Shown piece by piece: positions 1 to 64,000 of a DNA stretch of 64,000 nt. The stretch covers positions 16,721 to 80,720 of the forward strand of contig JAPDJP010000015.1 of assembly GCA_029259055.1 (NCBI GenBank), written 5' to 3'. Positions within the stretch are counted from its first letter, which is position 1. The number at the start of each line of letters is the position of its first letter. The notes beneath the pieces were generated by a model that had not been told where the DNA came from, made no database searches, and saw nothing but the letters and a program-made list of their open reading frames with translations. The DNA is from Thermoplasmatota archaeon (GTDB lineage: Archaea; Thermoplasmatota; E2; UBA202; JdFR-43). The position numbers were made by a program, and so were the translations under genes.

Positions 1-1
1 A

Positions 2-412
2 GAAGATGGCATTAAATCCTTATTATATGTGGCAAATGGAGATATGAGGAGAGCAATAAATGCTTTACAAGTAGCTGCAAGTTTATCAAAAAAAATCGAT
101 GCAGAAACAGTATATAAAATGACAGCTGTTGCTAGGCCGGAAGTGGCAAAGGAATTATTAGAAACAGCATTAAAAGGAGATTTCCTTAAAGCGAGGGAAA
201 TACTTGATAGAATGTTTATTGAAGATGGTTTATCTGGAGAAGATATAATTAAGGGATTGCACTCGGCCATTTTTGATGTTTCTCTACCAGAAGAAAAGAA
301 GGCGGAAATCATTGATAAGATGGGAGAAGTAGAATTTAGAATTGTAGAAGGAAGCAATGAGAGAATCCAGCTTGAAGCGCTATTGGCTTTTTTAGCAGCA
401 ATAGGAAAATAA
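2..412 (+). CDS. rfcS: Replication factor C small subunit, C-terminal part (5' end outside window)
   Basis: Frame open from window start; GDMRRAINALQ sensor-2 motif and C-terminal EFRIVEGSNERIQLEALLA typical of RFC-S. Confidence 0.93.
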   Translation, partial: EDGIKSLLYVANGDMRRAINALQVAASLSKKIDAETVYKMTAVARPEVAKELLETALKGDFLKAREILDRMFIEDGLSGEDIIKGLHSAIFDVSLPEEKKAEIIDKMGEVEFRIVEGSNERIQLEALLAFLAAIGK

Positions 413-496
413 CTGAAAAAATAATAGAAATAAGGAAGAAATTGTAAAAGATAACATAACATAATAAAAAATAAATTAGCAAAGAATATCATAATT

Positions 497-1786
497 ATGC
501 TCCGTAGCCATTTCAGCAAAGAAGTTAGCGAAAATGATTATGGAAAGAAAATAAGAATTGCTGGATGGATTGAAGATATTCGTAATTTAGGAGGGATAGC
601 TTTTATAATTTTGAGAGATAGGATGGGGAGAGCACAAATTACAATAATTAAAAGGATGAACCCAGAATTATTTAAAGAAATTGTTTCCTTACCAAGAGAA
701 AGTGTAATATCTGCCTATGGGCTATGCCAAAAAAATGAAAAAGTAATGAATGGATGGGAGCTTTTGCTGGAGGATATGGAAATATTATCAAAAGCTTCTA
801 CCCCACTTCCAATGGGAGTTATAGATAAAGTTAATGTTGATTTTGATACAAGATTAGATAATAGATTTATTGATTTGAGAAGAGAAGAGACAAAAGCAAT
901 ATTTATGATAAGACATTCTTTCATTAAACATGCATCAGATTTTTTAAGAAAAAGAGGGTTTATAGAAGTTCATACTCCTAAAATAACAGCTTCTTCCTCA
1001 GAAGGAGGAACGGAAGTATTTAAATTAGATTACTTTGGGAAAGATGCCTATTTAGTGCAATCCCCCCAACTTTATAAACAAATTTTGATGGCAACTGGAT
1101 TTGATAGGGTATATGAAATAGCATGGTATTTTAGGGCTGAAGAACATGATACTTCCCGCCATTTAAACGAATCCACAGCTATTGATATAGAAATGGCTTT
1201 TATAAGCAATGAAGAAGATGTTATGAAAATAGCTGAGGAAATGACAAATTATACTATCCAGAAAATTTTGGATGAAAATAGCAAAGAATTAGAAATATTG
1301 AATGTAGATATTGATTTACCATCATTACCATATCCCCGCATTAAATATGATGAGGTTGTTGAAATTTTGCAAAGGGAAATTGATTTTAAGTGGGGAGATG
1401 ATTTAGGAACAGATGAGGAAAATTTGCTGGCGAAGCATTTAGAATATGAGCTTTATTTTATAACAAAATTTCCTTTGGAAACCAAACCATTTTATGCTAT
1501 GCCCAATGGCAAATATGCAAGAGCTTTTGATTTAGAATATAAGGGAATGGAGATCGCTTCAGGAGCACAGCGTATCCATGATTATGAAATGCTAGTAAAT
1601 AGAATGGAAAGCTTGGGAATGAATGTTAAAAATTTTGAGGATTATTTAAAGGCATTTAAATACGGAATGCCCCCTCATGGAGGATTTGGATATGGAATAG
1701 AACGATTTTTAATGCGCTTCTTAAATTTGAAAAATATAAGAGAGTGCATTCTATTTCCGAGGGATAGAAAAAGAATAAGACCATAG
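497..1786 (+). CDS. aspS: Aspartyl-tRNA synthetase (archaeal type)
   Basis: OB-fold [20 protein letters not shown], motif 2 [14 protein letters not shown], motif 3 [20 protein letters not shown]. Confidence 0.97.
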
Positions 1787-1897
1787 TCCCGGCGCCCGGA
1801 TTTGAACCGGGGACATGCGGATATCTGCGGCGGTGGGTTTCTTCCCAATTTAAAAGCAACTACAGTCCGCCGCTCTACCAGTCTGAGCTACGCCGGG
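1787..1897 (-). tRNA. tRNA-Tyr(GUA) with 37-nt intron at 37/38
   Basis: Reverse complement: CCCGGCG-TAGCTCAGACTGGTAGAGC-GGCGGACTGTAG[intron 1859-1823]ATCCGC-ATGTCCCCGGTTCAAATCCGGG-CGCCGGG-A; C1-G72 and A73 are archaeal Tyr identity elements; CCA not encoded. Confidence 0.96.
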
Positions 1898-1958
1898 ACA
1901 ATATGAATATAAAAGAATTTTTTTAAATTTTTTGGCCTTGATAAAGTAGAAAATAACC

Positions 1959-1966
1959 TTTATATA
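1959..1966 (+). promoter_or_regulatory. Probable TATA box of the rpl1-rpl10-rpl12 operon
   Basis: TTTATATA preceded by A-rich BRE-like sequence, about 25 nt before ATG 1991 (leaderless-type spacing). Confidence 0.55.
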
Positions 1967-1990
1967 ATGCATCTTTATTGCCATTTAGCA

Positions 1991-2635
1991 ATGGCATCCA
2001 ATGAAATAATTGAGGCTGTAAAAAAGGCACTTGACGAAAAGAATAATAAAAAGAGGAAGTTCGTTCAATCTGTTGACCTAGTCATAAATCTAAAAGATGT
2101 TGATTTGAATAAGCCAGAAAATAGAATTGATGAAGAAATTGAATTGCCTAAAGGAAGAGGAAAAGAAGCAAAAATAGGAGTTTTTGCAAGCGGGGAATTG
2201 GCTTTTAAAGCGAAAAATGTTGCTGATGTTGTGATAACGCCAGAACAAATAAAAGAGCTGGCTGAAGACAAGAAAAAAGCAAAAAAGTTGGCTGAAAAAT
2301 GCGATTTCTTTGTTGCGGAAGCTCCTCTAATGCCAGTAATAGGAAGAAATTTAGGTAGGATTTTTGCTCCTCGTGGCAAAATGCCTAAGCCCATCCCACC
2401 AGATGCAGATATTGAAGCCATAGTCAATAAATTAAAAAAGAGTATAAGGGTTAGGTCAAAAGATAAGCCCACATTCCATTGTTTGGTAGGGAGAGAGGAT
2501 ATGCCTCCAGAAGATATTGCTGAAAATATTGAAGCAATTTTAGAAAGAATAGAAAGTAAACTTGAAAGAGGCAGAATGAATATAAAATCAGTATATGTTA
2601 AAACAACAATGGGCTCAGCTGTAAGAGTTATTTGA
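1991..2635 (+). CDS. rpl1: 50S ribosomal protein L1 (uL1)
   Basis: RKFVQSVDLVINLKD, APRGKMPKP, VKTTMG; start placed at ATG 1991 downstream of the TATA box rather than 1967. Confidence 0.96.
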   Translation: MASNEIIEAVKKALDEKNNKKRKFVQSVDLVINLKDVDLNKPENRIDEEIELPKGRGKEAKIGVFASGELAFKAKNVADVVITPEQIKELAEDKKKAKKLAEKCDFFVAEAPLMPVIGRNLGRIFAPRGKMPKPIPPDADIEAIVNKLKKSIRVRSKDKPTFHCLVGREDMPPEDIAENIEAILERIESKLERGRMNIKSVYVKTTMGSAVRVI

Positions 2636-2645
2636 AGGTGATTTA

Positions 2646-3470
2646 ATGCCAGCTCAGTGGAAATTAAAAGAAGTGGAGGAATTAAAAAAACTCATTGCTT
2701 CTTATCCTGTAATAGGGATAGTTGGAATAAGAGGAATACCAGCTGCTCAAATGCAAGAAATGAGAGCAAAATTGAGAGGAAAAGCGGTGCTAAGAGTTTC
2801 TAAGAATTCATTAATAGAAAGAGCTTTAGAAAATGGCACTTCAAAATTAAAAGAATACATTGAGGGAGAAGTAGGAATAATAGCAACAAAAACAAATCCT
2901 TTTAAGCTTTATAAAGAATTAGAGAAACTTCGCACAAAAGCCCCAGCTAAAGGAGGAGAAATTGCACCAGAAGATATAGTTGTTAAGAAAGGAGCAACTC
3001 CTTTTAAACCTGGTCCAATTGTTGGAGAGTTGCAAAAAGCTGGTATACCAGCTGCTATCAGAGAGGGAAAAGTAGTTATTGAAAAAGATGTTACGATAGT
3101 TAAAAAAGGAGAGAAAATACCACCTGATGTTGCAAAAATATTAAGCAGACTTGATATAAAACCAATTGAAATTGGATTAAAAGTTCATGCACTTTTTGAA
3201 GATGGCATTGTTTATACTCCTGATGTTCTTGCTGTTAATGTTGAAAAAATAAAGGAAGATATAAAGAATGCTTTCAGCAGAGCATTTACGCTTGCTGTAG
3301 AAATTGCATATCCAACTAAAGAAACAATAGAAATGATTTTGCAGAAAGCACATAGAAATGCTTATATGTTAGCAGTAGAATGTAATATATACACAAAAGA
3401 AACAATAGAAGAATTTATAAGGAAAGCCTATTTACAGGCTAAAGCATTGGAGGAAAAATTGGGAAAGTAA
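2646..3470 (+). CDS. rpl10: 50S ribosomal protein L10 (P0, uL10)
   Basis: QMQEMRAKLRG, VSKNSLI, TNPFKL, APAKGGEIAP, TPFKPGP; SD GAAGGTGA upstream. Confidence 0.96.
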   Translation: MPAQWKLKEVEELKKLIASYPVIGIVGIRGIPAAQMQEMRAKLRGKAVLRVSKNSLIERALENGTSKLKEYIEGEVGIIATKTNPFKLYKELEKLRTKAPAKGGEIAPEDIVVKKGATPFKPGPIVGELQKAGIPAAIREGKVVIEKDVTIVKKGEKIPPDVAKILSRLDIKPIEIGLKVHALFEDGIVYTPDVLAVNVEKIKEDIKNAFSRAFTLAVEIAYPTKETIEMILQKAHRNAYMLAVECNIYTKETIEEFIRKAYLQAKALEEKLGK

Positions 3471-3488
3471 TAATAGGAGGGTGAAAAA

Positions 3489-3809
3489 ATGGAATATGTG
3501 TATGGAGCCATGTTATTGCATGCAGCAGGCAAGGAAATTAACGAAGAAAATTTAAAGAAAGTATTGGAAGCTGCAGGAATAGAAGTAGATGAAGCAAAAA
3601 TAAAAGCATTAACAAGCTCCTTGGAAGAAATAAACATTGATGAAGTGATTTCAAAAGCAACCGCAATGCCTGTAGCGGTAGCGCCAGCAGCGGAAGCAAA
3701 GGCAGAAGAAAAGAAGGAAGAAAAGAAAGAAGAGAAGAAAGAGAAAGAAGAAAAAGAAGAAGTGAGCGAGGAAGAAATAGCAGCGGGACTCGGAGCCCTA
3801 TTCGGCTAA
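3489..3809 (+). CDS. rpl12: 50S ribosomal protein L12 (P1)
   Basis: [11 protein letters not shown] start, Ala/Glu/Lys-rich hinge, AAGLGALFG end; SD GGAGGTGA. Confidence 0.97.
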
Positions 3810-3812
3810 GCC

Positions 3813-4301
3813 TCATCCCTTTATCTTTTTATACAAAATTTCTCTTATTTTTTCTCTATTTTTATCTTCAAAACCAAAATATTCATAAAAATAATTTGTT
3901 AGTTCTATCAGTTTTGTTCTACCTTCTCTTTTCACTTTCAAAAATCCTTTTTTTCTTAATTCCTTAATGTGATTATATACTTGGCTACCAATCATTTGTT
4001 TTAAATCAGATTGTTTTATTGGCTGATGGTAAGCTATTATAGCAAGTGTTCTTAATAAAGATTTAGAAATTTCCATTGGTGCGAATTTTTTAACATATTC
4101 AACGTATTCATTTCTTATTTGCATAACATATTTTCCATTTACTTCGACAATTTCAATTGCCGAATTTTCATAATCCTTCATTAATTCCTTAATAGCTTTT
4201 TCAATATCTTCATCCTTAACTTTTAAATCTTTTTTAATTTCTTCCTTGCTCACGGGCTTGCCAGCTGTGAATAATATTGCTTCAATAATTTTCTTAATCA
4301 T
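3813..4301 (-). CDS. scpB: SMC-Scp complex subunit ScpB (kite)
   Basis: IEAILFTAGKPVS, LRTLAIIAYHQPIKQSDL, LTNYFYEYFG. Confidence 0.93.
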   Translation of the reverse strand: MIKKIIEAILFTAGKPVSKEEIKKDLKVKDEDIEKAIKELMKDYENSAIEIVEVNGKYVMQIRNEYVEYVKKFAPMEISKSLLRTLAIIAYHQPIKQSDLKQMIGSQVYNHIKELRKKGFLKVKREGRTKLIELTNYFYEYFGFEDKNREKIREILYKKIKG

Positions 4302-5067
4302 GGTTCAACTTAACATATATTTCTCCAAAAGGAAAATTATCCTGCCATATAGCAATTTTACCTTCTTTTGCAAGGAAAAGCAATGGAAGTAATATAGATA
4401 GCATTTCATCCTTACCATTATATAGTTTTTTAAGAGGAATTGCCTCACCATTTAATTTACTCAGTTTTTCCATTACTCTCTTTATATCATTTTCAATATC
4501 TTCCTTATGGGTATGTTCAACAATATTTCCTGTCCAACTTGCTTTAACTTTCTTTTTCTTTTTGAGTTTTTCCTTAGCTTCTTCAAAAGCATTAATTAAT
4601 TCAACCAAAGTTATTTTTCTGGAGGGCATCCTTCTTATTTTCTTTTCAAATGGTAATTCATTGCCCATAACTTTTATTGTATAATCAAAAGCTTCATCCT
4701 CTCCATACCATTCTGGAATTTCTATCTCTTCCATTTCTTCTTTTCTTTCCATATTTCTTAATATTTCCTCGCTTTGTAATCTTAAAATTTTCCATGCCAT
4801 AAATAATATTTTACCAGCAACAAATAAGTTAATATCTTCCTTTATTTTTTCAAAATAAAGTTTTGAAAATTTAATTAAATCTATCTGACAAGGATCTATT
4901 TCCCTTTCTATAACCAATTCAAAAATTGCTGCAATAGCTCTATCAAATGGATTTTTTATGTAAACTTTATTTTGTATTATATCGATATATTTTTGTATAT
5001 TTTCCTCTCTATAAAGCAAATCTTTGCTTTTTATTATATAGCTTATTATTTCTTCCTTCATTTTCAT
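4294..5067 (-). CDS. scpA: Kleisin ScpA
   Basis: IDPCQIDL, RKITLVELINAFEEA, LLPLLFLAKEGKIAIWQDNFPFGEIY; lies between smc and scpB. Confidence 0.88.
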   Translation of the reverse strand: MKMKEEIISYIIKSKDLLYREENIQKYIDIIQNKVYIKNPFDRAIAAIFELVIEREIDPCQIDLIKFSKLYFEKIKEDINLFVAGKILFMAWKILRLQSEEILRNMERKEEMEEIEIPEWYGEDEAFDYTIKVMGNELPFEKKIRRMPSRKITLVELINAFEEAKEKLKKKKKVKASWTGNIVEHTHKEDIENDIKRVMEKLSKLNGEAIPLKKLYNGKDEMLSILLPLLFLAKEGKIAIWQDNFPFGEIYVKLNHD

Positions 5068-5099
5068 TTTTTACCTTTTTACCTTTTTACCTTTTTACC
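5068..5099. repeat. Four perfect tandem copies of an 8-mer (TTTTTACC; GGTAAAAA on coding strand)
   Basis: Directly visible; fills the smc-scpA intergenic space. Confidence 0.9.
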
Positions 5100-5103
5100 T
5101 CTT

Positions 5104-8100
5104 TCATCTTATTTTATCAACAATTTTTTCAACCTCTTGTAAATTAACATTTCCAATTAATGTTGATATACCTTTATTAATAGTCACCCCATAAATATGA
5201 TGAGCATGTTTTAAGGTAATTCTTCTTAATGAAACCACAATAAACTGAGCTTCTTTCGCCTTTTCAGAAATTACTTTTGCAACTTTTTCCGCATTCTTTT
5301 CATCCAAGAACATGTCTATTTCATCTAATACGTAAAATGGAGAAGGCTCATATGCTTGTAATGCAAAAATAAAGGCTAATGATGCTAAACTTTTTTCTCC
5401 ACCAGATAAAGCATTTAAATGCAAAGCCCTTTTTCCACTAGGTCTTACCTTAATCATTAAACCCCCTTCAAAAGGATTTTCTGGATTTTCCAAAATAAGC
5501 TCGCCCTCTCCATCCGCAAGCTCCTTATATATTTTTTTGAAATTCTCGTTTATACTTTCAAATACCCTATAAAATGTTTCTATTTTCTTCTTCTTTATTT
5601 CTTCTTCAAGCTTAATTAAATTTTTCCTTTGTTCCTTTAGCTTATTATATTCCTCTTCAAACTTCCTCTTTCTTTCATCTTGTTTTTCATATTCTTCTAA
5701 AGCTCTCATATTTACTGGTTCTATCCTCTTAATTTCTTCCTCAATTTCTTTAATTTCCCTCTTTATATCTTCTATAGGCAATAATTCTTCTTCCTTAAAT
5801 TCATGCTTTATATCCATGAGTTCAGCCAAAGAACTTTCTAATGTTGGTAACCTTGCTTTTGCTCTAGATATTAAATGAATAGCTGTTTCAATTTTTGTTG
5901 CAATAGCATCGATTTCTTTTTCAAGTTGTGTTATTTCCTTAAACAATTCATCCCTTTCTGTTGATAAATCCTTGGTTTTTGCCAATAATTTCTTTTCTAT
6001 TTCTTCATACGTTTTTAGCTGGGATAAATTCTCTTTATAATTTTCATCCTCCTTTCTAATCTCCTCCTTTATTTCCTCGATTTTCCTTCTATTGTTCTCA
6101 ATTTTCCCCTTAATTTCTTCTTCTCTTGCCACCACAATTTCATATTCTTTTTGTATTGCTTTTCTTTCCCCTTCTTTTTCTATTTCCTCTTTTCTTAATT
6201 CCTCTATTTCTTTCTTTAATTCTTCTATTTCTCTAACTATTTCTTTTTTAACAATTCTATATAGTTCTTCTTCCTTTATTTTCCTTTGTTTACTCAATTC
6301 TTCAAGCTTCTTATTTCCCATATTTATTTTCCCTTCAATTTCTTCTAAAGATTTTTCAATTTCTTCAATTTCACCCTGTTTTTTTGTTATTTCCTTATTT
6401 ACTGCTTTCAATTTCTTTTCAATTTCTCTTTTTCTTATTTCGAGCTTTTCTATTTTTTCCAAATCAATAAAAGGTAGATTCTGCAATTCTTCTTCTATCT
6501 TCCCGAGAGCATCTTTCATTTCAATTAATCTTCTTGAAAGAATTTCCTGTTCATTACTCAATTTTCTTATCATTTCGTTTATTTCTAATATTCTATTTGC
6601 ATCTCTTACTCCAAAAATTGTTTTCTCGGGCAAGCTACCTCCAGTTATTGCACCAGATGCTTCAATTAACTCTCCTTCCAAAGTAACTAATCTAACACCC
6701 CCCATTAAATTTCTAGCTTTTGTTAAATTTTCAACAACTAATGTATCACCAAAGGCATACCAAAATGCAGCCCTATATCTTTTATCAAATTTAATTAAGT
6801 CTATGGCAAAGCCGATTGCGTCTCTGGCGACAAGTAAAGCTTTTCCCCTCGGCTTACCCATAACAAGCTTATTTAAAGGTAAAAAAGTTGCCCTCCCATA
6901 TCCATTCTTTTTCAAATATTCAATGCACTTAGCAGCAATCTCATCATCATCAACAACAATCGCCTCAAGCCTTTTACCGCCCGCCACCTCTAACGCCTTC
7001 TGATATTTTTCATCTACCTCTCCTAATTCTGCAAGCGTTCCATGTATTCCCTTTATTATTCCTTCATCTCTAAGCCTTAAAATTTCGCGCGTTGCTGGAG
7101 AGAATAGAACAGCTTCTTCCTTAGCTCTAAGCTGGGACAACTCTCTTTGCAAAGAAATAATTTCTTTTTCTATTTCCCTTAATCTCTCAGAAATTTCTGC
7201 TTCTTCCTTCTTTTTTTCAAAAAGTTCTTTTTCAAGCTTTTCCTTCCTTTCCTTCCTTTTTTTCTCTTCCCTTGCTAATTCGTTTATTTCCCATTTGATT
7301 TCTTTTATTTCAAATTCATAGGATTTTTTATTTTCCAAAATTTCATTTATTTGGAGCAATAAATTCTCTTTTTGTTGCATTATTCGATCTTTTTCCAAGC
7401 CAAATTTATGAATTTCTTCCAAAATTTCTTCCTGTTCTTTCTTAATTTTAGCAATTTCCCTACTCAATTCAATAGATTTTTCATCAGATTTTTCTGCCTC
7501 CTCCTTCCTTTTTATTAATTCCTTTTCTTTTGCTATCCTTATTTTCTTTAAATTTTCAAGATCTTTATCGATATTCTTGAGTTTCTTTGCATATTGTCTT
7601 TTTTCTTTTGAAATTTTATTTAATAAACTCTCCAATTCTGTTATTTCTCCTTGCTTTTCTGCAATTTCTTTCTTATAATAATTTATTTTTTCTTTTGATT
7701 TAACAATCTCTTCTTTATAAAAATCAATTTTTTCTTTTAATTCAAAAATTTCTTCTCCTCCCAGCTCAGTTAATTTATCTTCAATCTCTTGAAACTTTAT
7801 TTGTTTTTGTTTGTACAATTCTCTTAGCTCATTTATTCTTCTTTCCTGTTGTTCTTTTTCTCTTTCATAACTCTCTATTTGCTTTTGAACCTCAGCTATT
7901 TCCTTCTCTATTTCTAATTTCTTTTTAAAAGAGAGCATATCTTTTTTTCTTTCCAATTCCTCCAACAACTTCCTATATTTGATTGCTTCGTCCCTCTCTT
8001 TTTTTAGCTGTCTCAACTGCCTCTTTATTTCATCAAGAATTATTTTTATATAGTCCATATTTCTTTCCACTTCTTCTCTTTCCCTTTTAGCCTTTTCTAT

Positions 8101-8628
8101 ATCCTTATCAAAGTCTGCTATACCAGCAATTTCATCTATTATCTTTCTTCTTTGCACATCCCCCATCTCAACAATGGCTGTTACATCACCCTGTTGAACA
8201 ATACAATTTGGAGAAATGTTAGCGGAGGATAGCAATTCAACAAATTCATTTAAAGAAGCCGATTTCCCGTTTATATAAAAATAGCTATAATAGTTATCTG
8301 GGTTATTCGGCAGAGGCGCCATCCTTATTTTTCTCGTAAGTATTATTTCATCGCTATTTATTGGTATTTCTCTTGAAGAATTATCAAAAATTAAGGAAAC
8401 CTTGCAATAATTTGCTTCCTTAGCTCCTTTATAGATTAAATCTGTTAATTTTCCAGCCCTCATCATTTTTGGACTTCTTACTCCAAGAATAAAGAGAATA
8501 GCATCGATAATATTTGATTTGCCGGAGCCATTTGGCCCCGTAATGACGGTAAAGCCAGGAAGAAAGGGTATCCTTATCCTGTTTCCAAATGATTTAAAGT
8601 TTTCAAGTACAATTTCTTTTAAATACAT
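5104..8628 (-). CDS. smc: Chromosome segregation protein SMC
   Basis: Walker A GPNGSGKSN, Q-loop VQQGDV, hinge GRATFLPL/GAITGG, signature LSGGEKS, Walker B LDEID, long coiled coils. Confidence 0.97.
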   Translation of the reverse strand: MYLKEIVLENFKSFGNRIRIPFLPGFTVITGPNGSGKSNIIDAILFILGVRSPKMMRAGKLTDLIYKGAKEANYCKVSLIFDNSSREIPINSDEIILTRKIRMAPLPNNPDNYYSYFYINGKSASLNEFVELLSSANISPNCIVQQGDVTAIVEMGDVQRRKIIDEIAGIADFDKDIEKAKREREEVERNMDYIKIILDEIKRQLRQLKKERDEAIKYRKLLEELERKKDMLSFKKKLEIEKEIAEVQKQIESYEREKEQQERRINELRELYKQKQIKFQEIEDKLTELGGEEIFELKEKIDFYKEEIVKSKEKINYYKKEIAEKQGEITELESLLNKISKEKRQYAKKLKNIDKDLENLKKIRIAKEKELIKRKEEAEKSDEKSIELSREIAKIKKEQEEILEEIHKFGLEKDRIMQQKENLLLQINEILENKKSYEFEIKEIKWEINELAREEKKRKERKEKLEKELFEKKKEEAEISERLREIEKEIISLQRELSQLRAKEEAVLFSPATREILRLRDEGIIKGIHGTLAELGEVDEKYQKALEVAGGKRLEAIVVDDDEIAAKCIEYLKKNGYGRATFLPLNKLVMGKPRGKALLVARDAIGFAIDLIKFDKRYRAAFWYAFGDTLVVENLTKARNLMGGVRLVTLEGELIEASGAITGGSLPEKTIFGVRDANRILEINEMIRKLSNEQEILSRRLIEMKDALGKIEEELQNLPFIDLEKIEKLEIRKREIEKKLKAVNKEITKKQGEIEEIEKSLEEIEGKINMGNKKLEELSKQRKIKEEELYRIVKKEIVREIEELKKEIEELRKEEIEKEGERKAIQKEYEIVVAREEEIKGKIENNRRKIEEIKEEIRKEDENYKENLSQLKTYEEIEKKLLAKTKDLSTERDELFKEITQLEKEIDAIATKIETAIHLISRAKARLPTLESSLAELMDIKHEFKEEELLPIEDIKREIKEIEEEIKRIEPVNMRALEEYEKQDERKRKFEEEYNKLKEQRKNLIKLEEEIKKKKIETFYRVFESINENFKKIYKELADGEGELILENPENPFEGGLMIKVRPSGKRALHLNALSGGEKSLASLAFIFALQAYEPSPFYVLDEIDMFLDEKNAEKVAKVISEKAKEAQFIVVSLRRITLKHAHHIYGVTINKGISTLIGNVNLQEVEKIVDKIR

Positions 8629-8685
8629 CCCATCCCTTAAATTTAATGATGTTTAGTATATAAGATTAATGATTTTATTTTTGAT

Positions 8686-10263
8686 TTATTTTTGATTCTT
8701 ACGTTGCCCTATCGCCAAAATACCTGAAATTATTAATAAAATAGATGAAAGTAATAAAAACAGGCTTCCCAGCCCAATTCCCCATTTTAAATGAACTTCC
8801 CCCAATTTTTCCAAATATAAAATCTTTTCCCCCATCAATGGATTTGTAGAAATAGCATTTATTATTTCCTCCGCCTCTCCTTTTATTGATAATTCCTTTA
8901 TCTGATAAGTAAAGAATTTAATAAAAGAAATTGCAATAATTATTAAAATAACAGGAAGCAAAAATTTAATACCTCTCCAAATATATTTTATTCCCGCTTT
9001 TTTACCTTTTATTCCTATCGTTCCTAATATGAAAAATAGAATAGCAGAGCCAATTATTACAGAAAATGGAATAGGTAATGCACCAATTTGAATCATTCCA
9101 CTATTTTTTTCAAAAAGATTAACCTGCAATCCATTTAAGCCATCAATAGAAACAATTTTAACAAATCCAGGAGTTTGGTAATCTCCTGTTGGTATATTTA
9201 CAAAAACATTATACCAAGGATAAAAAAGAGATAATATAGCAAATATTATTCCAGAAATAGCAAGTATGTTTCCTTTATTTTCCTTTATGTTAAAGACAAA
9301 GGGTATAAACTTAAATCCTCTTTTCCTCGATTTCCCATAGATAGAAAATAAAATTATTGCCAATCCTATCGCAACCGCTATTATATAAATTTTTGTAAAA
9401 TGATACAAAAACCATTCAAAATATAAAATATTCTTATTTAAAGCGGGTAAATCAAAACCCCATTCTCCATTCCACATTCTTCCTTCTTCCCTGTAAAGAG
9501 GGCCAAAAGGACCTCTTTTTCCTCTTATGTCATCCTCTGCTCCTCCAAACTCACCCCATCTTCCTCCATAATATAACCAGCTTTCATTTTTTAAGACAAC
9601 AAGTTTATACTCATTTGGATATAGAATCTTTCCGTTTTTACCAACTATATCATTTGCCAATCCTATTTTTCCTTGGTAATACCTAAAATAATTTGCATGA
9701 CTTCCCCTTGCAACATATACTTTTATATGTTCCCCTTCTTTTTCTACAAGTTTCCAACTTGCTCTTTGCCCGCTTATATGCTGGCTATACATTACTTCTA
9801 TTGGTTCCTTATTTTCGTTCAAAACAATTTGCACCATTTCCCAGTCTCCTTCATGAGTATTTAAATAACCTTTATTAAATGCATAAAAGAACCAATATTG
9901 CACAAAATAAAGATTGTTTTTGCTGAATACATGACAATATACAGTATAATTAAGCTTGCTATTTTTATAATCCTCTATTATTCTATCATCATATATTGTT
10001 CCCTTTACATTGTCCAAATAATAGTCTGCATCTTTATATTCACCTATTTCTTCTGGAGAAGGACTTGCTTTTATAAATATGCTTTCATTGTCAATACTCC
10101 TATTAAGATTTGAATTTAATAAATGATATTCGATCGAAACTGGGTAAAGCTCCTCCCCTTTTTCAAAATATAAGATAGGAGCAAATCTCTCCGCTATTTC
10201 CTCAGATTTTGAAAAATTAGCGACAAAAATTAAAAGCAGAGCTAACAATATCGCCTTTTTCAT
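8686..10263 (-). CDS. Secreted Vps62/NPP1-like domain plus about 5-6 C-terminal TM helices
   Basis: Signal peptide; FAPILYF..E..YP, QYWFFYAFN, HEGDWE, VYVARGSHANY, WL.YGGRWG..GP.GP motifs. Confidence 0.7.
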   Translation of the reverse strand: MKKAILLALLLIFVANFSKSEEIAERFAPILYFEKGEELYPVSIEYHLLNSNLNRSIDNESIFIKASPSPEEIGEYKDADYYLDNVKGTIYDDRIIEDYKNSKLNYTVYCHVFSKNNLYFVQYWFFYAFNKGYLNTHEGDWEMVQIVLNENKEPIEVMYSQHISGQRASWKLVEKEGEHIKVYVARGSHANYFRYYQGKIGLANDIVGKNGKILYPNEYKLVVLKNESWLYYGGRWGEFGGAEDDIRGKRGPFGPLYREEGRMWNGEWGFDLPALNKNILYFEWFLYHFTKIYIIAVAIGLAIILFSIYGKSRKRGFKFIPFVFNIKENKGNILAISGIIFAILSLFYPWYNVFVNIPTGDYQTPGFVKIVSIDGLNGLQVNLFEKNSGMIQIGALPIPFSVIIGSAILFFILGTIGIKGKKAGIKYIWRGIKFLLPVILIIIAISFIKFFTYQIKELSIKGEAEEIINAISTNPLMGEKILYLEKLGEVHLKWGIGLGSLFLLLSSILLIISGILAIGQRKNQK

Positions 10264-10356
10264 TACCCTTATTAAAAAAGGTGTATAAAAAGATTGGTGA
10301 GGAATATAAAGTAAAGATAAAAAGATAAATATTTTATATGCTCATAAATTAAAGAT

Positions 10357-11148
10357 GTGCTCAAAAACGAGAGTATATTGAAAGAATTAAGTCCTCATCC
10401 TATATCATTCATAAAATTTCATTTTTTATGGCTAATTCCATTTTTATGGGGATTATTTCTATTATGGTTTTATGATAAGTTGTCAATATTTGGAGCTGTT
10501 TTATGGGTAGCTGGTTTAGCAATTATTGGTATAGTAGCATCTATTTTGTTAATAAGATGGAGCATTTTCATAGTTTATATCGCTGTGATTGGTATTGGTT
10601 TATTTTTTATATGGGAGTATAACATGGATTACAGAATTTTCATCCCCCTTTATACAATGCTTATTTTTATATTTGGAGCTCCAGTAATAGAAATTTTTAG
10701 GAGAAGTCATAAGTATATAATAACCAATTTTAGAATAATATTAAGGGGAGGAATATTAAGAAGAAAAGAAAGAAGTTTAAGATATGAAAAAATTACTGAT
10801 ATAAGTGGGGAACAAGGTATATTTGGAAAGATTTTTTCATTTGGAAACATTATACCGATAACTCAATCTGGTTTTGGATTGGGAAGCGACGAAGCTTTTG
10901 CTGGTGGTGGCATGCAACATAAAAGATTTTTTGGATTTTTTGGAGGAGGAAAAGAAGTTTCAACGCCAAGAGCAAGAAGCTATTACCAATTATATGGAGT
11001 ATATCCATATAAGGAAATAAAAAAACTAATTGAAGAACTAATTCAAGAAAGTTTATCATATGAAAGAGAGCAAGTAGAATTACAGAGAAAAATTGTTGAT
11101 TTGCTGGAAAAGAAAAATAAAGAGGATAATCATGAAGAAAACCTATAA
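10357..11148 (+). CDS. Membrane protein with bacterial PH (bPH_2) domain
   Basis: Four N-terminal TM segments then YIITNFRIILRGGIL...RYEKITDI..QGIFGKIFSFGNI. Confidence 0.75.
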   Translation: MLKNESILKELSPHPISFIKFHFLWLIPFLWGLFLLWFYDKLSIFGAVLWVAGLAIIGIVASILLIRWSIFIVYIAVIGIGLFFIWEYNMDYRIFIPLYTMLIFIFGAPVIEIFRRSHKYIITNFRIILRGGILRRKERSLRYEKITDISGEQGIFGKIFSFGNIIPITQSGFGLGSDEAFAGGGMQHKRFFGFFGGGKEVSTPRARSYYQLYGVYPYKEIKKLIEELIQESLSYEREQVELQRKIVDLLEKKNKEDNHEENL

Positions 11149-11184
11149 CAATGTTTTTATACTATGCTCATTGTTATAACGAAA

Positions 11185-13095
11185 ATGGAAAGCATAGATG
11201 AATGGATTGAAAAACAAGAATTCAAAACAACCGCAGATATAGAAATTCCAAAGTTGCTCATAGACCAAGTAATAGGACAAGATCATGCTGTGGAAGTAGT
11301 TAGACAAGCTGCAAAACAAAAAAGACATGTAATGCTAATTGGTGAGCCAGGAACAGGAAAATCAATGCTGGCGAGGGCAATGACAGAATTTTTGCCAAAA
11401 GAAGAACTGGAAGATATTCTTGTTTATCCAAACCCAGATGACCCTAATACACCTCGCATTAGAGTTGTTCCTGCTGGCAAGGGAAAAGAAATTGTTGAAA
11501 GGATGAAAATTGAGGCAAGAAAAAGAGAACAGCAACAGAGTCAAATTGTTACAACAATTGTTTTTTTCATAATAATGATTTCATTAATTGGCTCAATTTT
11601 TACTGGAGACTTAATGCTTGCTTTATTTGGATTAATAGCAGGAGCAATGATTTACTTGATTGCTGGGAGAGGAAGCATAATCCAAAGGAAAGAAGAGGCG
11701 AATATTCCAAAATTGCTCGTAGCCCATGATAAAAATGACCCTCCACCCTTTATTGATGCCACTGCCGCCCATTCCGGTGCTTTGCTTGGCGATGTGCGCC
11801 ACGACCCATTTCAAGCTGGTGGATTGGAAACTCCTCCTCATTTAAGAGTGGAGGCTGGTGCCATTCATAGAGCACATAAAGGAGTGTTATATATTGACGA
11901 AATAAATACTCTGAGCCTGCCATCTCAACAGCATTTGTTAACTGCTATACAGGAAAAGAAGTTTTCTATAACAGGGCAATCCGAAAGAAGCGCGGGAGCC
12001 ATGGTTAAAACGGAGCCAGTACCCTGCGATTTTATTTTGGTGTGTGCTGGAAATTTAGATGCTGTTGCTGGAATGCATCCCGCATTAAGGAGTAGAATAA
12101 GAGGGTATGGTTATGAAGTATATATGAATAGCGTGATGGATGATACGGAAGAAAATAGGAAAAAACTGGTAAGATTTGTTGCTCAGGAAGTTGTAAAAGA
12201 TGGAAGAATACCACATTTTGATAAAAAAGCTGTTGCAGAAATAATAAGAGAAGCTCAGAGAAGGGCAGGACAAAAAGGGAAACTGTCTTTAAGACTCCGT
12301 GAATTAGGAGGGCTAATAAGAGTAGCTGGAGACATTGCAAAAAATGAAGGGAAAGATGTTGTCACCGCGGAGCATGTTATAAAAGCGAAGAAAATTGCAA
12401 GAAGTTTGGAACAACAAGTAGCTGATCGATATATTGAAAGAAAGAAAGTTTACAAGTATTTTGAAACAGAAGGTGTTAAAATTGGCACTGTAAATGGTTT
12501 AGCTGTAATGTCTGCAGACCCTTCCTTATCAGAATATTCTGGTTTGATCTTGCCAATAGTGGCAGAAGTAACACCTGCGGGTTCAAGAGCGGAAGGTAAG
12601 GTAATAGCAACAGGAAAACTTGGAATTATAGCAAGAGAAGCTGTTCAAAACGTCTCAGCAATAATAAAAAAATATATGGGAGAAGACATATCAAGGAAAG
12701 ATATACATATTCAGTTTATAGGAACATATGAAGGCGTCGAAGGTGACTCAGCATCAATTTCTGTAGCCACCGCGGTAATTTCCGCTATGGAAAAGATTCC
12801 GGTTAGGCAGGATGTTGCAATGACTGGCTCACTAAGTATTCATGGCACTGTTTTGCCAGTAGGAGGCATAACCGCAAAAATCGAAGCAGCAGCAAAGGCA
12901 GGAATAAAAAAGGTTTTGATACCTAAAGCCAATATACAGGATGTTCTTATTGACGAGGATTTAAAAAATAGCATTGAAATAGTTCCCGTATCAACATTAA
13001 AAGAAGTTTTAGAACATGCTTTAGTGGGCGATGGAAAAGAAAAATTAATAAAGAAATTAGAAGGTGATTATACAGAAAATAATCCTACAGATTAG
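11185..13095 (+). CDS. lonB: ATP-dependent membrane protease LonB
   Basis: DQVIGQDHAV, Walker A GEPGTGKS, two TM helices inserted in the AAA domain, DVRHDPFQ, catalytic GDSAS and GGITAKIEAA; start 11185 follows a TATA-like element near 11154. Confidence 0.96.
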   Translation: MESIDEWIEKQEFKTTADIEIPKLLIDQVIGQDHAVEVVRQAAKQKRHVMLIGEPGTGKSMLARAMTEFLPKEELEDILVYPNPDDPNTPRIRVVPAGKGKEIVERMKIEARKREQQQSQIVTTIVFFIIMISLIGSIFTGDLMLALFGLIAGAMIYLIAGRGSIIQRKEEANIPKLLVAHDKNDPPPFIDATAAHSGALLGDVRHDPFQAGGLETPPHLRVEAGAIHRAHKGVLYIDEINTLSLPSQQHLLTAIQEKKFSITGQSERSAGAMVKTEPVPCDFILVCAGNLDAVAGMHPALRSRIRGYGYEVYMNSVMDDTEENRKKLVRFVAQEVVKDGRIPHFDKKAVAEIIREAQRRAGQKGKLSLRLRELGGLIRVAGDIAKNEGKDVVTAEHVIKAKKIARSLEQQVADRYIERKKVYKYFETEGVKIGTVNGLAVMSADPSLSEYSGLILPIVAEVTPAGSRAEGKVIATGKLGIIAREAVQNVSAIIKKYMGEDISRKDIHIQFIGTYEGVEGDSASISVATAVISAMEKIPVRQDVAMTGSLSIHGTVLPVGGITAKIEAAAKAGIKKVLIPKANIQDVLIDEDLKNSIEIVPVSTLKEVLEHALVGDGKEKLIKKLEGDYTENNPTD

Positions 13096-13102
13096 TAACA
13101 AA

Positions 13103-14284
13103 TTAGGTAACAACCCATCCAGGCCCAACCTGGGCGTATATTCTTGCAATATTTATTCTAACTATAATATTTTGCAAATTGAGCAAAACAAAATTTTCTC
13201 CTTCCGTTACTCTTCCATTGAGCTCTTCTTTAAGGAAATCCTTCCAAGCAGAAGGATAGAGAGTAGTAATATTTATTGTTACATTTGTTGCATAATAAAT
13301 ATAGCTGGTCCAGCTTGAAAAATTCGTTCTTATAGAAAATGTTCCATAACCTGCTGCTCCTGTTTTGCCAGCAACACCAACTATATTAATTAAAGTAAGA
13401 TTAAAAGTTTGATTATTAGCTATTAGCATGGGAGGGAATAACATTGTATTTCCTCCCGCCTGACTTAAAATAACAGCTCCTCCCTCATAGATATAATCTT
13501 GGTCAACAAAATAGGCATTTTGAGAGGAATATTTTATTGTACCCAACTTGTTTGTTTGGCTAATTTGTACATTTTGAAATCTAAGACAATTTATTATAAA
13601 AGTGCCATTTGATGAGCCATTTATTGAAATATTATATGGGGTAGGAAAGTTTTGTAATATATCTTTAAATTTATAATCCTCATTCAGTAAATTAATTCTG
13701 TAACTTATTCCATCCTTTAATGCAACAGCTATTGGTTGGCTAAAAATTATTTGAGTATTGTTTATTACAGTAAGATTAATCTGTACAAAATTATTTACAG
13801 TGCCAACCTCTACAGAAATATTTGCACTAAGAACAGATAAATTATAAGTATCTCCCTTTTGCAAATTCTCTATATACAATTCAAGCTCATTTACTTTTAG
13901 TATATTTGTTATTTCCCCTATATTATTTTCAAAGGAATATAATACCGCCTTCATCCCATCGCCATTTATTGATATGCTAAAATTGCTCGAATTGCTTGAT
14001 AGTATTTGCAAAGAACCAAAAGCTCTAGAGGTGACAAAGTAAGGCAATTCTTTACTACCTAAAGTAATAGAATTTATCAAGGGCGACTCACTCCTTTCTA
14101 TCGCCTGTAAATCGACGGAATATTTTAAGCTAGCAAATTGATTTGCAACCAAATCCATGTGTTCCGCTTCCCTTTCCTTCATCCATCTCGGAATATAATA
14201 TGTTTGAATAGTTATTAGCATGATGGCAAATAAAGTGACAATGAGAATTGCGACGATGACGCCAACCTGCCCCTTCCTATTCAT
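13103..14284 (-). CDS. Possible separately translated archaeal pilin-like protein (class III signal peptide) nested in frame in gene D
   Basis: Internal ATG 14284 with upstream GAGGGG SD-like site; RKG|Q + hydrophobic helix + QTYYIPRW..EREAEHM pattern seen in euryarchaeal pilin-cluster proteins. Confidence 0.55.
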   Translation of the reverse strand: MNRKGQVGVIVAILIVTLFAIMLITIQTYYIPRWMKEREAEHMDLVANQFASLKYSVDLQAIERSESPLINSITLGSKELPYFVTSRAFGSLQILSSNSSNFSISINGDGMKAVLYSFENNIGEITNILKVNELELYIENLQKGDTYNLSVLSANISVEVGTVNNFVQINLTVINNTQIIFSQPIAVALKDGISYRINLLNEDYKFKDILQNFPTPYNISINGSSNGTFIINCLRFQNVQISQTNKLGTIKYSSQNAYFVDQDYIYEGGAVILSQAGGNTMLFPPMLIANNQTFNLTLINIVGVAGKTGAAGYGTFSIRTNFSSWTSYIYYATNVTINITTLYPSAWKDFLKEELNGRVTEGENFVLLNLQNIIVRINIARIYAQVGPGWVVT

Positions 14285-16978
14285 GCTATTAAATCCCCTC
14301 TTTTTAAATAACTTTACGATATTTGCAAAAATAATGGCTACTAAGGCAATTATTATTATAATTAAAATTGTGTTATCTTTGCTACTTTTAATTTCAAATT
14401 TTGCTATATTAGAAAATTCTTTTCCATCATATGCTCTTGCCTCCACAATATGCTTACCCTTTAATTTGATTTCATAACTCCAATTTCCTTGCTCCCATTC
14501 CCCTATATCGATCCAGCTACCATTATCTATCCTTATTTCAATTTTTAAAACATCTCCATCTTCATCCTTTACTATTCCTCTTATAACACCATTTTTACAT
14601 TCATATATGGAAATATACGGTTTATGATTATTATTTACATAAATACATATTGAATCAGTTGCATAATCTTTACCATCATATGCCCTCGCCTCTATAATAT
14701 GCATTCCATTTTTTAATTCTGTTGTATCTATTTCATAATACCAGCTCAAATTTTCTACCAAAATCCAGCTACCATTATCTATCCTTATTTCAATTTTTAA
14801 AACGTCTCCATCCTCATCGTTGGCAATACCTCTAATCATAATAGAATTATTAACGTAACTTCCATTTTCTGGATATAAAATATGAATTTCAGGAGGAGTA
14901 TTTTGAACCACAGAACTTGTTACAAAATTTGCAATAATTGTCTTATTCTCATTCATTACAACTTGTATAACATTTTCATAACCCACAGCATCCCCGCCCC
15001 ATCCAGCAAATCTATAATTTGAATATGCATATGCTATCAATGTTACTTTCGTCCCATATTCATAATTTTTTTTCAATGGATTAATATGGACATATCCAGA
15101 ATTTGGAGGATTTATTATAACAGATAGCTCGTATTTTTTATATTTCAATATAACAATTTTGCTTATGTTGCCAATGCATCCATCATCATCTGTTATAGTA
15201 AGAGTAACATTGTATATTCCATCATCAGAATAGGAATGAGTGACAACGCTTCCATATGCAACATATCCATCTCCAAAGTCCCATGTATAGTTTACAATGT
15301 AGCCATCTAAATCATAACTTGAAGAAGCATTGAATATAACGGTATTGTTCACAATTTCATATGAGAAATTAGCAAAAGGTTTTCTATTCATTACAACAAT
15401 TTTTTTTGTTATGTTGCCAATCAATCCATCATTATCAACAACTCTCAAAGTAACATTGTATATACCATCATCATTCCATGAATGCTCAACTACATCACCA
15501 CTTTCATCAAATATACCATCACCATTCCAATCCCATTCATATGATACAATAGAGCCATCTAAATCATAACTTAATGAGCCATTGAAAATAACGGACTCAA
15601 AAGTATATGGATTTAAAGGCATAAAGGAAAAATTGGCAATAGGAGGAGATAATATAAGAGCGTATGTTGTATCTACAGCAATGCCTCCATAATTATCAAC
15701 AACTGTAAGAACAACAGTATAATTTCCTGGACTGCTATAGGAGTGAGTAACAACTTTTCCATATCCAACGCTTCCATCCCCAAAATTCCATGTATAATTT
15801 ACAATGTAGCCATCTAAATCATAACTTGAAGAAGCATTGAATAAAATGCTTTGATTTACAATTGCATAGTAAGCTCCTCCTGCATTTGCAAAAGGTATGG
15901 AATTTCTAACATCAATTTTTTTGCTTATGTTACCAACGCATCCATCATTATCAACAACTGTTAGAATAACAGTATAATTTCCTGGGTTATTATAGGAATG
16001 GGTGACAACTCCTCCATGTCCAACATACCCATCCCCAAAATCCCATGTATAATTTACAATGTAGCCATCTAAATCATAACTTGATGAAGCATTGAATAAA
16101 ATACTTTGATTAATATACGGGTTTAAAGGCACAAAAGAAAAATTTGCAATAGGGGGAATTAATTCCATTATTGTTATACTCTTGTTTTCTACATATGCAT
16201 ATATAATGTTGTTATACCAGTCACTTATGGTAACATTGGATAAACAAATTTCCGTTTTTCCATATGATAATGGTTTAAAATTGATTCTTGCAACATATCC
16301 GCTCCCATTTGTAACATTTGAGATTGCAACGATTCTTACTCCATTAGAAATATTATTCCAATATACATTTACAGATTCATTCCCTATCTCTCCATTTTCA
16401 ATTTCTTCTATGCATAAATAGCTCTTGTTATATAATAAATCAAAGTTCATGCTACTAAAATTGCTAACATTGTATATCATTATGTCAGCATAAAAATTCT
16501 TTTTAACAACATCCGGGGAAGAAACTTTTAAAAGCGTTGGTGTTAAAATAACGCTTTTATTAAGCCAGCTTACATTTATTTTATTTCCATGCACATCACT
16601 TAAATTTCCATATATTTTAAAATCAGCGACTCCTTTTCCAATACTCTTAAATTTAACTATAGAAAGATATCCATCGCCACTAATTCCAGTAAGACCGGCA
16701 TCTTGAACTATTTTGCAGATTCCATCATATGAATTATAGTTAACTCCTATACTATAATTTTCTATGCTTCCATTATATACTCCTATCAATTGCAAAATAG
16801 ATGAATTATAAACAATAATATAATCTGCGGCAGAAAAATTACTTAGGTTATAAGCCATAATATATAAATTGATTTCATTTCCAGTTAGTACTATAGATGG
16901 ACAGGAAAGCTGTATAGTTGCAGCTATTGAAGTTACTGCAAATGCATTAAGTGCCAATATTACTACTAATAATTTCAT
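13103..16978 (-). CDS. Gene D: scaffoldin-like surface protein (signal peptide, 2 cohesin-like, 4 PKD, InlB-B-like repeat, 2 Ig-like, TM) fused in frame to a prepilin-like protein
   Basis: Two ~120-aa repeats with cohesin pattern (N..N..A.D..I.YN..IL....V..G....G.G.L..V.F); WDFGDG PKD motifs; TM TILIIIIIALVAIIFANIV-KLFKKR; then MNRKG|QVGVIVAILIV. Confidence 0.78.
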   Translation of the reverse strand: MKLLVVILALNAFAVTSIAATIQLSCPSIVLTGNEINLYIMAYNLSNFSAADYIIVYNSSILQLIGVYNGSIENYSIGVNYNSYDGICKIVQDAGLTGISGDGYLSIVKFKSIGKGVADFKIYGNLSDVHGNKINVSWLNKSVILTPTLLKVSSPDVVKKNFYADIMIYNVSNFSSMNFDLLYNKSYLCIEEIENGEIGNESVNVYWNNISNGVRIVAISNVTNGSGYVARINFKPLSYGKTEICLSNVTISDWYNNIIYAYVENKSITIMELIPPIANFSFVPLNPYINQSILFNASSSYDLDGYIVNYTWDFGDGYVGHGGVVTHSYNNPGNYTVILTVVDNDGCVGNISKKIDVRNSIPFANAGGAYYAIVNQSILFNASSSYDLDGYIVNYTWNFGDGSVGYGKVVTHSYSSPGNYTVVLTVVDNYGGIAVDTTYALILSPPIANFSFMPLNPYTFESVIFNGSLSYDLDGSIVSYEWDWNGDGIFDESGDVVEHSWNDDGIYNVTLRVVDNDGLIGNITKKIVVMNRKPFANFSYEIVNNTVIFNASSSYDLDGYIVNYTWDFGDGYVAYGSVVTHSYSDDGIYNVTLTITDDDGCIGNISKIVILKYKKYELSVIINPPNSGYVHINPLKKNYEYGTKVTLIAYAYSNYRFAGWGGDAVGYENVIQVVMNENKTIIANFVTSSVVQNTPPEIHILYPENGSYVNNSIMIRGIANDEDGDVLKIEIRIDNGSWILVENLSWYYEIDTTELKNGMHIIEARAYDGKDYATDSICIYVNNNHKPYISIYECKNGVIRGIVKDEDGDVLKIEIRIDNGSWIDIGEWEQGNWSYEIKLKGKHIVEARAYDGKEFSNIAKFEIKSSKDNTILIIIIIALVAIIFANIVKLFKKRGFNSMNRKGQVGVIVAILIVTLFAIMLITIQTYYIPRWMKEREAEHMDLVANQFASLKYSVDLQAIERSESPLINSITLGSKELPYFVTSRAFGSLQILSSNSSNFSISINGDGMKAVLYSFENNIGEITNILKVNELELYIENLQKGDTYNLSVLSANISVEVGTVNNFVQINLTVINNTQIIFSQPIAVALKDGISYRINLLNEDYKFKDILQNFPTPYNISINGSSNGTFIINCLRFQNVQISQTNKLGTIKYSSQNAYFVDQDYIYEGGAVILSQAGGNTMLFPPMLIANNQTFNLTLINIVGVAGKTGAAGYGTFSIRTNFSSWTSYIYYATNVTINITTLYPSAWKDFLKEELNGRVTEGENFVLLNLQNIIVRINIARIYAQVGPGWVVT
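15157..15646. repeat. ~490-bp near-identical repeat encoding two PKD domains, copy 1 (gene D)
   Basis: Matches 20006-20495 at offset 4849; antisense ORFs 15330-15569 and 20179-20418 translate identically. Confidence 0.93.
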
Positions 16979-19485
16979 GCTTTCCCTAATATTTTATTTA
17001 TAAGCATTTCCATATCTTCCTGATTAACATTCCCATTTTTATCTACATCTGCTGGTGGGGTGGGGGTATCGATTCCCGCCAAAATTCTCTCCATTTTAGT
17101 AATGTCCATTGCATTTAGCTTTCCATCTAAATTGGCATCCCCTCTTTTATATACAGTTACTTCTATTTCTTTTGAATAAACTCCTCCATATTCATCTGTT
17201 GCTAACAAAATAACGGTATATTTACCAGCTCTTCTATAAACGTGCGTAACATTCTTCCCATATGCAATGCTCCCGTCCCCAAAATCCCATTTCCATGAAA
17301 TAATGTTTCCGCTCGAATTGTCATAGAAATAGCCTGTTTCATTTTCAAATAAGAAAGAATATGAAAAGTTTATTGATACATTTTGTATTGTATGGAAAAC
17401 AAAAATACCTGTTGTAGAGATATTTTTACCATCATTTACAACAACATACCATCTATATGTTTTTCCATGTTTTAAATTCAAAGCTACACATGCATATCCA
17501 TTGTATGTTTCAATAGAAGAAATTTTACTTCCATTATGCCAATAGAATGTAACATTTAATATATCGTAATCCTCATCATACACATAAATTTGGAGAGAAA
17601 TATTTATTCCCACTACAGTGTCATTTTCTGGATATAAAATTGTTATATTTGGAGGATGATTTTCTTTTAACAATGTAGAAAAGTTCTTTACTTCTCCATA
17701 TGCTATTCTACCATTTGAACCAACAGCAACAGCTCTATAACTATAGCATTTTCCATCTTTCAATCCAGTAATATTGACATTGAATAAACCCGTAGTATTT
17801 ACTGTTTTGACAGATGTTGTTTTCTTGCTTTTACCATCCCAGTATTCAAACCAAATGTAACAAAAATCACTCCCTCCCAATGAAGTTAAGTTTGCGTATA
17901 AAGTAGCATTATGATATGATGCCATTGCATCCCAAGTAGCAATGGAGGGAGGAGCAGGAAGCGCCAAAGTTTTAAAAGTAAGATTTACTCCATAAGATAT
18001 CCCCTTACTATTTTCAACAACAGCCCTATAGTAATACAAAGTATTTTCCTTTAAATTGGTTAATACTTCGTAAAATTCTCCAGTTGAATCCATTATCTTT
18101 TTTTGTGTTTGATTTTTTTCTCCTCCCTCCTCCCAATATTCAAACCATACCTTACAGCTGTCATCACCTCCCATATCTGTTAAATTTCCCTTTAGAATAA
18201 TGGCATATTCTATTGCCCTCGTTTCCACGCTTGCTTTTATTGGTTGAGTATAGAATGTATGGTCATTTCCATAGGTTATACCTTTATAATTTTTGGCAAT
18301 TGCCCTAAAATGATAAACTTTTCCTGGCTCCAAATTATCGATTTCTATTGAAAATTCACCAACAGAATAAATATTTAGTTTTTGTGTTGTATAACCATAA
18401 GATGTTGTCTCTCCATACTCAAACCATGCTTCACAGCCATCATCCCCTCCCAAATCAGTTAGCTCTCCCCTTAATACAGCTGAATAACTTGTAACATTTT
18501 CAGCATCTAATGTTATAACAGATGGATAAATAATATGGGTTGTAAATGTTAAATCCTCTCCCACAGATGTTCCAGCAATATTACTTGCAATAGCCCTAAA
18601 ATGATATGTTGTATTAACTGTTAACCCAGATATAGTGTAATAGAACTGGGATGGCGAAGTTTTTTGGATAACCGGGGTAGAATATGCATAATCCTGCCAG
18701 TTTTCATGAAATGTTGTATCATAAACAAACCAGACTTGGCAATTCTGAGCTCCTACCCTATTTAAATACCCATTTAATGTTGCTTCATTATATCCAATAT
18801 TTGTTGCCTGCTGTGTAATAACTTCTGGAATTTCTGCTGGAGTATGAAAAGTTAAATCATTTCCATAACTTGTTTTTTTGCTATTCCTAGCAACAGCTTT
18901 AAAATGGTATGTTGTATCTGGTTTTAAATTAGTAATAGCAATACTAAAGATTCCTTCTTCATATAGTGTTAATTTTTGTGTTGTATAACCATAAGATGCT
19001 GTTTCCCCATATTTAAACCATACCTTACAGCTGTCATCCCCTCCCAAATCAGTTAGCTCTCCCCTTAATACAGCTGAATAACTTGTAACATTTTCAGCAT
19101 CTAATGTTATAATGCTTGGACTCCCAATCAATGAAAAACTTATATTTTTTGAAGGTTGACTAACATCTAAAATAAAAGATTTGCTATTTTCTTCCCCATT
19201 ATAACTACAATATACCGTGATTGTGTCCCCATCTTCACAATTTGGCAGATTATATAAATTGGCTTGATAATAACCATTTTGTTGAGTTGAAACCGAAATT
19301 TGCGTTGATTTATCAACATCTTTTATTATAACAGATACGCCAGCTGGCAAAGGCTCCCCATCGCTATTTTTTATGTATCCATATACTGGAAATGGCTGGT
19401 CCAGCGCTTTTCCTCTATCAATTACTTCTATGGTTGTAAAGAGTATTAACAAACCAACAAACAAACTTTTTATTTTTTTATTCAT
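16975..19485 (-). CDS. Gene C: secreted protein with about 5 FN3-like repeats, Ig-like, PKD and C-terminal dockerin
   Basis: Signal peptide; repeats SA.L.G.L..LGG....VWF.YG...L.P...YHF.A.A.N..G..YG....F.T; C-terminal duplicated Ca-loop GDANLDGKLNAMD...ADVDKNGNVNQED. Confidence 0.82.
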   Translation of the reverse strand: MNKKIKSLFVGLLILFTTIEVIDRGKALDQPFPVYGYIKNSDGEPLPAGVSVIIKDVDKSTQISVSTQQNGYYQANLYNLPNCEDGDTITVYCSYNGEENSKSFILDVSQPSKNISFSLIGSPSIITLDAENVTSYSAVLRGELTDLGGDDSCKVWFKYGETASYGYTTQKLTLYEEGIFSIAITNLKPDTTYHFKAVARNSKKTSYGNDLTFHTPAEIPEVITQQATNIGYNEATLNGYLNRVGAQNCQVWFVYDTTFHENWQDYAYSTPVIQKTSPSQFYYTISGLTVNTTYHFRAIASNIAGTSVGEDLTFTTHIIYPSVITLDAENVTSYSAVLRGELTDLGGDDGCEAWFEYGETTSYGYTTQKLNIYSVGEFSIEIDNLEPGKVYHFRAIAKNYKGITYGNDHTFYTQPIKASVETRAIEYAIILKGNLTDMGGDDSCKVWFEYWEEGGEKNQTQKKIMDSTGEFYEVLTNLKENTLYYYRAVVENSKGISYGVNLTFKTLALPAPPSIATWDAMASYHNATLYANLTSLGGSDFCYIWFEYWDGKSKKTTSVKTVNTTGLFNVNITGLKDGKCYSYRAVAVGSNGRIAYGEVKNFSTLLKENHPPNITILYPENDTVVGINISLQIYVYDEDYDILNVTFYWHNGSKISSIETYNGYACVALNLKHGKTYRWYVVVNDGKNISTTGIFVFHTIQNVSINFSYSFLFENETGYFYDNSSGNIISWKWDFGDGSIAYGKNVTHVYRRAGKYTVILLATDEYGGVYSKEIEVTVYKRGDANLDGKLNAMDITKMERILAGIDTPTPPADVDKNGNVNQEDMEMLINKILGKA
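18379..19112. repeat. Intragenic ~140-bp duplication (18379-18518 and 18973-19112) in FN3-like repeats
   Basis: Near-identical DNA at offset 594 encoding ITLDAENVTSYSAVLRGELTDLGGDD...YGYTTQKL. Confidence 0.88.
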
Positions 19486-22400
19486 CCTATCACCTCCATT
19501 AAAAAGCTACCAGAATTTGCAACCCTCAAAACGACACAATCCCCCGGTTCAATAACAAAATCATAAGAGGAAGGAGAAACACCAACTATATAATCATCAA
19601 ACCCCCCTTTATTAACATTCCATTTACTTATTACACTCCCTTCTGGCATAATATCACTTCCTATTAATTCAGCAAGCTGAGAAGCCTTTATTGATTGGCT
19701 CAGCCATGGAATATAATTGACAACATTTTTTTGATTTTTAACTAAAGAGATTTTAGTATCAACCCTTACAATTTTTGAAATGCTATCGTTATACTCACCA
19801 TTAAAAATCGTAAGAGTAACATTGTAATAATTTCCTAATGGATAAGTATGGCTTGTATTTCTATCCATGCATTTCTTACCATCCCCAAAATCCCAAAGCC
19901 AGGCAGAAGCACCTTTTGATAAATCAATAAAATCTATTTTTTGTTTAGATACCGGATTCTCAGGTATATATGTAAAATTAGCTATTAGGATTATTATTTC
20001 CAAATTTTTGCTTATGTTGCCAATGCATCCATCATCATCTGTTATAGTAAGAGTAACATTGTATATTCCATCATCAGAATAGGAATGGGTAACAACGCTT
20101 CCATATGCAACGCTTCCATCTCCAAAGTTCCATGTATAATTTACAATGTAGCCATCTAAATCATAACTTGAAGAAGCATTGAATATAACGGTATTGTTCA
20201 CAATTTCATATGAGAAATTAGCAAAAGGTTTTCTATTCATTACAACAATTTTTTTTGTTATGTTGCCAATCAATCCATCATTATCAACAACTCTCAAAGT
20301 AACATTGTATATACCATCATCATTCCATGAATGCTCAACTACATCACCACTTTCATCAAATATACCATCACCATTCCAATCCCATTCATATGATACAATA
20401 GAGCCATCTAAATCATAACTTAATGAGCCATTGAAAATAACGGACTCAAAAGTATATGGATTTAAAGGCATAAAGGAAAAATTGGCAATAGGAGGGGAAG
20501 TTAAATTGAAAGAATAGATATTTGATTTAATGCCATTTAATTCATCTTTTGCAAAAATGTAAAATTCATATTTTCCATATTCAAAACTTGAATTGTAATA
20601 ATAAGTATCGTTTAATCCTTTAGTCATTTTTGCAGAAAAATTAGAAAAATTAATCCACACTTCCTTTACTTCAATATTATCTATAACAATGCAGGAAATA
20701 TTTACATATTCATTAATAAGAATGCTCACATTTCTTATTTCAGGTGGGTCATTATCAATTATATTAACAATTTTCTCCCCCGTACTATTCCAATTCCCGA
20801 ATTCATCTTTTGCTACAATCATATAATGCAAAATAGTTTCATTAGCAACAATAATCTCTTTAATCCAATAATCTCCAGATTTTTCCATACTTTCATTATA
20901 ATGGCTTCCATTATACCAGTATTCAACAAATGCTGTTACATTACTTTTATCGCTTATACTTGCATTAAAAATAAAAGAATCACCAGTTGTCGGTATGGAA
21001 GTTAAATCCTTTATTGTTGGCTTTTCAATATCTATGAAATTTGCAACCAAGCTTTTATTTGAATCTAACAAAATTTGAATAGTTTCATTCACACTGCTTA
21101 CATCCCCGCTCCAATAAGCAAATTCATAGCCATCATATGCATATGCAGTTATGGTTATGTAACCATATCCATATAAACCGCTAGATGGAACAGTATATCC
21201 AGCATTTGGAGGAAATATGCTTATATTTAGCTTAAAAGCTTTTGTTTTAAAATGCCATATACAACTCATATTTTCAATTTTGCCATCATTTACAACAACA
21301 TACCAGTAATATGTTTTATTATATTCTAAATTAAGCTGGCATTCAACATTTCCAGAAACATTTTCAAATTCCGCTACCAATTCATCATTCAAATAGAAAT
21401 AAACATGCAATGAATCATTATCCACATCATATATATATGCTATTAAGCTAACATTTTTTGAAACAATGGAATTATTTTCTGGCTCTAATAAATGAATAAT
21501 TGGAGGATGATTATACATAACAATTTTACTTACGTTACCAACGCATCCATCATTATCAACAACTGTAAGAACAACAGTATAATTTCCTGTATTACTATAA
21601 GAATGAGTAACAACTTTTCCATGTCCAACGCTTCCATCTCCAAAATCCCATGTATAATTTACAATGTAGCCATCTAAATCATAACTTGAAGAAGCATTGA
21701 ATATAACAGTATTGTTCACAATTTCATATGAGAAATTAGCAATAGGTTTTTGTAGAACATTTATTGATACAGTATCATATAATTTTGTTCCTAAAATATC
21801 AATTACTGTTAAATTAGCAACAGAAGAAATATTATAAGTACATGTTATGGAAAAATTACCAGATAAATTCCCAACATATTCAGCTATTCCGTCGTTATTT
21901 ATGTCCAGTTTCCATATAGAAATTTCTCCGTCTATATTAATGTAGAATGTAACTGTAAGGGGGGCGCATCCCTGATTTATATTTACAGATAAATTACAGA
22001 AAGGCTCTTTAATTATTTTAAAGGAATATGTAGAAGAAACATTAACATTTCCATTAATGTCAATGGCACATATAAAGAAATAATATGTTCCTACCATGGA
22101 ATATGTTTGGTTTATATAGCGATTAGAGATTTTTTGCATGCTACCGTCTGGATAGGTTATATTAATCCATGTTTCCTTTATACCTGCATTATCTGTAACA
22201 TTGCAGGATATGTTAACGTATTTACCTTTATATTGAATCGATGGATTTATATTAATATCTAAAATTTTTGGTGGCAGATTATCCGATACAGTTTTAAAAT
22301 ACCATATACAACTCATATTTTCAATTTTGCCATCATTTACAACAACATACCAGTAATATGTTTTATTATATTCTAAATAAAGCTGGCATTCAACATTTCC

Positions 22401-25274
22401 AGAAACATTTTCAAATTCCGCTACCAATTCATCATTCAAATAGAAATAAACATGCAATGAATCATTATCCACATCATATATACATGCTATTAAGCTAACA
22501 TTTTTTGAAACAATGGAATTATTTTCTGGCTCTAATAAATGAATAATTGGAGGATGATTATATGAAATATACATAACAATTTTACTTACGTTACCAACGC
22601 ATCCATCATTATCAACAACTGTAAGAACAACAGTATAATTTCCTGTATTACTATAAGAATGAGTAACAACGCTTCCATATGCAACGTTTCCATCTCCAAA
22701 ATTCCATGTATAGTTTACAATGTAGCCATCTAAATCATAACTTGAAGAAGCATTGAATATAACGGTATTGTTCACAATTTCATATGAGAAATTAGCAATA
22801 GGAAAATACGTAACTGTAAAATTATAAATAGGAGAAGAAATGGAATTGTTGCTTAAATCTCTTGCCCATACATAAAAATAATATGTTCCTAGATCATTAC
22901 ATATTATAGATGCAGAGAAGTTATTTCCGTATCCAAACATGCTCACATTTATTTTACCAGTGGGCTTTGTTACATTTAAATACACCTTATCCAGTCCTCT
23001 ATTATCTCTTACCATACAAGATATATTTGTGATGCCAGGCTCTATAAATCTATTATACGATATATTGCTAATAATGGGTGGCAGGCTATCAATAATTTTG
23101 AAGGTATAATTTTTGGTGGCATTTAAATATCCATTTACATCAGTTGCATAAATATAAAATTCATGCAGCCCAATATCAAAAGTTGAATTTATATAGTATA
23201 TGCCATTTCCCTTTTCATCCGCTATTTTGCTCATGCTTATATTTTCATCATCTATTACAATTATAACGCTTTCAACACCCACATTATCATAGACGTAGCA
23301 TGAAATATTAACAGGATATCCATATTGTTGTACATTCTGATAGCTTATATTCTTTATGGAGGGCGGCATCGGCGGAACTATTATGGTAAAGTTCAGTAGA
23401 TTAGTTGTATTCGTGTTCCCGCTTTTATCCTTTGTCCAGATATAGTAATAATATGTTCCTTCCTCATTACCCAAGATTTTATAATAATATAAATTTCCCG
23501 CTTTATTCATACTTATATTTGTAAAGTTGCCAGAAGGCGTTGTAATATTTATTTTAGCAATACTTACTTCAACATTATCTATAATTATGCACGATATATT
23601 GACGTATTCATCGATTTCTTGTGGATTTGGACAGGCGGATAGATTTTTAATTTCTGGAGGAATCAAATCCAAAACAACTATACTCTTTGTTATGCTACTT
23701 GTTGCATAGTCATCATCGGTAACAGTAAGAGTAACATTGTATATTCCATCCCTATAATATGTATGCAATGGATTTTTATAATTACCTTCTAAGATTGTTC
23801 CATCCCCAAAATCCCATCTCCATATGTATATGTCTCCATCAGGGTCTATTGATAAATCCGTAAATAAAACTTCCTCTCCCACCTGAGGATTCTCCGGAAT
23901 AAAATTAAAATCCGCAACTGGTGGAATATTCTCTACAAATATTTCCTTTTCCATAACATCCCAAGCACCATCATTATCATATACAGTTAATCTTACAACA
24001 TATGATGGAGGACTATTCTGTGTATATCTATGGGTAACAACTTTTCCATGTCCAACGCTTCCATCTCCAAAATCCCATGTATAATTTACAATGTAGCCAT
24101 CTAAATCATAACTTGATGAAGCATTGAATACAATATCATCTAAATCTGTTGGATTGGTTGGCATATATGTGAAATTTGCTACCGGCTTGTATGCTATGAC
24201 AAATTTTTGTAGCGAAGATTTTTCAGAATTATTATTTACGTCCATTGCCCAGACATAATAGTAATATATTCCTTTTATGGAATATGTATTGTTGAAGTAA
24301 TATATATCACCAATATTATTCATACTCTCATTTATAAATGTGCCATTAGGAAAGGAAATATTTATATATGCAAATAATACCTCCACATTATCAACTATTT
24401 TACAACTAATATTAACCCATGAATTTGGAATCTGGATTTGAGGATTTGCTTTTAAATCATTAATATCTGGAGGGTATATATCCTCACCAAAATAGATTTC
24501 CATCAGGGGGTAGTAATCAAAATTTCCTTTTTCAAAAGGCTCTATCTGGTAAGGTATATCTCCTACCCCATCTCCGTCATCATCTGTCCCTGTGTACTTA
24601 TCCCAATAATTTCCAACATTTAAATAGAACCATTGATTAAAAGTGCTTTCGTCATATGCATCTATTCCATTATTTATGAAATTATTATAATAAAATATAT
24701 TGTATCTTGTATTTGAACCAAAATCTATACCATAGGCATTTGAAATAAATAAATTTTCTTTAATGGTGGAATTTTGTAGCCCGACCGCAGATATACCATA
24801 TGAATTCATATAAAAAATGTTAGTTGATATTAGATTGTTTATTCCCCCATATGAATATATTCCTCCATAGTTATGAGAAAAATTGCAATTCCTGATTGAG
24901 CAATTTTCAACGTTATCAAGTTTTATACCATAATATCCTTCGCTTGAATTTTTTATGGTAAATCCCTCTATTTCAACATTATTTGCAGTAATTGTTATTC
25001 CATGTTTTCCTTCTCCACATTCAATAATCGCTTTTTTATTTTCTCCTTTTAAAACTAAATTTTTATCAATTACTATATTTTCATGGTAAACACCAGCATA
25101 AACATATATTGTATCTCCAGGTAAAGCAAAATCTATGGCTTCCTGAATGTTATTAAAATCTGCTGTGCCATCATCATCAACATAAATTATTGCTGGCTTT
25201 GCAAATCTTATATTAAATAACGAAATCAATAGAAGAATTGTTATAATCCAAACAACCCTTTTTATAGCCACCAT
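19482..25274 (-). CDS. Gene B: 1930-aa secreted protein, N-terminal NosD/CASH beta-helix, about 7-8 PKD and several Ig-like domains
   Basis: Signal peptide; IYVDDDG.ADF..IQEAID...GDTIYVYAGVYHENI; GNYWD.Y.G.D.DGDGVGDIPY; repeated W[DN]FGDG; no C-terminal TM. Confidence 0.85.
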   Translation of the reverse strand: MVAIKRVVWIITILLLISLFNIRFAKPAIIYVDDDGTADFNNIQEAIDFALPGDTIYVYAGVYHENIVIDKNLVLKGENKKAIIECGEGKHGITITANNVEIEGFTIKNSSEGYYGIKLDNVENCSIRNCNFSHNYGGIYSYGGINNLISTNIFYMNSYGISAVGLQNSTIKENLFISNAYGIDFGSNTRYNIFYYNNFINNGIDAYDESTFNQWFYLNVGNYWDKYTGTDDDGDGVGDIPYQIEPFEKGNFDYYPLMEIYFGEDIYPPDINDLKANPQIQIPNSWVNISCKIVDNVEVLFAYINISFPNGTFINESMNNIGDIYYFNNTYSIKGIYYYYVWAMDVNNNSEKSSLQKFVIAYKPVANFTYMPTNPTDLDDIVFNASSSYDLDGYIVNYTWDFGDGSVGHGKVVTHRYTQNSPPSYVVRLTVYDNDGAWDVMEKEIFVENIPPVADFNFIPENPQVGEEVLFTDLSIDPDGDIYIWRWDFGDGTILEGNYKNPLHTYYRDGIYNVTLTVTDDDYATSSITKSIVVLDLIPPEIKNLSACPNPQEIDEYVNISCIIIDNVEVSIAKINITTPSGNFTNISMNKAGNLYYYKILGNEEGTYYYYIWTKDKSGNTNTTNLLNFTIIVPPMPPSIKNISYQNVQQYGYPVNISCYVYDNVGVESVIIVIDDENISMSKIADEKGNGIYYINSTFDIGLHEFYIYATDVNGYLNATKNYTFKIIDSLPPIISNISYNRFIEPGITNISCMVRDNRGLDKVYLNVTKPTGKINVSMFGYGNNFSASIICNDLGTYYFYVWARDLSNNSISSPIYNFTVTYFPIANFSYEIVNNTVIFNASSSYDLDGYIVNYTWNFGDGNVAYGSVVTHSYSNTGNYTVVLTVVDNDGCVGNVSKIVMYISYNHPPIIHLLEPENNSIVSKNVSLIACIYDVDNDSLHVYFYLNDELVAEFENVSGNVECQLYLEYNKTYYWYVVVNDGKIENMSCIWYFKTVSDNLPPKILDININPSIQYKGKYVNISCNVTDNAGIKETWINITYPDGSMQKISNRYINQTYSMVGTYYFFICAIDINGNVNVSSTYSFKIIKEPFCNLSVNINQGCAPLTVTFYINIDGEISIWKLDINNDGIAEYVGNLSGNFSITCTYNISSVANLTVIDILGTKLYDTVSINVLQKPIANFSYEIVNNTVIFNASSSYDLDGYIVNYTWDFGDGSVGHGKVVTHSYSNTGNYTVVLTVVDNDGCVGNVSKIVMYNHPPIIHLLEPENNSIVSKNVSLIAYIYDVDNDSLHVYFYLNDELVAEFENVSGNVECQLNLEYNKTYYWYVVVNDGKIENMSCIWHFKTKAFKLNISIFPPNAGYTVPSSGLYGYGYITITAYAYDGYEFAYWSGDVSSVNETIQILLDSNKSLVANFIDIEKPTIKDLTSIPTTGDSFIFNASISDKSNVTAFVEYWYNGSHYNESMEKSGDYWIKEIIVANETILHYMIVAKDEFGNWNSTGEKIVNIIDNDPPEIRNVSILINEYVNISCIVIDNIEVKEVWINFSNFSAKMTKGLNDTYYYNSSFEYGKYEFYIFAKDELNGIKSNIYSFNLTSPPIANFSFMPLNPYTFESVIFNGSLSYDLDGSIVSYEWDWNGDGIFDESGDVVEHSWNDDGIYNVTLRVVDNDGLIGNITKKIVVMNRKPFANFSYEIVNNTVIFNASSSYDLDGYIVNYTWNFGDGSVAYGSVVTHSYSDDGIYNVTLTITDDDGCIGNISKNLEIIILIANFTYIPENPVSKQKIDFIDLSKGASAWLWDFGDGKKCMDRNTSHTYPLGNYYNVTLTIFNGEYNDSISKIVRVDTKISLVKNQKNVVNYIPWLSQSIKASQLAELIGSDIMPEGSVISKWNVNKGGFDDYIVGVSPSSYDFVIEPGDCVVLRVANSGSFLMEVIG
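20006..20495. repeat. ~490-bp near-identical repeat, copy 2 (gene B)
   Basis: Matches 15157-15646. Confidence 0.93.
21244..22802. repeat. Intragenic ~500-bp duplication in gene B (21244-21746 and 22291-22802): PKD plus Ig-like module
   Basis: Offset 1047, changing to 1056 across a 9-nt in-frame indel; protein repeats NHPPIIHLLEPENNSIVSKNVSLIA...WYVVVNDGKIENMSCIW. Confidence 0.92.
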
Positions 25275-28200
25275 TTTCTCGGACTTAATAATGGGTACTT
25301 ATCTTGATTAATACCAGGAGGAATTATGTAAGGATCGGTTGAGATATGTTCATTCCAATAATTTCCAGATGTGCTTATATACCATGAATTATTTCCAGCA
25401 TCATATGCTTGGCTATCGTTATGAAGTGTATTGTTTATGAAGTTATTATAATAGAATTTATTTGCAGTACAATCTTGAGAAGCTACATATATTCCATAAT
25501 CATTTGTTGTTATGTTATTTTCATAAACTTCATTGTTAGTTGAGGAAGAAATTACAAAGATTCCATAAGAGTTATTCCATATGATGTTATGCATTATGTA
25601 ATTACTATTTGAAGAATTTATCAGGATACCTGCATTGCTATTATTCCATATAAGATTATCTGTAATTGGTAAAGAATCTCCTTGAGAGGAAAGTAATATA
25701 TAAATTCCATTTAAATTGAAAGATATATTGTTCTTCTGTATATCATTATTGTTTGAAGAATATAAATATAAGCCGTGTAAATTGTTTTCACGAATTTCGT
25801 TCAGTTGTATAGTATTACTATGAGATTTATTTAAAAATATACCATTTCCAGAATTATTATAAATCTGATTATTTTGTATCGAATTAATACTTGAGGAATA
25901 TAGGTATATACCATTTTCCCTGTTTTCATAAATTCTATTTCCTATAATTTCGTTGTTGCCTGCTGTTGCGGACCTTGACCTGTCCAAATAAATTCCATTT
26001 TTATTCCAAAATATTGTATTGTTCAAAATTGTGTTTCCAGAACCACCAGACAGCAATAAGTATATTCCATCATAGCTATTGCTATAAATAGTATTATTCA
26101 TAATATCATTATCATCTGAAGAGGAAATGTAAATGCCATTTTGAGTATTGTTGGATATTGTATTATTCATGATTTTATTGTTGTGACTATCTGATAACCA
26201 AATTCCTTGAAAATTTGATTTAATAGTATTGTTTATTATACTATTTGTACTTGCAGATAAAAATTGCATACCATAACCATTGTTTTCTATAGTATTGTTA
26301 AGTATTGTATTTTCCGAAGAATATGAAGACAAGACAATACCATAATCGTTTTGTGATATGGCGTTTTCTTTAATGATATTGTAATTTCCCTTTTCTATGC
26401 AAACTCCCTTCAAATTATTCCTTATAATGTTTTTTATAATATAGTTATCACTGGAGAGATAAGAAAGTTTTATTCCTTCTTTTGTATTTGACAATATGGT
26501 ATTGTTTTTGATATAATTTCCAACAGAGCGGTATAAACAGATGGCGGTACCATTATTAAATGATATATTGTTATTTGCAATGATATTTTCCCCATTTGTA
26601 GTCAGCATAGAAAATGCAAGATAGATTCCATTCCCATTATACAGAATTTCATTTGATGATATATTATTTTTATTACCCTGATAGATATAAATAGCTTGCA
26701 AGTTACCACTTATTACATTTGAAACTATTGTATTATTATTTGATGATGTAGAGAGATTAATGGCATAGGTGTTATTCATTATTGTATTTGATACGATAAT
26801 ATTGGAAGCAGAATAATAAGCACTTATTCCTTTGCTATTCAGATATATGTCATTTAAAATTAGGTCATTGTTACTAGAATTTTGGAGAGATATTGCAATG
26901 CTGTTATTATAGATTTTATTCTCTCTTAGTGTATTTGTATGGGAGAATTTTTCTATAAGTATCGCTTCCAAATCATTTTTTGCTATTGTGTTATTTATTA
27001 AAGAATTTGTATTTGATATTTCAAGCCTTATACCTCTATCATTATTAATGATTTTATTGTTTATAATTTCATTTCTATTTGTTGAAGACATCAAATAAAT
27101 TCCCTCTTGAGCATTACCGATGAAAGCATTGTTTGATATTATATTGCTTTCAGCTGAGTCAATAAATAAACCAATTCCATTTTGAGATATATTATTTTTA
27201 TCTATTGTGTTTAAGCTTGCTCTATATAAATAAAGTCCATATCCATTATTTTTAATATCATTATTTAGGATTTTGTTACCTAAGCTGTTGCTACCAAAAA
27301 TGCCATTTGTACAATTTTTTATTATGTTTCCTTGTATTGTATTATTATGGGAGCTCAACAAGTATATTCCATTATTTGCTCCGCTGATTGTACAATTAAT
27401 AATCTTTACCCTTGCTGAATTACTAACAAGAATTCCTGTTTGTAAATCTCCCTTAATAACAAAACCTTCTATTTTAGCCCAATCAATTGTTACTTCGATT
27501 CCTGTTTGTGAAGCAAAAATTGTTGGATTATCTATGCCAATTAGGTCTATTGATTTATTCAGAACGACGTCTTCATAATATATCTGCCCACTGCTTCCAA
27601 TTACATAAACTTTCCCTCCTGGCGTAACAGCATTTATTCCTTCTTGGATAGTAGCAAAATGATTTGGTTGATTTAGCCATTCTTCCGTTGCATCATTATT
27701 CACCCATACTTCTGTTGCATATCCTGCGCCCTCTGCTAGCCAAGCCAAAACATTTCTAAGATAATTCTCTCTGCTTTCCTGTGTTATTTCGTCAGCGTTT
27801 AAATCGAAGCCCAATATTATGCTTCTATTTCTCCCTCTCTCGGCATCTATCGCATAGTATCCAACTGGAATTGAAGATTTACTACCCTTTACCACGACAT
27901 CATCCAAATAATATCCATAGGAGCGCCAGCGCCAATCGCTGACCAAGCGCCACCTTATCTGAATAACTTTTCCAGCAAAAGCTGATATATCTATAGTGTG
28001 ATGTGTCCAGCTTCTTTGGTCACCATAAAATACAGCTATCGTTTGCCAAGTGCTTCCTCCGTCATCAGATATTTCCAGATATACATAGTCGTAGGTGTTA
28101 TGGTAGCCATATACTATATAATACCAATCATAAAATTCCAGTACAGCTGTTGTAAAATTGCTCAAATCTATACTACCTGTTTTTAACCAGCAATTTGCAT

Positions 28201-30415
28201 TGTTTTGATACCAGCTGTCCAAATCAGTACCATATACCTTGCTCCCACTATGTGCTCCCGGAGGCCCAAAAGTAGGAACGCCCCACTCCCACTCATCCTT
28301 TGCTCCTCCATGTGTCCAGCCAGGATTTGTTTCAAAATCCTCATCTAATACAATTGTCCAACTACTCCCATTTGACATTAAGGAATATTTAAATAAATCA
28401 TCTGATTTCTTATGTAAAGCATACAATTTTATTGGAGATTTTATTTCCAAATAAGAAACACCAATTTGTCCTGAAGAAGTATTTTCTATTCCATACAATA
28501 TACCTGCTGCATAATATGGTTTACCTCTAAAGTAAGTATAGCCTAATCTTCCTGAAAATGGTTCGTATGCTGGATTGTAATCAATACCTCCAGATGGTTC
28601 TATAAGCCCTAAAACATCACCAAGCCATATCTCACTCGATGTTACGCCATTCCCTGGATAATTTTGCAAATCTCTAACAACATATGTTCCACATAACAAC
28701 AATGTTCCTGCTGTTACATTTCCAGTTAGATGCTGAGCTAATTCATATACATGGTTTGCATTGTCATCTCCTCCACTGCTATCATTCCAATATTCTCCTT
28801 CCGTCATTGGCGTACTCCAGTAGTTTGGATGAGATAGCCATGGCTCATAGTTTGCATATCCTCCATCCCCTGGAAAATCACCACAACTCCATATTACTAT
28901 ATCGAATTGATTAATTAAGGCATCATCTATTCTTTGTCCTCTAAGTTCTTCAGAAGTATAGGAGTCATTTGTAAAATACCAGTCATCAATTGCCTTTGCA
29001 TATAAGAATTGGGACTCCGGCATAATATTCTGACACGCTTGAATAATATTATCTATTCCACTTTCCCAACCAATTGGGGTATTATCAACAATTAGGAAGG
29101 TGGGAGGCGAGACAGCGGGCTTTGGATATACTCTAATTATTTTGCTTGTACTATTTTGTCCTCCTTCATTATCGACTACTGTTAAAGTTACTGTATAGTT
29201 GCCTGGCTCCGTAAATTTATGACTTACCGTTGAACCATTTGCAGTAAATCCGTCTCCAAAATCCCAATACCATTCAACAATATATCCATCTTTATCAAAT
29301 GAATATGGTTCTCCTCCATCAAAATTTACGGTAATTACTGTGGTTATATTCCTTGGAGAATAGGAAAAACCGGCGATTGGCAATATGTTTGGAACAACTA
29401 TGGTTTTTTCGAAATATGCCTGCTCCCCATTATCGTCTGTTACAATTAATGTTACAGTATAACTTCCGCTATATTGATAGGTATGGCTTGGATTTGGAAC
29501 AGAAGAGGTACTGCCGTCTCCGAAATTCCAGAAATATGAGACGATTTCACCATCTGGGTCGGTGACATTTGCATAGAAATTAATTGTACCATCTATATTA
29601 GGATCGACATACCATTCAAAATCTCCTACAGGTGGCTTATTATATGTAACATTAACTGGTGGAGGGACATTTACTCCTATTCCTGTTGTTGATGATGCTG
29701 TCTGCCCTTCATCATCAACAACTGTTAAGGTGACATAATATATGCCCGTCGATAAATATCTATGTAGAACATTTACTCCATAGGCATCTGTAATTCCATC
29801 ACTTTCAAAATCCCATTTATATAATACAATTCTCCCTCCGTCAGGATCGTAGCTTGAGGAAGCATCAAATATAATGATTTCTGATTTTCCTGTGCTATTA
29901 ATAAATTTTGGATCAAGAGGTGTATAAGTGAATAATGCCATTGGAGGAGATATTCTGACTAAGCCCTCCTGTAAAATACCAGACATAATAATGGAGTTGC
30001 TGGCTTTGTCAACAACAACGACGCTTATCTGCCAGTTTGTTATATTTCCAAATATTTGGTCTGCATATATTTCAACATACTCTCCTAACTCCCACCTTCC
30101 ATTATCATCTCCACTAAAATGAACGTTATCTTCCTTTGGTATCCCATTTTTATCAAAATTACAGCAAAAACTTTCCATCTCTCCCTTATGAACTATTATT
30201 CTAATTTCAGAAAGCTTTATCGCCTCCCCTCCTTTATGCTGTATAACAATTTTTTCTTCTTCAATATATCCAACCAAATTTAAATCAGGAGAAGATGAAG
30301 GGTTACCAGTTGATAAAACATATATTGCGAAAGCTGAAAAAGCAATTATAGCAATAGCTAACAAAATGACTGTCCCGACTACTTCTGATATTCCTTTATT
30401 TCCTAATCTTAACAT
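25262..30415 (-). CDS. Gene A: giant type IV pilin-like adhesin (archaeal pilin N-domain, 3 PKD, alpha/beta domain with inserted MAM-like jelly roll, long beta-helix)
   Basis: NKG|ISEVVGTVILLAIAII class III signal; QHKGGEAI and WELGE of DUF1628-type pilins; roughly 30 PbH1-type N.I..N.I..N..GI.L repeats; SD AAGGTGA. Confidence 0.83.
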   Translation of the reverse strand: MLRLGNKGISEVVGTVILLAIAIIAFSAFAIYVLSTGNPSSSPDLNLVGYIEEEKIVIQHKGGEAIKLSEIRIIVHKGEMESFCCNFDKNGIPKEDNVHFSGDDNGRWELGEYVEIYADQIFGNITNWQISVVVVDKASNSIIMSGILQEGLVRISPPMALFTYTPLDPKFINSTGKSEIIIFDASSSYDPDGGRIVLYKWDFESDGITDAYGVNVLHRYLSTGIYYVTLTVVDDEGQTASSTTGIGVNVPPPVNVTYNKPPVGDFEWYVDPNIDGTINFYANVTDPDGEIVSYFWNFGDGSTSSVPNPSHTYQYSGSYTVTLIVTDDNGEQAYFEKTIVVPNILPIAGFSYSPRNITTVITVNFDGGEPYSFDKDGYIVEWYWDFGDGFTANGSTVSHKFTEPGNYTVTLTVVDNEGGQNSTSKIIRVYPKPAVSPPTFLIVDNTPIGWESGIDNIIQACQNIMPESQFLYAKAIDDWYFTNDSYTSEELRGQRIDDALINQFDIVIWSCGDFPGDGGYANYEPWLSHPNYWSTPMTEGEYWNDSSGGDDNANHVYELAQHLTGNVTAGTLLLCGTYVVRDLQNYPGNGVTSSEIWLGDVLGLIEPSGGIDYNPAYEPFSGRLGYTYFRGKPYYAAGILYGIENTSSGQIGVSYLEIKSPIKLYALHKKSDDLFKYSLMSNGSSWTIVLDEDFETNPGWTHGGAKDEWEWGVPTFGPPGAHSGSKVYGTDLDSWYQNNANCWLKTGSIDLSNFTTAVLEFYDWYYIVYGYHNTYDYVYLEISDDGGSTWQTIAVFYGDQRSWTHHTIDISAFAGKVIQIRWRLVSDWRWRSYGYYLDDVVVKGSKSSIPVGYYAIDAERGRNRSIILGFDLNADEITQESRENYLRNVLAWLAEGAGYATEVWVNNDATEEWLNQPNHFATIQEGINAVTPGGKVYVIGSSGQIYYEDVVLNKSIDLIGIDNPTIFASQTGIEVTIDWAKIEGFVIKGDLQTGILVSNSARVKIINCTISGANNGIYLLSSHNNTIQGNIIKNCTNGIFGSNSLGNKILNNDIKNNGYGLYLYRASLNTIDKNNISQNGIGLFIDSAESNIISNNAFIGNAQEGIYLMSSTNRNEIINNKIINNDRGIRLEISNTNSLINNTIAKNDLEAILIEKFSHTNTLRENKIYNNSIAISLQNSSNNDLILNDIYLNSKGISAYYSASNIIVSNTIMNNTYAINLSTSSNNNTIVSNVISGNLQAIYIYQGNKNNISSNEILYNGNGIYLAFSMLTTNGENIIANNNISFNNGTAICLYRSVGNYIKNNTILSNTKEGIKLSYLSSDNYIIKNIIRNNLKGVCIEKGNYNIIKENAISQNDYGIVLSSYSSENTILNNTIENNGYGMQFLSASTNSIINNTIKSNFQGIWLSDSHNNKIMNNTISNNTQNGIYISSSDDNDIMNNTIYSNSYDGIYLLLSGGSGNTILNNTIFWNKNGIYLDRSRSATAGNNEIIGNRIYENRENGIYLYSSSINSIQNNQIYNNSGNGIFLNKSHSNTIQLNEIRENNLHGLYLYSSNNNDIQKNNISFNLNGIYILLSSQGDSLPITDNLIWNNSNAGILINSSNSNYIMHNIIWNNSYGIFVISSSTNNEVYENNITTNDYGIYVASQDCTANKFYYNNFINNTLHNDSQAYDAGNNSWYISTSGNYWNEHISTDPYIIPPGINQDKYPLLSPRKWWL

Positions 30416-30510
30416 TTTAAATCACCTTGCTAATTTTTTGCTAACAATTTAATAACAATCTGATTATAAAAATTTTTCGAATAATTTTTTAGTTCTGACA
30501 CTATAGCTTT

Positions 30511-31749
30511 ATGAAATGGCTTGCCTTAATAATATTATTTATCTTACTTATTCATTCATTTGGGCCTTTTCAAACCAATTATGAAAGAATTATAGAAATA
30601 CCGGGAAAAATAATTGTTAAAATAATAGAGCCCAAGAAACCAAGATATATATTTAAAGCTCCTATCATCATAGAGGTTGGAGGGTTTGTTTCAAAAACGG
30701 GCTTTTCCGAAAGTATGAAAGATATCGTAGATTATGGATTTATCCACATTTCATTTTTATATCCTGGTTGTTCTGATGATGGTTATAAAAGTGGCGGAAA
30801 TTTTGATTATGGAGGAGATAATTGTACATATGCATTATATCAAGTAATTAGATATGCTACTGGAGAAATTGAAGATATGCATGGTAATAAAATAAGTGAT
30901 ATTATACCATATGCAATGGTTGACAATGTTGGTTTATATACTTTTTCTCATCCAGGAATAATAGCCACAAAAGTAATTGCATTATATGATACAAAATTGA
31001 AATATTTTGTTGGACACGAAAACCCTACATGTAGCGCAATTACCGCTTTTGATTTAGGATATTATGAAAATATGAAAGCAGTAGTTAATCCAACATATGA
31101 TTATCCAGATGATTATTCTGATGAAAATGTATATCCAGATTATAGTAAAGTTGCTTTTGATTATGTTAAAAATATCCCATATTTAGATTTAAATGGAAAC
31201 AAAATTTTAGATAAGGGAGATTTCCCCTTCAAAGAAAATGTTCCAACATTTTTTGGAAAAAGGTTTTATTCAATAGCATTGACAGAAGCATTAAACAAAA
31301 GCATATCAAAATGGCCTCCAGATATTGCAACAGTAGAGGAATGTAAAAGAATATGGTCTGAGAGAGAATCAACAAGATATTACAAGCTTATCAAAGGCGA
31401 TGTAAAGGTTATGCTTGTATTTGGAGAGCCAGACCACGCCCAGCCAAGCAAAGATAAGCCCCATATTCATCAGGCATACAATGGTTTTAGAAAAAGAGGA
31501 ATATGGGTAAGGTTAAATCCAGATGCATCATATACGATGCATATTGCAAAAATATCTACTCCTGATAATCCTGCAAATCATGAACCACAAAACTGGCTTA
31601 ATATTAGTAAATGGGCATATAATGCTACTTTGCCATCGATAAGAAGATTAGTTGGTATAGCAGCTATTGCGGAAATGGCAGATAGAGTTTATACTAATAA
31701 TTGGGAGGAAAATATAGATGGTATATTAATATGGAATGGGACATTATAG
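30511..31749 (+). CDS. Secreted hypothetical protein, possibly alpha/beta-hydrolase fold
   Basis: N-terminal signal; PIIIEVGG, SGG.FDYGG, VGLYTFSHPG nucleophile-elbow-like, DHAQ; Ca-loop-like DLNGNKILD. Confidence 0.55.
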   Translation: MKWLALIILFILLIHSFGPFQTNYERIIEIPGKIIVKIIEPKKPRYIFKAPIIIEVGGFVSKTGFSESMKDIVDYGFIHISFLYPGCSDDGYKSGGNFDYGGDNCTYALYQVIRYATGEIEDMHGNKISDIIPYAMVDNVGLYTFSHPGIIATKVIALYDTKLKYFVGHENPTCSAITAFDLGYYENMKAVVNPTYDYPDDYSDENVYPDYSKVAFDYVKNIPYLDLNGNKILDKGDFPFKENVPTFFGKRFYSIALTEALNKSISKWPPDIATVEECKRIWSERESTRYYKLIKGDVKVMLVFGEPDHAQPSKDKPHIHQAYNGFRKRGIWVRLNPDASYTMHIAKISTPDNPANHEPQNWLNISKWAYNATLPSIRRLVGIAAIAEMADRVYTNNWEENIDGILIWNGTL

Positions 31750-32369
31750 CAAGAAGTTTTGATGCAACAAGAAAACATGCATGGGAGGAGTGCTTAAAGT
31801 TTATAGAGGAAGTATATGGCAATGTAATTGACATTGGATGTGGAAATGCTCGCCATTTAATCCATATTGTCAAAAAAAGCGAAATGGCTGTGGGAATAGA
31901 TAAATCTTATAGGATGCTTGAAATTTGTAAGGAAAAAATCAAAGATGCCTTGCTGGTTTGCGGTGACGCCTGTCATTTGCCTTTTAAGGATAATACCTTT
32001 GATTTTGCCTTGTTTATTGCTACTTTGCATAATATAAAAGGGAGGGAAAATAGAATAAAGGCGTTAAAAGAATTAAAAAGAGTTTTAAAAAAGAATGGTA
32101 AAGCATTGATATCGGTATGGGCAAAATGGCAAGATAAATGGAGGAAACATTTTATAAAAGAATTATTCAAATTTTGGAAAGAGCATGGAGATATATACAT
32201 TCCTTGGAGGAAGGATGGATTGAATGTTATGAGATTTTATCATTTATATAGTAAAAGAGAATTTAAAAGAGATATTGAGAAAGCGGGACTTAAAATAGAT
32301 AGAATATGGAGTGTTAAGAAGGTATCAAAAAAATATGCAGATAATCATTTTGCAATAGTTAGAAAATAA
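31731..32369 (+). CDS. Class I SAM-dependent methyltransferase, Trm9/ALKBH8-like
   Basis: IARSFDATR..AW, motif I VIDIGCGNAR, GDACHLPFKDNTFD, IATLHNI, RFYHLY. Confidence 0.8.
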   Translation: MEWDIIARSFDATRKHAWEECLKFIEEVYGNVIDIGCGNARHLIHIVKKSEMAVGIDKSYRMLEICKEKIKDALLVCGDACHLPFKDNTFDFALFIATLHNIKGRENRIKALKELKRVLKKNGKALISVWAKWQDKWRKHFIKELFKFWKEHGDIYIPWRKDGLNVMRFYHLYSKREFKRDIEKAGLKIDRIWSVKKVSKKYADNHFAIVRK

Positions 32370-32707
32370 AAAGCGATGAAAATAATAAAAATGGAAATGA
32401 TAAAGAGAAAGATTAAAAGCCATATGCTATGATCATTTGATATTATTATAGGAATGGGACCAATAAATATTATTCCTTTTTTTTCAGTTTGTGGTTGTAA
32501 TGAAGAAAAAGAGGAAGAGAAATCAAAAAATGATAATATGATGGAAATAAATATAAGGAAAATACCTATCAAAGAAAATATACCTGTTGAAAATATAAAA
32601 GGAAATATAATTATGATTCCAGCTTTTGCCTCTCCTCTTATAAAATCTAAGATTATGAGTATGATTCCCAATATAAATAAAATTAAAGGCAAATTTCTAT
32701 TTTCCAT
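32345..32707 (-). CDS. DUF131/TIGR00304-type membrane protein
   Basis: Hydrophobic; GIIIIFPFIF and GIIFIGPIPII motifs. Confidence 0.75.
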   Translation of the reverse strand: MENRNLPLILFILGIILIILDFIRGEAKAGIIIIFPFIFSTGIFSLIGIFLIFISIILSFFDFSSSFSSLQPQTEKKGIIFIGPIPIIISNDHSIWLLIFLFIISIFIIFIAFYFLTIAK

Positions 32708-33569
32708 ATCTTCTCTGCCTCCTTTGATAGGATTGTATTGCTTTTAAAAAGTCAAGTTTCTTTAAGGCTGGCCAGTAAACATCGGTAAAATATAATTCAG
32801 AATAGGCAAGTTGCCATAATAAAAAGTTTGAAATTCTTTCCTCTCCAGAAGTTCTTAAAACTAAATCTGGATCAGGAATTGGTAGATGAGATGTATAAAG
32901 ATATGAAGAAAGTAATTCTTTATTTATATCTTCAGGCTTTATTTTTCCATTTTTAACATCATATGCGATTTTTTTCATAGCTTCCACTATTTCCTCCCTC
33001 CCTCCGTAACCAATTGCAATGTTGAAATAATATCTATCATAATTTTTCGTTTTTTCCATAACTTCTTCAGCAGCTTTTCTAACATTTTCTGGCAGAAGTT
33101 CTATTTGCCCTATTACTTTTACTCTAACCCTATTTTTATGTGTTCTTTCATCATTTGCCAATCTTCTTAAATCTTTTTCAAATAAATTCATTAAATGCTC
33201 AACTTCTCTTTTATCCCTTTTAAAGTTATCCGTTGAAAAAGCAAAAACAGTTAATATTTTTACACCGATTTCATGACACCATTCTATGACATCTTCAAGC
33301 TTATCTTTCCCCAGTTCATGTCCCTTATAAGGAGGGAATCCTTCTTTTAAAGCATATCTTCTGTTTCCATCCATTATTATTGCAATATGTTGAGGAATTG
33401 GTTTCCTTTTTATTTCTTCCATCAATTTTTTTTCCATTAACTTTTCTGTTTCTCTGTAAATAAGCTTAAATAACTTATTTTGCTTTATCCTTCTTATTAC
33501 GTGTTTTGCAAAATCTGTTTCTATTGTTTTTCTTCCTAAATCTTCAAGTTTTTTTAGTTCTTTCTTCAT
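32697..33569 (-). CDS. uppS: cis-prenyltransferase (polyprenyl diphosphate synthase)
   Basis: HIAIIMDGNRR, FAFSTDNFKR, YGGREEI, PDLVLRTSGEERISNFLLWQ, RRYGK. Confidence 0.96.
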   Translation of the reverse strand: MKKELKKLEDLGRKTIETDFAKHVIRRIKQNKLFKLIYRETEKLMEKKLMEEIKRKPIPQHIAIIMDGNRRYALKEGFPPYKGHELGKDKLEDVIEWCHEIGVKILTVFAFSTDNFKRDKREVEHLMNLFEKDLRRLANDERTHKNRVRVKVIGQIELLPENVRKAAEEVMEKTKNYDRYYFNIAIGYGGREEIVEAMKKIAYDVKNGKIKPEDINKELLSSYLYTSHLPIPDPDLVLRTSGEERISNFLLWQLAYSELYFTDVYWPALKKLDFLKAIQSYQRRQRRYGK

Positions 33570-33640
33570 TTCTTATTTTTATATTCACCCATCTTTAAAT
33601 AATTTTGCAAACATTTTATATGTTTATAGCAATATCCAAT

Positions 33641-34561
33641 ATGAAAGCTGTAATTGCATTAGGAGGAAATGCATTAACTGGTAAAGACAGGAAAACAGAC
33701 ATAAAATTGCAGTTTGAAACAACAAGAAATACTGCGAAGTCAATTGCTAAAATGATAAAGAATGGATGGCATATTGTAATAACTCATGGGAATGGCCCAC
33801 AAATTGGCTCTCTCCTTTTACAACAAAAGAAAGCTATGCACGAAATTCCTTCAATGCCTCTCCATGTTTTAGGAGCTTTAACCCAAGGACAGATTGGTTA
33901 CATAATTCAGCAATGTTTATTAAATGAATTTAAAAAGCAAGGAATAAAAAGAGAAGTTGTAACGATAATAACGCAAGTTATAGTTGATGAGAAGGACCCA
34001 GCTTTCAAAAAGCCAACAAAACCAATTGGGCCAGTTTATAATGATAAGGAAGCAAATGAAATGAAGAAAAGCTATGTTATGGGAAGAGTCGAGAATGGCT
34101 GGAGAATTCTTGTTCCCTCTCCAAAGCCAATATCAATAGTTGAATCAAAAATAATCAAAAAATTAATTGAAGAAAATGTTATCGTCATTGCTGCGGGAGG
34201 CGGGGGAATCCCGGTGGTAAGAAAAAATGGAATCTTAGAAGGGAAAGATGCTGTTATAGACAAAGATTTAGCGTCTCAAAAATTGGCTAATGAAATTGGG
34301 GCGGATATTCTTCTTATTTTAACAGATGTGGATTATGTTTATTTAAATTATGGAAAGGAGAATGAAATTGAAATTAGGGAGGCAAAAGTCGAGGAAATAG
34401 AAAAATATTATAGGGAGGGTCATTTTCCGCCGGGTTCAATGGGTCCGAAAATAGAAGCTGCAATAAATTTTATCAAGAATGGAGGCAAAGAAGCAATAAT
34501 TACTTCTATTGATAAAGCATGGGAAGCTATAGAAGGAAGAGCAGGTACTCACATCTTCTGA
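33641..34561 (+). CDS. arcC: Carbamate kinase
   Basis: VIALGGNAL, THGNGPQIG, PTKPIGP, VPSPKP, AVIDKD, GSMGPK, GT.I. Confidence 0.95.
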   Translation: MKAVIALGGNALTGKDRKTDIKLQFETTRNTAKSIAKMIKNGWHIVITHGNGPQIGSLLLQQKKAMHEIPSMPLHVLGALTQGQIGYIIQQCLLNEFKKQGIKREVVTIITQVIVDEKDPAFKKPTKPIGPVYNDKEANEMKKSYVMGRVENGWRILVPSPKPISIVESKIIKKLIEENVIVIAAGGGGIPVVRKNGILEGKDAVIDKDLASQKLANEIGADILLILTDVDYVYLNYGKENEIEIREAKVEEIEKYYREGHFPPGSMGPKIEAAINFIKNGGKEAIITSIDKAWEAIEGRAGTHIF

Positions 34562-35751
34562 TTTTTTAGTGATTCTATATCTATTTCTTCTTGTTTTCCG
34601 CTTACCATATCTTTTATTAAAACCTTTCCCTTTTCCCATTCTTCAGGAGCGACTATAACAACTTTTTTTATTCCCTTCCTGTTTGCGTAATCCAGAGATT
34701 TTGAAATACTCCTTCTCATCAAATCCATTTCAACTTTCATTCCTTCTTTTCTGAGCATTTTAGCTATTTTTATTGCTTCCTTTAGCATGCCATGCATATA
34801 CGCAATATAGATTGGTTTTTCTACCTCTACAAATTTAAATCCTTCCATTTCTAAAGCCAGCAAGGTTCTATCAAAACCTATGGCAAATCCTGCTGTAGGC
34901 GTTGATTTTCCACCAAGTAAAGGAACCAAACTATATTCTCCCCCTCCGCATATTTGTTTCTCCGCCCCCAGCTTAGGAGCATCGATTTCAAAAACTATGC
35001 CGATATAATATTCCAATCCTCTTGCAATTGATAAATCTATATTATATGGAACAGAAAACTCTTCCAGAAATTCAATAACTTCTTTCATTTTGTCTATTTC
35101 CTTATAATCTTGTTTAAGCTCATCCAAATCTTTTATATTAATGAATTTTTCAAATTCCTCAAAATTTCTTATTTTTTTCTTCAATTCATCAAAATCTTTT
35201 TTATCGATTAATCTCATGATTTCTGCATCATTTGCGCCAATACTATCTAAAAATTTTCTAAGAATATCAAGATTTCCTATTCTAAGAACAATATTTTTTA
35301 GTCCTATTTCTTTTAATATATCATATGCCATTGTAATAAGCTCTGCTATTGCCTCAGGCTTATTACTTCCTATAAGTTCGCAACCGAATTGCCAAAATTC
35401 CCTATACCTTCCTTTCTGGGGTCTATCATATCTAAAACAATTACCAAAGTAATAAAATTTCAGTGGCTTAGGCTCCATTTGAAATTTTTCTACATAAAAA
35501 CGCATAACAGGCGCCGTCAATTCAGGACGCAAAGCTAATTTTCTGCCAGCCTTATCCTCAAATGCATATGTTTCTTCTATAATTCCCTCACCTGATTTTA
35601 AAGTAAAAAGTTCCAGATGCTCAATAGTTGGTGTAGAAATTTCTTCATATCCATATTTTTCAAAAATTTCTCTCATTTTTGTCTCAAGCCACCTCCTTTT
35701 CTGCATTTCTTGGGGAGTAAAATCTCTTGTCCCCCTTGGTTTTGAAATCAT
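34549..35751 (-). CDS. hisS: Histidyl-tRNA synthetase
   Basis: KPRGTRDF, ALRPELT, FRYDRPQKGRYREFWQ, ARGLEYY, GGG.Y, GFAIGFDR. Confidence 0.97.
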   Translation of the reverse strand: MISKPRGTRDFTPQEMQKRRWLETKMREIFEKYGYEEISTPTIEHLELFTLKSGEGIIEETYAFEDKAGRKLALRPELTAPVMRFYVEKFQMEPKPLKFYYFGNCFRYDRPQKGRYREFWQFGCELIGSNKPEAIAELITMAYDILKEIGLKNIVLRIGNLDILRKFLDSIGANDAEIMRLIDKKDFDELKKKIRNFEEFEKFINIKDLDELKQDYKEIDKMKEVIEFLEEFSVPYNIDLSIARGLEYYIGIVFEIDAPKLGAEKQICGGGEYSLVPLLGGKSTPTAGFAIGFDRTLLALEMEGFKFVEVEKPIYIAYMHGMLKEAIKIAKMLRKEGMKVEMDLMRRSISKSLDYANRKGIKKVVIVAPEEWEKGKVLIKDMVSGKQEEIDIESLKNQKM

Positions 35752-35850
35752 GAGAAATAAATGCTTTAAGTTATAAATGTTTTAAGATGATTTGGCGATA
35801 AGCACACAATAAAGATAAAATTTTTTATTTAGAATTTGTATTCCTCCACA

Positions 35851-36015
35851 ATGAAAATGAAAAGCCTATTATACATATTCCTTGCATTTGTACTTCCATG
35901 GCTACTAATAATATCTGGATTGATCGCCAATGTATACAACGTGTGGCTATATGTGGGCAGTATAACATGGTTCTTAATGTGCCTTCTTTTTTTCCTCTCT
36001 TTTTATAAAATGTGA
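35851..36015 (+). CDS. 54-aa small membrane protein with two TM segments (absent from ORF track)
   Basis: Hand translation MKMKSLLYIFLAFVLPWLLIISGLIANVYNVWLYVGSITWFLMCLLFFLSFYKM; TATA-like TTTTTATT about 25 nt upstream; fills an otherwise empty 300-bp gap. Confidence 0.65.
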   Translation: MKMKSLLYIFLAFVLPWLLIISGLIANVYNVWLYVGSITWFLMCLLFFLSFYKM

Positions 36016-36054
36016 AAGTTTTGAAAAGTTTTAAAAACAAATATTATTTCAAAA

Positions 36055-36399
36055 ATGATAAAGATGATCTTCGGGAAAAAGAAAGAGGAATATATTGATT
36101 TGGAGGAATATGATATAGGTATAACAAAGGAAGAGGAAGCAAAGATGTATGTAAAAGTTGCAGAAATTCAAAGATACGATGATTTGAAAGATTTTGCAAA
36201 ATATGTTTATGAAGGAAATTTACTTATACTTGATATAACTCCAGTTTCAGTTGATGATATTGAATTAGAAAGAATAATGAATGAATTAAAAAGGATAGTT
36301 AAAGATATAAATGGAGATATTGCTGGTTTAGATAGAAATCATTTCATAGTAACTCCCACTGGAGTAAAAATAGACAGGAGAAAATTAAGAAAATTCTGA
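36055..36399 (+). CDS. sepF: Cell division protein SepF
   Basis: YVKVAEI...VYEGNLLILDI...INGDIAGL....IVTPTGVKIDR. Confidence 0.9.
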   Translation: MIKMIFGKKKEEYIDLEEYDIGITKEEEAKMYVKVAEIQRYDDLKDFAKYVYEGNLLILDITPVSVDDIELERIMNELKRIVKDINGDIAGLDRNHFIVTPTGVKIDRRKLRKF

Positions 36400-37368
36400 C
36401 TAACCCTTTAAAAATCTCTCTATTTCCAATATATCTAACCACTCTTCTTTACATTCGCAATCAACTTTTTCCAATTTTTTTTCGTCCTGAGTAAGAGAAA
36501 ATTCTTTGATTGCATTCAATACTTTCTTATCGCATTTTCCACAATTATGACTGCCTCTTTCTTTTCCGCCAGCTACAACATCACATTTTATTACTCCATT
36601 ATAAATTTCTTTAGTTTTCTTTAAAATATCAATAACAGTCCAAAGCCAAGGAGGACGATATAATTTTTTTCTCCACATCATTTCAACAACTGTTTTTGAG
36701 TGAATAGAAACTGGATTAAATGATATCGTATTTGCCAGATCTTTTATTTTTTCGACACTATATAACGCATCCATAATAGCTTGCTTTTCCGTTAAAAATG
36801 GGGGCTTGATTAGTAAATATACTTTTAATTCCTTTCCAAAAGAAATTACCTTTTCCGCTCCTTTCTTCCAATCATTAAATTTAAATCCCTTGTTTATGCA
36901 GTATTCCAAAACCACATCATTTGCCGATTCCAAGCCCATTGCCACCTCAATTCTATAATCTTTAAAATTTTCTAAATTGTCAATAAATTCAGGCCTACTT
37001 TCTATTATAAATTTTTTTGCCTTAAATTTTTTAAATAAATATAATTGTAAATCCTTTGGTATTTCTTGCTCATCCAAAAAACTACCAGAAGTAAATATTT
37101 TAACTATTTCCTCATTTTTATATTCTTTATAAGCCATATCAATTTGTCTCTTTATATCTTCATATTCCGCATCATATGTTTCTTTATAATATCCACACAT
37201 TAAACAGCCAGATTTTTTTGCCCAATAGCAACCTTTTGTCCTCAAAATCAAAACAAAAGCGTTAACAACCTTACCATCTAAAAGATCCTTTTCTCTCCAT
37301 ATTCTTGGCTTTTTAACTTTTTTTCTGTATTCCTTTTTTTCCTTAGCAAATTTTTCTAGCTCCTTCAT
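36400..37368 (-). CDS. Archaeosine biosynthesis radical SAM protein RaSEA (TIGR01210)
   Basis: LRTKGCYWAKKSGCLMCGY, KIFTSGSFLD, ESRPEF, GLES, KPPFLTE, YRPPWLW, RGSHNCGKCD; ATG overlaps the upstream stop. Confidence 0.9.
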   Translation of the reverse strand: MKELEKFAKEKKEYRKKVKKPRIWREKDLLDGKVVNAFVLILRTKGCYWAKKSGCLMCGYYKETYDAEYEDIKRQIDMAYKEYKNEEIVKIFTSGSFLDEQEIPKDLQLYLFKKFKAKKFIIESRPEFIDNLENFKDYRIEVAMGLESANDVVLEYCINKGFKFNDWKKGAEKVISFGKELKVYLLIKPPFLTEKQAIMDALYSVEKIKDLANTISFNPVSIHSKTVVEMMWRKKLYRPPWLWTVIDILKKTKEIYNGVIKCDVVAGGKERGSHNCGKCDKKVLNAIKEFSLTQDEKKLEKVDCECKEEWLDILEIERFLKG

Positions 37369-38048
37369 TTGGCAATCATCGCCCTCAGCCAATCAGCAAC
37401 GTTTTCCGCATGGTCAGCAATGTCATCAATCCAGTCAACTATCTTCAGCAGATGATATTCATCCATTGGATTAAGCTTATCTTCAATTTCATAGATTTTT
37501 TTTGTTATTTCATATCTAATTCTATCTGCTTCCCATTCCTTCCTATGAACTCTGTGAATAAATTCTTTTGTTTCCTTTCTTTCCTTATCAACAAATCCAG
37601 TTTCGATTAGATCCCTAACATTTCCAACCGCTTTTTCCATTTCCTCAACAGTTTCAGCCACTAATTCCATATGCTTCTTAAAATCATCCTTTAATTCATC
37701 TGGAATTTTAGTATGCCTTAAATCCAACAATTGAGCCAAATTTTCCGCATGGTCAAGAATTGCATCCTGCTCTCTAAGTAACCATAAAAAATATTTTTTA
37801 TCCACAGGCATAAAAACAGAACGAGGTAAATGAGCTCTTATATTTCCTTTAATTAAATCCGCCTCATGCTCCAATCTTGAAACTTTTTCCGCAACTTCAT
37901 GAAAACTTTCATAATTTCCATCAATATATTTTAACACTCCTTCCTTTAAAATTGTTATACACTCTCTTACCTTACTCATATGCTCTAGTAAACCAGCAAA
38001 TGGTGACTTTTTCCGATATATTCCCTCAACCGGCACTCTATAAGGCAT
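37365..38048 (-). CDS. Phosphate transport regulator (TIGR00153/DUF47, PhoU-like)
   Basis: SPF..L.EHM, LEHEADLIK..IR..LP...FMPV, IADHAENVAD; TAATG overlap with the pit gene. Confidence 0.9.
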   Translation of the reverse strand: MPYRVPVEGIYRKKSPFAGLLEHMSKVRECITILKEGVLKYIDGNYESFHEVAEKVSRLEHEADLIKGNIRAHLPRSVFMPVDKKYFLWLLREQDAILDHAENLAQLLDLRHTKIPDELKDDFKKHMELVAETVEEMEKAVGNVRDLIETGFVDKERKETKEFIHRVHRKEWEADRIRYEITKKIYEIEDKLNPMDEYHLLKIVDWIDDIADHAENVADWLRAMIAK

Positions 38049-39244
38049 TAAAATATTATTGATAATCCTATATAAATTAATATCGATGTTATTATTGTAG
38101 CGGGAAGCGTTAATAACCATGATAAAACAATCCTCTTTATTATGCTTAAATCAATAGCTGCCAATCCTCTTGCTAAACCAACGCCTACAACAGCACCAAC
38201 AACAACATGTGTTGTAGAAATGGGTAAGCCCAATTTTGAAGCCGCTAAAACGACGGTAGCAGCTGAGAAATCAACGCTAAATCCTCTAGTATTTGTTAAA
38301 GAAGTTATTTTCCCTCCAACAGTTCTTATTACTTTATATCCCCATGTTAGAATCCCCAATGCTATGCCAAATCCACCAAAAGCAAGTAAATAGGCAGTGT
38401 CAATTTCTTTCCATGCAATAGCAAGAACAACCGCAACCGGCGCAATAGCATTTGCAACATCATTTGCTCCATGTGAGAAGGCAACATAACAAGAAGTCAT
38501 TATCTGGAGGCGCCTAAACATTCTTTCCACGATTTCGTATCCTTTTCCACTAAATCTTTTCGCAAGAAACCCTCCTATTATTCCAGCAATTAATGCAATT
38601 AATGCGGAAATAAGAACATATTCTGTAGTTTCAAATCCAAGTATTTCTCCAGCTCTTGTTTTCATAAAAATTGAAAGGAAAATTATGAAAATCGTTAAAG
38701 CAATAAAAATAGGACTAAGTTTTTTTGCATATCTAACAGGCTCCTTTTTAGCAAATATAAAGAAGCGAATTATACCAAACACCAAAAACGCAAGCAATGC
38801 CCCCGCCAGAGGCGAAAGAGCCCAAGATATTACAACTTTTCCCAATGTATCCCATTTTATTGCGGATAAGCCTCCTTGTATTAATCCAAATCCTGTTACT
38901 CCACCAACTATTGCATGCGTTGTTGAAACCGGCAATTCTTTCCATGTAGAGAGCGTAACAAAAATGGATGCAGAAAGCAAAGCTGCTAAAAATCCAAGCA
39001 TAACATCCGTTTTTGCAATTGAAGAAACATCCACAATTCCCCCTTTAACAGTATCTGTCACATGCTTTCCCACTAAAACAGCTCCTAAAAAGTTTAATAT
39101 AGAAGCAATTATTAGGGCCTGTCTCAACGAAATTGCTTTTGCTCCAACTGCGGTGGACATCGAGTTTGCCACATCATTAGAGCCAATATTCCAAGCCATA
39201 TATAAACCAGAAAAAATAGCAATTATGATTATGGCAATAAGCAT
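38048..39244 (-). CDS. pitA: Inorganic phosphate transporter, PiT family
   Basis: GSNDVANSM and HGANDVANA signature motifs; PVSTTH and PISTTH. Confidence 0.94.
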   Translation of the reverse strand: MLIAIIIIAIFSGLYMAWNIGSNDVANSMSTAVGAKAISLRQALIIASILNFLGAVLVGKHVTDTVKGGIVDVSSIAKTDVMLGFLAALLSASIFVTLSTWKELPVSTTHAIVGGVTGFGLIQGGLSAIKWDTLGKVVISWALSPLAGALLAFLVFGIIRFFIFAKKEPVRYAKKLSPIFIALTIFIIFLSIFMKTRAGEILGFETTEYVLISALIALIAGIIGGFLAKRFSGKGYEIVERMFRRLQIMTSCYVAFSHGANDVANAIAPVAVVLAIAWKEIDTAYLLAFGGFGIALGILTWGYKVIRTVGGKITSLTNTRGFSVDFSAATVVLAASKLGLPISTTHVVVGAVVGVGLARGLAAIDLSIIKRIVLSWLLTLPATIITSILIYIGLSIIF

Positions 39245-39295
39245 GTTGGTAATATATGGCTAAAATTTATAATTTATCATGCGATTTCTTATTTC

Positions 39296-39535
39296 ATGAT
39301 AAAAGCTTATATTCTAATATTAACGTACGTTGGCAATCTAAAAGTGGTATTGGAAGAAATGAGAAAGCTTGAAAATATAGAAAGTATTGCTGTCGTAGCT
39401 GGAGATTATGATATAATTGTTAAAGCTAAAGTAAATAGTTTAGAAGAGTTGATGGAATTAACAGATAAAATTCATTCAATAAAGGGTGTTAAAAGAACAA
39501 ATACACAAGTTATTGAAAAAGAGATTGTAGCATGA
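39296..39535 (+). CDS. Stand-alone Lrp/AsnC ligand-binding (RAM) domain protein
   Basis: AYILI...VAGDYDIIVK....I..IKGVKRTNT; no HTH. Confidence 0.85.
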   Translation: MIKAYILILTYVGNLKVVLEEMRKLENIESIAVVAGDYDIIVKAKVNSLEELMELTDKIHSIKGVKRTNTQVIEKEIVA

Positions 39536-40752
39536 GGATAAGAAAGAAATATTTATTTTATGTGCTGGGCATACTTTCTTCAGCAATAGGAGCGATAGTC
39601 ACAATTATTGATACATATATTTCAGTAATTTACGTAAAAGACCCATGGGCTTTGTGCTTAGCCATATTCTTAGCAGGCATAATAATTACTTTTATATTAT
39701 GCCTTATTCTTTCCATTCCAATAAAAGGAAAAAGTATAGGAGCAAGAATTGACCCATCTTTTAGGAAGCTGAGATTATTAAGAAAAAAAGAGTTAAAATA
39801 TCATTTAGCTGCTGGCATAGGAAATGCAACAGCAACAATCGCATATTTTATGATAATCTCCCTATATAAAGACCCTTCAGCTGTTCTTTCTTTCTTTCAA
39901 ATAGTGATACTATATTTATTGCTAATAGAATCAATAGCAGAAAAAAATGCGCCCACGCTGGCGGAGGTTCAATCATCTATTGTTGTTACATTTGGGGCGA
40001 TACTATCATCTTTTTCTTTAAAAGGAGAGATAAATTTTTTTGGACTTTTAGTTGTATTCCTTATTCTTAATCCTTCTTGGGTTGTATTTTCGATTTATCA
40101 GAGAAAGCTCAAAATAATGAAGATAGATAGCTGTTATAATGATTCAATAAATATTAGATTTTGGAATCTATTCTTTACAACAATTTTTACGACAATATTT
40201 GTTTATTTTATAAGAAGAGATGCTTTCTATTTAGCTTTTGATGTGTTAAAGTACTGGTATTTCTTTTTTATATCTATGGGGGTGACTTTCTTTTCATATA
40301 TACTCTATATAAGAGCATTGGGATTGGGAAAGGCGAGCGTTACGCAAGCTGTTAAATCCCTCACCATAATCTTTTCTATTCCCCTCACATTTATACTTGC
40401 AAAAATCACTCCAGTTATAGTATTTGAATCTATAACGCATGCAATAATAAAAATGATTGGAATCATTTTAGTTGTCTTGGGAGTAATATCATTTGCTTTA
40501 ACAGAAGTTAAGGCATATATCTTTATAAAGGCAAAGACAGGATATGCAGCAAGCCAAATAATAGATAAAATATGGAAAATTAAGGGTATAACAAGTGTCG
40601 CTGCTGTAGCTGGAAGATATGATATTATTGCAAAAGCAAGAATAAGAACCTTGGGTAAAGGATATGAGAGGATAATAAGAGCATTAGAAAAAGTAAAAGG
40701 AATAGAAAGTTTTGAATGGCAATCTATATTAAAAGAATGGGAGGAAATATGA
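39532..40752 (+). CDS. DMT/EamA-like 10-TM transporter fused to a C-terminal RAM domain
   Basis: About 10 TM segments, YIRALGLGKASVTQAV, IG..LVVLGV; C-terminal KAYIFIK...VAGRYDIIAK...VKGIE. Confidence 0.78.
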   Translation: MRIRKKYLFYVLGILSSAIGAIVTIIDTYISVIYVKDPWALCLAIFLAGIIITFILCLILSIPIKGKSIGARIDPSFRKLRLLRKKELKYHLAAGIGNATATIAYFMIISLYKDPSAVLSFFQIVILYLLLIESIAEKNAPTLAEVQSSIVVTFGAILSSFSLKGEINFFGLLVVFLILNPSWVVFSIYQRKLKIMKIDSCYNDSINIRFWNLFFTTIFTTIFVYFIRRDAFYLAFDVLKYWYFFFISMGVTFFSYILYIRALGLGKASVTQAVKSLTIIFSIPLTFILAKITPVIVFESITHAIIKMIGIILVVLGVISFALTEVKAYIFIKAKTGYAASQIIDKIWKIKGITSVAAVAGRYDIIAKARIRTLGKGYERIIRALEKVKGIESFEWQSILKEWEEI

Positions 40753-41483
40753 AAATAGGAATAATTGGAGGAACTGGCTTTTATGAAATGGAAGGGAATG
40801 AATTAGAAATAGAAACAGAATATGGAAAAATTTTGGTTTACAAACTAAAAGACAATATATTTTTTCTCCCCCGCCATGGCAAGAAACATAAACCAGCTCA
40901 TGTAGTAAATTACAAGGGAAATATAAAAGCAATGGAAAAATTAGGCATAGAAAGAATTATAGCAATAAATACTGTTGGTTCAATGAAGAAAAATATAAAG
41001 CCGGGCTCAATTTTTATTCCAAACGATTTTATTGATTTTACAAAAAGAAAAACAACTTTTTACGATGATATTGCGGTGCATATCGATATGAGCCAACCTT
41101 TTTGTCCAGTAATAAGGAAAATTTTAGTGGAAGAAGCAAAAAAGAAAGGAAATGTATATGAAGGAATATATGTTGCCACAGAAGGGCCAAGACTTGAAAC
41201 AAAAGCGGAGATTACAATGTTTAAAAATTTTGCTCATGTTGTTGGAATGACTTTGGTACCAGAGGCAATTTTGGCCAGAGAGATAGGAATATGTTATGCT
41301 TCTATTTGTTTAGTTTCAAATTATGCTGCTGGATTGCAAAGGGAGTTAAGCATTGAAGAAATAAAAGAGATGTACAAAAAAAATAAAGATATTATAATCT
41401 CTATCATAAATGAAAGCATAAAGAGAATACCAAAAAAGAGAGAATGCGATTGTAAAAATGCTTTCGAAAAAGGAAAGTTATGA
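40749..41483 (+). CDS. MTAP-family purine nucleoside phosphorylase
   Basis: IGIIGGTG, FLPRHG, TEGPRLETKAE, VVGMTLVPE.ILARE, VSNYAAG. Confidence 0.9.
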   Translation: MKIGIIGGTGFYEMEGNELEIETEYGKILVYKLKDNIFFLPRHGKKHKPAHVVNYKGNIKAMEKLGIERIIAINTVGSMKKNIKPGSIFIPNDFIDFTKRKTTFYDDIAVHIDMSQPFCPVIRKILVEEAKKKGNVYEGIYVATEGPRLETKAEITMFKNFAHVVGMTLVPEAILAREIGICYASICLVSNYAAGLQRELSIEEIKEMYKKNKDIIISIINESIKRIPKKRECDCKNAFEKGKL

Positions 41484-41761
41484 TATAAACAAGCTTGTAG
41501 AATTTGTATACAGCATTTAGGAATCTACCAAAGGAAAAAATGAATTGATAGGAACAGTAGCTTTGGTATATAATTGGGAAAAGAAATTGATTGGATACCT
41601 CATTTTAATGAACAGTAGAAATGGATTTATTGAATTTTTACAGAAAACACGTTTTTAAAAAATTTAGAAGGTATAAAGATTTTGTTATTATGAGAAAGGC
41701 TTATAAGTTTCTTTACAGGCCATTACTTTTATAAATATTGCATGTATTGAAAAATGATAGA

Positions 41762-42697
41762 ATGTTTGAACTTGAGGATTTGCCTGGTGTTGGGCCTGCA
41801 ATTGCAAAAAAGTTGGAAGAAGCAGGCTATACAGATTTAATGGCTATTGCTGTCGCATCCCCTGCTGAACTGGCGGAAATAGCGGATATTGGTGAGGGCA
41901 CAGCTGCAAAAATAATTCAAGCTGCTCGTGAAAAAGCTGATGTTGGAGATTTTGAAACTGGCGATGTTTTATTGGAAAAATTGCAAGAGAGAAAGCATTT
42001 AACAACTGGCTCAAAAGCATTGGATGAATTGTTAGGGGGAGGATTTGAAACGCAGGCAATAACTGAATTATTTGGAGAATTTGGCTCTGGAAAGACGCAA
42101 ATTGCCCACCAATTATGTGTAAATGTTCAGTTGCCCGAAGACCAAGGAGGATTGGAAGGAGAAGCAATATTTATCGATACTGAAAACACCTTTAGGCCTG
42201 AAAGAATTCTACAGATGGCGGAGGGATTGGGTTTAGATGGAAAAGAAGTTTTGAAAAAAATACATGTTGCAAGTGCCTTTAATTCAAATCATCAAATGAT
42301 GCTCGCTGAAAAGGCGATGGAACTTGCCAAGGAATATCCAATAAAGTTATTAGTTGTAGATTCATTAACCGGGCATTTTAGAGCAGAATATGTTGGAAGA
42401 GGAGCATTGGCGGAAAGACAGCAAAAGTTGAATAAACATATGCATACTTTGTTAAGATTTGCTCGCATATATAATGCTGTAATATGCGTTACTAATCAAG
42501 TTGCCGCTCGTCCAGATGTTTTCTTTGGAGATCCAACACAACCAATAGGAGGGCATATAGTTGGACATACAGCTATGTTTAGAGTATATTTAAGAAAATC
42601 AAAAGGAGGAAAAAGAATAGCTAGGCTTATTGACTCACCACATTTGCCAGAAGGAGAGGCAGTTTTTACTGTAAGGGAAGAAGGAATTAGAGATTAG
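41762..42697 (+). CDS. radA: DNA repair and recombination protein RadA
   Basis: Hh[59 protein letters not shown]; no intein. Confidence 0.97.
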
Positions 42698-42698
42698 A

Positions 42699-43730
42699 AT
42701 GAAAAGAATACAATTATCGCATGGAGCGGGCGGAAAAGAAATGGGCAAACTTATAAAAGAATATATAGTCAAAAATTTTAAAAATAATAAGGCGGAGGTG
42801 CCTTTGGAAGCTTTAGATGATTCAGCTGTTTTAGATGGTATAGTTTTTACTACAGATAGTCATACTGTTCAACCGGTTTTTTTTCCAGGCGGAGATATAG
42901 GAAAACTTGCTGTATGTGGCACAGTAAATGATATTGCTTGCTTGGGTGCTACTCCAGTGGCGATGGCAACCGCAATGGTAATAGAAGAAGGATTCCCTAT
43001 GGAAAAATTTGAAGAAATTTTAAAAAGCATGGCTATGGCTGCTGAGGAAGCAGGCGTTGAAATTATTACAGGAGATACAAAAGTTGTTGAAAGGGGAGGA
43101 ATAAAAGATATTGTTGTAACTACTACTGCTATAGGTAAAGAAAGCAGGTGGCTAAAAAGCAATTGGAAAATAGCTGGGAGAAAAGGAAAATGGCTTCTCG
43201 ATTCGATGCTTAGACCGGGAGATAAAATAATAATAAATGGTTGCATAGCAGACCATGGAATAGCGATAATTTCTAAAAGAGAAGGATATGGATTTGAAGG
43301 AAGCGTTGTTTCAGATGTTGCACCTTTGAATGGCTTAATGGAAGAAGCTTTGAAGGAAGGAGGGGTTGTGGCGGCAAAAGATGCTACTCGAGGAGGAATA
43401 GCAAACGCTTTGAATGAGATGGCGGAGAAATCAAAAGTTGGAATTATAATTTATGAAGATAGCATACCAATAAATGATGCTACTCTTGCAGCCTGTGAAA
43501 TGCTGGGCTTAGACCCATATTCAATAGGGAATGAAGGAAAAATGCTGTTTGGTGTAACAAAAGAAAAGGCTGAGGATGTTTTAAAAGCAATAAGGAAGCA
43601 TAAATATGGAAAAAAAGCAGAAATTATAGGAGAAGTTATAGAAGGAAATTATGTTATTCTGGAGACAAGCGTGGGAGGAAGACGTATTTTAGATGCTCCT
43701 ATTGGGGACCCAATCCCAAGGATATGTTAG
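42699..43730 (+). CDS. hypE: Hydrogenase maturation protein HypE
   Basis: LSHGAGG, FTTDSHTVQPVFFPGGDIG.LAVCGTVND, TGDTKVV, DATRGG, NEGK, C-terminal PRIC. Confidence 0.93.
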   Translation: MKRIQLSHGAGGKEMGKLIKEYIVKNFKNNKAEVPLEALDDSAVLDGIVFTTDSHTVQPVFFPGGDIGKLAVCGTVNDIACLGATPVAMATAMVIEEGFPMEKFEEILKSMAMAAEEAGVEIITGDTKVVERGGIKDIVVTTTAIGKESRWLKSNWKIAGRKGKWLLDSMLRPGDKIIINGCIADHGIAIISKREGYGFEGSVVSDVAPLNGLMEEALKEGGVVAAKDATRGGIANALNEMAEKSKVGIIIYEDSIPINDATLAACEMLGLDPYSIGNEGKMLFGVTKEKAEDVLKAIRKHKYGKKAEIIGEVIEGNYVILETSVGGRRILDAPIGDPIPRIC

Positions 43731-45241
43731 GGCCATTCATATAATACTTTTTCTTCATTAAAAGCCATTTTTACATCATGAATTTCATTGTCTATTTCCT
43801 TTTCATAAAAATCTAAATAATACCAAGTTCCAGATATGTTAACGGCTAGATATCCTCTGTTATTTTCGGTTATTATTACATACAAATCCTTCGCATCCCA
43901 AAACATATTATTTTCTTTCCTCATATTCCTAAGCATTCCATATGCAACGATTGCTTTATCAATTGTTGAGCCTTCTCGCATCAAATATGTAAAATCGGAA
44001 AAAGCAATTTGATTTTCATTTAAAATTTTCCCAGATTTAATAACAAAACCAATCCATCTTATTGTCCGAATAGCATCTTTATAGGCGGTATCCCCGTCCA
44101 ATTTTACTCCTAACCAACTTGTCCATGCAGCATATTTGGCAGCATTTGCATAAACTTCTGGATATTTAACATCAATTAGATTGTAAGCGTATAATGCTTT
44201 ACTATATTGGTTTGGAATACTCTCATTAGTTATATTATATATAAAATCGAGATTCATTTTGGCAAGTTTTTCTGGATTATTGTCAGTAAAATCCTTTATG
44301 CTATATGGCATAGAAATGTTTAACATTTCTGGATGGGGCTTTGCTATCTTAATAAAGTCCTCTAACAACCAATTTTCCGTTCCTAAGGGAGGATTATTAA
44401 TTACTGGTAAAAGACTTTCTATAATTTCCTTTAATAAGCTTTGATTCATGTTTGAAGAAGGTTCTATATAATCATAAAATCCGAAATGAACCATATAACG
44501 GTCATTTTCTAACCCTAAAAAAATGCATTTATATCCATATATCTTGCTAAAATTATAATTTTCAAATAAGATGGTGTTTAATTTTCCTAATCTTACATTA
44601 CTCGCCAAAGTTGGGTCAATTATATACCATTTTTTGTCAATTCTTACTGCATTTACAGCATGCGGAGGAATTAGAAGAGTAAATACTTCTTCTGCTTTAA
44701 ATCCACACAGTCGAAGAAGAGCTGTATTAAAAGAAGCTAAAGAATAACAATCTCCAATAATATTTGCATATGGAGAAATGCATTTTTCGCCTAAACAAAA
44801 CATTTCATGTGCTGCAACTTTTCTATTCGCATTTTTTAAGCCTGGAGAACTCCATTCATCATATTTTGGAATCATTGCTGGCTTAGAATGTTTCATATTT
44901 TTTATGTCAAATTCTACCAAAGCTTTCAACGTTTCATACTTATTCTCATTATAAATCTGTGCTGCAATTTCGCAAAGTTTTTCTGACAGCATATTAGCAA
45001 CAACCAAAATCGTGCCTATACTTGGTTTAGGCCATTTTATCAAACCAAAATTTATTGATGGTTGAAACGGATTATCATATCTTATTACTGCCCATGTATA
45101 TTCTTCTATAAGATTTTCATTATGTGTTGAAACATTGTAATTAATTTCTTTAAAAGAATATTTAATTTGGAAAAATAGTGGTGCATCGCAGCTAAAAACA
45201 AATAATTGCAAAATAAGGAAAGCTATAACGACCTTTCTCAT
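43727..45241 (-). CDS. Secreted or lipid-anchored transglutaminase-like (Cys-His-Asp) protein
   Basis: GDCYSLA...LLRLCGF, HAVNAV, WYIIDPT; signal with possible lipobox FVFSC. Confidence 0.72.
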   Translation of the reverse strand: MRKVVIAFLILQLFVFSCDAPLFFQIKYSFKEINYNVSTHNENLIEEYTWAVIRYDNPFQPSINFGLIKWPKPSIGTILVVANMLSEKLCEIAAQIYNENKYETLKALVEFDIKNMKHSKPAMIPKYDEWSSPGLKNANRKVAAHEMFCLGEKCISPYANIIGDCYSLASFNTALLRLCGFKAEEVFTLLIPPHAVNAVRIDKKWYIIDPTLASNVRLGKLNTILFENYNFSKIYGYKCIFLGLENDRYMVHFGFYDYIEPSSNMNQSLLKEIIESLLPVINNPPLGTENWLLEDFIKIAKPHPEMLNISMPYSIKDFTDNNPEKLAKMNLDFIYNITNESIPNQYSKALYAYNLIDVKYPEVYANAAKYAAWTSWLGVKLDGDTAYKDAIRTIRWIGFVIKSGKILNENQIAFSDFTYLMREGSTIDKAIVAYGMLRNMRKENNMFWDAKDLYVIITENNRGYLAVNISGTWYYLDFYEKEIDNEIHDVKMAFNEEKVLYEWP

Positions 45242-45278
45242 ATAATTTTAATGAAAAGGAATTTATAAAAATTAACAC

Positions 45279-45950
45279 TTATTCCATTTTTTCGTATTCT
45301 TTGGATTTTAAATAATCCACAATTGTTTCATATTCTTTTTCCTCCATTATGTTTTTTATCCATTCTATTGCCTCCCTGAATTTTATTAATGAATGAAGCT
45401 TTATTCCGTGTCGCTTTGCTATTTTTTCCGCTCCTTGTTGTCTATCTATAACAACTGCAACATGTTTGCATTTTACATTGCATTTCCTTTTTTCTGCTTC
45501 AATTTCAAGCTGTTTTATTGCTAAGAGCTTGCTATCAAATTTTGTTACAATATCATCTATAGCAATAAATTCATCTCCTTCTTCAATTTCTCCTTCCACC
45601 AAAGAATGCTCTCCATATTGCTGGCTATACTTTTCCAAATCTTCTATGCTTTTTACTCCAGCCAATTTTCTTGTATAACATAAAGGAATGCTATAGTGCA
45701 ATGAAATAGAAGTAGCTATTGGTATGCCAGCCATTGCTATACCAAGTAGTTTATTTCCAAATTTTTTTATTTTCTTACCAAGCAAAATCCCTATTTCATT
45801 CAACAAATCTGGATGAGATGGGAGGAGGCGAAGCTGGATATAAAAAGGACTCCATATACCAGATACAAGTTTCCATCCTTCAGGCTTATGCTTTATTGTT
45901 TTTATTAATCCTCTCCTATACAATTCAGCAAAAATTTCTTTTTCATTCAA
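45279..45950 (-). CDS. pyrE: Orotate phosphoribosyltransferase-like protein
   Basis: LVSG.WSPFYI.LR, GIAMAGIP, IDDIVT, VVIDRQQG; follows pyrF; TTG start with GGAGG SD. Confidence 0.82.
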   Translation of the reverse strand: MNEKEIFAELYRRGLIKTIKHKPEGWKLVSGIWSPFYIQLRLLPSHPDLLNEIGILLGKKIKKFGNKLLGIAMAGIPIATSISLHYSIPLCYTRKLAGVKSIEDLEKYSQQYGEHSLVEGEIEEGDEFIAIDDIVTKFDSKLLAIKQLEIEAEKRKCNVKCKHVAVVIDRQQGAEKIAKRHGIKLHSLIKFREAIEWIKNIMEEKEYETIVDYLKSKEYEKME

Positions 45951-46647
45951 ATTCCATCGCCTCCTTTGCAAATCTTTTTGCAGCTTCTTCCATATTCTCG
46001 CTTTTATATATGGCTGAGCCTATGATAGCGTAGCATGGATAGCCTCGCAATACAGCAAATGCTTTCCTTATCTCCCCTCCCTGCCTCCCTATGCCCGGCA
46101 TGCAGTATTTTGGCTCATTTATCAAGCTTGTAAGCAAAAGATGATATTTCTTTAAAGCTTCTTCTTTGTTTCCCGGCAAAATAAAATATTCTACTCCTTT
46201 TTTAGCGGCAATTTCATAAATTCTGCCAGGAGCATCATCCAACAAAAAACCACCATCTTCTGCCAAATAAGCTTCATGTGTCATTTCTCCACCAACCATT
46301 GGAATCATTTCATATTTAAAGATAGCTTCAATAAATGCTTCCTCGCTTTTTCTTCCAGCCATTGGAAAAATTATTACACCTTTTATATTTGCTTTTTTAC
46401 AAGCCATAGCAAATTTTTCAGCTATATATGGTATATCTGTTCCAGCTTTTTGATGGTCATATATTACAGGCAATTGAAAATCTATTTCTTCCATAATATT
46501 TTTCAATCCATATTGCAAAGCAAGATTAGCTCCTATTTTATATCCAACTATACCTTCTATCCCATAAGTTTTTTCAACGAGTTCCTTTAGCTTTTCCAAA
46601 TCATCTACATCACATGCCACAATGACTCCATGCTCTCTTTCAAACAT
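45943..46647 (-). CDS. pyrF: Orotidine-5'-phosphate decarboxylase-like protein
   Basis: IVACD, GYKIG, DHQKAGTDIP, PGIGRQGG, IIGSAIY. Confidence 0.83.
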   Translation of the reverse strand: MFEREHGVIVACDVDDLEKLKELVEKTYGIEGIVGYKIGANLALQYGLKNIMEEIDFQLPVIYDHQKAGTDIPYIAEKFAMACKKANIKGVIIFPMAGRKSEEAFIEAIFKYEMIPMVGGEMTHEAYLAEDGGFLLDDAPGRIYEIAAKKGVEYFILPGNKEEALKKYHLLLTSLINEPKYCMPGIGRQGGEIRKAFAVLRGYPCYAIIGSAIYKSENMEEAAKRFAKEAMEFE

Positions 46648-49600
46648 AAAAAGATATGTATTGCATGATTTTATTATTTTGGGAGGAAATTATCTCTTCC
46701 TTTTAAGATATAATGCAATTGATGCAATAGCTACCATCGCCAATATAAATTCAAATCCAGGTGTTTTCTTTTTATTTCCTACTTTTATTGTAATTTCCGC
46801 TATCGATGATTCATTATTGTTATCCCAACAGCAAGCATATATAGTGTGTTCCCCATCTTTCAATTGCTTTGTATCTAAAGTATGATTCCATAATGTGGAA
46901 ATATTTATGAATATCCATTCCCCATCATCTATTTTAATTGCTATTTTAGATATTGTTTCATTCCCATCTTCATCCCAAGCCTTTCCTTTTATTGTTATTA
47001 TTCCCTTTACTTTGCTACCACCTTTTGGTTCCAGAATTTCTATAGAGGGTTTATGATTATTGAAAACATTTACTGTAACTGAAACAATTTCAGAATATAA
47101 CTCGCCATCGTATGCCCGCACATAAATGGTATGATTTCCATTTATAACGTTCGTTGTATTCCACACATATTGCCATGTTGTTATTCCTTCTGCAGTTATC
47201 CACTCTCCATTATCAATTTTAACCTCCACGCTCACAATAGTATCATTTCCATCTTCATCCCAAGCTTCTCCTTGTATGGTTAATGTTCCTGAAACTGTTA
47301 TTTCTTCACTTGGATATTGTATTGTAACAACTGGAGGATGATTTTCTGGTTGTGGATGTGGTGGAGAGATTTTCGCAACTACGATTTTTTCTTTAGTAGA
47401 ATTTACTCTCCCATATTCATCTATAGCATGGATTATGTAATGCAAAGGTTCGCTACGGTTAATTTGGATAGTGCAATACCAATTTTCTCCTATTTTATTC
47501 ATGCTCTTATTAAAATGTTCGGTTTGATTATACCAATACTCTACATAAGCAGTTACATTCCATATACTCAAAATAGTGGCATTAAAGGTAAATTGCTCTC
47601 CAAGTAAGGCTTCATTGCTGGTATAATCCTCTATTATGGGTGGGAGAATAACTGATACATTTGAAAAATTAGATGGTTCGATAATTTCATCAATATTATT
47701 ATCTCCATCATAATCTGCTGATAATAAAAGACTCTCTATCTCCTTACTGTTCAGGCTAGCTTGGATTTTGGTTTCTGGCCAAAACTGTTATATTCTCAAA
47801 AGATGCCATATTTACATATCCGCCATCCTCTTGAGAAATAACCCGAATTGAAAGATTGCCAAAATCATAACTCTCTATATCTACAGAATATGTAAGATTT
47901 TCTGGTAGTAAAAATATTTTAGTATCGTTTATTCTGAAACATTCTGCATAAGGGATCTCATTAATTCCTCCATCTGTGATTATTCTACCGTATTCGTCTC
48001 TAATGGTTGCATTTACAGGACATAATATTGATAAAATTATTCTCTCAGTCATAGTCAAAGGCACAGGTAATGATACTCCAAAGCTGTTAACATCATAGTG
48101 GGGAGAGTAAATCTCTTTTGATGTAGCGTTATACCAAATCACTCCCTTCGTTATCGAGGATATAAATGTTTTGATTGAATCATTTGGGGAATATGGATAA
48201 TTATTATCATAGCACAATAAATAGTACACATCTCCTTTTTTAACGACTTTATAAACTACAACAGCATGACCCACCCAACCCAATCTCAGGGAAAGAATAG
48301 ATGGTATATTTTTAGAAAGGTACTGTTTCAATTTCATCAACTCATCATCTTCATTTGAAAGAGTTGATAATATTCCCGCAGCCGTATTATCGATCCTAGA
48401 TTGATGTAGAAAAATTCTCTCAAGAACGTCCTTTCTAGAAATTGATAAAGAGTAAGTATTGTTAAATGGTTGAGGAGGTTTTTCGAAAGGTATCTGATCT
48501 TTTAGATAGTTATAATATAGTATAGCTGTGCTACTCATCCCATAACAATTTCCCATAATTTGAGTTAAAGGCATAGACGAAGGAGAAAATATTCTTTTTA
48601 AAATTTCCATTGAAAAAACCAAACCCAAGTTTTTAGCCAACTCGGTAGCTTCACTATTTGAAAAACTATATCCATCCTTGCTGATGTCAAAATCCGTTGA
48701 TATAATTTCCCAATCACCAATTAATTTAATTGGCAACATTATTTTATCTCCCGTTAATTTATCTGTTATATTTATATAGAACTCCCTAATCGACGATTGA
48801 GTAGGTTTTAAATCAAAAAATAATCCTATAAGCATCCCACTATTATCGCCCCCCCAATAAGAAACTGTATCTATTTTTGTATAAGAAGGTGCTTCAATCA
48901 CTATTTGTTCATTATCTGTAAACCCGTAACCAAAACAAAGTGGATTATCAGAATTTGAATGATAAAGTATAACTGTATCAGATTTGGTTTTATCATTTTG
49001 AGAAATAGCTGTTACTTGAATATCATCCGAAGGATCTGTCAATTCATTCACTTTTACATATACAAAAATTTTTTTGCTTTCATTGGGATCTAAAGTTACT
49101 TCGGTTTCTGATAAAAATACCTCTAGATTGGCAGGCGCACTAACATTTAATAAGATTGTATCCTCTACATTACCTCCATTCTTTATCTCGACTGCATAAG
49201 TTAAATTAACCTGATCTGTAGAAGCTATCTCAACAGGAGCATTAGGCGGGATAGAAAGTATGGGTTGATAGAGCATACCATACGGAGTGGTATAATAGGG
49301 CGCATATTTTACATTTTGGGAAACAGCATCCCCTTTGCCCGATCCATAACCTGAGGGACCATCATCTGATCCCCAATAATTATAACTCGCATTGATAACA
49401 TACTGTGGTTCTATGTTATAATTATAGCACCCATATAATGAGTTGAAATAAATATTACAATGCATCACTTGTATATTTTCAGATTCCCAGAACCATGTAG
49501 CATTTTTATTTTTATATAAGTTACAGTAATTTATAGAAGCTTCTCTCAATGATCGCGCCCAAATACCATTTTCATTACTTTCATAAATATTACAATGCAT

Positions 49601-49846
49601 CACTTGTATATTTTCAGATTCCCAGAACCATATCCCATTTTTATTATTATGAATGTTACAATTTAAGATAGTAATATAATAAGAATAGAATACCGTAATT
49701 CCATTAAATGATGATAAAATGTTACAATCTGAAATTGAGATATTATTTGCTCCGTTTATTTTAATAGATGAATATTGAGGATATGAATTTATTATTTTGA
49801 AATTGGTTATTTTTACATTACTTGTTTCTATGAGGATACCATCTCC

Positions 49847-51015
49847 TTTATTCCCTCCATCTATTAATGTCGTTTCTTTATTTTCTCCCACAAGGGTTAT
49901 GCTTTTGTCTATTACAATGTTTTCATAATATGTTCCACTATAAACGAAAATTGTATCTCCATCACTTGCAGCATCTATTGCATCTTGGATTTTGCTATAA
50001 TTATTGGGTCCTGTTCCACCAACATATAAAATTTTGCCTGATAAACCAGCATATATGACTACTTCATCACTTGCACTTGCTCCATCATTGTCATATACAG
50101 TAAGCTTTGCAGTATATGTTCCAGCATTATTGTATGCATGCTCCAAAGTGTTAGGTGGGTTTCCATCTCCGTTATATTCAGCCACACCATCATTATCCAC
50201 ATCTAATTCCCACGATGCTATGCTTCCATCACTATCACTTGCTGACATGTAAAATGTAACAGTAAGAGGAATATTACCAGATGTTGGAGATGCTGATAAG
50301 GAACAGAGAGGAGGGATATTTCCTCCATGCCATCCTGCATCTGGATTTGGCTCTGTAAGCCATGGCTCAAAAATAACATTATCGCTTACATTATCTCCCT
50401 TTCCATCTGGATTCAATGTAGGATGATATGGTCCGCTTGCATCTCCCCACCAGTTATATGAGGCGTTTACAGTGGAATAGGATGTTGTTGTAATCGGGAG
50501 AAGAAACATCGATTCCATCATAGCTGCAGTTTTGGATATTGCAGTTGGTGATTGTGATGTTGCTATAATCGGAGTGCCACGCATAGATTCCATCATAGCT
50601 GCAGTTTTGGATATTGCAGTTGGTGATTGTGATGTTGCTATAATCACCACCAACATCGATTCCATCATAGCTGCAGTTTTGGATATTGCAGTTGGTGATT
50701 GTGATGTTGCTGTTGCAGGTATCCCAACTTACGTAAATACCAGAATAGTATCCTCGCGTTATTCTAAAGTTTTCTATCTTTATTGTCGTTTCATTTTTTG
50801 TTATGCTTATAACATCTCTTTTATTCCCTCCATCTATTGATGTCGTTTCTTTATTTTCTCCCACAAGGGTTATGCTTTTGTCTATTACAATGTTTTCATA
50901 ATATGTCCCACTATAAACAAAAATTGTATCTCCGTCATTGGCAGCATCTATTGCATCTTGGATTTTGCTGTAGTTATTTGGTCCTGTTCCGCCAACATAT
51001 AGAATTTTGCCTGAT
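49847..51015. repeat. ~196-bp intragenic duplication (49847-50042 and 50820-51015)
   Basis: Both encode SGKILYVGGTGPNNYSKIQDAIDAA.DGDTIFVYSGTYYENIVIDKSITLVGENKETT.IDGGNK. Confidence 0.9.
50511..50711. repeat. Three identical 54-bp coding repeats (50511, 50586, 50658) with 21- and 18-bp spacers
   Basis: GATTCCATCATAGCTGCAGTTTTGGATATTGCAGTTGGTGATTGTGATGTTGCT three times; encodes SNITITNCNIQNCSYDGI on the minus strand. Confidence 0.93.
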
Positions 51016-51374
51016 GGGGATGATGAGGATAATGGAGGAAGACTTGTGAATGATGCTAATCCTTCATTTATTTTTCCTTCTTCTACTTCATTTCCTTTTT
51101 CTTCTTCCGCTTCTGCCTTCCATTCATTTTCATTTCCTATCATTCCAACAAAAATATTTCCAATCAAAATTGCCAGTATGAAAAGAGATGTTGCCCTTTT
51201 CATGTTTTTACCTCCTTCCCTGCATTATGTATAATTATGTATTTATTGTGCAAATTAAAAATTTATGAGGTATGCAATAGCATATTCGGAGAAAAGAAAT
51301 AAAAAGTCATAAAAAGATCAAGTCATTTTATCAAGATAAGCAGAAAGTTTTTCATCTGATGCAAGATTTACATT

Positions 51375-52154
51375 GTGCAAATAAAAGTTGGGGACATAGA
51401 TAAAGATAAATATAGCAGGCTTAAGTTATATAAATGGTTTGATTTAGATTTAGAGAAAGTAAGAAAAACAAAGATTTTGGTTGTAGGAGCTGGAGCTTTA
51501 GGAAACGAAGTTTGCAAAAATTTGGTTTTAAGTGGCTATAAAAATATAACAATTGTTGATATGGATATAATTGTAAAATCCAATTTGAACAGATGCATTT
51601 TCTTTAGTGATGAAGATGCTGAAAAAAAGCGATATAAAGCAGAAGCTATAGCAGAAAAGTTAAAAATGTTTGATAAAAAGCTGAATATAGAATATTATAT
51701 CGAGGAAATAGAGAAATTGGAAGTAATCGAAAAAAATGACATTGTTTTGGGATGCGTTGATAACGTTAAAGCCCGCCTCCACATAAATGCTCACTGCTAT
51801 TATAACAAAATCCCTTATATAGATGGTGCTACACACGGACAAATAGGAAAAGTTCAGGTTATTCTGCCCCCATTTACAAGTTGTTTAGAATGTGGAATGA
51901 ATTCTACGCATTCAAAAATTTTGCAATTGCGTTTTAGTTGCACTGGAAAAGATGTAAAATTTTTTGAACCAAAAATTGCAGCAGACGTTAATACAACGAG
52001 TATAATAGCTGCTATACAAGTGCAAGAAGCATTAAAAATAACACATGGAATGGACAATTATATAAAAAACATTTTTTATTATGATGGAGCAAGAAATTTT
52101 GCAGATATTTTCGAACTGCCTATAAATCCAGATTGCCCCAACCATGAAATATAA
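51375..52154 (+). CDS. ThiF/MoeB/E1-family adenylyltransferase
   Basis: YSR, ILVVGAGALG, DMD.I..SNLNR, KAE, GCVDN..AR, CLEC plus C-terminal CPNH Zn ligands. Confidence 0.88.
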   Translation: MQIKVGDIDKDKYSRLKLYKWFDLDLEKVRKTKILVVGAGALGNEVCKNLVLSGYKNITIVDMDIIVKSNLNRCIFFSDEDAEKKRYKAEAIAEKLKMFDKKLNIEYYIEEIEKLEVIEKNDIVLGCVDNVKARLHINAHCYYNKIPYIDGATHGQIGKVQVILPPFTSCLECGMNSTHSKILQLRFSCTGKDVKFFEPKIAADVNTTSIIAAIQVQEALKITHGMDNYIKNIFYYDGARNFADIFELPINPDCPNHEI

Positions 52155-53304
52155 GAAAATTATAAATGATAAAGAAGTAATCTTCATTCTGTACAATGTT
52201 ATTGAAGTAAGGATTCCTAAAAAGATTTATAACTCGTTAAAACAAACTGATGAGGAAATAATAACATTTTGTCCATACAAAAATATATATAATGCTATAA
52301 CAAAAAGAAGATTGTATTACATAACGGAAGAAAGTCAGATACCTCTAATTGGACATACAGCTTTTGGAATAATAGATAGAGGAACAAATTTAATACAAGT
52401 TCGTCCTTGTACAGGTTGCAATTTAAACTGTATTTTTTGCTCAGTTGACGAAGGGAAAAGCAAAACAAGAGTAACAGATTATATGGTTGATTTAGAATAT
52501 CTGGTAAATGAATTTGAAAAAGTTGCGGATTTTAAAAGAAAACATTGTAAAGATGTAACAATAGAAGCCCACATAGATGGACAGGGAGAACCCTTTATAT
52601 ATCCATACATAGAAAAATTGATAAAAAAATTGCATGATAAAGCGGATATCGTTTCAGTACAAACGAACGGAACATTACTCACAAAAGATATGGTTAGAAG
52701 ATTGGAAGGATATCTGGATAGAATAAATTTATCAATAAATAGTATGGATGAAAATATGGCTAAATTGTTAGCAGGCGTTAATACATATGATTTGAAGCAT
52801 GTTTTAGATGTTGCAGAAGAAATTGCCGTAAGCCAAATAGATTTGTTGCTTGCGCCCGTTTGGGTGCCTGGTTATAATGACGAGGATATCAGAAAAATAG
52901 TTGAATTTGGGAAAAAAATTGGAGCTGGTAAAAAATGGAAAGGATTTGGTATTCAAAAGTATGTAAAGTATAAATTTGGGAGGAAGCCAAAAAATGTTAG
53001 GGTAATGAATTTCAAAGCATTTTATAGGAAGTTGTATGAGATTGGCGAGGAATATAATGAGGAGTTAAGGTTATATCCAAAAGATTTTGGGATAATAAAA
53101 TGTAAATCTTTGCCAAAAAAATTTAGGGTGGGCGAGAAATTGAAGCTGAAAATTGAGATGCATGGTAGGCTAAAAAATGAGATGCTTGCTATAGCTAGAG
53201 ATAGAATCATACAAATTACAGATACAAATAAAAAAGTAGGGGATATAGTGAATGTAAAAATAATAAGGAACAAACATAATATATATGTGGCGGAAGAAAT
53301 ATAA
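52144..53304 (+). CDS. Radical SAM protein with C-terminal TRAM-like domain
   Basis: GIIDRGTNLIQVRP, CNLNCIFC (CxxxCxxC), HIDGQGEP, QTNG; C-terminal KVGDIVNVKIIRNKHNIYVA. Confidence 0.85.
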   Translation: MKYKKIINDKEVIFILYNVIEVRIPKKIYNSLKQTDEEIITFCPYKNIYNAITKRRLYYITEESQIPLIGHTAFGIIDRGTNLIQVRPCTGCNLNCIFCSVDEGKSKTRVTDYMVDLEYLVNEFEKVADFKRKHCKDVTIEAHIDGQGEPFIYPYIEKLIKKLHDKADIVSVQTNGTLLTKDMVRRLEGYLDRINLSINSMDENMAKLLAGVNTYDLKHVLDVAEEIAVSQIDLLLAPVWVPGYNDEDIRKIVEFGKKIGAGKKWKGFGIQKYVKYKFGRKPKNVRVMNFKAFYRKLYEIGEEYNEELRLYPKDFGIIKCKSLPKKFRVGEKLKLKIEMHGRLKNEMLAIARDRIIQITDTNKKVGDIVNVKIIRNKHNIYVAEEI

Positions 53305-55020
53305 TCATTTAAAAACAATTACAGGACATTCATACATACATTCCAGACAATGTTTACATTTATCGCTAATAAACGCTTTTCCATTTTTTATATAGATTGC
53401 ATCGCATTTGGTAACGCATACCCCACATCCAACACAATTTATTGCTCTATATACAAGATCTTTTACAATTTCTTCCTTATCACTGGCTTTTATTTCCTTT
53501 AAAATTTCAATTTTTATACCATTAACTTCATATTTTCCCGTATTGACTTTTCTCACTTTACCCAATATTTTTAAAAAGTTCTCTATCCTGTGTTCATTTC
53601 CTTTAGTTATATATTCTCTTTCCTCCTTTATTTCGTATTTTATATTACTCCATTTTGGCGGGTTCCTCCATCTCCATAACCCCAAATCAATCCATTCTTT
53701 CGGCAAATTATGTTTAATAGAAAATTCTCTAAGTTTTCCTTCAAATTTTTCCCAATCCTTATGTCTCTTTAATTCAAATTCAGCCATGTTACAGGCTGGA
53801 CAGAGCCAGCAACCTATTCTGTAAAATCCTTCTTCATATAATTTATTCCATTTTGCCTTCTTTAAAAAAAGGTATAACCATACATGTAAGGCAGTCCAAT
53901 TCTGAATAGGAGAGACAGCAATCTGTCCATGAACCCATGGATTTTTCCATATTTTGCCATGTTCCGCTCTCTTTTCAGATTCATATCTCCTTTGACCAAT
54001 AAAAGATAAAATTCCGTTTGGAAACTCTCTCTTTATTAATTTTGCTATAACCCCTAGTTTACAAGTTTTACAACACCACCTATAATCTTTGGCTGGCGGA
54101 CCAAAAAAATCTATGCTCCTCCAAAATATATCACCAGCTTTTTCTTCTAATAGATTTAAGTTATATTTTCCAGCAACTTCATATACATGCTCAATGGTTT
54201 CTTCAAATTCAAGGCCAGTATCCGCAAAAATCATGGGTAATTCATAACCAGCATCTAAAAGTAAAAGAAGGGTGGCTAAGCTATCTTTCCCTCCACTAAA
54301 TGAAATGGCAGGCTTTAAGTTGTATTTACTCATTACTTCATCTATAAATTTTATCTCCTTACCCACCATACTTAAAATAACATCTTTATTTGCATCAATA
54401 ACATCCTTCCAACTTATTCCTTTATTCTTTTCTGCATCTTCATACCCCCTCCACCTTATTTTTACAGCAACACCTCTATTTTTCATTTCATTGCCATCCA
54501 TCTTTGCTTTTCCTGTTGCTACAACTCTTCCATCTTCATCCAAAACTATTACTTCATCGCCAGCTTTTATCTCCTCGCTCGCCTCCTTTACGCCGGGTGC
54601 CATCAGATTTGAGCTTTTTAGGATGGAAGGAATTGCTCCTTTATCAGCAACAACATATCCTCTTTTTATGTTAAGTAAAGATGCATACCAAGGACGAGGC
54701 TGGAATTTATAAGTTTTAGTCCATATATCATAAAATAGATTGCCAGCAACTTTTCCATCTATGATTACCTCATCATTTTTATCTATTGCTGGCAAATTAT
54801 TTAATAAAATAACATTTGGTAAATAAGAAGAACCAAATTGTTTTTCTATAACTTTTTTGAGTAAATTTATATCGTATTTAAAAGCTGGTCTTATATCTCC
54901 TGGAGGAGTTATATTAACTTTCCTAGCAACATTTCCGCATTTACATCTATTTTTAAGTAAAGGCAAATTACATGCATCGCAATGATGTAATACAAGTTTC
55001 CCTAATCTAATCACACTCAT
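53305..55020 (-). CDS. PAPS-reductase/PP-loop family protein with Zn ribbon, PUA and C-terminal 4Fe-4S domains
   Basis: C..CN.P...C.C; VADKGA...N.MAPGV (PUA); SFSGGKDS; RWCCKTCK; GQRRYES; RIGCWLCP; CVGCGVC and CKHCLEC. Confidence 0.85.
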   Translation of the reverse strand: MSVIRLGKLVLHHCDACNLPLLKNRCKCGNVARKVNITPPGDIRPAFKYDINLLKKVIEKQFGSSYLPNVILLNNLPAIDKNDEVIIDGKVAGNLFYDIWTKTYKFQPRPWYASLLNIKRGYVVADKGAIPSILKSSNLMAPGVKEASEEIKAGDEVIVLDEDGRVVATGKAKMDGNEMKNRGVAVKIRWRGYEDAEKNKGISWKDVIDANKDVILSMVGKEIKFIDEVMSKYNLKPAISFSGGKDSLATLLLLLDAGYELPMIFADTGLEFEETIEHVYEVAGKYNLNLLEEKAGDIFWRSIDFFGPPAKDYRWCCKTCKLGVIAKLIKREFPNGILSFIGQRRYESEKRAEHGKIWKNPWVHGQIAVSPIQNWTALHVWLYLFLKKAKWNKLYEEGFYRIGCWLCPACNMAEFELKRHKDWEKFEGKLREFSIKHNLPKEWIDLGLWRWRNPPKWSNIKYEIKEEREYITKGNEHRIENFLKILGKVRKVNTGKYEVNGIKIEILKEIKASDKEEIVKDLVYRAINCVGCGVCVTKCDAIYIKNGKAFISDKCKHCLECMYECPVIVFK

Positions 55021-55055
55021 ATATTCTCTTTTGTTATTTTTATTTGATGCTATTT

Positions 55056-55379
55056 TTATTTGACGCTAAGAACCAACAATATTGCTAAAGCAAGCGTTTC
55101 AAATAAATGGGGAACAAAAGGATAGAAGAAAATCATTATCTTTTGCACAAATAAAACACCTATGAAGAAAACCAAGCCTAAAGTGAAAGATGATTTTGTT
55201 TTTAGATAGCTGTTTAAATAGATAATGAGTAAGGTGAGCAAAAGCGCAATATTTAATATGATGGAAATGACATATAGAAGTTTAAAAGCTGGTCTATTAA
55301 ATCTCGCTAATCCTTCAGCATTTGCCGAAATAAAGGATGAAAGAAGTAACCCAACCACTATAAATACTACCCATTTCAT
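55056..55379 (-). CDS. Small membrane protein (3-4 TM)
   Basis: Hydrophobic; Y..Y...KSSFTLGL..F motif common downstream of archaeal ArsR-type genes. Confidence 0.7.
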   Translation of the reverse strand: MKWVVFIVVGLLLSSFISANAEGLARFNRPAFKLLYVISIILNIALLLTLLIIYLNSYLKTKSSFTLGLVFFIGVLFVQKIMIFFYPFVPHLFETLALAILLVLSVK

Positions 55380-55380
55380 G

Positions 55381-55695
55381 TTATCTCATCTCCTTTTTCT
55401 TTATTTTATTTTTCCCAATTTTATCCCAAATCTCATAAAAATATTTCATATTTTGCTCAAGCAATTCTGATATAAAATAAACTTTTGCATATCCTTCCCC
55501 CATAGATGTGACGAGGCTATTTTTTTCTAAAATTTTTAAATGATGTCTTACTGTTTTATAATCCAAATCCAGCTCCTTAGCCAGTTCATTTGCATTCATC
55601 GGTTTATTTGCCAGAATCTCAATTATTCTACCTCTATTAATTCCCCCCACGGTACCCGCCAGGAGCCACCACAATATCTTCTTAATAGGATTCAA
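55381..55695 (-). CDS. ArsR-family winged-helix transcriptional regulator
   Basis: LWWLLAGTVGG.NRGRII..L...PMNANELAKELDLDYKTVRHHLKILE. Confidence 0.87.
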   Translation of the reverse strand: MNPIKKILWWLLAGTVGGINRGRIIEILANKPMNANELAKELDLDYKTVRHHLKILEKNSLVTSMGEGYAKVYFISELLEQNMKYFYEIWDKIGKNKIKKKEMR

Positions 55696-55779
55696 TGATA
55701 AAAATGAAGAAATAGCTTATAATTTTTATTTATAATTCTGACAAGCGATAATTCTTTTAATCGCTTTTTTATTATATTT

Positions 55780-57372
55780 ATGCCAAAATACATTATTGTA
55801 ACAGGCGGAGTATTGTCAGGATTAGGAAAAGGAATAATAACATCCTCGATTGGTTTTTTATTGAAGAAGAGAGATTACAATATAACAGCAATAAAAATAG
55901 ACCCTTACTTGAATTGTGATGCTGGAACAATGAATCCTTTCCAGCATGGAGAAGTATTTGTGTTAGATGATGGGGGGGAAGTTGATTTAGATTTGGGAAA
56001 TTATGAAAGATTTTTAGATGTGAATTTGACTAGGGAAAATAACATAACTACTGGCAAAGTTTATAAAAATGTTATTGAAAAGGAAAGAAGAGGAGATTAT
56101 TTGGGGAAGACTGTTCAAATTGTTCCACATATAACGGACGAAATAAAAAATTGGATAAGAAGGGTTGCTGAAGGACATGATATATGTATTGTAGAAATAG
56201 GAGGAACTGTTGGAGACATTGAATCAATGCCATTTTTAGAAGCGGTAAGGCAATTATATTTAGAGGAGGGAGAAGGAAATGTTGTTTTTGTTCATACTAC
56301 ATTGGTTCCAATATTAAAAGTTGTTGGTGAACAAAAAACGAAACCCACACAGCATAGCGTAAAGGAATTGAGAGCAATAGGTATAACTCCTCATATCATA
56401 GTTGGAAGATGCAACGAGCCATTGAAAAAGGAAACTAAAGAAAAAATATCTTTATTTTGCAATGTTCCACATGAAGCAGTATTTTCCTCGCCAGATGTTG
56501 AAAGCATATATGAGATTCCTCTTATCCTTGAAAAACAAGGAATAACAAAATATATACTCAAAAAGTTAAATCTCCCCTATAAAGATGCAAATTTAAAAGA
56601 ATGGGAAGATTTCGTCGAAAGAATAAAGAAGGGAAGGAAAAAGATAAATATTGCAATGGTTGGAAAATATACTGCATTAGGGGATTCATATTTAAGTATA
56701 CTTGAAGCATTTAGACATGCTTCGGCGGAATTAGATGCTAAAGTAAATGTTGTATGGATTGAAGCAGAGGATTTGGAAACAAATGGAATAGAGAGATTGG
56801 AAAAAGTAGATGCTATTCTTGTTCCAGGAGGATTCGGAGAAAGAGGAGTGGAAGGAAAAATAAGAGCAATAGGATATGCAAGAGAAAATAAAATACCATT
56901 TCTAGGAATTTGCTTTGGCTTTCAGCTTTCTGTAGTTGAGTATGGAAGAAATGTTATTGGCTTGGATTGCCATTCAACAGAAATTAAAGCTAACACACCT
57001 CATCCAATAATAACGATTTTGCCAGAACAATATGGAATAAAGCAATTAGGAGGAACAATGAGGCTGGGCGCGCAACCAATCATAATTAAGGAAGGAACTT
57101 TAGCATACAGCTTGTACAAAAAGAAAAAAATTTACGAAAGGCACCGCCATAGATATGAAGTAAATCCAGAATATATTGACTTATTAGAAAAAAATGGATT
57201 AGTTTTTTCAGGAATAGCAGAAGATAAAATTAGAATGGAAATACTTGAGCTTCCAGAACATCCATATTTTATTGCATCACAATTTCACCCCGAATTTAAA
57301 TCACGCCCATTAAAGCCAGCTCCACTGTTTTATGGATTTATAAAATCTGCTATAGAAAAGAAATATGGATAA
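55780..57372 (+). CDS. pyrG: CTP synthase
   Basis: [64 protein letters not shown]. Confidence 0.98.
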
Positions 57373-58012
57373 AATGTATAGGTTAATAATATTTGATATG
57401 GATGGAACATTGCTCAAAGAGAGGACAATATTTAGAATAGCAAAAGAGAAAGGATTTTTAGAAAAACTTATCTCAATTATGGAAGAAAAAATTAAGCCAT
57501 ATGAAAAAACAATATTGATAGCGAAATTGCTTAAATGCATGGATATTGAAGAATTAATCAAAATTTTTAGAAAAATTCCATTAAATGAAGGCGCAGAATT
57601 TGTTATAAAAAAACTTAAGGAAAAAGGAATTAAAATTGCAATTGCAACAGATAGCTACCAAATCTTCGCCTTAGATTTGAAAAAGAGATTGGGAATAGAT
57701 TTCGTATTTTCCAATGAATTGGTGGTGAAGGATGGGCATGTAACCGGAGAAATAAAAATATGCAATAATGAGCCAAAATTCATTAATTGCAAGCAACATT
57801 CTATATGTAAGAAAGAAATTTTAAACGAATTGTGTAAAAAATTAGGGATAAGAAAGGAAGAAACAATTGCTGTTGGGGATGGTGAAATAGATATATGCAT
57901 GATAAAAGAAGCGGGATTGGGAATTGCTTTTAATGGAAATGAAAAAGTAATAAAAAATGCAGATGTTAAAATAGAAAATCTAGCGGAAATATTAAAATAT
58001 GTTGTGGATTGA
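57365..58012 (+). CDS. HAD-IB phosphatase (SerB-like)
   Basis: FDMDGTL, motif II ATDS, K, GDGEID..M...GLGIAFN. Confidence 0.85.
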
Positions 58013-58017
58013 TAATT

Positions 58018-59214
58018 ATGGATATAAAGCAAGATGAAGTCACAACATTACATGATATATGCGTGGATAATAACGTAATTAACAAACTTAAAGAAGTAGC
58101 AGAGGAAAGAAGAGTATCAATAATAATGCCCATGCTATATAAGGAATTAAAAAATGAAACCATTGAAAATATAATTGAGGAATTAAATAGATGTGATTTT
58201 GTTAAGGAAATAATAATACCTCTTTCAGCTAATGAACAAAAAGAATTTGAAAAGGTAAAGAAAATTTTTTCGAGGCTTAAAAATGAGCACTACATCATAT
58301 GGTGTAATGGGCCAAAAATAACAAAATTACTGAACGAATTGAAACAGGAAGGAATAAATGTTATTGATTATAAAGGGAAAGGGAGAGATGTATGGATTGC
58401 TCTAGGAATAGCATGCTTAAATACATATGCAATAGCTTTCCATGATGCAGATATAAAAACATATAGTCATTTGATACCAGCAAAACTTCTCTTTCCCCTA
58501 TTAGAGCCGGAACTTGATTTTAAATTTTGTAAGGGTTATTATGCTAGAATTGATATTAAAAATAAAATAGTTTATGGAAGAGTTTTTCGCCTCTTCTTAC
58601 ACCCTCTTCTGAGAGCATTAGCTGATGTTATTGGCTATGAACCAGATTTTTTGAATTTTTTAAAAGCATTTAGATATCCATTGGCAGGAGAATTTGCCAT
58701 GACAAGTGATGTTGCGGTTGATGTTGATGTGCCCGGTGACTGGGGAATTGAAATTGGCGTGCTTGCGGAAATATATAGAAATGTGGCCAGAAAAAGAATT
58801 TGCCAAGTTGATTTGGGATTTTATGAACATAAGCATCAGGAAATTGGAGATGAAAAAGGGGGATTGGTTAGAATGGTTAAGGATATTTTTAAAACCTTGC
58901 TAAGAGTTTTAACAGAGGAAGATCATGTTCAAGTTTCAAAACCCTTTTTAATATCTTTAGGAGTAATTTATCAAAAAGTTGCTAGGGATTGTATAAGGCA
59001 ATATCATGCAGATGCTGTTTTTAATAATCTAAAATATGACCGCCATTTAGAAGAAACCATTGTAGAAAAATTTAGCCAGCATTTAATAGAGGCAGGAATG
59101 GAATATTTAGAAAAGCCAGCTGGAGCGAGAATGCCGGATTGGCTGAGAACAATGTCGGCAAGAAGAAAAGTAAGGGAAGAGCTGTTCGAAATAGTTTTGG
59201 AAGAAAATGACTGA
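58018..59214 (+). CDS. gpgS: Glucosyl-3-phosphoglycerate synthase-like glycosyltransferase
   Basis: MD..Q..VTTLH, GKGRDVW, HDADI, FCKGYYAR, YGRVFRLF, FRYPLAGEF, DWGIEIG, QVDLG.YEHKHQ. Confidence 0.8.
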   Translation: MDIKQDEVTTLHDICVDNNVINKLKEVAEERRVSIIMPMLYKELKNETIENIIEELNRCDFVKEIIIPLSANEQKEFEKVKKIFSRLKNEHYIIWCNGPKITKLLNELKQEGINVIDYKGKGRDVWIALGIACLNTYAIAFHDADIKTYSHLIPAKLLFPLLEPELDFKFCKGYYARIDIKNKIVYGRVFRLFLHPLLRALADVIGYEPDFLNFLKAFRYPLAGEFAMTSDVAVDVDVPGDWGIEIGVLAEIYRNVARKRICQVDLGFYEHKHQEIGDEKGGLVRMVKDIFKTLLRVLTEEDHVQVSKPFLISLGVIYQKVARDCIRQYHADAVFNNLKYDRHLEETIVEKFSQHLIEAGMEYLEKPAGARMPDWLRTMSARRKVREELFEIVLEEND

Positions 59215-60376
59215 GAAAGTGGATATTGTGGTTGGTATATTGTGTAAGAATGTAGAAACAACTATATTGCATGTTTTAAATGTTGTTAATGAAGGATTGC
59301 ACCAATATTTTTCAGATTATAATAAAATGATTGTTGTAAGTGATGGCTTTTCATCTGATAGAACAACAGAACTTGCAAATCTTTTTCAGCCATATAATGG
59401 CATAGAGAAGATTGTTACCGAAGATGTTTTGGAAGGAGGGAAAGGAGCAGGAGTAAAAACGGTGCTTAAAATTGCAGAGAATGTGGATGCAAAAGCAGTC
59501 ATTTTGTTAGATGGCGATTTATTAAGTATAAAACCAGAATGGCTTTATGAATTTGCCTCCCCAATTTTATATGGAAGAGCTGATTTAATAGTTCCATATT
59601 ATATAAGAGATAAATATGATGGAGTTATAACAAATAACTTGGTTTATCCTTTTACGAGAGCAATATATGGATTAGATATAAGGCAGCCAATTGCGGGAGA
59701 ATATGGTTTATCAAAAAATTTATACAAATTGTTATTGAATCATCCATTATTCCCAACCAATTTTGGTATAGATATTTTTATTGTTACTACAGCAGCAGTC
59801 AATGAAATGGAAATAAGGGAAGGAATTTTTTCGTTAAAAATACATGAATCAACCACTCGCTATTTAGAACCAGAAACTCTACTAATACCAATGTTCAGAC
59901 AAGTAACAGGAACAATGTTTGATTTAGCGGAATATTATGAAAACTTCTGGAAAAATAGGAAAAGAATAAAAAGAAAAAGCATTCAAAGAGGATTTTATGG
60001 TAAAAAACCGATTCCCGTAGTTGTAAATATTGATAGAATAAGGGAACATTTTGAGAAAGATTATAAAAATGTAAGAAAACATATAAAGAAAATCTTACCA
60101 AATCTTTTTGAAGAAATAGAAGAAATAAGCAGAAAGATAGAAAAATTTGATGCTGAGATATGGGCGGATATAGTATACAATTTTGCCTCCTATTATAAAA
60201 GATACAAGGAAAATAAGTATATTGTTTTAGATACTTTAAAGACATTGTGGTTAGGTAGATTTTTAAGTTATGTTATTCAAACAAAAGATATGGATTTGAT
60301 GGAAGCGGAAAGTATTATACAGGAGCAAGCGAAAGTGTTTGAGAAAAAATTCGATTACTTTGTTTCCATTTATTAA
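59207..60376 (+). CDS. GT-A glycosyltransferase resembling glucosylglycerate/mannosylglycerate synthase
   Basis: DIVVGI...N...TI, SDGFSSD.T, GKGAG, DGDL.SI.PEW, PYY.R.KYDG.ITN, IRQPIAG, FGIDIF, MF.QV. Confidence 0.75.
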   Translation: MTEKVDIVVGILCKNVETTILHVLNVVNEGLHQYFSDYNKMIVVSDGFSSDRTTELANLFQPYNGIEKIVTEDVLEGGKGAGVKTVLKIAENVDAKAVILLDGDLLSIKPEWLYEFASPILYGRADLIVPYYIRDKYDGVITNNLVYPFTRAIYGLDIRQPIAGEYGLSKNLYKLLLNHPLFPTNFGIDIFIVTTAAVNEMEIREGIFSLKIHESTTRYLEPETLLIPMFRQVTGTMFDLAEYYENFWKNRKRIKRKSIQRGFYGKKPIPVVVNIDRIREHFEKDYKNVRKHIKKILPNLFEEIEEISRKIEKFDAEIWADIVYNFASYYKRYKENKYIVLDTLKTLWLGRFLSYVIQTKDMDLMEAESIIQEQAKVFEKKFDYFVSIY

Positions 60377-60411
60377 TTTTAAAAATTTATAAAGATAATA
60401 GTTATACTACT

Positions 60412-62790
60412 ATGGGGTTTATCAAATGGCTTAATGAAATTAGCAAGAAAGATATCGCTCTTTTTGGTGGTAAAAATGCATCTCTAGGGGAGCTTTATAA
60501 AAATTTGACAGAAAAAGGAATAAAAGTTCCAGATGGATTTGCCATATCTGCAGAAGCATATAAGTTTTTTTTAAAATGTGCGGGTTTAGAAGATAAAATA
60601 AAAAAATTGTTAGAAGATTTTGATAAGAGAAATTTAAGGGAATTAAAAGAAAGAGGAAGGAGGATAAGACAACTTATTTTGTCTGCTGAATTGCCAGAGG
60701 AACTTGTTAATGAAATAAAAGAAGCATATAAAAAGTTGGAAGAAATTTATGGAAAAAATGTAGATGTTGCTGTTAGAAGCAGTGCAACCGCTGAAGACTT
60801 ACCAACAGCAAGCTTCGCAGGACAATATGAAACCTTCTTAAATATTAAGGGTGAGAAGAAATTAATAGATGCCATAAAAAAATGTTACGCATCTCTTTTT
60901 ACAGATAGGGCAATATCATATAGAGAGGATCACGGTTTTAGCCATTTTGATATATATTTATCAATAGGAGTACAAAAAATGGTGAGGGCAGATTTGGCAT
61001 GTTCAGGGGTTATATTTACCATTGACCCAGAAACAGGTTTTAGAAATGTAATCTATATTACCGGTTCGTGGGGGTTGGGAGAGCTTGTTGTTAGAGGAGC
61101 TGTAAATCCAGATGCATTTTACATTTTTAAGCCGACTTTGGAAAAAGGTTATAAGGCGATTATTGAAAAGAAGCTGGGTGCCAAAAATAAAATGCTTGTT
61201 TATGGAAAAGATGGAATAATGGAAAAAGATGTTCCAGGGCATTTAACAGATAAATTTATTTTAGATGACAAGGAAATTTTAACCCTTGCTAAATGGGCTT
61301 TAGAAATAGAGAAACATTATGGAATGCCAATGGATATTGAATGGGCCAAAGATGGGATAACAAATGAACTATTTATTTTGCAAGCTCGCCCAGAAACAGT
61401 TCATTCAAGAAGAAAGTCATTCTCGGTATATAGGTTAATAGAAAAAGGGGAGGTAATTGTTGAAGGAGAGGCGATAGGAAATAAGATTGGAAGAGGTGTT
61501 GCAAGAATTGTAATGAGCATTGATGATATAGATGAATTTAAAGAAGGGGATGTTCTCGTTACAGATATGACAGACCCAGACTGGGAACCAATAATGAAAA
61601 TGGCATCAGCAATAGTAACAAATAGAGGAGGAAGAACCTGCCATGCTGCTATAGTAAGTAGGGAGTTGGGTATACCAGCTGTAATAGGAACAAAAATTGC
61701 AACAGAAGTTATAAAGGATGGAGAAGAAATAACAGTGGATTGTTCCGAAGGGGTCGGAAAGGTATATAGGGGGTTGTTGAAATATGAGGAGGAGGAAATA
61801 TCTTTTGATGATATTCCAAAAACAAAAACAAAAATAATGATGAACGTTGCCATACCAGAGAAAGCTTTTTTACTGTCTCAAATCCCAAATGATGGAGTTG
61901 GTTTGGCAAGGGTAGAATTTATTATAAGCTCCCATATTGGAATTCATCCAATGGCTCTGGTGGAATATGAAAGACTCAAAATGGCAAGAGAGGAAAAAAT
62001 AAGGGAAATAGTTAGAGAAATTGATAAAAGGACAGCAACATATAAGGATAAAAAAGATTTTTATATTGAACAGCTTGCAATGGGAATTGCAAAAATAGCA
62101 TCAGCTTTTTATCCAAACGATGTAATAGTTAGATTCTCCGATTTTAAAACAAATGAATATGCAAGTTTGGTAGGAGGAAGTTTGTACGAGCCAATAGAAA
62201 ATAATCCAATGCTTGGATGGAGGGGCGCCTCCCGTTACTATGATGAGAAATTTAAACCAGCTTTTGGGCTTGAATGCAAAGCCATTAAAAAGGTGAGGGA
62301 AGAATTGGGCTTAAAAAATGTTAAAGTTATGATTCCTTTTTGTAGAACCCCTGAAGAGGGAATAAAAGTAATAAAGACCATGGAAGAATTTGGATTGAAG
62401 AGAGAAGATATAGAGATATATGTAATGTGTGAACTCCCTTCTAATGTTGTTTTGGCGGAAAAATTTGCAAAAATCTTTGACGGATTTTCAATTGGTTCAA
62501 ATGATTTGACACAACTTGTTTTAGGAATAGATAGGGATTCAAATTTGGTTGCTCATCTATTTGATGAAAGAAATGATGCGGTTAAGAAAATGATAGAGAT
62601 GGTAATAAATATTGCTAAAAAATATGATAGGAAAGTTGGAATATGTGGTCAGGCACCATCTGATTTTCCCGAATTTGCTGAATTTTTGGTAGAAAAAGGG
62701 ATAGATTCTATTTCTTTAAATCCAGATGCTGTCATTAAAACAAAATATTTAGTTGCCGAAAAGGAGAAGGAGATGAAAAATGAGGGTTAA
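60412..62790 (+). CDS. ppsA: Phosphoenolpyruvate synthase
   Basis: GGKNASLGE, VAVRSSATAEDLPTASFAGQ, GGRTCHAAIVSRE, ENNPMLGWRG, SIGSNDLTQ, ICGQAPSD. Confidence 0.97.
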   Translation: MGFIKWLNEISKKDIALFGGKNASLGELYKNLTEKGIKVPDGFAISAEAYKFFLKCAGLEDKIKKLLEDFDKRNLRELKERGRRIRQLILSAELPEELVNEIKEAYKKLEEIYGKNVDVAVRSSATAEDLPTASFAGQYETFLNIKGEKKLIDAIKKCYASLFTDRAISYREDHGFSHFDIYLSIGVQKMVRADLACSGVIFTIDPETGFRNVIYITGSWGLGELVVRGAVNPDAFYIFKPTLEKGYKAIIEKKLGAKNKMLVYGKDGIMEKDVPGHLTDKFILDDKEILTLAKWALEIEKHYGMPMDIEWAKDGITNELFILQARPETVHSRRKSFSVYRLIEKGEVIVEGEAIGNKIGRGVARIVMSIDDIDEFKEGDVLVTDMTDPDWEPIMKMASAIVTNRGGRTCHAAIVSRELGIPAVIGTKIATEVIKDGEEITVDCSEGVGKVYRGLLKYEEEEISFDDIPKTKTKIMMNVAIPEKAFLLSQIPNDGVGLARVEFIISSHIGIHPMALVEYERLKMAREEKIREIVREIDKRTATYKDKKDFYIEQLAMGIAKIASAFYPNDVIVRFSDFKTNEYASLVGGSLYEPIENNPMLGWRGASRYYDEKFKPAFGLECKAIKKVREELGLKNVKVMIPFCRTPEEGIKVIKTMEEFGLKREDIEIYVMCELPSNVVLAEKFAKIFDGFSIGSNDLTQLVLGIDRDSNLVAHLFDERNDAVKKMIEMVINIAKKYDRKVGICGQAPSDFPEFAEFLVEKGIDSISLNPDAVIKTKYLVAEKEKEMKNEG

Positions 62791-62889
62791 AATAAAAATA
62801 ATGGATGATATAAAATGTTATGATATAAAAGAAGCTTTTATAATAAATACAGAAATAAAATTTAATAAATGAACCATATAATAGCAAAT

Positions 62890-63507
62890 ATGGACATTGT
62901 AGAATTGTTAAGAAAAGAATATCCAGATGTAAAGGGAACAGCCTTACATTATACAAACCCCTTAGAATTGCTTGTTGCAACGATTTTATCAGCCCAAACA
63001 ACGGATGAAAGAGTAAATATGATAACAAAAGATTTATTTAAAAAGTATAGAACAGCAGAAGATTATGCTAATGCAGATTTAGAAGAATTACAAAATGATA
63101 TAAGAAGCGTTAATTTTTATAGGAACAAAGCAAAATATATAAAGCAATGCTGTCAAATATTGGTAGAAAAATATAATGGGCAAGTTCCGGATTCGATGGA
63201 AGAATTACTTAAATTGCCTGGAGTAAGCAGGAAAACAGCTAATGTTGTTTTATCAAATGCTTTTAGGAAAGATGAGGGTATTGTTGTTGATACTCATGTA
63301 ATGAGGCTTAGCCAGCGTTTAGGATTAACGAAAGAAAAAGATAGAGATAAAATTGAACAGGATTTAATGAAGAAGTTTCCCAAGGAAAAATGGTTTGATT
63401 TGGCTAATTTGCTCATTGCACATGGAAGAAAAATATGCAAAGCTCGTCAACCACTTTGCAATGAATGCGTTTTAAAAGATATATGTTTATATTATAAAGG
63501 CAAGTAA
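62890..63507 (+). CDS. nth: Endonuclease III
   Basis: LLVATILSAQTTD, HhH LPGVSRKTANVV, VDTHV.R, C-X6-C-X2-C-X5-C FeS motif. Confidence 0.95.
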   Translation: MDIVELLRKEYPDVKGTALHYTNPLELLVATILSAQTTDERVNMITKDLFKKYRTAEDYANADLEELQNDIRSVNFYRNKAKYIKQCCQILVEKYNGQVPDSMEELLKLPGVSRKTANVVLSNAFRKDEGIVVDTHVMRLSQRLGLTKEKDRDKIEQDLMKKFPKEKWFDLANLLIAHGRKICKARQPLCNECVLKDICLYYKGK

Positions 63508-63549
63508 CTTTACAAAATTTTATTTATCCTTGCTATATTTTTATAAAAA

Positions 63550-64000
63550 ATGTCTATAGAAGAGGAAATAAAAAGGCTTGAAGAAGAAATAAGAAATACT
63601 CCATATAATAAAGCTACTGAGCATCACATTGGGAGGCTAAAAGCAAAACTCGCAAAGCTTAAAGAGGAAGCGAGAAAAAGCAGAGCCAAGGGGCAGGGCT
63701 TTTTTATTAAAAAAGCTGGGGATGCAAGCGTTGCTATTATTGGGCCGCCTTCTGTGGGCAAATCTACTTTATTAAATGCCCTGACAAATGCAAATAGTAA
63801 GGTAGCGAATTATGCTTTTACTACAACAAAAATTATTCCTGGAATGATGGAATATGAAGGATGCCAAATTCAGCTGTTGGATTTGCCAGGCATTATATAT
63901 GGTGCATCGGCTGGCAAGGGAAGAGGGAGAGAAATTATTGCTATGGCAAGAGTTGTTGATTTAATTCTTATTGTTGTGGATGTTTTTACTGTAAATGAGA
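63550..64000 (+). CDS. DRG/Rbg (OBG-family) GTPase, 5' part (runs off window)
   Basis: Hand translation [37 protein letters not shown]..., [31 protein letters not shown]. Confidence 0.93.

Follow-up and report, generated by a model that had tools for sequence, protein, structure and literature searches.

Ever since cohesin and dockerin modules were first sighted in Archaeoglobus, it has been asked what they do in Archaea. In the non-cellulosomal archaeal systems, those of Archaeoglobus fulgidus and of ANME archaea, both modules occur without cellulose-degrading enzymes and a role in the assembly of surface proteins is presumed. ANME genomes encode many cohesin or dockerin proteins, including scaffoldin-like ones that carry a dockerin plus multiple cohesins, and in the passages of the report devoted to them the common dockerin cargo is made of ABC transporter substrate-binding proteins, pilins going unmentioned there (PMC9012536). 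Here we describe a locus from an uncultured vent archaeon, belonging to an order of uncultured Thermoplasmata from vents and sediment, that likewise has both modules without a recognised cellulose-degrading enzyme. It differs from the A. fulgidus and ANME systems in being a fixed operon found order-wide, in which the dockerin gene lies immediately 5' of the gene for a TM-anchored two-cohesin scaffold, a prepilin-fused giant precedes the pair and a pilin-like gene usually follows it.

Two bacterial systems are also comparable. With the clostridial type I cellulosome the locus shares a dockerin of duplicated Ca-loop/helix units and a multi-cohesin scaffold anchored to the cell, but here the anchor is a TM helix and not SLH or sortase, there are only two cohesins and the host is an archaeon. 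The preliminary description had recognised no glycoside hydrolase, and the Pfam and NCBIfam scans of the four proteins, g1 to g4, agree: no GH, PL or CBM family was matched at E<=0.01. The giants of Omnitrophota are similar in being very large surface proteins with dockerin-like folds next to a secretion or pilus-type locus. In the sections of the preprint that deal with them, giant 'dockerin-type' genes stand beside T2SS/T4P-like loci, small genes with class III signal peptides lie close by, and predation is the proposed role (bioRxiv 10.1101/2023.11.21.568195). They differ in being bacterial and, as presented there, in carrying the dockerin-like units as internal repeats, whereas here the dockerin closes one protein and is matched with a cohesin scaffold encoded next to it.

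The archaeal loci for type IV filaments that hold large adhesin-like proteins, covered by censuses of 2016 and 2026, have in common with this locus that large secreted proteins carry class III signal peptides. Where these censuses treat gene order, pilin genes are found far from those of the ATPase and platform, the platform genes are split and KaiC-family ATPases adjoin the machine (PMC4858521, PMC13705601); a split platform is also found in Cuniculiplasma (PMC12448462). In the 2026 census, neither the word cohesin nor the word dockerin occurs anywhere in the main text (PMC13705601).

Organisation of the operon

The window (the whole stretch of DNA analysed, 64,000 nucleotides) lies on contig C2, and the positions of the cohesin domains were obtained by subtracting 16720 from the contig coordinate. 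Domains were called as Pfam matches above the curated cut-offs, and NCBIfam was also scanned. Between 13103 and 30415 there are four giant genes on the minus strand, all in one direction and with overlapping ends. The ORF coordinates and a base-by-base reading confirmed the four-gene operon of the preliminary description, with an overlap of 13 nt at g1/g2 and ATGA at both g2/g3 and g3/g4, and the genes are translationally coupled. The frames are not a product of chance, since they run for 836-1930 codons in DNA of 29-37% G+C. The cohesin, dockerin, pilin, PKD and NosD domains named beforehand were all matched above the cut-offs of their models. A putative operon promoter, detected by motif match only, is a BRE/TATA-like motif 5' of g1 (30464..30481, minus strand), and an AGGTGA Shine-Dalgarno sequence was read between it and g1 (about 30422-30427, minus strand). 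On the RNA side, the support consists of contigs from RNA libraries, whose content may include DNA.

The operon opens, as had been proposed, with a prepilin-fused giant protein. This is g1 (25262..30415, minus strand), of 1717 aa, delimited by its ORF and by Pfam/NCBIfam matches. It starts with a class III signal and Pilin_N domain (residues 7-76; 30188..30397, minus strand; PF07790, 53.3 bits for a cut-off of 25.2, E 5e-14), followed by three PKD domains, an unannotated region (about 436-740), a weak MAM-like stretch and a long parallel β-helix of NosD/PbH1 repeats (about 920-1690). The class III cleavage motif, as read in the sequence, is of the K-G↓I-S-E-V-V-G-T type with a hydrophobic helix next to it, and the NCBIfam model arch_flag_Nterm also matched the N-terminus (22.5 bits, cut-off 20). 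The single TM-like segment of the protein covers residues 16-34. Pilin_N was found in all six g1 orthologs in which the N-terminus is present.

The second gene, g2 (19482..25274, minus strand; ORF and Pfam/NCBIfam), codes for a secreted protein of 1930 aa with an N-terminal signal or anchor, a NosD-like β-helix, at least seven PKD domains, repeats of Ig-like type and, at the C-terminus, a conserved module. Both g1 and g2 have NosD/Beta_helix and PKD matches above the Pfam cut-offs.

The dockerin protein and the cohesin scaffold

A secreted protein of 836 aa is encoded by g3 (16975..19485, minus strand; ORF and Pfam), with a signal peptide, a CarboxypepD_reg-like domain, Fn3-like repeats, a PKD domain and a type I dockerin at the C-terminus. 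The dockerin (residues 782-833; 16987..17142, minus strand) matched Dockerin_1 (PF00404) with 35.4 bits over a cut-off of 22.9, and with 40.7 bits in a genome-wide scan. It consists of two duplicated 12-residue Ca-loop segments, each with D/N at positions 1, 3, 5, 9 and 12, and its profile matched type I dockerins among solved structures (top 4fl4_A, E 7.7e-8). Over their full length the g3 orthologs of 11 loci share 46-58% identity, and Dockerin_1 was detected in 11/11 of them.

The next frame (13103-16978, minus strand, 1291 aa) includes a fused downstream protein, P5, that is treated below. The g4 protein proper (14285..16978, minus strand, 898 aa; ORF, Pfam and hydropathy) is a two-cohesin scaffold composed of a signal peptide, cohesin 1, cohesin 2, four PKD domains, an InlB-B-like repeat, two Big_7 domains, a TM anchor and a basic tail. 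Cohesin (PF00963) matched in two stretches (33.0 bits, cut-off 24.1), which a genome scan placed at 16586..16882 (27.7 bits, above the cut-off) and 16172..16498 (31.7 bits), both on the minus strand. The profile of the ortholog cohesins had as its top solved match 2xdh_A, labelled 'COHESIN' (E 2.2e-6), which we take to be the A. fulgidus cohesin, and 9/10 of the g4 orthologs have a cohesin above the cut-off. The TM anchor (residues 870-888; 14315..14371, minus strand; hydropathy 3.18 over 19 residues) has a short basic cytoplasmic stretch after it. Pfam and hydropathy therefore agree with the earlier proposal of a dockerin protein encoded directly 5' of a membrane-anchored protein with two cohesins. 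Judging from these domains, the products of g3 and g4 probably snap together by cohesin-dockerin docking.

Conservation in the order

The order g1-g2-g3-g4 is kept in relatives across two families of the order. Among 41 genomes of the order, a dockerin is present in 36, a cohesin in 37 and the g2 module in 32. We have then a cohesin-dockerin pair with a conserved operon, a defined membrane anchor and a defined cargo in nearly every genome of an order, and because this operon is conserved, near order-wide and adjoins parts of type IV filaments, the role of the archaeal cohesin-dockerin modules becomes directly testable. The conserved set of giant genes suggests a modular route to sticky archaeal cell surfaces.

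A pilin-like protein fused to the scaffold

The preliminary description had the operon closing with a prepilin-like module. The pilin-like tail is indeed there, and it belongs to the family DUF7289; by descent, however, it is not a part of g4, since in relatives it is a stand-alone gene. We have called it P5 (13103..14284, minus strand, 393 aa; Pfam and relatives). It makes up the last 393 codons of the g4 frame, fused in frame in this species, where the stop of g4 is missing, and is convergent with LonB (11164-13095). The g4 tail matched DUF7289 (PF23960) with 35.0 bits and P5 alone with 37.7 bits (cut-off 27), the match of P5 spanning only profile positions 98-207 of 238. Database relatives of P5 bear the same precomputed family, one source naming them 'DUF7289 family protein'. 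The start of P5 is class III-like (K-G↓Q-V-G-V), and at the junction the chain passes inwards through a TM segment, makes a short loop in the cytoplasm and returns outwards through the class III helix. The fusion frame recurs without indels in contigs from the DNA of three studies.

P5 also has candidate expression signals of its own. Inside the g4 reading frame, 19 nt 5' of the P5 start codon, a BRE/TATA-like motif can be read (14304..14318, minus strand), with an SD-like GAGGGG between it and the start codon. The sequence TTATTTAA is present in 16/16 relatives' loci with upstream sequence, and in 13 of these 16 CG[TC]AAA precedes TTATTTAA.

An AlphaFold2 model of P5 built with 16 orthologs (pLDDT 87) has a helix at residues 4-63 and then β strands forming a body; P5 is thus predicted to have the type IV pilin fold, with a long N-terminal α-helix and a globular β domain. 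A comparison of the fold with solved structures found no significant relative. In the model, the pilin helix with a grafted β-sandwich recalls the modular minor pilins, such as PilC of Streptococcus sanguinis with its lectin module. Residues 114-234 aligned with that module at Z values that fall within the background range of the tool (7oa7_A, Z 6.4, rmsd 3.5, 113 aligned; 7oa8_A, Z 6.2), galectins and invertase β-sandwiches scored equal or better, and sequence similarity between P5 and PilC is absent. As modelled, the likeness to PilC is a resemblance and not membership.

P5 follows the operon in most lineages, both main families of the order included, one genus (g8) being the exception. In 17 loci of relatives, g3 and g4 are directly upstream of P5 in seven, a PKD/cohesin gene cut by the contig end is upstream in five, g1-g2 alone in one, none of these genes in three, and in one the upstream sequence is missing.

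Type IV filament machinery

The preliminary description had left the pilB, pilC and pibD genes to be located, and they are present in the genome. Contig C10 has a PilB3-like ATPase (T2SSE and PilB3_C) with two T2SSF platform genes, C1 a second T2SSE ATPase, C14 an archaeal prepilin peptidase (Peptidase_A24 and Arc_PepC_II) and C12 two small pilins (Pilin_N genes). By these domain matches, the genome encodes the whole type IV filament set of ATPase, platform, class III peptidase and pilin. The C10 locus has parts of the type found in the censuses, a split platform and a KaiC-family ATPase beside the machine. The operon, the pilus machinery and the small pilins are on different contigs, and the operon has no ATPase or platform gene. 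In other genomes DUF7289 genes adjoin two Pilin_N giants (G039) or a Pilin_N-PKD protein (G040). Going by gene neighbourhood only, pilus subunits may plausibly be coupled physically to the cohesin-dockerin complex, the separate contigs of this genome counting against it.

Possible functions of the locus

On balance, and as slightly more likely than not, we favour the view that the operon builds a large, N-glycosylated, membrane-tethered surface complex for adhesion, held together by cohesin-dockerin docking. The sequon density of the proteins, given below, speaks for this view. The g4 protein would sit in the membrane and hold up to two copies of g3 by Ca-dependent docking. The g1 protein would be cleaved by the prepilin peptidase and then stay anchored in the membrane by its N-terminal helix, or become a tip or minor subunit of a type IV filament, and g2 would be attached through its own C-terminal module. 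Jointly, g1-g4 would present PKD, Fn3 and β-helix surfaces to particles, polymers or other cells. P5 would most likely give g1 its filament or stalk context, and normal P5 could be obtained in spite of the fusion by prepilin-peptidase cleavage or by transcription from the internal promoter-like motif.

A wider proposal, which we put forward tentatively and consider rather doubtful, is a modular 'adhesome' borne or nucleated by the PilB3-type filament machine with its DUF7289 pilin. Its parts, the prepilin-fused 1717-aa β-helix adhesin, the dockerin-cohesin pair and the C-terminal docking module, would jointly tether several very large glycoproteins. If true, archaea would have a pilus-coupled cohesin-dockerin surface machine; as a corollary, the prepilin peptidase would mature g4-P5 by cutting a class III signal inside the chain, and so act as a polyprotein-processing protease. 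The natural in-frame fusion could serve as a reporter for cleavage of an internal class III signal by this peptidase.

The alternative that survives best, somewhat unlikely in our opinion, is a cohesin-dockerin display without any pilus. The class III signal of g1 would then function just as a membrane anchor that can be cleaved off, in the manner of the 'bindosome' proteins of Sulfolobales, which form no filament, and P5 would be an unrelated housekeeping pilin at a surface-gene hot spot beside LonB. In genus g8 (L034, L041, L042), P5 retains LonB and its promoter-like motif with no g1-g4 nearby; g1-g2-g3-g4 are intact though relocated from P5 in two loci (L054, L056), and in another (L053) the relocated g3-g4 are followed by unrelated genes. 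P5 is not, therefore, an obligatory member of the operon, and its separate promoter-like motif fits the same view, as does the size of g1, since a subunit of 1717 aa would seem oversized for a repeating pilin. Besides, this genome has on contig C28 a paralogous locus in which the pattern of the operon recurs, and this recurrence in itself favours the adhesion complex. Its order is module-bearing protein, short TM-anchored PKD protein, 3833-aa dockerin protein, two-cohesin protein with a TM anchor and one more cohesin protein. There the two-cohesin paralog of g4 stops right after the matching TM and basic tail, and no Pilin_N or DUF7289 gene was found within 17.7 kb (the contig is cut at both ends), so that the cohesin-dockerin core is not visibly dependent on a pilin. 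Against this, two genomes that do not belong to the order (L046, L058) again have DUF7289 genes next to giant Pilin_N proteins, and because of this recurrence a local hot spot is hard to sustain. In the sister lineage G040 a DUF7289 gene directly adjoins a PilB3-like ATPase and two T2SSF genes (L059), and the presence of P5 after the operon in both main families points the same way.

The adhesion complex has also to be weighed against a structural envelope, a glycoprotein coat of the four proteins that would replace or supplement the S-layer instead of acting as a dedicated adhesin. The proteins are very large, with 2.7-5.1 sequons per 100 aa versus 0-0.6 in cytoplasmic neighbours, and the unit is near-universal in the order. 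However, the number and content of repeats vary strongly among relatives (g1 900-1861 aa, g2 1224-2030 aa), g2 and g4 exchange near-identical repeats, which we would expect of diversifying adhesins and not of lattice proteins, and strong conservation among orthologs is confined to the docking parts; a coat is accordingly very improbable.

Least probable of all, with hardly any likelihood, is an enzyme complex of the cellulosome type, with the long right-handed β-helices of g1 and g2 as polysaccharide lyases or hydrolases held on the cell by the scaffold. The very high NosD/Beta_helix (CASH-type) scores of g1, the repeats in g2 and the peptidases (C13, C25-propeptide) among carriers of the g2 module elsewhere could speak for it, and known β-helix lyases do have this fold. 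Against it, Pfam and NCBIfam gave no glycoside hydrolase, lyase or CBM match for g1-g4 at E<=0.01, and the β-helix proteins lack the dockerin, which is on g3 together with Fn3, PKD and Ig-type domains only.

The C-terminal module of g2

In the adhesion complex that we favour, the attachment of g2 would depend on its last part, a module of about 88 aa (19485..19748, minus strand) that is a candidate attachment or sorting domain. Between g2 orthologs it is 56-75% identical. A Pfam search matched nothing past the tail of a PKD domain, the family being previously without a name, and the top structural match had a Z of 4.0. At E<=0.001 the module was matched in 336 representative proteins, and it sits within 15 aa of the C-terminus in 98 of the 150 matches listed. 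Seen from this distribution, it is a portable and widespread module, placed at the end of secreted proteins of very different kinds, and offers a reusable part. In some relatives it far outnumbers the cohesins, as in G002 with 36 module matches versus 2 cohesin matches, a point against the complex that we favour. In its favour, in G029, where the locus is without g3 and g4 and a genome-wide scan gave no module, the g2 ortholog has a C-terminal TM anchor instead.

Operon anatomy and domain architecture

Four giant genes follow one another on the minus strand: g1 (25262-30415, 1717 aa), g2 (19482-25274, 1930 aa), g3 (16975-19485, 836 aa) and g4 (13103-16978, 1291 aa including a pilin-like tail, P5). 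On re-reading, the positions given in the preliminary description matched exactly, and the overlaps it reported (13 nt at g1/g2, ATGA at g2/g3 and at g3/g4) were found base by base. The G+C content of this DNA is 29-37%, and frames of such length in it could not have arisen by chance. A BRE/TATA-like motif and a Shine-Dalgarno precede g1, and from the sequence we also read a Shine-Dalgarno, GGAGGTGA, ahead of g3. The flanks are those of an ordinary archaeal chromosome (L1/L10, SMC-ScpAB, LonB, RadA, SepF and a PGF-CTERM protein), with no tRNA genes in the window.

The cohesin, dockerin and prepilin modules described earlier were recovered with family models in g4, g3 and g1. The product of g1 starts with a class III signal and a pilin helix (Pilin_N, 53.3 bits versus a cut-off of 25.2), followed by three PKD domains and a region of some 300 residues without annotation; a stretch weakly resembling MAM then leads on to a very long NosD/PbH1 β-helix. 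Residues 436-740 matched no Pfam family, and residues 436-900 had no meaningful relative among solved structures. In g2 a signal sequence is followed by a NosD-like β-helix, at least seven PKD domains, Ig-like repeats and a conserved C-terminal module. The g3 product has a signal sequence, Fn3-like repeats, PKD and a C-terminal Dockerin_1 (35.4 bits versus a cut-off of 22.9) with both 12-residue Ca loops intact. Finally, the g4 product begins with a signal sequence and a pair of cohesins (31.7 and 27.7 bits in the genome scan), continues with four PKD and two Big_7 and reaches a TM helix that carries a basic tail; the frame then goes on through a second hydrophobic helix, after K-G|Q, into a DUF7289 region.

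Some repeats are nearly identical at the DNA level. A stretch of PKD-coding DNA, about 500 nt long, is shared by g4 (15157-15653) and g2 (20006-20502) at 97-98% identity, and g2 itself contains two copies of a 272-nt block (21244-21515 and 22291-22562) that are 99% identical. This suggests that the repeats have recently undergone gene conversion; collapse or duplication in the assembly is another possibility.

Conservation within the order

We have examined 17 loci around P5 in relatives within this uncultured Thermoplasmata order. The synteny search proposed in the preliminary description showed that the g1-g4 gene order is kept in relatives. In 16 of the 17 loci the gene convergent with P5 is LonB. 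Upstream of P5, seven loci have full g3 and g4 orthologs, five a PKD/cohesin gene truncated where the contig ends, one (L036) g1-g2 only and three (L034, L041 and L042, all from genus g8) unrelated genes; one locus had no upstream sequence. In genus g8 the g1-g4 unit sits elsewhere: locus L054 has the complete g1-g2-g3-g4 series, whereas in L053 g3-g4 is present with unrelated genes after it.

Pfam models detected Cohesin in 9/10 g4 orthologs, Dockerin_1 in all 11 of g3 and Pilin_N in all six of g1. According to a genome-wide dockerin table, the dockerin ends a frame of 827-873 aa in 26 of 40 relatives. Among 41 genomes, a dockerin was present in 36, a cohesin in 37 and the g2 module in 32; in two genomes outside the order the search found neither cohesin nor g2 module, and the dockerin was weakly matched in one. 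The ortholog profiles also matched solved structures, g4 those of cohesins (best 2xdh_A, E 2.2e-6) and g3 those of type I dockerins (best 4fl4_A, E 7.7e-8). The relative that is closest among those with a long contig (L030, G001:C11) has a 393-aa ORF (7187-8368) between P5 and LonB, with restriction-modification-like genes after it.

The g2 module and a second locus

Conservation in g2 is highest in its C-terminal module, some 88 aa long (56-75% identity among orthologs), and most orthologs carry two tandem copies. It matched no Pfam family and had no structural relatives (best Z 4.0). Its profile found 336 representative proteins at E<=0.001; of the 150 listed, 98 have a match that stops no more than 15 residues short of the C-terminus. 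Ten carriers that we scanned had PKD arrays, FG-GAP, NosD, C13 peptidase, C25-propeptide/MAM, RHS and SBBP domains, and a cluster look-up of these ten returned almost no names. In one relative (G029) a TM anchor forms the end of the g2 ortholog in place of the module, at a locus without g3 or g4 and in a genome where the module was nowhere found. Such an anchor would fit an attachment role for the module.

The core of the operon is repeated on another contig of the same genome (L012, G000:C28:1-17674), which codes for a g2-type module protein, a short TM-anchored PKD protein, a dockerin-ended protein of 3833 aa, a TM-anchored protein with two cohesins and one more cohesin protein. In each of the two loci a single module protein accompanies a single dockerin protein and a single two-cohesin scaffold. 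The counts in this genome gave the idea of one g2 module per cohesin, which loses weight because some relatives combine 21-71 module matches with few cohesins.

Fusion of P5 to the end of g4

The preliminary description had the operon closing with a prepilin-like module. The pilin-like tail is indeed there (393 aa, 13103-14284), although by descent it is a separate gene, P5. The g4 paralog of the second locus ends directly after its TM helix and basic tail. Homologs of P5 occur in 37 of the 41 genomes searched, this one included, and every full-length match in relatives lies in an open frame of 401-509 aa, versus 1296 aa here. A database search gave 114 relatives of about 290 or 400 aa and only two longer forms, one of them the product of the window itself.

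All 16 relatives' loci with upstream sequence have TTATTTAA ahead of P5, preceded in 13 of them by CG[TC]AAA, a combination that reads as a BRE/TATA-like motif and putative P5 promoter. In the window this box (14304-14318, minus strand), conserved at the DNA level across two families (L030-L047), ends 19 nt before the start codon, and the distances measured in relatives' loci are similarly short. In four loci of family f1 (L031, L032, L033 and L040) the cohesin gene stops at the TAA inside the box, so that a promoter element, recognized by motif only, and a coding end overlap there. Here the box is in another frame, and translation therefore continues from g4 into P5.

A homopolymer assembly error was suspected from an A5 run and out-of-frame TAA and TAG just upstream. 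It was ruled out by contigs from three DNA runs of three studies and one RNA library, which cross the junction with zero inserted or missing letters; one of the DNA-run contigs comes from a strain with 8 SNPs in 2351 nt. Because these contigs cross the junction without indels, the fusion is real in this population. The junction has a TM helix, a short basic loop and then the class III helix. A normal P5 might be restored either by prepilin-peptidase cleavage or by transcription from the internal promoter-like motif.

P5 and the type IV pilus machinery

A confident AlphaFold2 model of P5 from 16 orthologs (pLDDT 87) has a predicted pilin layout, with a helix at residues 4-63 and then a β-rich body. 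Foldseek found no match to it in the PDB at E<=0.001. In a wide structural search, residues 112-237 resembled lectin-type β-sandwiches at Z<=7.6, inside the background of the tool, among them the lectin module of the Streptococcus sanguinis minor pilin PilC (Z 6.4, also within background). The P5 profile matched no solved sequence at E<=1, no NCBIfam family was found, and "DUF7289" is absent from the published literature searched.

The preliminary description pointed to pilB, pilC and pibD, and the ATPase, the platform genes and the prepilin peptidase are all present in the genome. On one contig (C10) a T2SSE+PilB3_C ATPase is grouped with two T2SSF genes, two KaiC-like genes and a gene for a Roadblock protein. 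Elsewhere the genome has two small Pilin_N pilins, a single prepilin peptidase and another T2SSE ATPase, and none of these parts lies on the contig of the operon. Outside the order, too, the neighbours of DUF7289 genes are informative. G040 encodes, in this order, a β-helix/PKD protein, a DUF7289 protein, a PilB3-like ATPase and two T2SSF proteins, and at another site a P5-like gene comes after one for a Pilin_N-PKD protein. G039 has a pair of Pilin_N giants (1368 and 1331 aa) followed by a DUF7289 gene and a 3078-aa protein, and at another site a β-helix/PKD protein and a DUF7289 gene lie ahead of two KaiC-like ATPases. The link between the operon and pili is therefore of a genomic kind, recurrent yet indirect.

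Around these genes we noticed further details. Within the PilB3-like ATPase/T2SSF locus (L014, G000:C10:8000-27000, about 4166-10795), which has a Roadblock/LC7 protein, one of the two KaiC-like ATPases is fused to an Arf/Ras-type small GTPase; we take the Roadblock and GTPase pair to be reminiscent of MglA/MglB polarity switches. The sole prepilin peptidase gene (214 aa; L017, G000:C14:12000-28000, 5879-8823) has a 10-nt overlap with the end of the upstream gene, which codes for a 769-aa protein with three PKD; here too a surface protein and its neighbour, the peptidase, are coupled. The 3078-aa protein of G039 (L046, G039:C11, 1-9237), directly downstream of the DUF7289 gene and the two Pilin_N giants, is a Peptidase_S8 subtilase with three Laminin_G_3, SBBP repeats and DUF2341. 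A 2016 census ties DUF2341 to PilY-type tip adhesins (PMC4858521).

A putative membrane-tethered adhesion complex

On balance we consider it probable that g1-g4 form a membrane-tethered adhesion complex combining cohesin-dockerin docking with a processed pilin helix. The g4 product would anchor g3 by docking, g1 would be held by its processed helix, in the membrane or on a filament with P5 and small pilins, and g2 would join through its C-terminal module. The main rival keeps the cohesin-dockerin display and denies any pilus role, and we regard it as unlikely, if the most serious of the alternatives: against it stand the recurrent DUF7289 neighbourhoods outside the order, and on its side is the second locus, where neither a Pilin_N nor a DUF7289 gene was seen on a contig cut at both ends. 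Both remaining readings are less likely than these two. A structural coat is very improbable, with the high sequon density on its side and the near-identical repeats of g2 and g4 against it. An enzymatic, cellulosome-like role is about as improbable; no glycoside hydrolase, lyase or CBM family was found in g1-g4, as noted from the outset for the glycoside hydrolases.

Cohesin-dockerin modules outside cellulosomes are already known in archaea (PMC9012536, which cites older work), and large adhesin-like proteins and remote pilin genes are likewise known in archaeal type IV filament systems (PMC4858521, PMC13705601, PMC12448462). The DUF7289-type family may already have an arCOG number in the two censuses of such systems. 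Full-text searches on cohesins or dockerins in connection with pilins, with class III signal peptides and with Thermoplasmata turned up no account of these parts in one conserved operon, supplementary files aside, and the words "cohesin" and "dockerin" each have 0 occurrences in the main text of the 2026 type IV filament census (PMC13705601). The bacterial Omnitrophota offer a loose parallel to this operon (bioRxiv 10.1101/2023.11.21.568195).

Probable surface location and presence in public samples

N-glycosylation sequons reach 2.7-5.1 per 100 aa in the five proteins g1-g4 and P5 versus 0-0.6 in cytoplasmic neighbours; the composition of the five would give 1.2-2.0. Nine public runs, labelled hydrothermal-vent or marine-sediment metagenomes, each contain half or more of the words sampled from 13103-19485. 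Two of them come from RNA (with word fractions of 0.85 and 0.76), and these are libraries whose matches are contigs, possibly from DNA carry-over and blind to strand, starts and level. Being contigs, the run matches indicate presence, not transcription.

The window holds another surface-protein cluster on the minus strand (46690-51203). Its members are a PGF-CTERM-bearing Big_7 protein (46690-47571), a PKD/β-helix protein of 970 aa (47756-50668) and, in another frame and overlapping the latter gene by 215 nt, a 249-aa β-helix ORF (50454-51203) that may represent an N-terminal part shifted in frame.

What the first reader, a model, noticed from the sequence alone, without database searches (positions are those of the whole stretch)
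13103..14400. Scaffoldin fused in frame to a prepilin: possible polyprotein cut by prepilin peptidase
Seen: after the TM anchor and basic tail of gene D (...ALVAIIFANIV-KLFKKRGFNS) there is no stop; the frame runs on into MNRKG|QVGVIVAILIVTLFAIML and a further ~370 aa. A GAGGGG SD-like site precedes the internal ATG at 14284. Inference: the topology (out-TM-basic loop-TM-out) puts the KG|Q site on the cytoplasmic face where PibD cleaves, so one translation product could yield anchored scaffoldin and mature pilin 1:1. Alternatives are an internal start, a recently lost stop codon or an assembly error.
Basis: partly seen in the sequence, partly recalled or inferred. Interest (0 to 1): 0.75.

Follow-up and report, generated by a model that had tools for sequence, protein, structure and literature searches.

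The report
Lost stop fuses anchor to pilin
In one uncultured seafloor archaeon, small frameshifts have joined a membrane-anchored surface-protein gene to the pilin-like gene behind it; the join is real but absent from every relative examined, the pilin keeps what looks like its own promoter, and whether the pilin-trimming enzyme cuts the joined protein apart is untested.

Summary
The 1291-aa open frame (13103-16978, minus strand) is real: contigs from 3 studies bridge the hinge without a gap and another assembly encodes the same join. It unites a cohesin/PKD surface protein with a C-terminal anchor and a DUF7289 prepilin-like protein (KG|QV). The fusion is private to this species: 0 of 44 other loci are fused, and 24 of them carry the homologous anchor gene separately just upstream. 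The 'basic tail' is the pilin gene's conserved BRE/TATA-like element read through: the relatives' ending (KYRKVI, stop inside the TATA) survives in another frame, and a second 1-nt loss removed the first of the tandem start codons seen in 24 of 33 relatives. The element remains, 27 nt before the ATG, the genome's leaderless spacing. Best reading: a tolerated accident, with free prepilin made from its own transcript while the operon mRNA gives a two-helix fusion whose KG|Q site faces the cytoplasm. PibD is present; cleavage is about as likely as not and untested. An evolved, obligatory 1:1 polyprotein is unlikely.

The parts
13103..16978 (-). Fused ORF, 1291 aa: anchored cohesin/PKD surface protein (aa 1-898) plus DUF7289 prepilin-like protein (aa 899-1291)
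   Evidence: bridged by contigs of 3 studies
16913..16978 (-). Putative class I (Sec) signal peptide, hydrophobic peak aa 4-22
   Evidence: hydropathy; similar N-termini in orthologues; cleavage site inferred
16172..16498 (-). Cohesin domain (best of two Pfam PF00963 stretches, aa 161-269; the other stretch was not located in the output and is inferred to lie N-terminal to it)
   Evidence: 33 bits vs cut-off 24.1
15137..16156 (-). Four PKD domains (about aa 275-614; limits approximate)
   Evidence: PF18911, 4 stretches, 246 bits
14426..15121 (-). InlB B-repeat-like domain (aa 620-686) and bacterial Ig-like domains (aa 696-764; weak 803-851)
   Evidence: PF18998, PF17957 above cut-off; PF19077 below cut-off
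14315..14371 (-). C-terminal transmembrane anchor of the surface protein (aa 870-888)
   Evidence: hydropathy 3.18; helix in junction model
14322..14331 (-). T5/A3 runs just after the anchor: most likely place of the 1-nt change that took the ancestral stop out of frame (relatives mostly have four A here); exact base not determinable
   Evidence: alignment A2; column counts; frames
14304..14325 (-). Conserved BRE/TATA-like element of the pilin gene; its TAA (14306-14304) is the out-of-frame ancestral stop
   Evidence: matrix from 33 relatives ranks this site first of 2,682,650 positions in the genome, 24.2 vs next 16.9 bits; upstream gene stops at this TAA in 11 of 44 loci
14270..14314 (-). 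Hinge, 15 aa, 6 basic and no acidic residues; predicted cytoplasmic loop
   Evidence: positive-inside rule (established knowledge)
14295..14300 (-). SD-like GAGGGG, 16 nt before the ATG (off the genome's SD peak)
14282..14284 (-). Internal ATG (Met899), 27 nt from the TATA start; the only in-frame start left where 24 of 33 relatives have tandem starts
14201..14275 (-). Class III signal-like site KG|QV (cut predicted between nt 14270 and 14269) and following hydrophobic helix
   Evidence: motif conserved in alignment A1: G/A at -1 in 34 of 34, Q at +1 in 27 of 34; hydropathy 3.03
13103..14284 (-). DUF7289 prepilin-like protein, 393 aa: long N-terminal helix then beta-rich body
   Evidence: PF23960 37.7 bits vs cut-off 27; AlphaFold pLDDT 90.7, helix 3-63
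16975..19485 (-). Upstream operon gene, 836 aa, FN3-like/PKD domains and C-terminal dockerin (likely partner of the cohesins; binding not tested)
   Evidence: PF00404 35.4 bits vs 22.9; syntenic in 4 of the 6 genomes whose locus was mapped, the other two contigs end too early
19482..25274 (-). Upstream operon gene, 1930 aa PKD-rich surface protein
25262..30415 (-). First operon gene, 1717 aa, N-terminal archaeal pilin (Pilin_N, KG|IS site), PKD and beta-helix domains
   Evidence: PF07790 53.3 bits; class III scan

Best explanation
A lineage-fixed, probably accidental gene fusion. Ancestrally the anchored cohesin/PKD protein ended a few codons after its transmembrane helix, often at the TAA inside the TATA-like box of the next gene, a single-copy DUF7289 minor-pilin-like gene with its own promoter and tandem start codons. 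In this species one 1-nt change after the anchor took that stop out of frame and a second 1-nt loss before the ATG put the read-through frame in register with the pilin (shown: sequence comparison; order and exact bases inferred). The operon mRNA must therefore give a 1291-aa protein: signal peptide, ectodomain outside, anchor, 15-aa basic cytoplasmic loop, pilin helix, pilin body outside (inferred). Free prepilin with a normal 5-aa leader is most likely still made from a leaderless transcript of the retained promoter (inferred), which makes the fusion tolerable. The fusion's KG|Q site lies where PibD works; I put its trimming at about even odds, and if it happens the cell simply recovers the two ancestral products.
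For: Real and shared by distinct haplotypes. 0 of 44 other loci with the pilin N-terminus are fused; 24 of 44 have the homologous anchor gene separately upstream; of 245 homologues with the N-terminal part matched only this species' two records have an extension over 30 aa; of 150 listed matches in 197 genomes of the class only G000 has an open frame over 510 aa (382 matches not listed). The relatives' ending KYRKVI-stop is present in another frame of the window. Locus L050 shows the same first shift in another lineage (tail NFVKLFKKEVLHI-stop, against RKKFRKVI-stop in its close relative L008) without fusing, so the step recurs and needs no selection for a polyprotein. The element is conserved whatever lies upstream, including loci without the anchor gene, and ranks first genome-wide. 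Genome-wide TATA-like words peak 30 to 25 nt before ATGs (61 of 400 first-in-operon-like against 12 of 309 internal genes); archaeal leaderless genes have the promoter box about 26 nt from the start and 11 of 11 Thermoplasmata were put in that group (PMC6028130, passages). PibD, PilB-like and TadC genes are present.
Against: Retention of the element could be simple descent after a recent fusion; against a generic promoter matrix from this genome it scores only moderately (282 of 3579 internal ATGs score as high; 38th percentile of first-gene upstreams). The ATG sits 27 nt from the TATA start whereas all 33 relatives have a start at 28-30, so the second deletion may have impaired independent initiation. 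No transcript start, proteomic or cleavage data exist; the RNA run X3 is contigs only and may hold DNA. No sister species between 72% and about 99% identity was found, so the fusion cannot be dated. L050 is one short contig and its shift could be an assembly error.
Confidence: 0.6

Rival explanations
1. Obligatory polyprotein: the fusion is now the main or only source of the pilin, PibD cuts KG|Q behind the anchor, and scaffold and pilin are delivered 1:1, possibly under selection.
For: The pilin gene is single-copy here and found in 34 of 38 same-order genomes, so it is probably needed; the first tandem start is lost and the SD is off-peak; the motif KGQV equals the listed processing site of M. 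maripaludis EpdB and EpdC (PMC4371748, table passage); the junction model shows two helices with a 7-residue break (low confidence); 3 of 4 variants in the pilin part are synonymous (too few to test).
Against: Unique to one species among all relatives examined; the hinge is just the promoter read through, with no sign of adaptation; the promoter-like element is intact; no report of prepilin peptidase cutting behind a transmembrane helix was found.
Confidence: 0.14
2. Uncleaved chimera: PibD cannot take a substrate tethered by an upstream helix, so the fusion stays a two-pass membrane protein displaying both the cohesin/PKD arm and the pilin body, as a passenger or a new tethered adhesin, and little or no free pilin is made.
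For: All characterised class III leaders in the passages read are short N-terminal peptides (3 to 12 aa in PMC10117864); both halves would be exported by ordinary topology rules (inference); the junction model keeps both helices.
Against: Predicts loss of the assembled pilin, which is conserved across the order; the retained promoter-like element offers a route to free prepilin.
Confidence: 0.14
3. Decay: the frameshift is an early step of pseudogenisation of the pilin or of the operon in a small, drifting population.
For: Another surface-protein gene in the window (46690-51203) is broken by two frameshifts; the sampled haplotypes are about 99.5% identical or closer.
Against: Both halves and the three upstream genes are full-length and intact; 6 of 8 variants seen are synonymous; the pilus machinery is present.
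Confidence: 0.07
4. Recoding: ribosomal or transcriptional slippage in the hinge restores termination for part of the ribosomes, giving the free anchored protein.
For: Both other frames close within the hinge; the hinge holds T5 and A5 runs and TTT AAA AAG codons.
Against: The longest homopolymer is 5 nt and I saw no canonical X XXY YYZ heptamer in frame (by inspection); nothing conserved suggests a stimulator.
Confidence: 0.03
5. Assembly error in a homopolymer.
For: The putative shift lies in short T/A runs; contigs drop rare variants (caveat).
Against: Three studies with different substitutions bridge the hinge without a gap; P0003 is fused; no near-identical stand-alone pilin turned up among 114 hits (best 67%).
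Confidence: 0.02

Closest known systems
DUF7289 (Pfam PF23960) archaeal prepilin-like proteins; probably the arCOG02911 putative minor pilins of Makarova et al. 2016 (PMC4858521, passages; the equivalence is my guess and was not tested)
   Same: Pfam match above cut-off, class III-like site, long N-terminal helix and beta-rich body, variable length family.
   Different: Here the gene is fused behind an 898-aa anchored protein; no other such member was found.
Archaeal class III signal peptide substrates of PibD/FlaK/EppA (e.g. M. maripaludis EpdB, EpdC with KGQV)
   Same: K at -2, G at -1, Q at +1, G at +3, hydrophobic helix; peptidase with YTD and GGAD motifs in the genome.
   Different: In the fused product the site is at residue 903 behind a transmembrane helix; no Glu at +5, which EppA substrates are said to carry; cleavage not shown.
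Bradyrhizobium japonicum fbcH cytochrome b/c1 polyprotein (recalled; the search found no paper with the term fbcH)
   Same: One reading frame for two membrane proteins that are separate in relatives, joined by an internal signal-peptidase site.
   Different: That precursor is processed by a class I-type signal, is experimentally shown and has no known separate start for the second half; here the site is class III, processing is untested, and the second half keeps its own start and promoter-like element.
Non-cellulosomal cohesin-dockerin surface systems
   Same: Anchored cohesin-bearing protein next to a dockerin-bearing protein in a pilin-flanked surface operon.
   Different: No glycoside hydrolase domain in the dockerin protein, so 'scaffoldin' is by analogy only; the fusion is absent from the other genomes.

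Membership tests
DUF7289 (PF23960) | Score above Pfam gathering cut-off | tested here: met
   37.7 bits vs 27 for aa 899-1291
Class III signal peptide (PibD substrate) | Charged residue at -2, G/A at -1, hydrophobic-type +1/+2 | tested here: met
   KG|QV; G/A at -1 in 34 of 34 aligned homologues; same four letters as EpdB/EpdC
Class III signal peptide (PibD substrate) | Hydrophobic helix directly after the site | tested here: met
   hydropathy 3.03, aa 906-924
Class III signal peptide (PibD substrate) | Site close to the N-terminus of the translation product | tested here: not met
   Residue 903 of the fused ORF; it would be met (5-aa leader) for a product from the internal ATG
Class III signal peptide (PibD substrate) | Cognate peptidase in the genome | tested here: met
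   PF01478 and PF06847 over cut-off on contig C14; YTD and GGAD motifs
Class III signal peptide (PibD substrate) | Cleavage actually occurs | not testable with these tools
   needs proteomics or in vitro assay
Type IV pilin-like proteins | Long N-terminal alpha-1 helix followed by a beta-rich globular part | tested here: met
   AlphaFold model, helix 3-63 then strands, pLDDT 90.7
Type IV pilin-like proteins | Fold match to a solved pilin | tested here: inconclusive
   Best VIA Z 7.4 (rmsd 4.1, 121 aligned) to a lectin-like sandwich over aa 112-237; S. sanguinis PilC Z 6.3 (rmsd 3.5, 115 aligned); none reached Z 8
Type IV pilin-like proteins | Assembly ATPase and platform genes in the genome | tested here: met
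   3 PF00437 and 2 PF00482 matches over cut-off
Scaffoldin (cohesin-dockerin system) | Cohesin modules plus cell-surface anchor | tested here: met
   PF00963, 2 stretches, over cut-off; C-terminal helix
Scaffoldin (cohesin-dockerin system) | Dockerin-bearing partner | tested here: met
   PF00404 in the adjacent 836-aa gene; binding not tested
Cellulosomal scaffoldin | Dockerin-bearing carbohydrate-active enzymes | not tested
   The adjacent dockerin protein shows no glycoside hydrolase family; the rest of the genome was not scanned for them
Prokaryotic membrane polyprotein (fbcH-like, recalled) | One frame encoding two proteins that are separate in relatives | tested here: met
Prokaryotic membrane polyprotein (fbcH-like, recalled) | Second half depends on the precursor (no start signals of its own) | tested here: not met
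   Own ATG and conserved promoter-like element retained; their activity is not shown
Prokaryotic membrane polyprotein (fbcH-like, recalled) | Fusion conserved in a clade | tested here: not met
   0 of 44 other loci, 0 of 243 other homologues
Prokaryotic membrane polyprotein (fbcH-like, recalled) | Processing demonstrated | not testable with these tools
   experimental

The most novel reading that the evidence does not exclude
The 1291-aa product is made and PibD cuts it at the internal KG|Q site behind the anchor, making it a natural archaeal polyprotein processed by a class III signal peptidase from a membrane-tethered 'leader' of 900 residues; with the first start codon lost, this may even be a main route to the pilin. 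That would show prepilin peptidases need no free short N-terminus, and that pilins can hide inside larger genes where N-terminal scanners miss them.
Probability: 0.35. Interest if true: 0.62.

Novelty: new variant of a known kind. Interest (0 to 1): 0.36.

Why it matters
As it stands it is a clean, well-documented case of gene fusion by stop loss in which the linker is the downstream gene's promoter read as protein, showing how a stop codon embedded in a TATA box makes such fusions easy to reach. Its wider value is as a ready-made natural test of an open point of substrate recognition: can PibD/FlaK-type GxGD peptidases cut a class III site tethered by an upstream transmembrane helix? A yes would extend the rules for predicting pilins and offer a way to co-deliver anchored and filament proteins; a no would define a limit of the enzyme. 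The organism is uncultured and the fusion is confined to one species, which caps the importance.

Tried and rejected
Other fusions: the 'longer' protein search gave 3 hits among 7378 candidates: P0003 (same species), P0021 (874 aa; lacks the pilin N-terminus, its C-terminal half matches the G001 pilin, on a 3.2-kb contig; treated as a probable chimera, not a hinge fusion) and P0022 (ordinary N-terminal prepilin with an insert). The 1234-aa frame in G054 is a GC-rich genome's long DUF7289-like gene without an anchored partner in front. The exact 393-aa product is not in the protein collection, which says nothing about an internal start because gene callers keep the longest frame. No 16S anti-SD was found in the assembly, so SD pairing was not computed. 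Run X11 leaves 13834-14299 uncovered, which is no evidence. The fold search was inconclusive. The junction model is low-confidence (pLDDT 65.9, pTM 0.30) and has no membrane. No complex prediction was run (enzyme-substrate and cohesin-dockerin pairs are poor uses of it). Literature: 10 searches; DUF7289 appears in 0 papers; none of the listings or passages read described prepilin peptidase cleavage behind a transmembrane helix. Three primary papers (Ng 2009, Szabo 2007, Hu 2011) were not held. Passages of PMC11821415, PMC4336324, PMC3119063, PMC4985597, PMC3584216, PMC8727766, PMC4390842 and PMC13705601 added nothing on internal cleavage. Rows dropped before counting: L047 (pilin N-terminus not covered) and L001 (the window itself); several of the 44 loci are the same species sampled twice (33 distinct contexts with the element).
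Full report
Observation. The window holds one open frame on the minus strand from 16978 to 13103, 1291 aa. Pfam finds two cohesin stretches, four PKD domains, an InlB B-repeat-like and Ig-like domains in the first 870 residues and DUF7289 (PF23960) in the last 393. Hydropathy gives a signal-peptide-like peak at aa 4-22 and two helices at aa 870-888 and 906-924 around the 15-aa hinge KLFKKRGFNSMNRKG (6 basic, no acidic residues). The internal ATG is at 14284. The SD-like word is GAGGGG, not GAGGGGG, and starts 16 nt before the ATG. Both other frames close inside the hinge. It is the only ORF of this two-helix, two-large-domain shape among 1111 ORFs scanned in the genome.

Not an assembly error. 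Twenty public runs hold the stretch in part, ten of them half or more (vent and marine sediment metagenomes). I laid 4 of them. Single contigs of X1 (13600-14540, 0 other letters), X3 (13600-14521, 1) and X5 (13600-14740, 6) cross the hinge with no gap; they come from 3 studies and differ at other sites, so at least two are not the source of the window. X11 has only a 151-nt piece at 14300-14450, identical but too short to count. Contigs drop rare variants, so a minority split haplotype is not excluded, and the three studies may sample one region. P0003, a 726-aa product of another assembly, has the same join; it shares a variant with X1 and may not be independent of it. No near-identical stand-alone pilin appeared among 114 homologues (best 67%).

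Relatives are split. Homologues are named Thermoplasmata or Thermoplasmatota archaea by their sources. The pilin gene is found in 34 of 38 genomes of the same order and has an open frame of at most 509 aa in all of them, against 1296 here. Of 44 other loci covering the pilin N-terminus (29 from genomes, 15 from metagenomes; one more dropped as incomplete; some are the same species twice) none is fused, and 24 carry a homologue of the anchor gene's membrane-proximal part directly upstream on the same strand. Six genomes mapped in detail show the anchor gene directly before the pilin gene as two genes, with the dockerin gene before them in the four whose contigs reach that far. Among 261 proteins gathered by three searches, 245 match the N-terminal part of the family profile and only the two records of this species have more than 30 residues in front (the profile search listed 150 of 1327 hits). 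In 197 genomes of the class, 173 have a match, and of the 150 listed matches only G000 exceeds 510 aa (382 not listed).

What the hinge is. The DNA of the 'basic tail' is a conserved non-coding element, consensus AAAATATCGCAAAG TTATTTAA, at a nearly fixed distance from the pilin start in 33 distinct relatives, in different frames and also where no anchor gene precedes it. It has the shape of an archaeal BRE plus TATA box (established knowledge). A matrix built from the relatives alone ranks the hinge first of 2,682,650 positions in G000 (24.2 bits, next 16.9). In 11 of 44 loci the upstream gene stops at the TAA within this TATA, ending K(Y/F/N)RK(V/I)I, and the window's own third frame reads KYRKVI-stop at that place. 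The window has three A where 28 of 32 contexts have four A or begin the run one base earlier: a 1-nt change just after the anchor explains the lost stop, though the exact base cannot be fixed. A second 1-nt loss lies before the ATG: 24 of 33 relatives have tandem start codons (25/28, 26/29 or 27/30 nt from the TATA start) and all have one at 28-30, while G000 has a single ATG at 27. Both are needed for the fusion. Locus L050 shows the first shift alone, in another lineage, giving the same VKLFKK read-through that then stops out of frame; it is one short contig and could be an error, but it suggests the step recurs without selection for a polyprotein.

Is there an internal start? In this genome TATA-like words peak 30 to 25 nt before ATGs (61 of 400 first-in-operon-like against 12 of 309 operon-internal genes), whereas SD words peak at -13 to -9. 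GeneMarkS-2 places the promoter box about 26 nt before leaderless archaeal starts and classed 11 of 11 Thermoplasmata as frequently leaderless (PMC6028130, passages). The hinge fits the leaderless pattern better than the SD pattern. Against this: on a generic promoter matrix the site is only moderate (282 of 3579 internal ATGs score as high), its spacing is 1 nt shorter than in any relative, and it could persist by descent. The RNA run X3 cannot show a start or strand.

The pilin and its machinery. The 393-aa part folds with a 60-residue N-terminal helix and a beta-rich body (pLDDT 90.7); a fold search was inconclusive (best Z 7.4). G/A at -1 is invariant in 34 aligned homologues; KGQV is the listed processing site of M. 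maripaludis EpdB and EpdC, which are EppA substrates with a +5 Glu that is absent here (PMC4371748, passages). The genome has one A24 peptidase of PibD size with YTD and GGAD motifs, three PilB-like ATPases and two TadC-like genes. A low-confidence model of the junction shows two helices separated by seven non-helical residues. Of 8 variants seen between haplotypes 6 are synonymous, 3 of 4 in the pilin part, too few for a test. Makarova et al. describe arCOG02911 as a variable-length, FlaFind-positive, beta-rich putative minor pilin (PMC4858521, passages); that it equals DUF7289 is my untested guess, and the supplements, which I did not open, may bear on it.

Mechanism. Shown: fusion, its restriction to this species among those examined, the retained element and ATG, the machinery. 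Inferred: the operon mRNA yields the 1291-aa two-helix protein with the hinge inside; a leaderless mRNA yields normal prepilin; the fusion is therefore tolerated. Open: whether PibD trims the tethered site. Reviews report processed leaders of 3 to 12 aa and studies of minimal length only (PMC10117864, passages); my ten searches found no test of a transmembrane-tethered substrate. Longer type IVb leaders and the signal-peptidase-processed fbcH polyprotein of Bradyrhizobium are recalled precedents, from no call. I put cleavage near even odds, and the obligatory, selected polyprotein at about 0.14.

Verdict. A real, species-restricted fusion in a known kind of pilin-flanked cohesin-dockerin surface operon (noted before in another genome, e1-4722211): new variant of a known kind, interest 0.36. 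The novel reading, a class III peptidase-processed polyprotein, has probability about 0.35 and would merit about 0.62; it is directly testable in vitro.

Noticed in passing
window 46690-51203 (-): A large beta-helix/PKD/Ig surface-protein gene with C-terminal anchor is broken into three ORFs by two frameshifts (near 50500 and near 47770); real decay or assembly error not checked with reads.
   Followed up: partly
window 1787-1897 (-): Rfam tRNA match 111 nt long (55.9 bits), missed by ARAGORN in bacterial mode; probably an intron-containing archaeal tRNA.
   Followed up: partly
L002-L055, pilin start: Tandem start codons in 24 of 33 relatives, the first at SD distance and the second at leaderless distance from the TATA-like box; may allow both operon-coupled and leaderless translation (inference).
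   Followed up: partly
L008, L014 (upstream gene stop): Anchor gene and pilin are in the same frame, separated by a single TAA in the TATA-like box, so one substitution or read-through would fuse them.
   Followed up: no
L018, L020, L053-L055: In these loci the gene before the pilin ends in a dockerin-like sequence instead of a membrane anchor, and the promoter-like element diverges.
   Followed up: no
window 25262-30415 (-): 1717-aa protein with an N-terminal archaeal pilin domain followed by PKD, MAM-like and beta-helix domains; the second-best hit of the family promoter matrix lies right at its start (16.9 bits).
   Followed up: no
window 14511-14566 and about 14756-14811: A roughly 55-nt direct repeat between the two Ig-like domains of the anchor protein; it breaks several contigs.
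   Followed up: no
window 8686-10263 (-): 525-aa membrane protein with a Vps62-like domain (28.3 bits vs cut-off 22.1) between SMC/ScpA genes and lonB.
   Followed up: no
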